IMG/VR virus record: IMGVR_UViG_3300020044_001295
Coordinates: 1-29,706 of that record
Reading direction: 5' to 3' (one strand)
Source: a virus
Lineage: Duplodnaviria; Caudoviricetes
Length of the DNA: 29,706 nt
The first letter of the stretch is position 1, and each line of letters begins with the position of its first letter. The notes under the pieces are model-generated. The model was given only the letters and a program-made list of their open reading frames with translations, made no database searches and was not told where the DNA came from. The translations under genes and the position numbers were made by a program. This document shows positions 1 to 29,706 of the stretch, in pieces.

Positions 1-241
1 GGGCTTCCAAAGCGTTGGAAACAATTGTGGGACTTGGGACTGCTGACAATTTTCTCTCCTGTTGTGGTTGTACTGAGCCATTGGTTTGACAATGGTGGCA
101 ATGAAAGACCACTGCCCCGTCTTGCTTACGGGTCAGGGTCATATCTTTTGATGTTGTTTTTTTGCGCTCAGTTGAGCAGTACGGGCAAGCTACCCGCGTC
201 GTCTCGGTGAAGTGGAATTGCTCCACAAACTCTGCGATCAT
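1..241 (-). CDS. Primase/helicase (T7 gp4/Twinkle-like), N-terminal Zn-binding domain; partial, runs off the window
   Basis: Not in the ORF track. Manual translation from ATG at 241 (ATGA overlap with the HNH stop): MIAEFVEQFHFTETTRVACPYCSTERKKTTSKDMTLTRKQDGAVVFHCHHCQTNGSVQPQQERKLSAVPSPTIVSNALEA... The CPYC...HCHHC pattern is a primase-type zinc ribbon. Confidence 0.75.
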   Translation of the reverse strand, partial: MIAEFVEQFHFTETTRVACPYCSTERKKTTSKDMTLTRKQDGAVVFHCHHCQTNGSVQPQQERKLSAVPSPTIVSNALEA

Positions 242-489
242 TTCATGCTGCCGTCAGAGTTACGTTTAAACGAACGGTTCTTGGCAGCCGGCTTGGCTTT
301 GAGATTACCGATGACAGTAGTTCCCCCCTTACTAAGGGGCTTCTTGTGGTCAACGTCTTTGCCATCGCCTTTGTGCACTACGCCTTTTTTCTCAAGCATT
401 CTGCGGGCTTTGTTTCTCTGCGCTCGATCTTGCTTTGAAGCCTCAGTACCTTGGTAGTTCTCGTACTCTTGTTTGTAGTTGCGTGGCAT
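238..489 (-). CDS. Small HNH endonuclease
   Basis: DVDHKKPLSKGG...NL......NRS is a HNH beta-beta-alpha-metal motif. Confidence 0.85.
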   Translation of the reverse strand: MPRNYKQEYENYQGTEASKQDRAQRNKARRMLEKKGVVHKGDGKDVDHKKPLSKGGTTVIGNLKAKPAAKNRSFKRNSDGSMK

Positions 490-491
490 GA

Positions 492-941
492 TTAATCCTT
501 TAGTTTCTTGAAACGTTTGGCTCGGATCATGACGCAGGGTTCAATGTCCTGTGCATCATTGCGATCAATGCGTCCTGAGACCACCATGTCATCAGGTACA
601 AACGGATTTTCGCCCGTGCCAAACCTAGAATAGTACAGGCCGTCACGCAGTTTTACAATGAGAACAAACGGCAATCCCGTTGCTTCATGCATATGTTTTG
701 CTGACATCCACTTGTGTAGGCTGAGGGAATAACCACCATTGCGGTCGAGGTCATCCATTGGGTAATTGCGGGTCTTCATCTCGCAAAAACCAATCGCTTT
801 ATCTTGTCGTGTAAACACATAGTCCAAGTGGTACTTGATGGGTAGCTTGGTCATCTTGCCGTTCCATGCTTGCTCGCATTTGCCGGCTACTTCAGACTCG
901 CGTTCGAGGTCTGCGTTTGTTTCATACATAGGTCTGCTCAT
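492..941 (-). CDS. PD-(D/E)XK-family nuclease-like protein
   Basis: E...YHLDY...FCEMKTR catalytic-like spacing; RBS-like GAGAG upstream. Confidence 0.65.
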   Translation of the reverse strand: MSRPMYETNADLERESEVAGKCEQAWNGKMTKLPIKYHLDYVFTRQDKAIGFCEMKTRNYPMDDLDRNGGYSLSLHKWMSAKHMHEATGLPFVLIVKLRDGLYYSRFGTGENPFVPDDMVVSGRIDRNDAQDIEPCVMIRAKRFKKLKD

Positions 942-959
942 TTTGGTACTCTCTTTTAT

Positions 960-1163
960 TTAAAGTTCTAATTCAATTTGTTCAGGCGGTGTGTAGTTCT
1001 CAATAGGTATTCCTTTGTCAAGTTGTTCAATAATATCTTCCTGTGTGGCGACTCGTATTGTCATAATCCCTAATGACACATGCGCTATCGCTTGTCTGCG
1101 GTTGGATGCACGGATCAGTCTGACCTGATCTCCTACGCCTACCGTGTAAACACGTTGCTTCAT
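960..1163 (-). CDS. Hypothetical phage protein
   Basis: 67 aa; GGAGG RBS; ATG overlaps the end of the upstream gene. Confidence 0.75.
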   Translation of the reverse strand: MKQRVYTVGVGDQVRLIRASNRRQAIAHVSLGIMTIRVATQEDIIEQLDKGIPIENYTPPEQIELEL

Positions 1164-1414
1164 TTAGCCTCCAATTGTTTCTGCGGTAGCTTGTCAATGA
1201 ATGCCTGACCAAACTGAATGCTGTTGCAGTCTTCAATCCAAACATCGTCAAGGAATGCCTCCTCCATATTGCCGTGGCAGTACACGCGAAACCGCTTGCC
1301 GCCATAGGCTATGTCGTACATGGACTCGACACGCTCGACAGGCTTATTGCACACGGCACAGGTCGGAACGTTGTGTAGAACAAGCTCGTACTTGTCAGTG
1401 GTGGTAATGTTCAT
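1160..1414 (-). CDS. Hypothetical protein with CxxC and CH (possible Zn binding)
   Basis: CAVC...YCHG; GAGGAGG RBS; ATGA coupling. Confidence 0.7.
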   Translation of the reverse strand: MNITTTDKYELVLHNVPTCAVCNKPVERVESMYDIAYGGKRFRVYCHGNMEEAFLDDVWIEDCNSIQFGQAFIDKLPQKQLEAK

Positions 1415-1737
1415 AGCACCTCCTCAAGAATGCGCCACGATTCCAACTTGTTGCCGTTTAAACTAACCTCAACAGGGATGCCAATCATGTCTGCACATGA
1501 AGTTACTTTGGCTTGCTCCATCAGCTTTGCGACACGACGGCACATCTCGCCCCAATGTTTAGTCTGATCCTCGACCGTCCACTGACAGTGATGATCCGGA
1601 GTGCGTGTCCATGTGCCATCAAAGTCACCGACACCCCAACCTTTACCACCTAGCGTGACTGACATACCAAACATTGCACCGTCATAGCCGCCAAGACCAA
1701 CGTCAAACTTTTGTATTTTGCCTAGCTCTTTAGTCAT
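1411..1737 (-). CDS. Hypothetical phage protein
   Basis: 108 aa; ATGA-coupled at both ends. Confidence 0.75.
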   Translation of the reverse strand: MTKELGKIQKFDVGLGGYDGAMFGMSVTLGGKGWGVGDFDGTWTRTPDHHCQWTVEDQTKHWGEMCRRVAKLMEQAKVTSCADMIGIPVEVSLNGNKLESWRILEEVL

Positions 1738-1922
1738 GCTTGTCCCCTTGATAGGATAACTGTGGCAGTAAAAGGGGCTTTGGTGTTTTCAGCCAACTTT
1801 GCACACGCCTCACGCTCATGCTGTGCTACTAGCTTGGCAAAGGTTTCAAGGGTTTTAATCACATTTTGTGGTTGGATAATCCCTGCCTCATAAGCCATCT
1901 TAATGATTTCATCTTGCTTCAT
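1734..1922 (-). CDS. Hypothetical phage protein (EREACA family), paralog of 6972..7187
   Basis: Shares IIxMA, EREACA and RGQA* motifs with 6972..7187. Confidence 0.75.
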   Translation of the reverse strand: MKQDEIIKMAYEAGIIQPQNVIKTLETFAKLVAQHEREACAKLAENTKAPFTATVILSRGQA

Positions 1923-2149
1923 GGGTTATGCTCCTTGATCATTCTGTTTTTATGCCTGATCACTACAAGCAAGCGCAGAATATCCCGCATCTTTTTCTCT
2001 GCGACCGGACTCAGGTCATTGTCAAAGTCTAGGAGCAACCCGATAGCCCTGATGCCCTCCTGAGTAGCATCCTCAATTTCTTGGTGCTTAACACCTTTCT
2101 GCGCGTCCCTGTAACTCTTTGTGTCAGGGTACTTTTTTACTGTTTCCAT
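1919..2149 (-). CDS. Hypothetical protein, first gene of the leftward operon
   Basis: AAGGAGAG RBS before ATG at 2149; ATGA coupling to the next gene. Confidence 0.7.
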   Translation of the reverse strand: METVKKYPDTKSYRDAQKGVKHQEIEDATQEGIRAIGLLLDFDNDLSPVAEKKMRDILRLLVVIRHKNRMIKEHNP

Positions 2150-2630
2150 CTTCTCTCCTTTACGCCCTTGTCGGGCTTGTTAATATATTTCCACCCATAG
2201 ACCCCCCTACCCCATGAGAGTAGAGAGGGATGGTTTCCACCGCCTTTCGGCTTCTGCATGTCAACGTTAGTTGACCCCTGTGCTTGCAGATACGACCAGC
2301 ACCGTGGGTTATTCGGGAACTGCCCCCTAGCCTTACGGCATACCACGTAACCCTTTGCTTCCACGCAGGCAGATATCTACCCCTTAGTAACGTCTGGAGT
2401 ACGGTTGTCGTAGGAGGGGGTGAGACTAGAACTGCTCACATAAAGCAGTGTGTTTCAAAACATTACGTCCACAATGGCGCTAACCCATTGCACAGTCCTA
2501 GTCTCAAAAACAAAAAAGGCCACTTACAACTGCGCTCGGTAGGAACCTTAACTAATGACTCTTCGACTGATCATTAGGTAAGGCGGAACGCATGTATAAG
2601 TGGCCTCGATTATTGCTTCCTACGGCAACG
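2150..2630 (-). ncRNA. Candidate long structured leader/ncRNA, including a c4/P4-CI-like element at 2517-2630
   Basis: Many nested stems: 2517-2526/2597-2606 followed by a U-tract on minus; 2421-2434/2493-2506; GNRA hairpins at 2330-2339 and 2242-2251; a G-U-rich stem at 2202-2229 that pairs only on the minus strand. Lies directly downstream of a promoter. Confidence 0.6.
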
Positions 2631-2635
2631 ATTGA

Positions 2636-2666
2636 ATTATAAGCACAACTAGTTTGGTTGTGTCAA
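2636..2666 (-). promoter_or_regulatory. Leftward sigma70-type promoter TTGACA-N19-TATAAT with overlapping dyad CACAAC-N7-GTTGTG
   Basis: Perfect -35 (2661-2666) and -10 (2636-2641) hexamers on minus; inverted repeat at 2644-2649/2657-2662. Confidence 0.7.
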
Positions 2667-2800
2667 GCAGTACCAAAAATATTTTTACACGCTAGCCGGC
2701 TAAAGTGACAGAAAATAACTTAGCGATGGCTAACCCAAATTCTGCCAACCGGGTTTAGAAATTTATGCGTTTAAACATCAACAGCGTATCCCGGGATGTG

Positions 2801-2829
2801 TTGCAGCGGGATTTTTTTGCGTGTAAACT
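2801..2829 (+). promoter_or_regulatory. Rightward sigma70-type promoter TTGCAG-N17-TAAACT
   Basis: Near-consensus hexamers, 17-bp spacer, directly upstream of a hairpin plus terminator unit. Confidence 0.5.
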
Positions 2830-2835
2830 ACACAC

Positions 2836-2918
2836 ACCGACGACTGCAGTTGCCGGTACTCTCCTCTCTCCGTTGTGAGATTCAGCCCTTCCGAGTTCGC
2901 TTGGTGGGGCTTTTTTTT
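2836..2918 (+). ncRNA. Candidate ~83-nt small RNA with CU-rich anti-SD segment
   Basis: 5' hairpin 2836-2857, single-stranded ACTCTCCTCTCTCC, 3' intrinsic terminator; no credible ORF. Confidence 0.55.
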
Positions 2919-3319
2919 GGAGCAATCTCAGGGATCTTTTCTACAATGATCTCAGAGCGGGGGTTCTCAGGGTCTAGCCCCCAATAGCAATGACGCTCTT
3001 TAACCTGACGATCGTTCTCATATATAAGACCCTGCATCAGGTCTAGGATCAGGCTCTCGTCCAAGTCGGGTCGCCTTGACGCATAAAAAATATGCAGAGT
3101 AACTCGCAGATCACCCGTCATTAGGGTAGCAAGTGGCCGGCACTGTTGCCTAAAAACATCAGAGTAACTTAATGCTTTCTTAGACTTAATCAGCCGAGAC
3201 ATACCACCGTAGTGTACAACTCTACGCGAATTAGCCTTTGACGCAGGCTCTCCAAAAATAATTTGTGATAGCACTTGCAATTCGTCTGCGCAATCGCTAT
3301 TATTGAGGTTCGGATTCAT
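2882..3319 (-). CDS. rusA: RusA-like Holliday junction resolvase (start uncertain, 3319 or downstream)
   Basis: GEPASKANSRR...RRPDLDESLILDLMQGLIYENDRQV...NPRSEI matches the RusA pattern. The ORF-track start at 3355 overlaps the next gene and is unlikely. Confidence 0.8.
   Translation of the reverse strand: MNPNLNNSDCADELQVLSQIIFGEPASKANSRRVVHYGGMSRLIKSKKALSYSDVFRQQCRPLATLMTGDLRVTLHIFYASRRPDLDESLILDLMQGLIYENDRQVKERHCYWGLDPENPRSEIIVEKIPEIAPKKSPTKRTRKG
2884..2918 (+). terminator. Rho-independent terminator
   Basis: AGCCC-TT-CCGAG-TTCG-CTTGG-TG-GGGCT stem-loop followed by T8 (2911-2918); overlaps the 3' end of rusA on the opposite strand. Confidence 0.7.
3275..3303 (+). promoter_or_regulatory. 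Rightward promoter TTGCAA-N17-TATTAT for the recombination operon
   Basis: Near-consensus hexamers, 17-bp spacer, 35 bp upstream of ATG 3339 with GGAGAG RBS. Confidence 0.6.
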
Positions 3320-3338
3320 AACAACCTTTGGAGAGTAA

Positions 3339-4205
3339 ATGAAGATAACCAACAAACAGAATCTGCCCGCACCACTAGTGGCTTTGCTGTCACGTAACTA
3401 CTACAGCAAGGGGGCATCACAGTATAGCGTGACTGAGCTAATGTCGCCACCAAAGATTCGCAGACTACGCGAACAGTATGACGAGTCGATGGAGATTGAC
3501 GTAACCAAAATGATTGCTTCTCAGCTAGGCACGTTCATGCACGGCAAGCTTGAGGCCAAGGAAGTTGAGGGCTACCACAACGAGGAGCGCATCTTTACCG
3601 AGATCGATGGTGTGGTGATCAGCGGTGCGATCGACCTACAACAAGTGGTAGATGGCGGGGTCATCATCATTGACTATAAGTTTGTCAAGGCGTGGTCAGT
3701 CAAGCAGGGCAAGTCTGATTGGGAAACGCAGTTGAACATCTACAAGTGGCTTGTTGAGTCTGTCAAGCGTGTACCCGTCAAGGGCTTGCAGATCTGCGCC
3801 ATCATCAAGGATTACTCTGCCCACGACACATCAGAGGGCTACCCCGAAGCTGAGGCAATCATGATTGATGTCCCAATGTGGGACGCAGTCAAGACCGAAG
3901 CCTATGTCCGTCAGCGCCTAGATATGCACCGCCATGCCCGCATGGCTCACGACTTTGGAGAAGAGCTTCAGCCCTGCTCTGATGAGGAACGTTGGATGAC
4001 CGAGACGGTCTACGCCACGAAGAAGGATGGACGCAAGTCTGCGATCCGTTTATTTAAAACCATAGAGGAAGCCACAGAGTTGGCAGAAAAGGAAAAAGGC
4101 TATGTCGAAACCCGCAAAGGCGAACCCAAGCGTTGCACAGGAGATTTCTGTGGAGTCAGCAAGTGGTGCAGTCAATATCAAGGAGAACTCAATGTCACCG
4201 CATGA
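3339..4205 (+). CDS. PD-(D/E)XK (RecB/Cas4-like) exonuclease
   Basis: GTFMH...E...SGAIDL...IIDYK...QLNIY motifs; C-terminal Cys cluster (C...RC...FC....WC); adjacent to an annealing protein. Confidence 0.85.
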   Translation: MKITNKQNLPAPLVALLSRNYYSKGASQYSVTELMSPPKIRRLREQYDESMEIDVTKMIASQLGTFMHGKLEAKEVEGYHNEERIFTEIDGVVISGAIDLQQVVDGGVIIIDYKFVKAWSVKQGKSDWETQLNIYKWLVESVKRVPVKGLQICAIIKDYSAHDTSEGYPEAEAIMIDVPMWDAVKTEAYVRQRLDMHRHARMAHDFGEELQPCSDEERWMTETVYATKKDGRKSAIRLFKTIEEATELAEKEKGYVETRKGEPKRCTGDFCGVSKWCSQYQGELNVTA

Positions 4206-4896
4206 TTTATTGAAGATCAACGTCAACGACCACACCGAGAAGAAGAACGGCTTAACGTACCTCTCATGGGCATGGGCATGGCAAGAAGCTTTGAAGGCAG
4301 ATCAGACTGCTACGTTTGATGTGCAGACCTTTGACGGCAAGCCTTACATGGATGTCAACGGCACAGGCATGGTATGGGTCACCGTTACCTTGTTTGGTCA
4401 GCCCCGCACTTGTATGTTGCCCGTCATGGACTACAAGAACAAACCCATCCTTAATCCTGATGCGTTTGCCGTTAATACCGCCATCATGCGATGCATGACC
4501 AAAGCCCTTGCCTTGCATGGCCTCGGGATATACATCTATGCCGGAGATGATTTACCGCAGTCAGACGCTCCAACCACTATGGGTGAGTTGACCAAACAGG
4601 AAGACGCACCTCATTACGAGGAGATTATTGCCAAGGTTTGGGAGAAAAAGCTTGGCAAGACTGCACCCAAGGCAGACCAAACCTTGGACAACTCTGACGC
4701 AAGTCGCAAATTGTTTGCAGACGGGATGATTGAGTACACATCCCACTGCACCACGGTAGCTGGTTTAAACAGCTATTGGAAAAGCAATCAGCTTCAGCTT
4801 GACTCGCTGAAGGTGACGCACCCCGACCTCTACCAAGCGGTCTTAACCAAGTTCCAAGAACTTAAAAAATCCTTTTCTAACGGAGAAACCAAATGA
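4192..4896 (+). CDS. Sak3-like (DUF1071) single-strand annealing protein
   Basis: NVNDHTEKKNGLTYLSWAWAW...LPVMDYKNK...VNTAIMRCMTKALALHGLGIYIYAGDDLP; AGGAG RBS before ATG 4192. Confidence 0.85.
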   Translation: MSPHDLLKINVNDHTEKKNGLTYLSWAWAWQEALKADQTATFDVQTFDGKPYMDVNGTGMVWVTVTLFGQPRTCMLPVMDYKNKPILNPDAFAVNTAIMRCMTKALALHGLGIYIYAGDDLPQSDAPTTMGELTKQEDAPHYEEIIAKVWEKKLGKTAPKADQTLDNSDASRKLFADGMIEYTSHCTTVAGLNSYWKSNQLQLDSLKVTHPDLYQAVLTKFQELKKSFSNGETK

Positions 4897-5195
4897 GTAA
4901 TGAGTACCAAGCCAAGCCGGATTCCGGCTCCATGTTCGCAACCCAAAGCAAGAAGACTCCCAAGTCTCCCGACTACTTTGGCACGTTCCATATCAACCTT
5001 AAAGACCTGACCAACATCAAGACCGAAGACGGCCTGACTGTGATCAAGATATCCGGATGGAAGAAGGTCGCCAAGAACGGCAAAACTTTTCTGTCCTTGG
5101 CCGTGGATCGTTTTGTTCCACAACAACAAGGCGGTACACGCCAAGAAAATCAAGCGCAGGAGTTTCCTGCTGACGATTCGGACATTCCCTTTTAA
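4893..5195 (+). CDS. Small ssDNA-binding-like protein
   Basis: PDYFG...SGW...GKTFLSL core and acidic C-terminal tail DDSDIPF typical of SSBs; follows exonuclease and SSAP genes. Confidence 0.7.
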   Translation: MSNEYQAKPDSGSMFATQSKKTPKSPDYFGTFHINLKDLTNIKTEDGLTVIKISGWKKVAKNGKTFLSLAVDRFVPQQQGGTRQENQAQEFPADDSDIPF

Positions 5196-5204
5196 GGAGA
5201 GACC

Positions 5205-5555
5205 ATGACTAAATCAAAACAAATCCTTGCTTACAAACAAGCCAACCCCACACACAAAGCAAAAGATATTGCCAAGGCTTGTGGTGTAGCAAATGCTTAT
5301 GTTTATCAAGTGCTTCACAAAGCCAAGAACAAGACGGCAAAGAAGTCTGTTGTCCCTACAGATGGGCAAAAGGTTTTACGTGAAGAGATGGATCGTTTAC
5401 ACGCAGAGATTGCCAACTTGCAAATTATGGATGAAGTAAGCGAACGTCTTCTTGCTGATTACGAGTCTGAGATTGAGCAGTTGAATAGCGACATCATTGG
5501 CTACCGTGCGGTAATCTCCTATTTACAAGGACAACTTGATGGCGCTACAGTTTGA
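5205..5555 (+). CDS. HTH protein with C-terminal coiled coil
   Basis: AKDIAKACGVANAYVYQVL is a HTH-like segment; heptad-rich tail; AAGGAG RBS. Confidence 0.65.
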   Translation: MTKSKQILAYKQANPTHKAKDIAKACGVANAYVYQVLHKAKNKTAKKSVVPTDGQKVLREEMDRLHAEIANLQIMDEVSERLLADYESEIEQLNSDIIGYRAVISYLQGQLDGATV

Positions 5556-5931
5556 AGCCCGTAAAGTAGCGTTGAAGCAAGACCGTACAGGTTTTATTTT
5601 GACGCTTGCCATGCACCCCGACGATGTTCCGGAGGAGATCCTCCGTGACTTTGTCGGGACACGTTACGCCTGTGCGGTGGTTCGCATCAATGATGATGAA
5701 TCACCGATGGAGTACGACAACCGAGTCAAGAAGGCAGGGATGCTATGTCGGGATCAAGACTTTCAATTCTTTCTAGGGGTTGACAGTGAAGATGCTGCGG
5801 CTGACAAGCTGTGTAAACACTGCGGTATCGAATCAAGAACAGAACTCAATGGGAATGCCAGCGCCAAAACAATCTTTGACAGGTTGGTTTCATCCTATTC
5901 AGATACGAAAGTAATCGATGACCCTTTCTAA
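5539..5931 (+). CDS. Hypothetical phage protein
   Basis: 130-aa ORF within the operon, AAGGA RBS. Confidence 0.75.
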   Translation: MALQFEARKVALKQDRTGFILTLAMHPDDVPEEILRDFVGTRYACAVVRINDDESPMEYDNRVKKAGMLCRDQDFQFFLGVDSEDAAADKLCKHCGIESRTELNGNASAKTIFDRLVSSYSDTKVIDDPF

Positions 5932-6229
5932 GAAACTTAAACCCTTCATGACTTACATGGATGACCATGACTACGTCAAGCTTAAACGCTTTGCCAAGTC
6001 CAAGAAGGTCACTATGGCTAGGATTCTGCGTGAGGGATTGGTCATGCGGATGGCTGAGGACAACCCTTACATGGCCGGCTTCAATGACGGCCTTGACAAG
6101 GCGGTAAGCTTGATGACCGCAAATAATGCGGCTCAGATGCGCTTTCCGTCGGGTCAGTCATTCGCAGAGATCATGACCGACGAGATCATGCAACACCGCA
6201 TCCGCGAGGTTCCAAATGAAACTGCTTAA
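5918..6229 (+). CDS. Putative ribbon-helix-helix DNA-binding protein
   Basis: KPFMTYMDDHDYVKLKRFAKSKKVTMARILREGL fits the RHH pattern. Confidence 0.6.
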   Translation: MTLSKKLKPFMTYMDDHDYVKLKRFAKSKKVTMARILREGLVMRMAEDNPYMAGFNDGLDKAVSLMTANNAAQMRFPSGQSFAEIMTDEIMQHRIREVPNETA

Positions 6230-6446
6230 CGGTCAGCGTAATCAATGCCAAAGCTGTAAGGAGTACTTCAACAGTGTCGGAGCATTTGAGAAGCACCGCA
6301 CGGGCAAGCATGGTGTTAACCGCAGATGCAGAACTCCCGAAGAGCTTCTGGCTTTGGGATGCAGTTTAAACAAGGATGGGTTTTGGATTACCAAGAAACG
6401 TCCCGAAGATTCATACACAACAAGGAGTCAAGACAATGATGACTGA
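6216..6446 (+). CDS. Phage zinc-finger protein (CxxC...FxxHR type)
   Basis: CQSCKEYFNSVGAFEKHRTG...RRC. Confidence 0.7.
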   Translation: MKLLNGQRNQCQSCKEYFNSVGAFEKHRTGKHGVNRRCRTPEELLALGCSLNKDGFWITKKRPEDSYTTRSQDNDD

Positions 6447-6612
6447 AAAGCTACGCAAGAAAGCCCGTTGCTTATACAACAACGATATGGTTCCCGAACA
6501 CATTAACCGCCACAACCAACGCAAGTGGGTACGTGCAGTTCTGCGCTTGGGTGAGCATTGGTTGATTGCCAAGCCAATAGGGAGACTTGATGCAAACCAA
6601 AGCCATCCTTGA
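6436..6612 (+). CDS. Hypothetical phage protein
   Basis: AAGGAG RBS before ATG 6436; basic 58-aa protein. Confidence 0.7.
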   Translation: MMTEKLRKKARCLYNNDMVPEHINRHNQRKWVRAVLRLGEHWLIAKPIGRLDANQSHP

Positions 6613-6796
6613 GTTTATATACCCCGAAGATGAGGACAGGCTTCTGTTCGCCATCAAGGGGCCGGAGATGTACAAGGCACTGACAAATATCAAGATGGCA
6701 GTGACAGGAAGCTTTAACACCAAGGCTGATTTAAACGCAGTCCTTGACCGAGTACAAGATTTAACAGATCAAATATTTGAGGAGCTAGGAGAATGA
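6590..6796 (+). CDS. Hypothetical phage protein
   Basis: GGGAG RBS; overlaps neighbours in the operon. Confidence 0.7.
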   Translation: MQTKAILEFIYPEDEDRLLFAIKGPEMYKALTNIKMAVTGSFNTKADLNAVLDRVQDLTDQIFEELGE

Positions 6797-6975
6797 CAAA
6801 CGAGGAGAGGGAGATAGATTTAAACATTGCAGACCTAGAGGCAGAGAACCGTAGGCTCAAGAAGGTAGAACAGGCGGCTCAGGCCGTAGTCAAATCGTTT
6901 AGCAATAGCATTGACTACAACACTTGGGATGCAGCGCTTGATGCGCTTGAGGCTACGCTGAAGGAAAAGCCATGA
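6793..6975 (+). CDS. Hypothetical coiled-coil protein
   Basis: AGGAG RBS; ATGA coupling at both ends. Confidence 0.7.
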   Translation: MTNEEREIDLNIADLEAENRRLKKVEQAAQAVVKSFSNSIDYNTWDAALDALEATLKEKP

Positions 6976-7187
6976 ACAGAGAAGACATTATTCGCATGGC
7001 GCGGGAGCAAGGACTCCCAGAAACAGATACTGAGGGGGTGTTCATTGTAAACACCGATGATCTTGGCCGAATGCTTTCTGCCGAGCGTGAGGCGTGTGCA
7101 CAGATGCTAGAAGCGGCTTCAAAAACAGGAAAAATAATAAGTTGTACAAGTGCGGCAAAAGCCATCCGAGCAAGGGGACAAGCATGA
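6972..7187 (+). CDS. Hypothetical phage protein (EREACA family)
   Basis: Paralog of 1734..1922; ATGA coupling. Confidence 0.75.
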   Translation: MNREDIIRMAREQGLPETDTEGVFIVNTDDLGRMLSAEREACAQMLEAASKTGKIISCTSAAKAIRARGQA

Positions 7188-7351
7188 ACTTTAACCAAGG
7201 AAAACTTGTTGACGGCCTGATTGATGACCTGATGCAGACCATCCACAAATATGATGACTCTTTGTACATGGCGACCGTCATTGGTGCATTGGAATTTGTC
7301 AAATTGCAATTGATTGAAGAAAGCAAGGAGCATGATGATGACACAGACTGA
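7184..7351 (+). CDS. Hypothetical phage protein
   Basis: Starts MNFNQGK at the ATGA overlap at 7184. Confidence 0.7.
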   Translation: MNFNQGKLVDGLIDDLMQTIHKYDDSLYMATVIGALEFVKLQLIEESKEHDDDTD

Positions 7352-7598
7352 AGCATTACGCCTTGCATTGGAGGCGTTGACAAACGCATATTGGCCTACT
7401 GATTCTGATTTATTGCCAGCGCACAACATTAAAGAATGTGTAGAAGCCATAACCGCCATTAAAGCCGCACTAGAGGCGAAGGATGAGCCTGTGCAAGTAT
7501 CGCCATTACAGTTTGTTGAGATGGTGATGGAAAAGGAACACTTGGTCGGCAAGCCAATATTCTGGGCTGAGTGGCCTAACAAGGAGAAGAACACATGA
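7332..7598 (+). CDS. Hypothetical phage protein (EALRLALEAL type)
   Basis: AAGGAG RBS then ATGATGATG; ends KEKNT. Confidence 0.7.
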   Translation: MMMTQTEALRLALEALTNAYWPTDSDLLPAHNIKECVEAITAIKAALEAKDEPVQVSPLQFVEMVMEKEHLVGKPIFWAEWPNKEKNT

Positions 7599-7777
7599 AG
7601 AAAAAAAATGATGGTTATGAATACAAAACATATGACATGGCAAGATTTCACATACCTGAAGGTTTGTATTCCATAGAAGATGTTGAAAAAATGCTCATTC
7701 ACATGAAAAAAACAAAACAAAAAACAGAAGCATACCTTGCAAAAACCTTAGAGCCAATCAAGGAGAAGAACACATGA
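7595..7777 (+). CDS. Hypothetical protein (AT-rich cassette)
   Basis: Flanked by identical 20-nt junction repeats. Confidence 0.7.
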   Translation: MKKKNDGYEYKTYDMARFHIPEGLYSIEDVEKMLIHMKKTKQKTEAYLAKTLEPIKEKNT

Positions 7778-7962
7778 AATACTCACAATCCAAACCGCTT
7801 GTGGAAGAGTTGATAAACCTTGCAATACTGTTTCATGGAAGCCCAACCATGTTACGTACCAAGATAGCTGACGTAATTGACAAGTACATCCCCGACCTTG
7901 ACCCCGCTTGTATGGAGCGGGGTTGTACGGCCATCGATGACTTTAAGGAGAAGAGCACATGA
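7774..7962 (+). CDS. Hypothetical protein
   Basis: Flanked by junction repeats; ATGA coupling. Confidence 0.7.
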   Translation: MKYSQSKPLVEELINLAILFHGSPTMLRTKIADVIDKYIPDLDPACMERGCTAIDDFKEKST

Positions 7963-8219
7963 GCAAAGGATTCCTTGACGATATACCGATCTACAACACT
8001 GCCCGTGACAAGGCGTGGGAGGCGTTTATCAAGCGCAAGGATGTAAAGCATTTGGTGAAGCATGGCCTATTTGATAAGGGCTTTCCACTGTATGGTGGCT
8101 ACTACGAACTGTGGTGTCAAGCTTGGAGTCGCGCTTGGGAAAGCGGGTTTAAAGATGGCTACGACTCAGGCTGGGCTTCATGTGACTTATTAACAAAGAA
8201 AACCAAGGGGAAGAAATGA
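7959..8219 (+). CDS. Hypothetical protein
   Basis: 86 aa, Trp-rich; ATGA coupling. Confidence 0.7.
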   Translation: MSKGFLDDIPIYNTARDKAWEAFIKRKDVKHLVKHGLFDKGFPLYGGYYELWCQAWSRAWESGFKDGYDSGWASCDLLTKKTKGKK

Positions 8220-8452
8220 GAACTCACACACCCGAAGACGTAAAAAAGATTGAATCTAATTATGCTTTAAACGTATGGGAGCGGGCGCTGGGGTGGCGCA
8301 AGCGGCAGATGATCATCAAACAACTTGATCCTGTAACCAACCAAATTAGAAACAATGTCTTGGAAGAAGTGGCCAAGGAGTTTGACCAAATGAAAAACGG
8401 TGGCGACACCTCGGCAAGTTTTGCCGCCTACGTAAGAGGTATGAAGAAATGA
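8216..8452 (+). CDS. Hypothetical phage protein
   Basis: RNNVLEEVAKEF...GDTSASFAAYVRGMK; ATGA coupling. Confidence 0.7.
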   Translation: MRTHTPEDVKKIESNYALNVWERALGWRKRQMIIKQLDPVTNQIRNNVLEEVAKEFDQMKNGGDTSASFAAYVRGMKK

Positions 8453-8631
8453 ACGGGTTTGCACAGCAACAGCTTGAGATCGGTAGCAAGCAACCAACAC
8501 ACAAGTTTAAACACTGCGATAAATGCGCAGCCAGCAAACCACCGGAGGGTGGTATTCAGATGAATCCTACCAAGTGGTACTGCGCCCCTTGTTGGGCGTT
8601 ACGAGCTTCAAGAAGACCAAAGAATTCCTAG
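8449..8631 (+). CDS. Small Zn-ribbon protein
   Basis: CDKC...KPPEGG...WYCAPC. Confidence 0.7.
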   Translation: MNGFAQQQLEIGSKQPTHKFKHCDKCAASKPPEGGIQMNPTKWYCAPCWALRASRRPKNS

Positions 8632-8751
8632 CCAAGTGTCGGTTTATTGTTGCTTGTACTAGCCTTGTAGATGTGACTGTAGAGCAGCGGAATTTGAAGG
8701 ACTTGGCTATGCGTTTTTACGACCTTCTTATTCTATATTCCAAACTATGAC

Positions 8752-8792
8752 GGGGGGCATAGACGAATCTACTAACCCCCCACTTTATTTTT
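8752..8792 (+). terminator. Hairpin plus T-rich tract (possible terminator or processing site)
   Basis: GGGGGG(8752-8757)...TAGA-CGAA-TCTA...CCCCCC(8776-8781) followed by ACTTTATTTTT. Confidence 0.4.
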
Positions 8793-8802
8793 AAGGAAAA
8801 GA

Positions 8803-8991
8803 ATGCCTAGACCAAAACCACCATCACCACTCAAAGGCCGCAACATGCGGATGTCTGATGTTGAGTGGCTCATGTTTTTAGAACTTGGCGGGGCTGATTG
8901 GCTCCGCAAGTATGTAAAGAAGAAAGCAAAGTTCCCAGCTCAGTACTATGAGCTTAAACAAAAGGAAAATGATGATTCAACGAGCAGATGA
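8803..8991 (+). CDS. Small putative DNA-binding protein (RHH-like)
   Basis: MPRPKP...RNMRMSDVEW...LGGADWLRKYV; AAGGA RBS. Confidence 0.6.
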   Translation: MPRPKPPSPLKGRNMRMSDVEWLMFLELGGADWLRKYVKKKAKFPAQYYELKQKENDDSTSR

Positions 8992-9202
8992 TTACCAAAT
9001 TGATGGCCGCCATTACAAAGACATGGAGATGCAACCGTGGAATGTAATGGAGGCAGTACTTACACCCGAAGAGTTTGTTGGGTTTCTTAAAGGAAACATC
9101 ATCAAATACGCCATGCGATCAGGACACAAAGAAGGCTCTCACGATTCCGAGAAAGCCCGTCACTATGCGCAAAAACTTGCAGAGTTTCAGGCTCTACTAT
9201 GA
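8969..9202 (+). CDS. DUF3310 (SaV-like) protein
   Basis: QIDGRHYK...QPW...GFLKGNIIKYAMRSGHK...DSEKARHY. Confidence 0.85.
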   Translation: MMIQRADDYQIDGRHYKDMEMQPWNVMEAVLTPEEFVGFLKGNIIKYAMRSGHKEGSHDSEKARHYAQKLAEFQALL

Positions 9203-9408
9203 CTGAGTGTAAACGCGAGTACTGCGAATTCATCGGCAGCAAAGCCTTTGAGGACGACAACGGATGGAGTTATGAAGTTTGGGAGGCAGCCCAACAGGCT
9301 GCGTTTAAACGTATAGCTACAAGGTTTGCCGGTTACAAAGACATCGACTATACGGGTCATGAGATAGCCCGATACGTCAACTACTTGGCTAAACAAGATG
9401 TACCGTAA
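9199..9408 (+). CDS. Hypothetical protein
   Basis: ATGA-coupled 69-aa ORF. Confidence 0.65.
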   Translation: MTECKREYCEFIGSKAFEDDNGWSYEVWEAAQQAAFKRIATRFAGYKDIDYTGHEIARYVNYLAKQDVP

Positions 9409-9685
9409 TAAGAAGCTACTTGAGATTGTTCGGGAATCACCCTGTCAGATCTGCGGGGCGCAGGATGGCACGGTGGTAGCCGCTCATTCCAACCAACAGC
9501 GCGACGGCAAAGGCATGGGACTCAAAGCCCACGACTACCGTATTGCGGCCTTGTGCTTTAAGTGCCACGCAGATATTGACCAAGGAAAAACCCTAAGCAA
9601 GCAACAGAAGTTTAAAGCTTGGGATGAAGCCCATCGGAGAACCATTGGATGGCTCTTCGAGAGGGGTCATCTTAGTTTGACTTAG
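9398..9685 (+). CDS. DUF1364/DUF968-like Zn-binding HNH-fold nuclease
   Basis: PCQICG...VVAAHSN...GKGMGLKAHD...ALCFKCHADID. Confidence 0.8.
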   Translation: MYRNKKLLEIVRESPCQICGAQDGTVVAAHSNQQRDGKGMGLKAHDYRIAALCFKCHADIDQGKTLSKQQKFKAWDEAHRRTIGWLFERGHLSLT

Positions 9686-12600
9686 AGATCTCTTTCTTAA
9701 AGAGTTTGATCTGAGATGTCAGTTGATTCTGCGCCTCAGTCAGCTCGTTAATTGCATCACGCTTCTCTGCGCCTGACATATCAGAACTACGCACCTGTAC
9801 CAACGCCTCACGCAGACCTTTCATCTCGGACTCAATAGCCTTGACATAGTCTTGGGCGGCAAACATCGGGGCATTCTTAGTCATGTATGCTTCAATGTCT
9901 TCTACTTTGCCCGTGCGCTCTAACAGATTAACTGTCCGGACAACTTCATCCACAGAGTTCTTTAGGTCATAGTACGCAGACACTGTACCCTTGGCCGCTT
10001 TGTCTACCGCAAATCTCTTGATGACAGGCATTTGCTCAAAGCGTTTGTCTGCTTTGGGTGATGCGTCGTTAGAGCTGAGGATAGAGTCAATCGCATCCAC
10101 AAGGTACATACCCATCGTTCCCGTGTAGCCTTGGATGACGTGATCAACCTTCATGGGGGATACACCTAGATTATTGCCAATCGCCTGCGCAATCTTTGTT
10201 GTACTTGGCCCAACTTGGTACTCAGGGGCTACGCCCTCCATGCCTTGACCAACGATAGGTCTGCCGGTAAAGAACGAGTAGTTTGTACGAGCCTCTTCCA
10301 ACGGCAGGAAGGTTTGAGGTATAGGGTTAAACGCAAATGTTGATTGCAGCGCACGACCCATCGCCTGCGACAAGTCCTTACCCGTGTCATCGCCAAACGA
10401 GTATTCAAGGATACGTTCAGGTATGACTTTAAACAGCACACCCACCTCAAACGGGATAGGTACACGGACACCCGCAGATGGGAGGATCCAATTGTTATCG
10501 CGCACCTCTTGCTCTTGACGCTTGTACTCTTCGTCATCGTGAGTGAGCATCCAATACATGGATGTCAGGGCTGTCAGAGTTGCACCACGGATGAAGAAAG
10601 TCTTTTGCAAGGCTTTCTGTTGGTCTGTAGGACTCTCTCCAAACATAAACTTGCGGATTGTTGGGCTGATACCGGCACGGTAGAACACATCCAAGCCCTG
10701 CATGCGAGCGTTCAAGAACGGCACGGCGGCAGTCAGAATGCGAACGACTGCCAAGTTACCCTTGCGGTTAAAGTTCATCACTTCCATCGCACGGAAGATA
10801 GCTTCGGCTTCGTTGCCTGTACGATCCATGACGGACTTATAAACTGCCATACGAGTGGCCGCATCAGATGCCTCAGTGCCCTTCTCCAAGCCTTCCCACA
10901 GGGAATTGAATGGACGCAGACCCTTCTCCACACCCGTCTGTGTGCCTGTCGCTCTACGCAGTCTCTTGCCAATCAAATCACCGCTGGTCTCTACGTCCTG
11001 AGCAAACTCATAACCACCGATGACACCGGCTCTCTTTAGGGCTAGGAAAGCGGGGTCTTTACCACCAATCGCAGACGCAAAGTTGGAGATGGTTGAGGCC
11101 ACGGGGGTCATCTTATGACCGCTAGTCACCCATGCAGACAGGGAGTCACGCATCAAGTTAGCCATCATAAAGCCGGGGTCTTTGGTCACCAAGTTACGCA
11201 GTGCATTTGCAGGCGCAGACAGGATGCTTAGGAACGGCAACTCAGGTATGTTTAAACTCTTAACAGCGTCAACAAACAACTGATCGGCAACTTCGTATGA
11301 AACGGGCTTGCCGTTCTCCAAAACCGTCACAGTTCCGGGACGGGCGGTTACCTTGTCTAAACGCTCAGCTTCTTTAAGTTGGACGGCAATACCAACCGCT
11401 CTTTGAGCGGCAGTGTTCTTCATACCGGCTTGTACTGCGGCCTGAGTATTACGTACAAGGGTTTCAAGGAAGTCAGCCAACGGGGCTTCTTGCTCTTCCT
11501 TAATACCTTTAAGCTTCTTGGGTGGTTTAACACCGGAGATGCTTTGGAAAATCTTAGGGCCAAGGGTATCTTGACCTTCAAACTGACGGTAGAAAGGAAT
11601 GTAGTCTGCGTACTTGGTGTACTCAGCGGCACGTTCAGGCGACAGAACACCTGTGGCAACTTGATAGGCTACAAGCCCGTCGTTGTACTTGATCCAATCC
11701 TTTTGAACCTGTTCAAACATCGGATACTTCTTCTCTAACTCTTTGGCGTAAGCAATCTCGGCAGGGCTGTAAGTGTGGTCACGGCCACTAGCTAACAGAC
11801 GTGTACCGCGTTTAGCACCCGCCCAAAACTGATACGTTTGGTAGATACGGGGGTCGCCTACTTCAGCCAAAGGCTTAAGGATTTCCATCAATCCCTTAAC
11901 AGATGTGTCGATGGTTGTGTAGCCGTTCTTAAAGACGGGGATACCACCTTCTCCGCTCATACCGATGGCTTGAGCCGCAATCGCATTAGCGTTGTCAGAC
12001 ATCAAAGCCGCAGACTCTGCGCTTGCATCAGCTAGGAGGGCGGGGCCACCCATCTGCTCAGCGAGACGCTTGTCATATGTGCTTAAACGCTCATAACGGT
12101 TGAGCCATTGCTGGCGCAGCGCATCCACAGTGTCAGGTGTAAACGCTTGGAAGATGCGTTCAATGAAGCCCTTCTGCTCCCGCTTGGTTGTCAGGCGGTC
12201 AATACTTGCGTTTAAAGCAACACCGTTTGGCAGCTTGCTAATCTCGTCCTCAACATTACGTACGCTAAAACGTACGTCTTCTTTGTTGGCATACATCTGA
12301 CGCAGAAGAGGTTCGTTTTTGTTAGTGATCGGCGTGGGATTAACAAACGCTGTACGGAAGCCCCAATCATCACGCATCTCATCAGAGTATTTCTGAGGAG
12401 CAAGAGCGGTAGGCAGTGGCTTATCAGATGGGTTGTAGCGACGGACAATGACAGCGGTACGCTCTACGCCCTGCTTCATTAACTCAAGCATACGGTTACG
12501 ACCTTCATGCCCAATGATCCGACCGTCATCATCAACGATCAAGTACATGGAGCCTTCTTGTCCCAAATTGGGAGCGCCATATTTAGTCTGTTGCTTAGCC

Positions 12601-15600
12601 ATGTACTCTTGGTACTCGCGGCTATTGACTGCGTCTAAGAAGTCCTGTGGACGCATCCATGTAATGCCAGCAGATACTTTGCCATCATTGCGGGCGTACT
12701 CATTAACCACCCTATCTAAACGCTCATCGGTCATTGCGCCGCGTAGGCTGTAACGAATGTCAGGATTGGCGCGGCTGTATGCGCCTGTGTTGCCAATCGC
12801 AGACTTGATTTGGTAGGGATTGAATACAACCGCCTCCCACACCTTGTCTCCAAGCATACTGACCAAGCCGTCGTGGCCTTCAGCAATTGCTTGATTGGTA
12901 ATGTATTCTGCGGCTTCATCACGGCTCATCTTGGAGCCGTCGGCAGGCCTAACCTTGAAGATATCGGTATCGATAACTTTTGGGTTAACCATACGGACAT
13001 AGATTGGCATAACGTTGCCGCCATCCGGCCCCATAGTTTCGCCAAATTTACCGTAGCCACCGGTGTACTGCTTGGTGCGGTCGGGGTCTTCAGTTACGTA
13101 GATGCCACGGCCAAATGTACCGTTGCCAACCTTAAAGGTATCAACATCGCTCTTAGTGCCGTGGTACAGAACTTTAGGCGTGCCGTCTGCATTGACAAAC
13201 TTGCTGCCGCTAAACCAACGTTTAAACTCAGGTGTGTCAGGTGCTTCGCGTAGGCTGTAACGGACATCAGGATTGCTGATGTCGTATGTGCCTACGTTGC
13301 CGATGGCAGATTTAACCTGCGTAGGTTTGTAGACCGCGAGGTTCTTGCGGCTATCTTCTTTAACATAGAAGGAGTCAAAACCCAACTGCTTGATAGCATC
13401 TTGGTAGTCGGGAAGTTCTAGGATTTCCCAATCGCCATTCTTGGTTTTTGTTTCAATCGATGTACCCTCCCAAGGAATCAAAGGGTATCGCTTGTCTAGC
13501 AATAACTTGACGTGCTCGGGGTTCTCATAATCAAACGGATTCTCTGCCTTGACATACACAGGCATGATGTTAGGGCCGGAGGGAAGCATAGGCTTGTACG
13601 CCTTACGCAGATATTCCTTGGCCTCAGCCGTTGGTTTATCAGCCTTGATGCTGTCAATCATTTCCTTGCCTTCAGGCATAGACTTGTAGTCTTTGCGGAT
13701 GGCGGCAATCGCTTCCTTCTGACCTTGAGCCATTTGAGCTTCAGTCAATACTTGACGGGCGTTATTAGCAGATTCAATAACGCTGTCAATCGCAAAGCGA
13801 CGGGCAAATGTTGGGTCATCGGTCAAGAAGATAGGAGCGCCACGACCCGTCTTGCGTTCAAACGATGTAACGTCCTTGTCTGTGCCGTGGTACATCATCT
13901 TAGGTGTACCGTCTTCGTTGACGATCGTGCTGCTGCCAAACCACTGTTTAAACTCAGGGGTATCAGGAGCCTCACGCAGGCTGAACTTTGGAGTAACCAA
14001 TGCATCGTAGTTGCTCCAACGTCCGTCACGGTTGGCAAACGAGAACATGGAGGCGGCAGTGATGTCTGAGTCGGGGAACTCAGATTCAAATGCATTTTCA
14101 TAGCTGCGCAACGCACGACCATCTTGCATCTTTAAACGCTGCTTGTCTTTGCCTTCGTAACGTCCGACTTGAGCATCTGCATCAAGAACAGATTGATTGG
14201 TCTCAATGTACTTTTGCAACTTGTCCATCAGCTCGGGACTGAATTGATCAAGTAATGCTTGACGCTCTTGACCGTCTTTGATCAGCTCTTCCTGTGCGGG
14301 TGTGCGCAGGCTGAACTTTGCGCTTGGCGTGGCGCTCACACCGTTTTTGTCAGTAACTTCAACGTAGGAGTCGGAATATCCTTCGCCAAGAAGGTTGACT
14401 TCAACGTCAGAAGCGCCGTCTAGAACGGCTTTAACATATCTATGATTGCCATCCACAACTAACAGATGACCATCAGACTGAAGCCAAACGTCTACGGCTC
14501 CTGTGGATTTTGAGTATCTAGAACGTTTAAAGTTTTCAAGAACTCCATCAAGCGTCTGCTTAGGGATGGACAACATCTCAATAGGAATTGAGGTGGTTGA
14601 ATCATTCATCCAAGCATCACGTAACTGACTCTTGACGGCATCAGGCAACACTTGTGGCTTGCCTGAAAACGCCTGCTTTTCGGGAGCCTCACGCAAGCTC
14701 ATCTTGGCAATAGGGATAACCTTCTTGGAAGATTTAAACCCAAACTGCGCTTGATCCAAGATGGTTACAGACTTGCCGTCTTGCTTGGGGTCGTACTCAA
14801 CGAAGAAGCCGTCAGTTTCTTTGGCCGCAGTCTTCTCCTTCAAGGTAGAAGCTTTATTCCGCAGCCCGATGATCATGCCCTGTTTAAACAGATTGCCTTC
14901 TTCGCCGGGTTTTGGGTCTAAGAACCGGGCATCGTAGTTGTCACCGTCCCAAACTTGGTACGTCTTGCCGGTTTCTTCATCTACGACTGTGTCGGGTAAG
15001 GCGCTCTTACTAGAGAACGCCATAGCCACGTTGTCGCCACGATCCAAGCGACCACGCATGGAGTTCCAATTGTTGGTCTTGTGGGAAACCTTCTCGCCAT
15101 CAATGATCTGACCCACACCTGTAGAGCTATATGTCAAGTGGTGGTTGTCAGCAACCTTGTCACCGTTCATTTTTGTGTAGTCATAAAACATCGTGTCAGG
15201 ATGTGCTTCAAAGATAGGAAGCCACATCTTTGGACGGAAGTCTGATGTAACGTTTAAACGGATAGCAGGCTGGTAGACTTCTTTCTCAAGCGTGTCCATA
15301 GCCCCTGTGTCTTTGTTCTTCTTGCGCTCAGTTTCCTTGGCAGACCACTTCTCAAACATAGAGATCTCGTGGCTCAACAAAACCGCAAACTCTTCAGGAT
15401 GAACAACCAACGCCTCGGTCTTGAGGTACTGCATCATGCGTGGGCCTGCACGGAATGAACTCTTAGAGATGCCTTGAGCATCTTCGGAAGCCGCACCACC
15501 ATACAGGAAGTTACCACCGGATGTTTCGCCAAGGCACAAGCCCTCGCAAATCGCAGACTGTGGGCATGAGCTAATCTTTTCAGTGATCTGCTGGGCAGAA

Positions 15601-18600
15601 GCTAAGCCAAGACCCATAGAGGCAATACTCTTGTCGCCCTTGGTCAAGCCATAGTCACCCACACGGGTTTTCTCAAGCTTGCCGTTCTCGCTAAGCAGTG
15701 TGCCGATGTTGTGTTCCCGCTTGAGCAGGCCACGCACTTGCTTTAAACGAGCTTTCTTATCTGCTGGGGACATGTCGTTGTACTCAGCCACAGCATCGCC
15801 CATACGTTGAGCCATATCTGCGTCGGAGAATGTATCGACGATGCCTTCCTTGCGGGACTTCTGAATGCTAGACAGGTTCATCTTGCGGTTAAAGAACTCG
15901 CCCTGTGCTATTGGCACATAGAAGTCTTTGCGACCGTCTTGATATTCCACATCATCAATCTGAAGCAGAGACGGATTGATGTTTAAAAGCACCGTGCTGC
16001 CGTCAAATTCTTGATCAAAGTTGCCGGGCTTATTGACAATCTTGCCACCGTTAGATTCGTTAGTCAGATAGATGCGTGAGCGACCTTCTGCAAGGATCTT
16101 CTTGGAGGCATTAAGCTTGACGGCGTTGTCCTTGGTGGTGTGGTAGTACACCGTGACTGTGCCGTCCTTGTTTAAAGGGATGCCAAGCACAGGATCAATG
16201 CCGTATTTATCTGCGGTCTTGAGGGAGTACTTGGTTGCAGGCGTAGTCAGGGGCAGATCTAAACGGCCTTCTGATACGTAGGGCAGGATGCCGTTCTTCA
16301 GGGCGTACTTCTCAGCCTTCTCCACATCTTCAACTGAAGCTTTCCATGCGTTCTCTTGCGACGGCACGTTCTTGGGGGATGGCTTGAGCTTACCGGCTTC
16401 GGCTTGACCAAAGATATCCTTGTAGGTTTGGAAGCCACGACCGGACAGGTAGTTGCTCAACGCATCAAAGAAGTTGCGCATCTTATTCAAAAGCGCAGAC
16501 AACATGCCGGGAGGCGCTTTGGAAGAATCAAAGTCACCAAACGCATCAGCGATGGCTTCTTCCATGATGTCAGCATCAGAAAGACCAAGCTTTTGATACG
16601 CTTCATAACGGGTCACAACTGTGCCGTCATCAAGGGTAGCCTTCTTCGACTTCAGATACTTGTTGATCCACTGATCCTTAGCCATGCGCTCCAAGGCTTT
16701 CCACTGCTGTGGCGTGAAGAAGCCTAGTTCTTTTAGAGCGTGTAGCGCCTCATGGCGCATAGTGCGGATAGGGTTCTGCGCATCGACTGCGAGTTGAATA
16801 ACCTTGGCGGCATATGAGCCGTCGGCTTGGTTCTCGATTGCCTTGACAATATTCAAGGCTACATCGCCAAGACCAAACTTGTCGAGCGTCTTGCGTAAAT
16901 CTTGAGTCAGCTTCTTTATCTCAGCAGTCTCAGTGACGGGCTTCTCTTGTTCAATCTTGCCAAGGACTTCAGAGACCTTTTTACCCTTAGCGGGGGGCGC
17001 ACTACGGCGACGGTTCTGTTCAGCCGCCGCACGGTTAGCCAAGCCACCAAACTTCTTGTCAGATACCAAAGCATCTAGGGCATCGTCAGACAGGTCTGCA
17101 AGGATGCTTTCCTCTGCCGCTTCACGGGTTGGGAATGTGCCCGTCTCTTTACCTTCTTTGGTAATCGTGTAACCGGTACGGGCAACAGGTTTAGAGCCAA
17201 CAGGCTTAGATGTAAGCTTGGCTGTTAAGCCTTCAATTTCTTTGTAGAGAGCATCAATGCGCTTACCAAGAAGATCTTCCTTGGCGGCTTGACGTGTTCT
17301 CTTCTGCTTGTATAGATCGCTGTCAAAATCCCCAGCCGCTTCCATCTTCTCAAGCTCACGCTTGCCTTGATTGACTGTGTCTTCGTACTTCATTACTTCT
17401 TGAAGCTTTTCAGCGGCAATCTCTTGGCGGTCTGCGGATAGCTGATCAATCTTGCCCTGCACCGCTACTTTATCCAAAACAGTGGGGAACGGCTTACCGC
17501 CAGCTTCAGAAGTGATTTGGTAGCCTTCAGGCTCTTCACCCTCTTTAAACTGACGTTCGGTAATGTCATAACCTGCGGGTAAACCCGCACGTGGTTTAGA
17601 TGGAATAACGGGCGCAGCCTTGGGAGCTACCTGCGTCAACGTGGCTTCACGAACGTTTAAACCCTGCTTTTTAGCAGCAGCATCCGCTGCGGCGCGTGTT
17701 GGGTACGTTGAAACAAGCTGGTCATTCTCTGGCTTGTATGTTCTGTAAACGGTCTGTTTGTCTTCGGTCAGGTCACCGTTTTTAACTGCGGTGTCAAGAA
17801 CTGCACGGGCATCACGGTCTGTCTCAAGGTTGGTAGCTTCCTTGATTTCAGTGAGGATCGTATCCACTGAGAGGGGTTTGCCGCCACGCTCATTGAACGT
17901 CAGGCCAACCATCTTGACTGCGTTGTCGTACTGCGACTGTTTAAACCGAGATGCGTTAGTGCCTTCTGGCAAAACAATTTGCTGCCCGGTCAAGTTGGCC
18001 GGCATGTCAGCTAATGCTGTAAACGCGGCATATAGCTGCGGCTCAGACATCTCTTGTAGGTTGTTTACACCGGTGGTGCGGGCTAGGAAGTCGTTGAAAC
18101 CTTTGGTTCCTGTGGCAACGTTCTTCTCGATGGCGGCATTCTCCACATCCTTAGAGGTAAAGTTCTGCTCACCGGTATAACCGGTCTTGGCGGCAAGGAT
18201 GGAATCCAAAGCGGCCTTCTCGCCCTCTGGATTAACCGCAGTCATTGCGTCTTTAACGTCCTCAATAGAGTATGTCTTGAGACGTGGTAGTCCGTTGTCC
18301 TTGCGGTACTGATTAAGATAGCTTGTGACTTCAGGGCCAAGTTCATCGGGCGTAAGATTGCCGATGGGGTTCTGAAGAATAGGCTCTTCTTTTTCCGGAA
18401 TGATAGTAGATGCAGGGGCAGGTAACGCCAACAACTCTTCGCCTACGCCAAATTGTTTTTTGGTTGCATCAAGCTTAGCCTGCTCAGCCGCAATGGCTTC
18501 ACGTTGTTGCTTGGCGTATTCTTCTTTGCCGGCCATCTCGTTGGCAACGTACTCCTTGCGCATAGAAGACAGCTTGGCGGGGGAAGTCACTGCACCTAAG

Positions 18601-19574
18601 CCACCACCGATTAACAGATCATTGATGGCCTGAGCGGCTACGCCTTTGAGTAAGTCGGTCTCAAGTCCGGCTTGATTCAAGGCAACGTTAGTACCAACTT
18701 GTCCCGTTGTAGCTTGGATAGCTTCGGGGACTGCCTCCTCCACCACATTCTTGCGCAAGGCTTGACCAAATGTAGGCTCAGGCAAACCTTTGGTAGCCTT
18801 ATCAACCTTGGGAGCGGCTCTACCAAGGGAGCCAAGCGCACGTTCAATACCAAGAGCGCCTTCTAAACCGCCAACCGCAGTAGAAGCGGCTTGACGTGGC
18901 AAGTTTTGTAACGAGTATTCTGCGGCTCTTTGAGCTAAGCGTTCTGCTTCAGGCTCAGAGTAGCCTTTAGCTAACAGTTCTTGTTTAACCACTTCATAGT
19001 CTTGGCCCTTCTGACCGCCAAGACCCATCAATCCACCAATGCCTGTTGCAGGATTCTTAGCGGCTGAAAGTGCTCTTGCACCTAAACCAACACGTCCCGC
19101 TGTAGCGGCGGCGGCGGCAGGAGGAGCCAAGAAGCTACCCGCAATAATAGGGGCGCTAGAGAATAAAGCTTGAATACCGGCTTGTAGGGGGGCTTCAGAC
19201 AAACCGCCCAAGACAGCTTTAATTTCTTCAACAGTATTGCCTTCTGCGGCCTTCTTAATCTCTTCACGACGAGCAATCTCAGCCTGACGCTCAGGAGTCA
19301 TTGACTCACCGGCGGCTTGTTGGATGTCTCCAAGAAATTTAGAGGCTGTATTGCCTGCGCCTGCAAGGTCAGTTAAAGCTTTAATACCACCTGCCAAACC
19401 TTGGCCTGCGGAGAGGGCTAAGTCTTTGGTAGAAAAAGCGGCAGTCTTAGGTTCTGCTTTAGCACCGTAGACTTGTTCTGAAATTAACTGCTCTGCCTGT
19501 GCCGGTGTCAGACCAGCCGGGACTTCGAATCTACCAATCCTGCCATCCGGCATCTGAAAACGAGCTATGGGCAT
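9672..19574 (-). CDS. Large polyvalent protein, 3300 aa (probable virion-delivered): HEXXH metallopeptidase, ART-like, GP88-like, two ParB/Srx-like, two ART-PolyVal-like modules, LPD38-like C-terminus
   Basis: HEALH aa 941 plus EEAIADAF; YYHTT...IYLTN aa ~1143; CPQSAICEGLC...IRLNVTSD...FYDYTK...HLTYS aa ~1337 onward; VDGNHR; two YHGT...PxY...NP...QxKSAIGN units; HEGRNR; C-terminal PFLNARMQG...IPFEVG...NYSFFTGRPIV. Last gene of the structural operon. Confidence 0.85.
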   Translation of the reverse strand: MPIARFQMPDGRIGRFEVPAGLTPAQAEQLISEQVYGAKAEPKTAAFSTKDLALSAGQGLAGGIKALTDLAGAGNTASKFLGDIQQAAGESMTPERQAEIARREEIKKAAEGNTVEEIKAVLGGLSEAPLQAGIQALFSSAPIIAGSFLAPPAAAAATAGRVGLGARALSAAKNPATGIGGLMGLGGQKGQDYEVVKQELLAKGYSEPEAERLAQRAAEYSLQNLPRQAASTAVGGLEGALGIERALGSLGRAAPKVDKATKGLPEPTFGQALRKNVVEEAVPEAIQATTGQVGTNVALNQAGLETDLLKGVAAQAINDLLIGGGLGAVTSPAKLSSMRKEYVANEMAGKEEYAKQQREAIAAEQAKLDATKKQFGVGEELLALPAPASTIIPEKEEPILQNPIGNLTPDELGPEVTSYLNQYRKDNGLPRLKTYSIEDVKDAMTAVNPEGEKAALDSILAAKTGYTGEQNFTSKDVENAAIEKNVATGTKGFNDFLARTTGVNNLQEMSEPQLYAAFTALADMPANLTGQQIVLPEGTNASRFKQSQYDNAVKMVGLTFNERGGKPLSVDTILTEIKEATNLETDRDARAVLDTAVKNGDLTEDKQTVYRTYKPENDQLVSTYPTRAAADAAAKKQGLNVREATLTQVAPKAAPVIPSKPRAGLPAGYDITERQFKEGEEPEGYQITSEAGGKPFPTVLDKVAVQGKIDQLSADRQEIAAEKLQEVMKYEDTVNQGKRELEKMEAAGDFDSDLYKQKRTRQAAKEDLLGKRIDALYKEIEGLTAKLTSKPVGSKPVARTGYTITKEGKETGTFPTREAAEESILADLSDDALDALVSDKKFGGLANRAAAEQNRRRSAPPAKGKKVSEVLGKIEQEKPVTETAEIKKLTQDLRKTLDKFGLGDVALNIVKAIENQADGSYAAKVIQLAVDAQNPIRTMRHEALHALKELGFFTPQQWKALERMAKDQWINKYLKSKKATLDDGTVVTRYEAYQKLGLSDADIMEEAIADAFGDFDSSKAPPGMLSALLNKMRNFFDALSNYLSGRGFQTYKDIFGQAEAGKLKPSPKNVPSQENAWKASVEDVEKAEKYALKNGILPYVSEGRLDLPLTTPATKYSLKTADKYGIDPVLGIPLNKDGTVTVYYHTTKDNAVKLNASKKILAEGRSRIYLTNESNGGKIVNKPGNFDQEFDGSTVLLNINPSLLQIDDVEYQDGRKDFYVPIAQGEFFNRKMNLSSIQKSRKEGIVDTFSDADMAQRMGDAVAEYNDMSPADKKARLKQVRGLLKREHNIGTLLSENGKLEKTRVGDYGLTKGDKSIASMGLGLASAQQITEKISSCPQSAICEGLCLGETSGGNFLYGGAASEDAQGISKSSFRAGPRMMQYLKTEALVVHPEEFAVLLSHEISMFEKWSAKETERKKNKDTGAMDTLEKEVYQPAIRLNVTSDFRPKMWLPIFEAHPDTMFYDYTKMNGDKVADNHHLTYSSTGVGQIIDGEKVSHKTNNWNSMRGRLDRGDNVAMAFSSKSALPDTVVDEETGKTYQVWDGDNYDARFLDPKPGEEGNLFKQGMIIGLRNKASTLKEKTAAKETDGFFVEYDPKQDGKSVTILDQAQFGFKSSKKVIPIAKMSLREAPEKQAFSGKPQVLPDAVKSQLRDAWMNDSTTSIPIEMLSIPKQTLDGVLENFKRSRYSKSTGAVDVWLQSDGHLLVVDGNHRYVKAVLDGASDVEVNLLGEGYSDSYVEVTDKNGVSATPSAKFSLRTPAQEELIKDGQERQALLDQFSPELMDKLQKYIETNQSVLDADAQVGRYEGKDKQRLKMQDGRALRSYENAFESEFPDSDITAASMFSFANRDGRWSNYDALVTPKFSLREAPDTPEFKQWFGSSTIVNEDGTPKMMYHGTDKDVTSFERKTGRGAPIFLTDDPTFARRFAIDSVIESANNARQVLTEAQMAQGQKEAIAAIRKDYKSMPEGKEMIDSIKADKPTAEAKEYLRKAYKPMLPSGPNIMPVYVKAENPFDYENPEHVKLLLDKRYPLIPWEGTSIETKTKNGDWEILELPDYQDAIKQLGFDSFYVKEDSRKNLAVYKPTQVKSAIGNVGTYDISNPDVRYSLREAPDTPEFKRWFSGSKFVNADGTPKVLYHGTKSDVDTFKVGNGTFGRGIYVTEDPDRTKQYTGGYGKFGETMGPDGGNVMPIYVRMVNPKVIDTDIFKVRPADGSKMSRDEAAEYITNQAIAEGHDGLVSMLGDKVWEAVVFNPYQIKSAIGNTGAYSRANPDIRYSLRGAMTDERLDRVVNEYARNDGKVSAGITWMRPQDFLDAVNSREYQEYMAKQQTKYGAPNLGQEGSMYLIVDDDGRIIGHEGRNRMLELMKQGVERTAVIVRRYNPSDKPLPTALAPQKYSDEMRDDWGFRTAFVNPTPITNKNEPLLRQMYANKEDVRFSVRNVEDEISKLPNGVALNASIDRLTTKREQKGFIERIFQAFTPDTVDALRQQWLNRYERLSTYDKRLAEQMGGPALLADASAESAALMSDNANAIAAQAIGMSGEGGIPVFKNGYTTIDTSVKGLMEILKPLAEVGDPRIYQTYQFWAGAKRGTRLLASGRDHTYSPAEIAYAKELEKKYPMFEQVQKDWIKYNDGLVAYQVATGVLSPERAAEYTKYADYIPFYRQFEGQDTLGPKIFQSISGVKPPKKLKGIKEEQEAPLADFLETLVRNTQAAVQAGMKNTAAQRAVGIAVQLKEAERLDKVTARPGTVTVLENGKPVSYEVADQLFVDAVKSLNIPELPFLSILSAPANALRNLVTKDPGFMMANLMRDSLSAWVTSGHKMTPVASTISNFASAIGGKDPAFLALKRAGVIGGYEFAQDVETSGDLIGKRLRRATGTQTGVEKGLRPFNSLWEGLEKGTEASDAATRMAVYKSVMDRTGNEAEAIFRAMEVMNFNRKGNLAVVRILTAAVPFLNARMQGLDVFYRAGISPTIRKFMFGESPTDQQKALQKTFFIRGATLTALTSMYWMLTHDDEEYKRQEQEVRDNNWILPSAGVRVPIPFEVGVLFKVIPERILEYSFGDDTGKDLSQAMGRALQSTFAFNPIPQTFLPLEEARTNYSFFTGRPIVGQGMEGVAPEYQVGPSTTKIAQAIGNNLGVSPMKVDHVIQGYTGTMGMYLVDAIDSILSSNDASPKADKRFEQMPVIKRFAVDKAAKGTVSAYYDLKNSVDEVVRTVNLLERTGKVEDIEAYMTKNAPMFAAQDYVKAIESEMKGLREALVQVRSSDMSGAEKRDAINELTEAQNQLTSQIKLFKKEISKSN

Positions 19575-19585
19575 ATCAGCAAACC

Positions 19586-21403
19586 TTATTCATAACCTAC
19601 AAATTTAACTTTCCCTGTAGAGGGTGATGTTACCGCACTAGGCAACCCTGCGCCACCTGTGCCACGTGCATCGGCAATATCTTTTTCCATCATTGCAGCT
19701 TGACGTTTAAACAACGGGCTATCAGGGCTGAGGAACTTCATAGTCCCAGCGTATTTGGCTCGAATTGCCGCAACTGCTTTTTCAGTGGCCGCATCGTTTT
19801 TACCTTCAGCAACAGAAGTCTGACCCGCATACGTAGCAACAGCGGCACGTTTAATTGCTTCCTCTATGGATATAGTTGGATTGTCCTTCTTAATAAGAAG
19901 GGCACGTCCAAGCAAGTCATCTCGATTACCGGCAGACGCACTAATGCCGGCTTTACGGATTTCGTTCTTGCGGTCAAGCTCTTTTTGCAAGCCTTGCTCA
20001 ATCAACTTCCGAGTCTCATCTTCGGACAAACCAAGCTGCTTAGCGGCATCCGACTTCTCTTTGACGACGCGATCTTTCTCTGCTTGCGTAAGGTCAAACA
20101 TGCCTTTCTTCTCGGCAAACTGAGCTTCAGACTTCTTAGCACCCAACTCAAGGATCTTGTCCATGAGTTCATTTTGCTTGCCCTCGCGAGTAAGTTGCAG
20201 TTGTCTTTGACGGGTAGCACCCGCAGAGCCGGATTCAGCAGATGTTCGTCCACCAGCTAAAGCAACTTGCTCTAAATACTCCATCATTGCGTCATAGCCT
20301 GCTTTGGGAGCGTTAAGCTTTTGCTTACGTGCCTCAAGCTCTGCGGCTGTTCGGTCATAGATGGACAGATCACGAGCGCCAACTTCCTTGTCGTACAACG
20401 CTCTCTTGGCTGCGGCTATTGCGTTCTCATCTTGGTTAAGAAGTTTTCGCTGGTAGTCCAAGCCGGGAGTGGCAAGTGAAGAAGCCAAACCTTGCAAACC
20501 AGCAGGCATAGGAGCACTGTCTACGTTTACACGGTTAGTCCCTTGTGTTGCAGATGGCCGAGGCGCATTAACTTTAGTTGGCGGAACTGCTTCTGCACTA
20601 GGCGTAGCGGCAAGGTTAAATAGCTTGCTAGTTTCTGCGGCTAGGGCTTCTTCAGCGGCATTGGGACGTGAATCAGCGGCATATGTTTTAAACGTGGGTG
20701 TGCCTGCTTTGGGGTATGTTGGCGTAATTTCTCCGCTATCAGCCACTTGACCCGCCTGTGATTTTAATAAAGCAAACTGCTTTAAACGTTCGGCACGTTG
20801 TGTTGGTGTTAATGATTCAAAAAATCCGGGGGCTGCGGCTTCTTTTTCAGATTTTAATTTTCCGTAATCTACGGTGCGTTGAACGCCACCACTTATAGCA
20901 TTTGCAATTGCCCGCATAAAATCACCGGCGGCAGAGGTTGATTTTTCTTCTTTTTTCTCTTCTGGGTCTTGCACGGAAGAAGTTTTTGTACCATCAAAAC
21001 CAATGATGCCGCCTTCGGCATAGGCTTCGCCTATGTTAGCGCGTAGGGCATCAAGACCTTGAGGCTGATCTTTAGGCTGTGGTGTTCCGGGCGGCAAGAC
21101 GGGCGGCTGTTGCTGTAAACGCTGTTGCTCACGAGCCATCTGCATCATGCGAGCTTGCAACGCTTGCTGGGCAAGTTGCTGAGTGTTCTGCGCCACGGTA
21201 GGCATATTGGTTGGAATCTGTAGGGCTTGTTGAATGCCCATAGCTTCTTTACCTTCGGCAATGTCGTTTAAAGCCATCAACTGACGCAGATCTTTGGGGA
21301 TACCACCATTTTGTTTTTTGTCTTGATCGACCTTACGTGCCAACGGAGCAGGGTTGCCCTGATACGCAGATGCAATTTTTTCAGGGGACGGTTGTGTAAA
21401 CAT
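19586..21403 (-). CDS. Putative internal virion (DNA ejection) protein
   Basis: 605 aa, A/Q/K-rich and helical, no Cys; YAEGGIIGF motif; located between the tail gene and the giant protein. Confidence 0.6.
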   Translation of the reverse strand: MFTQPSPEKIASAYQGNPAPLARKVDQDKKQNGGIPKDLRQLMALNDIAEGKEAMGIQQALQIPTNMPTVAQNTQQLAQQALQARMMQMAREQQRLQQQPPVLPPGTPQPKDQPQGLDALRANIGEAYAEGGIIGFDGTKTSSVQDPEEKKEEKSTSAAGDFMRAIANAISGGVQRTVDYGKLKSEKEAAAPGFFESLTPTQRAERLKQFALLKSQAGQVADSGEITPTYPKAGTPTFKTYAADSRPNAAEEALAAETSKLFNLAATPSAEAVPPTKVNAPRPSATQGTNRVNVDSAPMPAGLQGLASSLATPGLDYQRKLLNQDENAIAAAKRALYDKEVGARDLSIYDRTAAELEARKQKLNAPKAGYDAMMEYLEQVALAGGRTSAESGSAGATRQRQLQLTREGKQNELMDKILELGAKKSEAQFAEKKGMFDLTQAEKDRVVKEKSDAAKQLGLSEDETRKLIEQGLQKELDRKNEIRKAGISASAGNRDDLLGRALLIKKDNPTISIEEAIKRAAVATYAGQTSVAEGKNDAATEKAVAAIRAKYAGTMKFLSPDSPLFKRQAAMMEKDIADARGTGGAGLPSAVTSPSTGKVKFVGYE

Positions 21404-21414
21404 TTATGTGTCCT

Positions 21415-24114
21415 TTAAATCAGGCCAAGATTTTTCAACAAAGCATTCACGGTGGTTGCGCCTTGAGCAGCTTTTGTCAAATCACTAGGCGAAATACCTT
21501 GGTAGCTCTGAGCCGCCAATGGCAAGCCTTGCAACAAAGATTGCTGGTATTGAACCATCTTATAAGGATTTGCACGGGCTTCTTCAAACTGCGCTTTGTC
21601 TGCGGCGATGCCTTCAGACTCAATGCCACGTTGCTGTTGACCAGCGGCAAGCTGTTGAGATAGGTTAGCCAAGCCTGTGGAGGCTTGTGTAGCACCAAGC
21701 TGACCTTGTGCTTGAGCGCCTTGCAAACCTGTTTGTAAACCTTGCAAACCAAACGTAGCTCCAAACTGTGATTCTTGAGCTTTACGGGCTTGATCTGCGT
21801 TGAATTGAGCCATCGCTTTGTCATACGCTGTGCTGTAGCCTTGACCTGTAATATTGGCTTGTGTGTTAGCAAGATTTCGCTGTGTCTCTGCGTCAAGGAT
21901 AGCCTGACGGCCACCACCAAACGCGCCAGCTTGCGTCATCTTCCCTGCGTTCTGCTGTTGCGTAATCTGTGATTGACGGCGAGCCTCTTCTAACTGCGGC
22001 TCTAATGCACCCTTTAAATACGGGTTCATGTAATTCTGCATTTGTTCAGTATCAAACGGGGATGTCGTAGGTGTGTAAGACAAGCCTTGAGCTTTGGTAG
22101 CAATGTCACCCGCAGTACCTGCCGCAGTGCCAATGCTTGTAGGGGTAGTTAAAGTTCCAGCAGTATTAAAAGCTTGCGTCTGCAAGGGTGACTCACCAGA
22201 GGTCAGCGGCCCCATGTAAGCTTGATACGGCATGTTAGCCAAAGCTTGGCCCTGACCAAGCATGTTGGTTACATATGGGCCTGCCCAATTAGATAGGTTG
22301 GATTCAACGCCTGAAATGCCTAGACTAGCGTTTTTGTTGGCGGTGGTTAAGCCGCCTGTTTCGAACTTCTTGACTGTGCCACCGGATGCGTAGGCTTGAG
22401 CCAAACCACCGGGCATGAACTTATCGGGGTTGATCTTTTTGCCTTGTTTTTTGTTGCCTGTACGTGCCATACGAATTTTGTCCATCATTTGATAAAGCTT
22501 TTTAGCACCAGCATCTGAGTTGCCGTTACCCATATGAGACACAACGTCAGCAGGAATAACAAACTCTCCGTGGCTTAGTGCTGCGGGCTGGTTTTGACCA
22601 ATCTGTGCGGGGAGTTCATCTGCCATGCCGTCTGTTTCTCCTTGAAGATAACGGCCTTTAGCCATAGCAATTTCACCGCCTTGCGCAAACGCTTTGGCAG
22701 AGTTATAAGCCGCTTCAACATCAGCCAACTTTGTGCCTGTAGCCGCCGCTACCTCAGCAGGGGTGTAGCCCTTGGCATCCATAACTTCAGCAATAGAACG
22801 CAGATTGCCCGATGCTAATGCGGCTTGAGTAGTGGGGCTTGCAAAGAAGTCATAGATTTCTTTAGTTTGATCTCCACCACCGGCATCTGATTTGGGGTTT
22901 GCCACATACTTTGTTTCTGCCGCATAACGGTTAGCCGCATCAATATCACGTTGCTCTACGCCCGAGGTAGCCATTGCATTTGCAATTTGCTCAGGGGTAT
23001 GTTTGGCAGCTTGGTAGTCCAAGATGTTCTTGTACAACTTATCCAAACCCATGTCATTGACGACGGCGTATTCTTTGGCGCGAGATGAGTTTAAACCATA
23101 CATTCCGCGAGCAATATCTTCATCGTTTAAACGAACAGCATCCATTGCGTCTTGAATTTGCTTGGCGGTGGCGTATGGATTATCACGCAGCCATTTTTCA
23201 ATAATTTGACTCTGCTCCTGCATTCCGCCACCATGTGTTAGCGCGTATTTAGTAGCATCAGAAAAATTTGAAGTGCGCAGGGCTTCTTGTAAGTCTTCTT
23301 GGCTTACATCAAATTGTTTCATTGCGGAATCAATCTGCGCCCTGCTGGCTCGTGGGTTGTCAAGAATCCACTGATTAATATTGTTTAGATATTGGGCAGG
23401 AGTTAAGCCCGAAGCCATCGCCAGCTGGTAGCCTTTGGAGCCTAGGTTAACTTTGTCGTTGCCGCCGCCACCGGTAAGCGTGTCGTTGCCCTTGCCGCCT
23501 GTGACCGTAGTAGTTTTTCCATAGCTATCGACCCAATTTTTTATGTCTTCAGAATTGTTTTTTATAAGCGCCGCCCTGTCACTTGCACTTAAATTAGCCA
23601 AAGGGTCGTTAGGATTAAACCCAGCCATTTTGCTAGACGTGCCAGACAGATTAGCCCAAGGATCTTGTCCGGGGGCTAAGGCATAGGTTACATCACCACC
23701 ATAGTCAATACCACCTGCGCCCGGACGGTAGCCCTGTGCACGGGTAGGAGGCGCGGCAATCATTGAACGAGATGCAGATAGCGTAGGAATAACACCTTGG
23801 TAGCCCGTCTTTTTGTCTGCGTTTGAACCACCGCCATAGACACTAGCCAAAGCGCCCGCACCTGCCAGCCATGATTTATTGTCAAGTGCAAATTGCTTTA
23901 GATCAGACAAACCAAAACGAGAAGGTAACGTACCGCCTGCGTCTGTGTAGGCTTTGTCCCAGCTATCAATGCCGCTACGTACACCTTCGCCTAAAAAAGC
24001 ACCATCACCGCCAGCTTGAGACAGCGTTTCTCCGCCCGGATTAAATACATTTTCGTCAATTTGGGTGGCAACATCGCCACCAAAATAGCTACCATCGGCA
24101 TAATCAACAGACAT
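21415..24114 (-). CDS. Putative internal virion/pilot protein
   Basis: 899 aa, G/A/Q-rich; DGMADELPA...LSHGEFVIPADVVS domain; YMNPY...AGAFGGGRQA segment seen in podophage injection proteins. Confidence 0.65.
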   Translation of the reverse strand: MSVDYADGSYFGGDVATQIDENVFNPGGETLSQAGGDGAFLGEGVRSGIDSWDKAYTDAGGTLPSRFGLSDLKQFALDNKSWLAGAGALASVYGGGSNADKKTGYQGVIPTLSASRSMIAAPPTRAQGYRPGAGGIDYGGDVTYALAPGQDPWANLSGTSSKMAGFNPNDPLANLSASDRAALIKNNSEDIKNWVDSYGKTTTVTGGKGNDTLTGGGGNDKVNLGSKGYQLAMASGLTPAQYLNNINQWILDNPRASRAQIDSAMKQFDVSQEDLQEALRTSNFSDATKYALTHGGGMQEQSQIIEKWLRDNPYATAKQIQDAMDAVRLNDEDIARGMYGLNSSRAKEYAVVNDMGLDKLYKNILDYQAAKHTPEQIANAMATSGVEQRDIDAANRYAAETKYVANPKSDAGGGDQTKEIYDFFASPTTQAALASGNLRSIAEVMDAKGYTPAEVAAATGTKLADVEAAYNSAKAFAQGGEIAMAKGRYLQGETDGMADELPAQIGQNQPAALSHGEFVIPADVVSHMGNGNSDAGAKKLYQMMDKIRMARTGNKKQGKKINPDKFMPGGLAQAYASGGTVKKFETGGLTTANKNASLGISGVESNLSNWAGPYVTNMLGQGQALANMPYQAYMGPLTSGESPLQTQAFNTAGTLTTPTSIGTAAGTAGDIATKAQGLSYTPTTSPFDTEQMQNYMNPYLKGALEPQLEEARRQSQITQQQNAGKMTQAGAFGGGRQAILDAETQRNLANTQANITGQGYSTAYDKAMAQFNADQARKAQESQFGATFGLQGLQTGLQGAQAQGQLGATQASTGLANLSQQLAAGQQQRGIESEGIAADKAQFEEARANPYKMVQYQQSLLQGLPLAAQSYQGISPSDLTKAAQGATTVNALLKNLGLI

Positions 24115-24116
24115 AA

Positions 24117-25778
24117 TTAACCCCTTAACATTCTTGCAAGAGCATCTATATCAGCAGATGCTAGGTTTTTAGGCGCTCCAAGCGACCTTAGTTTATAAGC
24201 CGTATCACCACCAAACAACTCTTCCATCAATTTTATATTGGCATACGGATCTTGGCTAGGCATTGGTGCGTTTAAACCAAGATCAATTAATGACTGTTCT
24301 GTAGTTTTTGTGCCCGGTGTGGTCGTTTTGGTTGGTACAACCGTCTTTGTGCCGCCGGGAACCGTAACAGTTTGCAAGATGTCGTTGATGTTTAAATCAG
24401 GAAACAACTTGTCAATTTTGACTTCGTCATCTTTGATATCAGAAACAATATCTTTGGTTCTAAGATTTGAAATATATGGCGTGGGGCGATCCCCGGTAAT
24501 AACCAGCTCTTCAGGAGTGTCTGCGGGGATCGCCTTAGAAGTATTTGTGACGGGAACCATAAAGTCGCCAAGACCTGTAGGTCTATCGCCCGTCACAGTT
24601 ACAGTGCCCTCGTCGGCAGTTTTTTCTCCTGCGTTTTTAAGTAAAGTTTCAAGATCCGCAGAGCCTTGAATTTCACTTATGTTAGCTTCAAGGAACTTAG
24701 CCAAATCACCCTGCGACATGCCTTTAATATCTGCGGCTGGGTACATTTCGCTGATTAAATCAACAATCCCTTGAGTTGTTCCATCATCAGAAGCTGGCTG
24801 GTTTAACACAGCGTCTTCAATTCTGTTTAAACGTGCAGCCTCTCGATTGGCATCACGTTCCGCCTGTTCGCTTGCAGTTAGGCCACTAAAGTCTGTTCCT
24901 TTAGCTAAACCTGTAAGGGTGTTAAAGATTTTTTGATTATCGCCGCTACCCAAAGCTTGAACAGTGTTTAAACCTTTGAGGACATCGTTGGTTGTAAAAC
25001 CTGTATCACCAATATTAAAGTTTGTTGTTACGTAAGGAGAGGCAAGATTTGCCGCTCCCGCTAACGTAGGATTTTGTGCAAAGTTGTATGCTTTGGCTGC
25101 ATCGGCAACTTTAAACCCTGTGTTGCCAAGCTCCATGCCACCTGCACTAGCAGCACCGCCAAGCAATGCACCTTTAAGAATATCTTGATCCGTAAACGCT
25201 GCGTTTGCGCCACCCAATAAAGCGCCGCCAGCGCCAGCAGCCTGCGCGGCGGTAAGGCTTGGGAATAACGTACTACCCAAAAATGCTGCGCCACCACCCA
25301 TTGTGGCGGCAGTCATAATCATTGGGCCAAAGTCATCCCAAAAAGAAGATTCTTTTTCTACGTGAATTAATTTACCGGTGGTATCGTAATAATAATTCTT
25401 ACCGCCTTCAGAACGTTGAAATCCACCCAGCTTGTTGGCGGGGTCGATTTCTTCAAAAATTTGATTGTCTCCCTCAAAACCAATCACTTTAGGTTGGTTT
25501 TCCCATGCAGTCCAACCATTTAAATATTGAACAGGTGTATCGTAATACTGCGTACCGCCTTCAGTTTCGTATTCATTACGAACGGTTGCGCCTTTTTCGG
25601 CGTACAAAGCTTTAAGCTGATCCAACAACGGAGGTGTGCTTGTTGCTTGAGTGTTTACCGCAGTAGTCTGCGTATTGTTTTGAGGTGCACCTCTTGCTTG
25701 CTCATCACGCATCGCAGCCGCAGCTTCCCAACTACCCGTTAGTTGGTACAGTTCTTCATCGCTCATTGGTGCTGCCAT
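24117..25778 (-). CDS. Putative virion protein
   Basis: 553 aa with a central Gly/Ala hydrophobic glycine-zipper-like region; tightly packed in the late operon. Confidence 0.55.
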   Translation of the reverse strand: MAAPMSDEELYQLTGSWEAAAAMRDEQARGAPQNNTQTTAVNTQATSTPPLLDQLKALYAEKGATVRNEYETEGGTQYYDTPVQYLNGWTAWENQPKVIGFEGDNQIFEEIDPANKLGGFQRSEGGKNYYYDTTGKLIHVEKESSFWDDFGPMIMTAATMGGGAAFLGSTLFPSLTAAQAAGAGGALLGGANAAFTDQDILKGALLGGAASAGGMELGNTGFKVADAAKAYNFAQNPTLAGAANLASPYVTTNFNIGDTGFTTNDVLKGLNTVQALGSGDNQKIFNTLTGLAKGTDFSGLTASEQAERDANREAARLNRIEDAVLNQPASDDGTTQGIVDLISEMYPAADIKGMSQGDLAKFLEANISEIQGSADLETLLKNAGEKTADEGTVTVTGDRPTGLGDFMVPVTNTSKAIPADTPEELVITGDRPTPYISNLRTKDIVSDIKDDEVKIDKLFPDLNINDILQTVTVPGGTKTVVPTKTTTPGTKTTEQSLIDLGLNAPMPSQDPYANIKLMEELFGGDTAYKLRSLGAPKNLASADIDALARMLRG

Positions 25779-25780
25779 GT

Positions 25781-26029
25781 TTAAACCTTGATCTTTAGTC
25801 GGTTGTCGGCGGTGTCTCGATACACTTCGCCCACACGCAGATTAGCCAAGTCAGCCTGTGTTGGCAAGGTATCAATGTTAATATTTAACTGCGCAATATT
25901 GATTGGCTGAATAGCGTTTAAACGTTGAAAGAACAAGTTCAACACGTTTAGCATCTGACCCATATAAGCTGCGTCGTACTCTAACGGTGGGGAAGGTAAA
26001 CGTGGTGGAGCATCACTGAACAAACTCAT
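25781..26029 (-). CDS. Small tail-associated hypothetical protein
   Basis: 82 aa; ATGA-coupled to the upstream tail gene; PPRLPSPPLEYD motif. Confidence 0.65.
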   Translation of the reverse strand: MSLFSDAPPRLPSPPLEYDAAYMGQMLNVLNLFFQRLNAIQPINIAQLNINIDTLPTQADLANLRVGEVYRDTADNRLKIKV

Positions 26030-27945
26030 GAGTTGCCCCTTCTGCCGTCTTGTTTAATGTCAATACGAGGTGCACCCAACTGCCACGTAGTGCCAACTTG
26101 GGTAGATTCCATCTGGAATATCAACTGCCTGCCACGGATGCGAATGTACACCTGACCTGTAAATTCCTCTACGGGAGCGGTAGCAATACGTTGAATAGAA
26201 GCGTTGCTTGTACCTGCGGTTGAGCGTGGATCATTTGCCCCTGAACCTGAGTTTTGATACGGGATCAGAGTCATTGTGCACTGAGGCGTAGCGCCGGTAG
26301 AGCCACGGAATGTCAAGTCAGGCAGGACACGCCAAATAAAACCAAAGTTATGGCCGTCGTCAATGTCAAACTCAGAGGAGCTAATCAAGGCGTTGATAGC
26401 AGTAGTTGTGGCTGTAGAGTTGTCGTCTACGCCAAGTTCATGGTTGACCAAGTTGTTGATGTACGTCGCAGCTAAGGGATAGTTGAGCAAACCTGAATCA
26501 AGCCACGCAGATCGTTCCATCGTGCCGTAGTACCAGATGTCTTCAAGGTAGTTATAAACAACGTACTTGTCCACGGTATTACTACCGGCAGAACAGTAGA
26601 ACCACCAAGCCTCATTAAAGCCTTCGTTGGTTCCTGAAAACACTTGGGATGCCTGCGTCAAGTTAATGTCGCTAAAAATGTACTGACGAAGATCGCATCG
26701 CAGAGTCTGCACACGTCCATCGTATTTGTAGAACTTGTCTACACCCATCCAATAGACCACGCCGGAAGCCAAACAAACTGCGTTCGGGCCGATGATTGAG
26801 ACGTTGTCGCCAAGTAACTGAGAAGCCCAAACTACAGGCGGCCCTACGTACTGAAGCGAGTACACAGCAGAATCTGTAAACACCACAATCTCTTGACGGG
26901 CTTGAATAGCGGCAACAATCTCAGAACCGTGAGATAACTGCAAGCTACCGGCTTGGTTTGTAGGCGCAGGTGTCCAGATAAGGACGCTTTCTTGATCCGA
27001 CCAGCGAATCAACATAGGATTTAGGGTGGATGAACTGTAGTCATCACAGCCAAAACAGAATACAAAACGGCTTGCGTCAGACACAAACACAGACAGAACA
27101 ACCGAAGGTACATCTGCGTCTGCGCCCATAATGCTAGACACCAAAACACCACGGGTGTTTAAACCATTGGTTTGATCCCAATAGTACAACCCGCCGCCAC
27201 GGGGAGCAAACACCAAGTCTTCGCCAAAGTTAGATTGGCTCCATAGGCGGATGCTAGACGTAGAAGTTCCGCCTGTACCCCACAAGCCAGCACCCCAAGC
27301 GCCTGCGCCCCAGCCTGTAAGTGGAACTGCGTACTCAGGGCCAACGTTAATTTGATACGCAGCTACGACGGAAGCGCCACCACCGGCGGCGGCAGCGTCC
27401 GTAGCGTTAGCCGTAGCAGATGCTGTAAACGTGTAGGAGTTGGCGTTTATAACGGTAATTTGATATTCAGCGTTTAAAACGGTAGCCGTGATGTTTCCAC
27501 CAAGTCCCGTAGCACCGCTAAAAGTTACAAAGTCGCCCGTCACACCACCATGCGCAGTGTCGGTAACTGTAATGATGGCAGAGCCATTTGTAGCTACAAA
27601 CGGGTTATTGTTGATTGTGCTGCTTGCCCGAATAGGTGTGATGTCGTTGTACGAACCACCTAATGCAATGTAAAACTTTAAGTTAGTGCCTACACCAATA
27701 AGGTTAGCTCCGGTCAGGGTGACCCAATTCCACAATGAGCGGCATACACCCTCGTAAAACTCGTCAGAGATACGAGTCCATCCGCCAATCTTTTCAGGAG
27801 TTCCTGCACGGAAACGAACCTTTTCAGACTCGTACCACCCACCTGCCACGTTTGTGCCGGAATTTACAGACCCCATAGCCTCGGATGCGTACCGTGTGTT
27901 TTCGCGGTTAACCCCCGGACGAAATAGAATCTTTTTTAACGGCAT
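26026..27945 (-). CDS. Tail/DNA-stabilization protein (P22 gp10-like nozzle) with inserted beta-rich domain
   Basis: MPLKKILFRPGVNRE...KVRFRAGTPEKIGGW N-terminus; IRWSDQE, YWMG..KFYKYDG, EAWWFY beta-propeller-type motifs; ITVTDTAHG..TGDFVTFSG insert. Confidence 0.7.
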   Translation of the reverse strand: MPLKKILFRPGVNRENTRYASEAMGSVNSGTNVAGGWYESEKVRFRAGTPEKIGGWTRISDEFYEGVCRSLWNWVTLTGANLIGVGTNLKFYIALGGSYNDITPIRASSTINNNPFVATNGSAIITVTDTAHGGVTGDFVTFSGATGLGGNITATVLNAEYQITVINANSYTFTASATANATDAAAAGGGASVVAAYQINVGPEYAVPLTGWGAGAWGAGLWGTGGTSTSSIRLWSQSNFGEDLVFAPRGGGLYYWDQTNGLNTRGVLVSSIMGADADVPSVVLSVFVSDASRFVFCFGCDDYSSSTLNPMLIRWSDQESVLIWTPAPTNQAGSLQLSHGSEIVAAIQARQEIVVFTDSAVYSLQYVGPPVVWASQLLGDNVSIIGPNAVCLASGVVYWMGVDKFYKYDGRVQTLRCDLRQYIFSDINLTQASQVFSGTNEGFNEAWWFYCSAGSNTVDKYVVYNYLEDIWYYGTMERSAWLDSGLLNYPLAATYINNLVNHELGVDDNSTATTTAINALISSSEFDIDDGHNFGFIWRVLPDLTFRGSTGATPQCTMTLIPYQNSGSGANDPRSTAGTSNASIQRIATAPVEEFTGQVYIRIRGRQLIFQMESTQVGTTWQLGAPRIDIKQDGRRGNS

Positions 27946-27954
27946 TGGCGACCT

Positions 27955-28392
27955 TTATTTGCTGGCAACGCCTTTGGTCTTCTCAAAAGAACGCATACCG
28001 GCAATGCCCAAGATGCCTGATAATATCACCCAAAGTTGGTCTGCGTCTAGTACCGGCGGGGGATCCATTCCAACAGGAACCCAGCCCATAGCTTGCAAGT
28101 ATTTCCATGCCCACTGAAATAGCGGATACAGCAAAAACTGATAAGCCATAGCCGCTACACCGATCCAACCGATGGCAGGTCGCCAGCCGCTGACAAACAC
28201 GCTACTAGAGGCAGCTTCAATCTTGTTGACCTCAATCTGCGCTAGGTCTGTGGCTTGGTCAATGCGCTTCTCTTCAAGATCAAGCTTACGCTGCTCAATC
28301 TCCATCTCCATCTTTTCTTTGTCAGTGGTAATCAGGTCGCCTGCAACCTTGCCCACGGCTTCAATGATTGATCCAACGGCTAGTAAGCTCAT
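27955..28392 (-). CDS. Holin, 3TM gene-transfer-release (GTA-type) family
   Basis: QIEVNKIEA.S.SVFVSGWRPAIGW...LGIAGMRSFEK; adjacent to the endolysin. Confidence 0.9.
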   Translation of the reverse strand: MSLLAVGSIIEAVGKVAGDLITTDKEKMEMEIEQRKLDLEEKRIDQATDLAQIEVNKIEAASSSVFVSGWRPAIGWIGVAAMAYQFLLYPLFQWAWKYLQAMGWVPVGMDPPPVLDADQLWVILSGILGIAGMRSFEKTKGVASK

Positions 28393-28904
28393 TTCAAACC
28401 TTTCAATGTGCGGTTCAGCCAGCCCTTGAGGAACTTAACCTGCACGGGGTTCTTATTGCATATCTCAACGTAGCGGGCAATCTTGGCCAAAGCGTAAGAC
28501 TCTTTGAACCGCTGACCGTCTGTGATCTGGTTGAGCTTCTCAATGGTCTTTGCCCCGATACCGCCGTCAGGGGTAGCGCCTACCACGAGTTGCGCCAGCT
28601 TCACCGCCATGCCCATGCCTGCGTTTACACCAAAGTTAAAGATGGTGTTAGCCACGTCTTGATTAGAAATCTCGTTACCGCGCATCTTGTCCCAGAACTC
28701 AACACGGTAAAACTCACGCACCATAGGCGTAAGGGAGCCACCGAATTCTTTCTTATCCACAAGCGCCCAGCCATTCCACTGTGGGTTCTTGTTACGAGCG
28801 ATCCCAGCATAGGTCATGCCCCCTGTGTCGCCGGGTACTTCATGGAGGACGTAGCCGCCCTCGTCCCTAATCATCTGCTCAAAAGCAGGTTCAAACTGAG
28901 CCAT
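28389..28904 (-). CDS. Endolysin, glycoside hydrolase family 108 with peptidoglycan-binding C-terminus
   Basis: EGGY...DTGGMTYAGI...FNFGVNAG...DGGIGAKT...FLKGWLNR. Confidence 0.92.
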   Translation of the reverse strand: MAQFEPAFEQMIRDEGGYVLHEVPGDTGGMTYAGIARNKNPQWNGWALVDKKEFGGSLTPMVREFYRVEFWDKMRGNEISNQDVANTIFNFGVNAGMGMAVKLAQLVVGATPDGGIGAKTIEKLNQITDGQRFKESYALAKIARYVEICNKNPVQVKFLKGWLNRTLKGLK

Positions 28905-29001
28905 TGTTATCCCTTATCCAAGCTGAAATAAAGCCGTACAAAAATGACAGCGTGGCAACAAGCAAGACCCCAAGCGCAACGCCGATAAATGTGTCAGCCA
29001 T
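28891..29001 (-). CDS. 36-aa single-TM membrane peptide (below the ORF-track cutoff)
   Basis: MADTFIGVALGVLLVATLSFLYGFISAWIRDNNGSV*; AAGGAG RBS; TAATG overlap with the upstream stop; fills the gap before the endolysin. Confidence 0.7.
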   Translation of the reverse strand: MADTFIGVALGVLLVATLSFLYGFISAWIRDNNGSV

Positions 29002-29612
29002 TACTGTTTACTCCTTGAAAGCATGGTTGCCGCAATATCCATCATGGTTCTTGCCACCTGAATGTCGGCAGGTTCATTATCCCATCCCACAGTAATTTGA
29101 CCTACAAACCTGCTTGGGTCAGGTGGCACACTGATTCGGCAAGTGTAGGTAACCCCTTTGGCGATGTACCACAAACCCATCTCAGACTGCGCTGACTTGT
29201 ATTCCCCGCAAGGTATCTCGCTAGCCATGAGCCGAACCACATCTGTGTTGTTGGCTGCGTTCTGTGTAAACAGACCCACATCAAGCCCATCGTTGGTTTT
29301 ATCTCTGCCTTCTTTGGTGTAAGCGCGGTAAAGCACTCTGGTTCCAAACATGGGATTCACTTTGAACACGGCAACAATAGTAGCGTTGGTGGTCTTGAAC
29401 AAGTGAGCCGCAGCGTCTTCCACCCTATCCTCAACAATGCTTGGCATCTTCTTGGACTCTTTGTACGCGCCCATCAGCAGTTCTTGGTTCTGCCAAACAA
29501 AATAACCAGCAAAGGCAAACACCGCCATAAGTATTAGCGCAAACAGTTTAAACGGGCTATCCACATAGGACAGCACCTTGCTTAGTACATCTGCTGGTTT
29601 CTCGTCACTCAT
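29001..29612 (-). CDS. Membrane-anchored hypothetical protein
   Basis: One N-terminal TM segment (LFALILMAVFAFAGYFVW) followed by a ~160-aa alpha/beta domain. Confidence 0.75.
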   Translation of the reverse strand: MSDEKPADVLSKVLSYVDSPFKLFALILMAVFAFAGYFVWQNQELLMGAYKESKKMPSIVEDRVEDAAAHLFKTTNATIVAVFKVNPMFGTRVLYRAYTKEGRDKTNDGLDVGLFTQNAANNTDVVRLMASEIPCGEYKSAQSEMGLWYIAKGVTYTCRISVPPDPSRFVGQITVGWDNEPADIQVARTMMDIAATMLSRSKQ

Positions 29613-29706
29613 ATTCCAAACATCCCCAATACTTTTTTAGCAACCTCGTCTGGCAGGAAGCGGAGCAGGCCAAGCACCCACCACGCAATACACAGCCTGA
29701 CAAAGA
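29609..29706 (-). CDS. Partial small membrane protein (3' end only)
   Basis: ...FVRLCIAWWVLGLLRFLPDEVAKKVLGMFGI*; stop overlaps the ATG of the next gene (ATGA). Confidence 0.65.
   Translation of the reverse strand, partial: FVRLCIAWWVLGLLRFLPDEVAKKVLGMFGI

Follow-up and report, generated by a model that had tools for sequence, protein, structure and literature searches.

An over-represented eight-base palindrome of a freshwater phage is selected as DNA and is probably the site of a phage zinc-ribbon protein

We found that the eight-base palindrome GTTTAAAC is under selection as DNA in a 29,706-nucleotide stretch of a Caudoviricetes genome (the window, which is half of a ~62-kb freshwater phage), as seen in its excess, its saturation of coding opportunities and its conservation. 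The reading we prefer, with a probability of roughly 0.7, is that GTTTAAAC is the site of a phage zinc-ribbon protein (the reader), a predicted dimer that would be autorepressing and would coat the genome about once per kilobase. The original prediction had proposed a selected DNA signal, which our analysis supports, and had listed a binding or loading site for a phage or host DNA-organising protein among the candidates, of which comparisons of sequences and gene content favor docking by a DNA-binding protein of the phage as the most likely reading.

The 24 perfect copies previously listed were recovered at their exact starts, with zero extra copies in the window, and the chance count of about 0.5 was reproduced (0.52 under an order-2 Markov model, a 46-fold excess). 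The enrichment survived Markov and codon-aware nulls alike, as an order-3 Markov model predicted 2.3 copies and three kinds of synonymous-codon shuffle, with 300 shuffles each, gave means of 2.6–3.1 and a maximum of 7, an 8–9-fold excess. Copies were mostly genic and in varied frames, as first described, with 22 of the 24 inside codons (13 as [G/R/S]-L-N with TTA, 9 as x-F-K-x with TTT AAA); the remaining two are the intergenic copy at 2769 and the copy at 25779, which shares bases with a stop codon and the start that follows it. The remark that the word imposes codons the genes otherwise use sparingly was right in part, but TTA is common for leucine (122/742) and TTT is the major phenylalanine codon. 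Every permissive in-gene position spelled GTTTAAAC (22/22), where codon usage predicts 1.26, and permissive peptides numbered 2.0–3.2 per 1000 residues in phages with the reader gene compared to 0.7–1.5 in reader-less phages; selection on the DNA word is of a strength that fixes all synonymous opportunities and doubles the frequency of permissive peptides. The claim of many one-letter variants held for two of the 12 pairs, CTTTAAAC/GTTTAAAG (13 in the window, shuffle mean 1.9–2.6) and GTGTAAAC/GTTTACAC (12, shuffle mean 2.3–3.5), which filled 13/34 and 10/14 permissive codon positions, respectively, but ATTTAAAC was marginal (4, shuffle 1.4–1.9). The family consensus is GTTTANAC.

Conservation in related phages was far higher for the word than for other 8-mers. 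Where the encoded amino acids were identical, word-rich relatives retained it in 173 of 184 comparisons, compared to 30–32% for other 8-mers in the same frame, 37% for non-site L-N codons and 62% for F-K codons, and word-poor relatives retained it in 3 of 11. Among the 23–54 copies carried by word-rich relatives, 4–13 were intergenic. Two or three sites occurred at the place matching 2769/2822 in 10 of 11 relatives, and in the window these two sites precede a leftward TTGACA...TATAAT promoter by about 100 and 155 bp. The copy at 11250 was kept in 20 of 21 homologues, the secondary site at 8265 was GTTTAAAC in 13 of 15, and that at 5395 was GTGTAAAC/GTTTACAC in 9 homologues and GTTTAAAC in 18. 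An assembly artefact, raised earlier as a possible source of the excess, is contradicted because close exonuclease relatives are word-rich in 60 of 60 cases and the copy at 264 is present on a metagenome contig, possibly from the same sample, that shares 97.4% identity with window positions 253–1163. Contigs of four studies aligned to window positions 1–9700 covered all 30 bins of that part and yielded about 1500 variant entries.

Table 1 Copies of GTTTAAAC, secondary sites and the truncated left-hand gene in the window
Feature	Position	Strand	Context and conservation
GTTTAAAC	264..271		HNH-like gene 238-489, S-F-K-R; kept in 24/35 homologues in word-rich loci, 0/4 in word-poor loci
GTTTAAAC	1456..1463		gene 1411-1737, S-L-N
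GTTTAAAC	2769..2776		only intergenic perfect copy; partner GTGTAAAC at 2822-2829
GTTTAAAC	4763..4770		Sak annealing gene, G-L-N; kept in 25/30 homologues
GTTTAAAC	6364..6371		gene 6216-6446, S-L-N
GTTTAAAC	8505..8512		gene 8449-8631, K-F-K-H; kept in 20/20 homologues under five different peptides
GTTTAAAC	9303..9310		gene 9199-9408, A-F-K-R; kept in 21/21 homologues under three peptides
seven GTTTAAAC	11250, 13220, 13946, 14882, 15252, 17655, 17939 (span 11250..17946)		gene of 3300-aa polyvalent (ejection-type) protein; 13220 and 13946 lie in its duplicated stretch
GTTTAAAC	19705..19712		605-aa virion gene, L-F-K-R; kept in 0/5 homologues
two GTTTAAAC	23089, 23125 (23089..23132)		899-aa gene; each kept in 0/4 homologues and, because missing in 4/4, either recent gains or poorly aligned
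three GTTTAAAC	24270, 24825, 24966 (24270..24973)		553-aa gene
GTTTAAAC	25779..25786		spans stop of gene 25781-26029; abuts start of gene 24117-25778
GTTTAAAC	25916..25923		gene 25781-26029, R-L-N; reader-less G025 (88% identical protein) has GTATAAAC
GTTTAAAC	27157..27164		639-aa tail/stabilisation gene, G-L-N; missing in reader-less G025 (90% identical protein)
GTTTAAAC	29546..29553		gene 29001-29612, P-F-K-L; also the sole copy of reader-less G025
12 GTGTAAAC/GTTTACAC secondary sites	809, 1144, 2822, 5395, 5811, 9207, 12137, 18063, 20525, 21394, 28623, 29264 (span 809..29271)		
13 CTTTAAAC/GTTTAAAG secondary sites	8147, 8265, 9610, 10427, 12210, 14130, 14525, 15741, 16170, 17543, 20780, 21266, 25109 (span 8147..25116)		
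primase-helicase start	1..241	-	cut by contig end

The suggested search for a co-occurring DNA-binding gene led to an SprT-like gene ending in a zinc ribbon, which the word tracks. Among 22 relatives, which are related by descent and not independent samples, all 11 with this gene carried 23–54 copies and all 11 without it carried 0–2, with the reader gene confounded in the window's family with four others (AAA, VWA, Sak and primase-helicase). In a gene-first survey, where a family profile replaced an insensitive Pfam SprT whole-record search (8/44), GTTTAAAC was the top 8-base palindrome in 81 of 81 further reader loci. Starting instead from the word, 13 of 17 enriched records had the reader, compared to 0 of 29 other records, and the four enriched records lacking it were all fragments, 17–31% complete. 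Among cultivated phages of Actinobacteria and alpha-, beta- and gamma-proteobacteria, GTTTAAAC or GTGTAAAC was present in all 8 with a K-Q-x-T-R ribbon and in none of the 4 in which the ribbon was altered or absent. The giant protein, first suspected as a reader with ParB-like units, had Pfam matches to two ART-PolyVal, GP88 and LPD38 domains and none to ParB.

Within the window itself no SprT gene was matched. In the related record G046, whose exonuclease is 98% identical and whose overlap with the window has 75–88% nucleotide identity, the reader gene occupies 1757-2335, which puts it 7.2 kb to the left of the counterpart of window position 1. By this synteny the reader gene of the present phage likely lies ~7 kb past the left window edge, in the unassembled half; searches for a leftward or near-identical contig extending the window returned none.

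The protease part of the protein is dispensable for the word, judging from loss of the catalytic motif in two lineages and from ribbon-only loci that are still word-rich. HExxH is intact in the closest gene-bearing relative and lost in 7 of 11 near-complete relatives and in a second family, whose 79 loci include 39 stand-alone ribbons (~55 residues) and 35 long HExxH-less forms with similar site densities (3.1 and 3.2 per kb). On a tree built by a quick method, the HExxH-less clade had 1.55 sites per kb (n = 31) compared to 1.45 in intact forms (n = 58; p = 0.15). The predicted N-terminal fold aligned to Wss1 (Z 6.5, rmsd 3.4, 104 aligned) and SPRTN 6mdx (Z 6.3, rmsd 3.1, 97 aligned), consistent with a minigluzincin fold at middling Z values, and PF10263 matched below the cut-off (E 5e-4). 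No HTH match was found in the SprT-ribbon protein, Foldseek returned nothing at E 0.001 or better, the ESM Atlas gave generic zinc-ribbon look-alikes only, and the stand-alone ribbon corresponded to no Pfam family. A structural search with the whole model found no match for the ribbon region, a result that is not proof of a new fold. Two arginines of the ribbon are conserved (R157 and R171 in alignment numbering). A homodimer is predicted for the full protein, with a model score of 0.70 (best of three controls 0.00), contact agreement of at least 67% between runs and pLDDT of at least 84; among proteins of solved structure, 20 of 30 homodimers and 1 of 23 monomers attained the score mark applied. 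The modeled interface lies in the SprT-like domain and leaves the ribbon mostly free, and the stand-alone ribbon lacks this interface.

In several unrelated phage groups a site lies in the reader's own promoter or leader, as in 7 of the 8 cultivated phages. The early operon of the second family begins with the reader gene, and 44 of 46 distinct upstream regions there contain a site, at sliding positions. Autoregulation is not evident in the window's family, in which no more than 9 of 48 loci carry a perfect or GTG site in the 150 bp preceding the reader gene. In one lineage the promoter site and the dispersed sites changed jointly to GTTTAGAC, a single event: L543–L545 have GTTTAGAC in the promoter and carry 70 copies of it (0.7 expected) and 22 of GTTTAAAC, compared to 13 and 339 in sisters, and among 23 homologous sister sites 12 were converted in place, 9 kept and 2 lost. 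A word-first search with GTTTAGAC found the reader in 1 of 1 enriched locus and 0 of 79 others. The sole core residue that differs, an arginine replaced by lysine, is likewise lysine in three GTTTAAAC-using phages, and avoidance of TTAA (49 observed, 81 expected) could drive the shift. In the altered-ribbon phages Eden and Armstrong GCGATCGC occurs 11 and 15 times (2.3 expected), and in Epa43 CCCAGGG was noted; we claim no link for a substitute word in the four altered-ribbon phages, as no candidate lay upstream of the gene.

Spacing between sites was more even than random (coefficient of variation ~0.94) in Tbone (0.50, p = 0.0002), UNTPL (0.53, p = 0.0001), R5C (0.61, p = 0.03) and the window (0.67, p = 0.04), not significantly so in Zeta1847, L411, L459, Mica and Alexa, and failed in L406 (1.51) and L477 (1.01). 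In Tbone, Zeta1847 and UNTPL the asymmetric variant is found in either orientation.

The same reader could use its dispersed sites as transcription roadblocks that damp early and middle transcription or, in temperate members, silence the prophage, as at the stoperators of Cluster A mycobacteriophages (L5, TipsytheTRex), described as 13-bp, asymmetric, transcription-oriented and located in short intergenic regions, with a repressor that is a monomeric HTH plus Stoperator-domain protein (PMC9283540). The likeness lies in a phage protein, here a candidate reader, with at least 20 sites over its own genome, some of them in promoters, including the reader's own. Second-family site density also peaks in the early and replication regions and falls to near zero over the terminase/portal part, usage in the window's family is 0.21–0.57 around capsid and tail-fibre genes compared to 0.74–0.89, and several carriers have integrases. 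However, the late ejection-protein gene is saturated (7/7 in the window; usage 0.8–0.9 in relatives), and the sites, unlike stoperators, are 8-bp palindromes or near-palindromes in both orientations, 22 of 24 inside codons, occurring also in phages in which no integrase was found, with an SprT-like part plus zinc ribbon in place of an HTH protein. We regard roadblocks as unlikely, though the best placed of the alternatives.

Less probable by about half is that the dispersed sites are decoys titrating an autorepressor, such that early-operon output reports genome copy number. The autoregulatory placement of sites and the reader's position at the head of the early operon in the second family would suit this, yet titration depends on the number of sites and not on their position, whereas several lineages space their sites more evenly than chance would, and a promoter mutation would be cheaper than recoding proteins.

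An origin like that of HIP1 (GCGATCGC) in cyanobacteria, where a methyltransferase-linked mutation or repair bias or a host-wide palindrome makes and keeps the word, is very improbable. HIP1 is described as a chromosomal, over-represented 8-bp palindrome, conserved in ORFs by selection and non-randomly spaced, with a proposed role in DNA organisation, a link to methyltransferases and no named reader (PMC5861425; PMC4390886). GTTTAAAC resembles it in length, palindromy, conservation and placement within ORFs, over-representation (at least 15-fold) and density class (PMC5861425), but is phage-borne and has a candidate reader. The HIP1-like origin proposed earlier was, in its methylation-linked form, not supported by the search for a co-occurring methyltransferase: no N6/N4 or Dam-type enzyme (PF01555, PF02086) was present in any of 23 records, and none was found among 71 ORFs of the complete relative G007. 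One-letter variants are enriched and conserved rather than depleted, the hosts of carriers span several phyla, and a host signature is not supported, as reader-less relatives whose tail and lysis genes have 88–99% amino-acid identity hold 0–2 copies. A search of prophages in GTDB genomes gave one weak match only.

Least probable of all is that a host protein reads the word and the SprT-ribbon gene is a fellow traveler, for although selection on a dispersed octamer inside phage genes recalls Chi, reported as enriched in lambdoid phages lacking Rec modules (PMC12315714), and the present phage encodes Sak as well as an exonuclease, Chi is an asymmetric site recognised by the host's RecBCD, whereas a palindrome allows no strand polarity and the word follows the phage ribbon, not the protease or neighborhood, across unrelated phages and host phyla.

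Returning to the reader as a coat protein, a ~45-residue zinc ribbon, normally the tail of an SprT-like protein, would bind GTTTAAAC/GTTTANAC, repress its own promoter and coat phage DNA about once per kilobase; we infer direct binding and the presence of the gene in this genome, and dimerisation comes from the model only. MatP on matS, SlmA on SBS and Noc on NBS likewise act at a distance as dimers on short palindromes scattered over part of a genome, but they are bacterial, chromosomal and of unrelated folds, whereas the candidate reader is phage-encoded. Because the word tracks the zinc ribbon across unrelated phages, these phages likely coat their own DNA with a self-made reader. What the coat is for is the weakest step: evenly spaced bound protein may, we tentatively suggest, limit the reach of host DNA-tracking or DNA-binding defence proteins, and the ancestral protease would add the option of cutting host DNA-acting proteins. 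Unlike in the DNA-dependent metalloproteases SPRTN, Wss1 and SprT, HExxH and even the whole domain are lost while the sites persist. For the SprT-like protease of Cluster AZ Arthrobacter phages, with HEXXH and a small C-terminal predicted DNA-binding domain, crosslink repair is predicted; the preprint, in the part consulted, names no sequence motif and mentions repeats as 'data not shown' (10.1101/2025.05.26.655371). No paper pairing the word with the SprT/zinc-ribbon protein was found in the literature covered, which mostly lay outside subscription journals.

More broadly, it is conceivable, at somewhat less than even odds, that these phages share an undescribed self-marking system across bacterial phyla, in which a ribbon reader, ancestrally borne on an SprT protease that is also its dimer scaffold, sits on GTTTANAC written evenly into the phage's own genes as protective, sequence-addressed 'chromatin' that blocks host proteins moving or acting on the DNA or, in members with a live protease, destroys them, reader and word co-evolving. 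If true, the ribbon would be a new DNA-binding domain with a known site, and, as a sequence-specific binder of 55 residues that comes with natural variants of its specificity, it could serve as a tool. It would also give a function to the common phage annotation 'SprT-like protease' (164 records in the cultivated collection; 2551 protein clusters at E 1e-10). GTTTAAAC would then be the first iterated palindrome for which a reader encoded by the same genome is identified, and the HIP1-type question of what selected, evenly spaced palindromes are for would become testable in cultivated phages.

All 24 GTTTAAAC copies listed in the original prediction are exact in position, and the list is complete for the window. 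Markov models of order 2 and 3 predicted 0.52 and 2.3 copies, and synonymous-codon shuffles (across the whole genome, within single genes, or conditional on the following base; 300 runs each) yielded 2.6–3.1 with a maximum of 7, such that the enrichment persists under a codon-aware null. The accompanying claim of enriched one-letter variants held for the CTTTAAAC pair (13 copies) and the GTGTAAAC pair (12), with no clear excess for the other ten. Several short words are avoided (CGCG and GGCC at one third to one half of expectation) or completely absent (CCAGG, 0 vs. ~50; CCAGT, 0 vs. ~45), so the GTTTAAAC excess opposes the general trend. CCAGT avoidance was restricted to a sub-lineage comprising the window and loci L015, L081 and L083, which suggests a particular host restriction system. 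CGCAGA/TCTGCG was enriched in the window (67 vs. ~15) without clear strand bias, and was 1.7–3-fold in all 11 relatives carrying the SprT-like zinc-ribbon gene described below and 1–1.4-fold in those lacking it; this excess may be a by-product of CCAG, CTGCAG and CGCG avoidance, or a second signal.

The word fills 22/22 in-gene positions of the window at which the amino acids can encode it (permissive positions), where codon usage predicted 1.26. When amino acids were identical, word-rich relatives kept the word in 173/184 comparisons, which are linked by common descent and so do not count as independent, compared to 30–32% for other 8-mers in the same frames, 37% for non-site L-N codons and 62% for F-K codons; word-poor relatives kept it in 3/11. 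The word was retained at sites 8505 (20/20 homologues) and 9303 (21/21) though flanking residues vary, and residue changes at sites 5395 and 8265 swap perfect word and variant among homologues. At sites 1456, 17939, 19705, 23089 and 23125 the word was missing from the small number of homologues that were aligned. Word-permitting peptides were about twice as frequent in genomes with the zinc-ribbon gene. Saturation and conservation bear out the idea of a selected DNA signal: the word excess is real and strongly selected.

The proposed check for co-occurrence with a DNA-binding gene yielded a candidate binder. Across 22 records of 47–65 kb, the 11 with a gene for a SprT-like protein ending in a zinc ribbon (the putative reader) had 23–54 copies and the 11 without had 0–2. 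Close relatives retrieved with the exonuclease were word-rich in 60/60 cases and both distant ones lacked the word; only 6/80 loci retrieved with the tail gene reached 0.3 copies per kb. Inside the window’s family, four further genes follow the same 11/0 distribution and are confounded with the reader, so the test was extended to outside phages. Starting from the gene, 81/81 further reader loci had the word as their top 8-base palindrome. Three loci of 34% GC, whose diverged ribbon retains both arginines, were word-rich. Among twelve cultivated phages picked across 164 SprT-like hits, a K-Q-x-T-R ribbon was present in all eight word-positive phages, whether carrying perfect GTTTAAAC (R5C 17, Alexa 8, Mica 7, ECO1230-10 5, Persinger 4) or GTGTAAAC (UNTPL 39, Tbone 25, Zeta1847 22), while the four without either word (Eden, Armstrong, CN1, Epa43) had the intact protease motif HExxH and an altered or missing ribbon. 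Other words were enriched in phages with altered ribbons: GCGATCGC, the HIP1 sequence, in Eden (W03) and Armstrong (W12) (11 and 15 vs. 2.3), and CCCAGGG in Epa43 (W11; 69 vs. 22). Starting from the word, in 46 records from 50 of the 78 longer loci of a paired-copy scan, the reader occurred in 13/17 word-enriched records vs. 0/29 others, at a cut-off chosen after the data were seen; the four enriched records without it were fragments, 17–31% complete.

The window is an entire contig of a tailed phage, 49% complete (CheckV), with complete relatives of 61–65 kb; the runs in which it occurs were, where habitat was given, mostly freshwater, lake or estuary metagenomes. It encodes a primase-helicase, RusA, exonuclease, Sak, a polyvalent protein, tail, holin and endolysin; cultivated matches to the tail gene were distant (36% at best). 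The minus-strand promoter boxes have the appearance of an origin region or a regulated promoter. The complete record G007 had a primase-helicase and no DNA polymerase match among 71 ORFs scanned. A different AAA trio occurred in four reader-less genomes. A recurring hairpin-forming element lies directly 5′ of early-gene ribosome-binding sites in L232–L311 and G001–G010, and is possibly an RNA processing site.

Coordinates of features in the window and in one relative.
Feature	Position	Observation
Perfect TTGACA and TATAAT boxes	2636–2666, minus strand	19 bp apart, inverted repeat in spacer; preceded by AAAAATATTTTT; arrangement conserved in several relatives
Polyvalent protein, 3300 residues	9672–19574	ART-PolyVal (ADP-ribosyltransferase) x2, GP88, LPD38; best match among 11 complete relatives only 44% identical
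Genes closest to reader-less record G025	25781–27945	88–90%; both window sites there missing in G025
AAA (MoxR/CobS-like), metallopeptidase-like, VWA trio	35030–38233 in relative G006	Follows reader gene; with homologues, in 11/11 reader-bearing genomes

HExxH was lost in 7/11 reader-bearing relatives. Such forms group in a single clade (support 98 in a quick-method tree), where site density is 1.55 per kb compared to 1.45 for intact forms. An unrelated second family, with an early amidoligase and glutamine-amidotransferase operon, had at a single locus 35 long HExxH-less forms, 39 stand-alone ribbons (~55 residues, own ribosome-binding site) and 5 unclassified among 79 loci, with 3.2 sites per kb for the long forms and 3.1 for the ribbons. 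In a set of 93 diverse proteins, R10 and R171 never varied and Q154, T156, R157, C163, C166, W176 and C189 were nearly invariant, unlike the HExxH residues. These sequence comparisons indicate that the protease is dispensable for word upkeep, and the reader departs from SPRTN and Wss1 in needing no catalysis. A first structure model aligned with both over the N-terminal domain only. The reader of the closest relative had a predicted fold with pLDDT 96.7, and its homodimer model scored 0.70, with the highest of three controls at 0.00 (the homodimer mark is reached by 20/30 solved homodimers and 1/23 monomers), with contacts agreeing at least 67% and pLDDT at least 84. The predicted interface (residues 8–15, 37–47, 56–75 and 143–149) includes several of the most-conserved positions and largely spares the ribbon, which supports the dead protease domain as a putative dimer scaffold; likeness of the model to a solved complex may contribute.

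A copy lies 9–80 bp upstream of the reader gene in 7/8 word-positive cultivated phages, overlapping or adjoining sigma-70-like boxes (judged by eye); in R5C it sits one gene further up. The second family had a copy in 44/46 distinct upstream regions, where it overlapped one or other box or lay within the spacer or leader. In the window’s family the reader gene is usually internal to an operon, and only 9/48 loci had a site, perfect or of the GTG type, in the 150 bp upstream. Both exceptions among the 46 belong to the L543–L545 group, whose promoter has GTTTAGAC and which carries 70 GTTTAGAC and 22 GTTTAAAC in 25 kb, compared to 13 and 339 in 184 kb of 13 sister loci. Of 23 sites in sister L533 aligned to L543, 12 were converted at the same position, 9 remained and 2 had disappeared. 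A paired-GTTTAGAC scan of 80 loci recovered one that was enriched and had the reader, which was found in 0/79 others. L543 and sister L540 are distinguished by a single core-ribbon residue, which fails to predict the word in other groups; TTAA avoidance may contribute to the shift. The main accepted words fit GTTTANAC, to which the window’s CTTTAAAC pair adds a weaker variant; the double variant GTGTACAC hardly occurs, a pattern that would fit a dimer tolerating one imperfect half-site or a monomer on an asymmetric site. Reader-bearing locus L623 had mixed words (GTTTAGAC 5, GTTTACAC 5, GTTTAAAC 1), possibly reflecting a relaxed-specificity reader.

Likeness to HIP1 (PMC5861425, PMC4390886), which the original prediction had raised, extends to being a selected in-gene palindrome; defining HIP1 features are missing here. 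Stoperators (PMC9283540) are likewise dispersed phage sites, with defining features that are missing from the GTTTAAAC system. Further comparisons are the SprT-like protease of Cluster AZ Arthrobacter phages (10.1101/2025.05.26.655371) and Chi enrichment in lambdoid phages (PMC12315714). Literature searches found no description of the word paired with a SprT-like zinc ribbon, and the two very probably represent a reader-site pair of an undescribed kind.

Between −2 and +28 kb relative to the reader gene, late ejection gene included, permissive-position usage in the window’s family was 0.74–0.89, and it fell to 0.21 near +40 kb; in the second family, sites occupy ~9 kb downstream of the reader, with nearly none on the terminase side. 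Spacing was more regular than expected by chance in Tbone, UNTPL, R5C, L451, L433, L480 and the window, and equal-count control words from the same genomes were as even in 0/388, 0/327 and 1.6% of cases for Tbone, UNTPL and the window, respectively. Sites were not evenly spaced in L406 and L477 and five other genomes were not significant; 10/11 genomes of the window’s family fell below the null mean, three with p below 0.05. The evenness of spacing, the lack of orientation dependence and the filling of permissive positions in late genes point to a local, position-dependent role, and argue against dispersed sites serving simple titration or gene-specific control. In the proposed mechanism, a ribbon protein made early would bind GTTTANAC, limit its own synthesis and occupy sites along the phage genome. 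We favour, at a probability of roughly 0.4, the reading that the bound protein would shield the genome from, or form a barrier to, host proteins tracking along or coating foreign DNA.

Follow-up and report, generated by a model that had tools for sequence, protein, structure and literature searches.

In phage T4, Alt is packaged in the head, and gp21 cuts at L/I-x-E. Phage P1 DdrB is described as a head-packaged anti-defence protein that a protease trims beforehand or as packaging proceeds (PMC5512222). In the same text, published in 2017, Iyer, Burroughs, Anand, de Souza and Aravind proposed MPTase self-processing of polyvalent proteins, drew the analogy with eukaryotic RNA virus polyproteins, and listed LPD38 and DdrB-ParB among the phage-type domains; N4 vRNAP, ArdC and TraC1 are described there as MPTase-bearing yet travelling unprocessed. 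Its passages on these proteins name no junction or cleavage motif, and the junction motif reported here appears to be undescribed. More recently, proteomics showed that virions of the Stx phage phi24B contain gp47, a protein of 2,811 aa, and its preprint proposes that gp47 is encapsidated and acts as an ejection protein (bioRxiv 10.64898/2026.04.10.717836).

The giant protein and its known counterparts

The stretch of DNA analysed here (the window) comprises 29,706 nucleotides of the IMG/VR virus record IMGVR_UViG_3300020044_001295, and its positions 9672-19574 on the minus strand translate as a single ORF of 3,300 aa, the polyvalent protein P0001. All features described below lie on this strand. 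Pfam searches detected ART-PolyVal twice (2e-38), GP88 (4.3e-15) and LPD38 (1.4e-38; aa 3014-3185, 133 bits against a Pfam cut-off of 27), so that several unrelated effector-type domains occur in one ORF of a virus record. The gene is surrounded by structural and lysis genes, and 553 relatives of the protein, 1,815-5,775 aa long, were found. The N-terminal conserved region (aa 1-859; 16998-19574) is collinear in relatives and gave no Pfam match below E 0.3. The C-terminal conserved region (aa 2440-3300; 9675-12257), which carries LPD38, was also found by tblastn in giant proteins of the podophages PTXU04, Pondi, D274, Pag-Yong1 and Bcep22.

The window protein resembles the polyvalent proteins of Iyer et al. 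in being a giant chain with ART-PolyVal, LPD38, other effector-type domains and a candidate zincin-like domain (PMC5512222), and differs from them in that the peptidase candidate of its family was matched by no Pfam model. It is also similar to phi24B gp47, a giant protein of a ~60 kb podophage for which the preprint describes LPD38 and a metallopeptidase domain; compared by description, the further domains of gp47 are different, namely LPD5, LPD1 and MuF-C, and the preprint passages on it do not take up processing. In gp25 of the cultured phage PTXU04, a relative through its C-terminus, the junction motif is absent, and there is an HExxxH but no HExxH. P1 DdrB/DarB and the T4 internal proteins and Alt are anti-defence enzymes of the head, which corresponds to the packaging and cutting proposed for the window protein. 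However, each of them is a protein of its own that is trimmed a single time (in T4 by a head protease dedicated to this task), whereas the window protein is one chain with seven repeated sites, and no head protease of the S78, ClpP or S49 families was found in 5 relatives (4 complete); the S77 search carries no information, as its control matched in no genome. Eukaryotic RNA virus polyproteins would be alike, if cleavage occurs, in that a protease forms part of the chain and short conserved peptides mark the junctions within linkers, although they have no domains in common with the window protein, their protease is of another class, and cleavage of the window protein is a prediction. The pre-ejectosome of cyanopodophage A4 (PDB 9k3a) stores large enzyme-domain ejection proteins in the head, but these are four separate proteins in a fivefold complex, and its description reports no polyprotein or junction motif (PMC12002296). 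Chain 9k3a_B aligned with the second ART of the window protein (Z 7.6, rmsd 3.9, 122 residues).

Junction motif and exchangeable cassettes

The preliminary description of the window had reported seven copies of a pentapeptide in the giant protein, and a pattern search with [KR][FYM]S[LV][KR] reproduced all of them. When the protein was shuffled 2,000 times, the pattern matched 0.044 times on average and at most twice. The copies are KYSLK at aa 1115 (motif 1; 16218-16232), KMSLR at aa 1624 (motif 2; 14691-14705), KFSLR at aa 1753 and aa 1863 (motifs 3 and 4; 14304-14318 and 13974-13988), RYSLR at aa 2105 and aa 2274 (motifs 5 and 6; 13248-13262 and 12741-12755) and RFSVR at aa 2435 (motif 7; 12258-12272). 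S1117 in motif 1 was invariant in all 24 aligned relatives. The sequence KYALK at aa 1089, previously listed as a weaker copy, does exist but was rejected as a junction motif: in the 24-sequence family alignment, its Ser column holds E11/A4/Y4/S3, and the peptide falls in a predicted helix.

The strict motif occurred at least once in 108 of 120 relatives, with up to 7 copies each, and the remaining 12 carried variants such as KYSLQ or KYSIK. The originally defined pattern is real but too narrow, since position 2 in relatives may also be L, A, P, K or R; the family-wide core is [KR]-x-S-[LIV]-[KR/Q]. In 96 unique instances, Ser was encoded by all six of its codons (61 AGY, 35 TCN) and Leu by six, and the use of all six codons for the motif Ser indicates selection at the peptide level. 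At the nucleotide level, a match of 78% covers 67 nt around two junctions. The motif was found in no other window ORF of at least 100 aa.

The motifs delimit six cassettes. Cassette 1 (aa 1120-1623; 14706-16217) was present in 121 of 269 compared proteins and contains GP88 (Pfam, aa 1297-1554), whose part of the model (residues 393-746) matched radical-SAM-like barrels in VIA (Z ~5). Ahead of it, aa ~1128-1223 (model residues 269-364) matched 6b (Z 6.0), TreTu (4.9) and RhsP2 (4.1) in VIA, which weakly supports an ART-like fold. Cassette 2 (aa 1629-1752; 14319-14690; 3/269 proteins) may be called ParB-like by its DGNHR motif only, and cassette 3 (aa 1758-1862; 13989-14303; 2/269) matched no family. 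Cassettes 4 (aa 1868-2104; 13263-13973) and 5 (aa 2110-2273; 12756-13247) are two copies of ART-PolyVal (PF18760); the Pfam model matched two stretches, the best at aa 2129-2265 in cassette 5, and cassette 4 belongs to BLAST cluster 0. Cassette 5 also adopts a PARP-like ART fold in its model, with matches to tankyrase by Foldseek (E 4.4e-4) and to tankyrase (Z 7.9, rmsd 5.0, 127 aligned) and PARP-1 (Z 7.6) by VIA. Cassette 6 (aa 2279-2434; 12273-12740; 14/269) is ParB-like by a GHEGRNR motif only; it was folded in the AlphaFold2 model (pLDDT blocks 55-92), and in fold searches of the model holding aa 2274-2434 the match lists were filled by the ART domain. Cassettes 2, 3 and 6 gave no Pfam match at E<=5. 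The unit labels given earlier were thus borne out by Pfam for both ART-PolyVal copies, GP88 and LPD38 and tentatively by fold for the first ART-like unit, and the two ParB-like labels gained no Pfam match.

We compared the positions of the motif with homology breakpoints in 120 relatives. HSP starts fell within -10 to +5 of a motif in 166 of 369 cases (7% expected), and HSP ends within 0 to +25 in 210 of 374 (11% expected). Motif 4 was the commonest start point (66/369), and 50 HSP ends lay at aa 1636/1643, near motif 2. A loose form of the motif occurred no more than 45 aa upstream of the ART N-terminus in 166 of 173 cases in the family, compared with 7.7% of random windows, and the Ser was kept in 126 of the 135 motif-bearing windows upstream of ARTs (167 examined, 32 without a motif). 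Clustering of the 380 inter-motif segments of 119 proteins gave 30 cassette types. These were arranged in 47 orders, and the order of the window protein was unique among them. Sequence comparison therefore indicates, as had been claimed, that the motif marks cassette boundaries and is constant while cassette content shuffles.

The placement of the motif in the fold was assessed with two AlphaFold2 models, which together cover five of the seven copies (1, 2, 5, 6 and 7). All five lay in coil of pLDDT<50 between domains of pLDDT 70-95. Motifs 1, 2, 5 and 6 (model residues 256-260, 765-769, 21-25 and 190-194) fell inside coils 251-264, 758-781, 1-25 and 177-194, respectively, and motif 7 (residues 351-355) starts in a loop of pLDDT<50 (350-353) between helices 337-344 and 357-362. 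The junction motif is thus predicted to sit in flexible linkers between folded modules, and conserved junction peptides in such inter-module linkers are the arrangement that a self-cleaving polyprotein would display. Two of the checks proposed beforehand, motifs in linkers and varying cassettes with constant motifs, came out in favour of the preliminary description.

The candidate peptidase domain

Ahead of the array, aa ~884-1059 (16398-16925) form a zincin-like candidate peptidase domain. As described before, it contains HEALH (aa 941-945; 16740-16754), the sole HExxH of the giant protein, and downstream EEAIAD (aa 1005-1010; 16545-16562). H941, E942, H945, E1005, E1006, A1007 and I1008 were invariant in 24 of 24 aligned relatives. 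Both motifs lay in predicted helices (model residues 82-90 and 141-159, pLDDT 70-94), which gives the HEXXH helix and the downstream Glu in a second helix that are typical of zincins. On the other hand, no peptidase family was found in Pfam at E<=5 for aa 860-1114, Foldseek and VIA returned no zincin match for the domain in the 781-aa model, and a profile search of PDB sequences gave no match. Folded within that model, the domain was all-helical, lacking the zincin sheet before HExxH, where pLDDT was 57-78; the nearest atlas entry was LPD23 (0.94). The metallopeptidase label therefore follows from the short HEALH...EEAIAD motifs and gained no match in the Pfam, Foldseek, VIA and PDB profile searches.

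An HExxH was present in all 114 full-length-looking relatives of the 120, and the six without it (1,889-2,295 aa) appeared N-terminally truncated. Co-occurrence of domain and motif within the family is uninformative, because every full-length member has both. We also predicted a complex of the domain (aa 875-1094) with Zn and the linker (aa 1095-1134), with a run agreement of at least 7% and a partner pLDDT of at least 40. The score of 0.46, compared with 0.03 for the best control, lends weak support to recognition of the linker and may merely reflect the contiguity of both chains in the giant protein, no contacts being given. Among 157 solved complexes, 116 scored at or above the pass mark, as did 2 of 215 mismatches, and scores of 0.60 or lower comprised just 18 of those 157 together with both passing mismatches. 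With the invariant motif residues, no S78, ClpP or S49 protease found in 5 relatives and this weak docking support, the HEALH...EEAIAD domain would be a plausible cutter of the junctions.

Processing of the junctions and rival explanations

Based on these sequence and model results, we consider that the seven pentapeptides are copies of one linear motif and are most likely processing sites, with the HEALH...EEAIAD domain of the protein itself as the probable cutter that would release the modules; we assign this reading a probability of roughly 0.4.

The strongest rival holds that the motif is never cut. It would be a conserved connector that came along with the modules, made up of the tail of the ART and a short basic linker and retained for cassette exchange at these sites and for flexibility between the folded enzymes, in a protein that acts as one chain like N4 vRNAP. 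The homology breakpoints fall exactly on the motif, as this rival would have it, and the 78% match over 67 nt around two junctions also speaks for it. Moreover, the ART-following half of the motif is intrinsic to ART-PolyVal, stand-alone proteins included. After 510 ART C-termini, the fixed positions were I in 85%, D in 56%, P in 50%, R in 48% and S in 50%, which marks NPDIR[FY]S as a tail that generally follows these domains at their C-terminus. Known MPTase-bearing polyvalent proteins travel intact according to the text of PMC5512222, and in the solved podophage pre-ejectosome (PMC12002296) the ejection proteins are large and folded, and one of them, 9k3a_B, has an ART-like domain. However, a passive linker need not retain an invariant Ser and basic flanks at the ART-free junctions 1115, 1624, 1753 and 2435. 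Linkers normally drift, but the junction motif is held across relatives of 33-82% identity, and its highly diverse codons argue that the conservation is not one of DNA homology. We therefore regard an uncut connector as unlikely, although it deserves to be weighed.

A second rival accepts the motif as a processing site, with the same linker, motif and junction evidence, and gives the cutting to a host enzyme after ejection or to an unrecognised phage protease; in that case, the HEALH domain would be inactive or would attack host targets or the cell wall. The zincin assignment without a Pfam, Foldseek or VIA match is in line with this, and the phi24B preprint proposes peptidoglycan as the target of the metallopeptidase of its giant protein (bioRxiv 10.64898/2026.04.10.717836). 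The ART tail was also found in proteins without a peptidase motif. In a set of 44 large proteins lacking HExxH/HExxxH, it followed 26 of the 138 ART domains at their C-termini, and D[IV]R[FY]S recurred among small stand-alone ART proteins, in 29 of 64, just one of which has any HExxH/HExxxH. The preliminary description had named motif retention in peptidase-less homologs as a ground for abandoning its proposal; outside the family, this persistence of the ART half weakens, without refuting, a strict link of the motif to a cis peptidase. Against another cutter, no S78, ClpP or S49 protease was found in the 5 relatives, and among all ORFs of the 4 complete relatives the strict motif was confined to the giant ORF; therefore, it is not a general head-maturation site. 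In addition, the basic-x-S-L-basic form is family-specific (23 of 517 ART N-termini outside the family), which would fit a reader confined to this family more readily than a universal host protease. We consider this rival quite improbable.

Least probable is a docking or modification site. The Ser might carry a phosphate or an ADP-ribose, the latter perhaps added by the ARTs of the protein itself, or the peptide might offer, once per module, a binding site to the capsid, the portal or a host factor. The motif is a disordered, conserved linear motif with a nearly invariant Ser, presumably resembles basophilic kinase sites in its basic-x-S-hydrophobic-basic form, adjoins two PARP-like ARTs, and also follows stand-alone ARTs, 10 of the 29 small ones ending within 35 aa past the tail Ser and therefore having no downstream module to release, but no kinase or partner was identified, and the strict one-per-junction placement is more simply explained by processing.

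In the preferred reading of processing by the protein's own domain, the giant protein would be packaged in the capsid and then ejected, by analogy with phi24B gp47. The linkers would be cut at the junction motif, either in the head or after ejection, by the cis zincin-like HEALH...EEAIAD domain. Thermolysin-type zincins prefer a hydrophobic P1', and the scissile bond would accordingly be S|L. Cleavage would turn the modules, among them the ART, ParB-like and GP88-like ones, into independent proteins.

A tentative and rather doubtful extension is that the whole family represents an effector polyprotein with its own cleavage code, in which a family-specific gluzincin-type domain would read [KR]-x-S-[LIV]-[KR] and cut S|L, and any cassette provided with the junction peptide would be freed in the next host. 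If true, phage polyvalent proteins would gain their first defined processing code, and the junction signal would have its ancestral form in the NPDIR[FY]S tail of ART-PolyVal modules.

Giant gene, surroundings and junction motif

The window, a 29.7-kb fragment of an IMG/VR record, was estimated by CheckV to be 49% complete. Its largest gene (9672-19574, minus strand) encodes a polyvalent protein of 3,300 aa. Genes for a virion structural protein, a holin and an endolysin were among those upstream of it. A recombination module (2882-4896) was more distant and comprised a RusA-like resolvase (2882-3355, minus), an exonuclease (3339-4205, plus) and a Sak-like annealing protein (4102-4896, plus). 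On the plus strand, about 17 small ORFs of 60-103 aa, head-to-tail or overlapping (5918-9685), converged with the giant gene, sharing 14 nt with the 3' end of that gene (9672-9685); this run looks like an early-gene array. No tRNAs were found in the window. A near-DNA search of the INPHARED phages gave no close DNA-level match to the window, and INPHARED protein-level matches to the giant protein covered single modules only. LPD38 relatives were carried by the phages PTXU04, Pondi, D274 and Pag-Yong1, and no cultured relative bearing the junction motif was found in INPHARED.

The preliminary description had placed seven copies of the junction motif [KR][FYM]S[LV][KR] at aa 1115, 1624, 1753, 1863, 2105, 2274 and 2435 of the giant protein, and all seven were present exactly there. 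Shuffling the protein 2,000 times yielded a mean of 0.044 copies and a maximum of 2, versus the 7 observed. A weaker copy claimed at aa 1089 (KYALK) was discarded because relatives did not conserve it and the model placed it in a helix. In relatives, position 2 was also L, A, P, K, R or Q (KPSLR, KASLR, KLSLR, KKSLR), so the family-wide core, judged from sequence, is [KR]-x-S-[LIV]-[KR/Q]. The pentapeptide was real, but had been drawn too narrowly at position 2 and is partly older than supposed. Within some proteins position 2 was uniform, reading K/R-L-S-L-K/R at 7-8 junctions (relatives L019 and L052) or K/R-K-S at 3-4 junctions (representative proteins P0046 and P0074). Position 2 was entirely non-aromatic in 6 proteins against a shuffle mean of 1.45, the shuffle maximum also being 6, and 12/40 de-duplicated within-protein pairs shared the residue versus 0.22 expected; since both statistics are weak, we make no claim of concerted evolution.

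Two further peptides were observed in the family. In several proteins (L025, L026, L028, P0035 and others), a loose motif (KPSVR, KASVR, KESIK) was located 50-80 aa upstream of HExxH, so that junction-like peptides stand on both sides of their peptidase-like domain; no copy occurs at that place in the window. The N-terminal region contained a second conserved peptide, LP-L-K-x-YSIED-x-x-DAM (aa ~427-440, window ~18260-18300), in which P430 was invariant. It resembled the junction motif in the Y-S-I core only, its flanks being acidic, not basic.

Cassette boundaries in relatives and predicted linkers

A word-indexed search with aa 1100-2450 retrieved 553 relatives of 1,815-5,775 aa, and the 120 among them that were listed formed the comparison set. 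Between 1 and 7 strict copies occurred in 108 of these 120, and the remaining 12 carried variants such as KYSLQ or KYSIK. When the giant protein was compared with the 120 by BLAST, local alignments began and ended at the motifs: 166/369 HSP starts were located from -10 to +5 residues of a motif (7% expected) and 210/374 ends from 0 to +25 (11% expected), although relatedness among the sequences means that the HSPs do not count independently. The commonest start was aa 1863 (66 times in the 120). A loose motif was found within 45 aa upstream of 166/173 family ART N-termini, compared with 7.7% of random windows. Cutting 119 proteins at the motif gave 380 segments of 30 cassette types in 47 different orders, that of the window being unique among them. 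The cassette at 1624-1752 recurred in 3 and that at 1753-1862 in 2 of 269 proteins compared, and the peptidase-like region, cassette 1 (aa 1120-1623) and the C-terminal region each recurred in about 120. These results supported the proposal that the motif marks cassette boundaries, and indicated that cassette content varies while the motif stays in place.

Structures were predicted by AlphaFold2 with family alignments for aa 860-1640 (mean pLDDT 73.1) and aa 2085-2660 (mean pLDDT 75.8). All five motifs covered by these models fell in predicted linkers. Coil with pLDDT<50, which denotes predicted and not measured flexibility, contained motif 1115 (model residues 251-264), motif 1624 (758-781), motif 2105 (1-25) and motif 2274 (177-194), and motif 2435 began in a short loop with pLDDT<50 and a helix on either side. 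The flanking domains had pLDDT values of 70-95. The models do not extend to motifs 1753 and 1863 or to cassettes 2 and 3, because the MAFFT alignment of aa 1600-2470 was unusable, with nearly all ART fragments stacked on ART1 and unrelated cassettes forced together.

The HEALH domain and the other modules

The motifs of the putative metallopeptidase in the preliminary description were borne out. HEALH (aa 941) is the sole HExxH of the giant protein, and H941, E942, H945, E1005, E1006, A1007 and I1008 were invariant in a 24-sequence alignment (33-82% identity). Both HEALH and EEAIAD were in helices predicted by AlphaFold2, and we take EEAIADAFG to resemble the third-ligand motif of thermolysin-type gluzincins. 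Its assignment to a known family was not supported: the HEALH region matched no Pfam family at E<=5, Foldseek of the 781-aa model against the PDB gave nothing at E<=0.001, VIA comparison of the whole model matched no zincin, and a profile search of PDB sequences gave no meaningful match. A language-model atlas placed the region nearest LPD23 (0.94). Complex prediction for aa 875-1094 with Zn and the linker 1095-1134 lent weak support, scoring 0.46 (best control 0.03) with a run agreement of at least 7% and a partner pLDDT of at least 40; this score may arise from proximity alone because both chains adjoin in the natural protein. The mark used was reached by 116/157 solved complexes and 2/215 mismatches, and scores of 0.60 or below belonged to only 18 of those 157 solved complexes and to both passing mismatches. 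Many relatives have a second 'HExxH' about 83 aa past a junction; judging from GHEGRNR in the window and the positions in relatives, it is probably a ParB-like GHEGR(H) rather than a second peptidase.

Several unit labels of the preliminary description were upheld by Pfam, namely two copies of ART-PolyVal (best stretch aa 2129-2265, 2e-38), GP88 (aa 1297-1554, 4.3e-15) and LPD38 (aa 3014-3185, 1.4e-38), and the two 'ParB-like' units matched no Pfam family. ART2 had a PARP-like fold, matching tankyrase 2 by Foldseek (E 4.4e-4) and by VIA (Z 7.9, rmsd 5.0, 127 residues). The ART-like label of aa 1128-1223 was weakly supported by VIA matches to Agrobacterium 6b (Z 6.0), TreTu (Z 4.9) and RhsP2 (Z 4.1). 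The GP88 domain (window 14760-15820, aa ~1252-1605) aligned weakly with radical-SAM/TIM-barrel enzymes, including PFL-activating enzyme (Z 5.2), spore photoproduct lyase (Z 5.0) and QueE (Z 5.0). Its cysteines C1337, C1343 and C1347 were invariant in the family (C-x5-C-x3-C), and an Fe-S cluster might be bound by them.

Proposed polyprotein processing and its alternatives

The preliminary description had interpreted the motif as the cleavage site of the protein's own peptidase. Its observation was confirmed and extended, and its interpretation was partly supported. We propose, with a probability of roughly 40%, that the motif is a processing site in the flexible linkers of a shuffled multi-enzyme polyprotein, the HEALH domain in cis being the likeliest cutter and the bond between S and L the likeliest one cut; hydrophobic P1' residues are typically preferred by zincins. 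Cleavage would take place either in the head or after ejection. This reading is suggested by a conserved peptide with an almost invariant Ser that recurs in predicted flexible linkers at each of the junctions and is absent elsewhere in the phage.

An inherited connector that is never cut is a less likely alternative. Should the motif prove not to be a cut site, its almost invariant Ser within a disordered linker would call for another explanation.

In the family, the ART modules are followed by A-T-G-N-x-G-T-[FY]-D-x-x-N-P-D-I-[RK]-[YF]-S-L-[RK], which runs into the motif. An exhaustive HMMER search with ART2 and its flanks (E<=0.001) recovered 11,760 representative proteins, and the number of ART stretches in one protein reached 23. 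Among the best 149 of these, the tail D-P-x-N-P-D-I-R-F-S was conserved after 510 ART C-termini (I 85%, D 56%, P 50%, R 48%, F/Y 46%, S 50%). The basic-x-S-L-basic form preceded 23/517 ART N-termini outside the window's family and is thus nearly confined to it. In the same best 149, the tail was present on 137/372 ART C-termini in 105 proteins with HExxH/HExxxH and on 26/138 in 44 proteins without. Among 64 small ART-PolyVal proteins (107-343 aa), D[IV]R[FY]S occurred in 29, 10 of which terminate no more than 35 aa from the Ser, and HExxH/HExxxH in only 1. The tail therefore persists without a peptidase motif. This makes a link to a peptidase in cis weaker without refuting it, because many of the small ART proteins stem from contigs that are short and a peptidase could lie in a separate gene.

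Very large ART arrays were also observed. In P0122, P0124 and P0126, each one chain of 4,500-5,000 aa, 21-23 ART-PolyVal stretches were matched, far exceeding the window's two. Other polyvalent families had a repeated peptide of their own behind every ART tail, as in P0130 (5,313 aa, no HExxH; ...RIDFSGWDE-KHPRGEHGRW), P0145 (...DIRK-N-NHD) and P0124 (...PSILMS). Polyvalent proteins may thus generally carry conserved peptides at their junctions, in forms specific to each family.

Processing by another protease is improbable; Peptidase_S78, ClpP and S49 were absent from five relatives (four complete), and the S77 search was uninformative, its control matching in no genome. We consider a docking or modification site quite improbable.

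Of 167 unique ART-upstream windows, 135 had the motif, and Ser predominated at its centre (126 windows, against 6 with T and 3 with A). A DNA-level recombination signal was rejected as the main constraint because the codons are diverse: 96 unique motif instances in family genes employed each of the six Ser codons (61 AGY, 35 TCN) as well as six Leu codons, and the window's seven motif Ser codons were one TCC and six AGC. A head-protease site shared with other proteins was likewise rejected because the strict motif was absent from the window's other open frames of at least 100 aa and confined to the giant ORF in four complete relatives (64-66 kb). These comparisons placed the constraint at the peptide level and confined it to the giant protein.

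In its main text, Iyer et al. 2017 (PMC5512222) defined polyvalent proteins, listed LPD38 as phage-type and proposed self-processing by the metallopeptidase (MPTase), with P1 DdrB processed and N4 vRNAP, ArdC and TraC1 unprocessed; section 8 and the passages on the terms searched in that main text name no junction motif. A full-text literature search found no description of such a motif in polyvalent proteins, its strings matching unrelated work. In the relevant passages of a 2026 preprint (bioRxiv 10.64898/2026.04.10.717836), phi24B gp47 (2,811 aa) was detected in virions and proposed to be an ejection protein; it shares LPD38 with the window's giant protein and has LPD5, LPD1 and a MuF-C metallopeptidase. 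The A4 pre-ejectosome structure, as described in part of its report (PMC12002296), contains large folded ejection proteins inside a podophage head, and one of its chains aligned with ART2 in our structure comparison.

Polyvalent proteins occur widely, since the ART module by itself matched 11,760 representative proteins (E<=0.001), and their self-processing was proposed in 2017 with no site known since. The defined junction peptide, with up to 7-8 copies per protein and retained through dozens of cassette arrangements, opens that proposal to direct testing. It also provides a simple rule for splitting the giants into functional modules, useful in annotation and when anti-defence enzymes are to be expressed singly.
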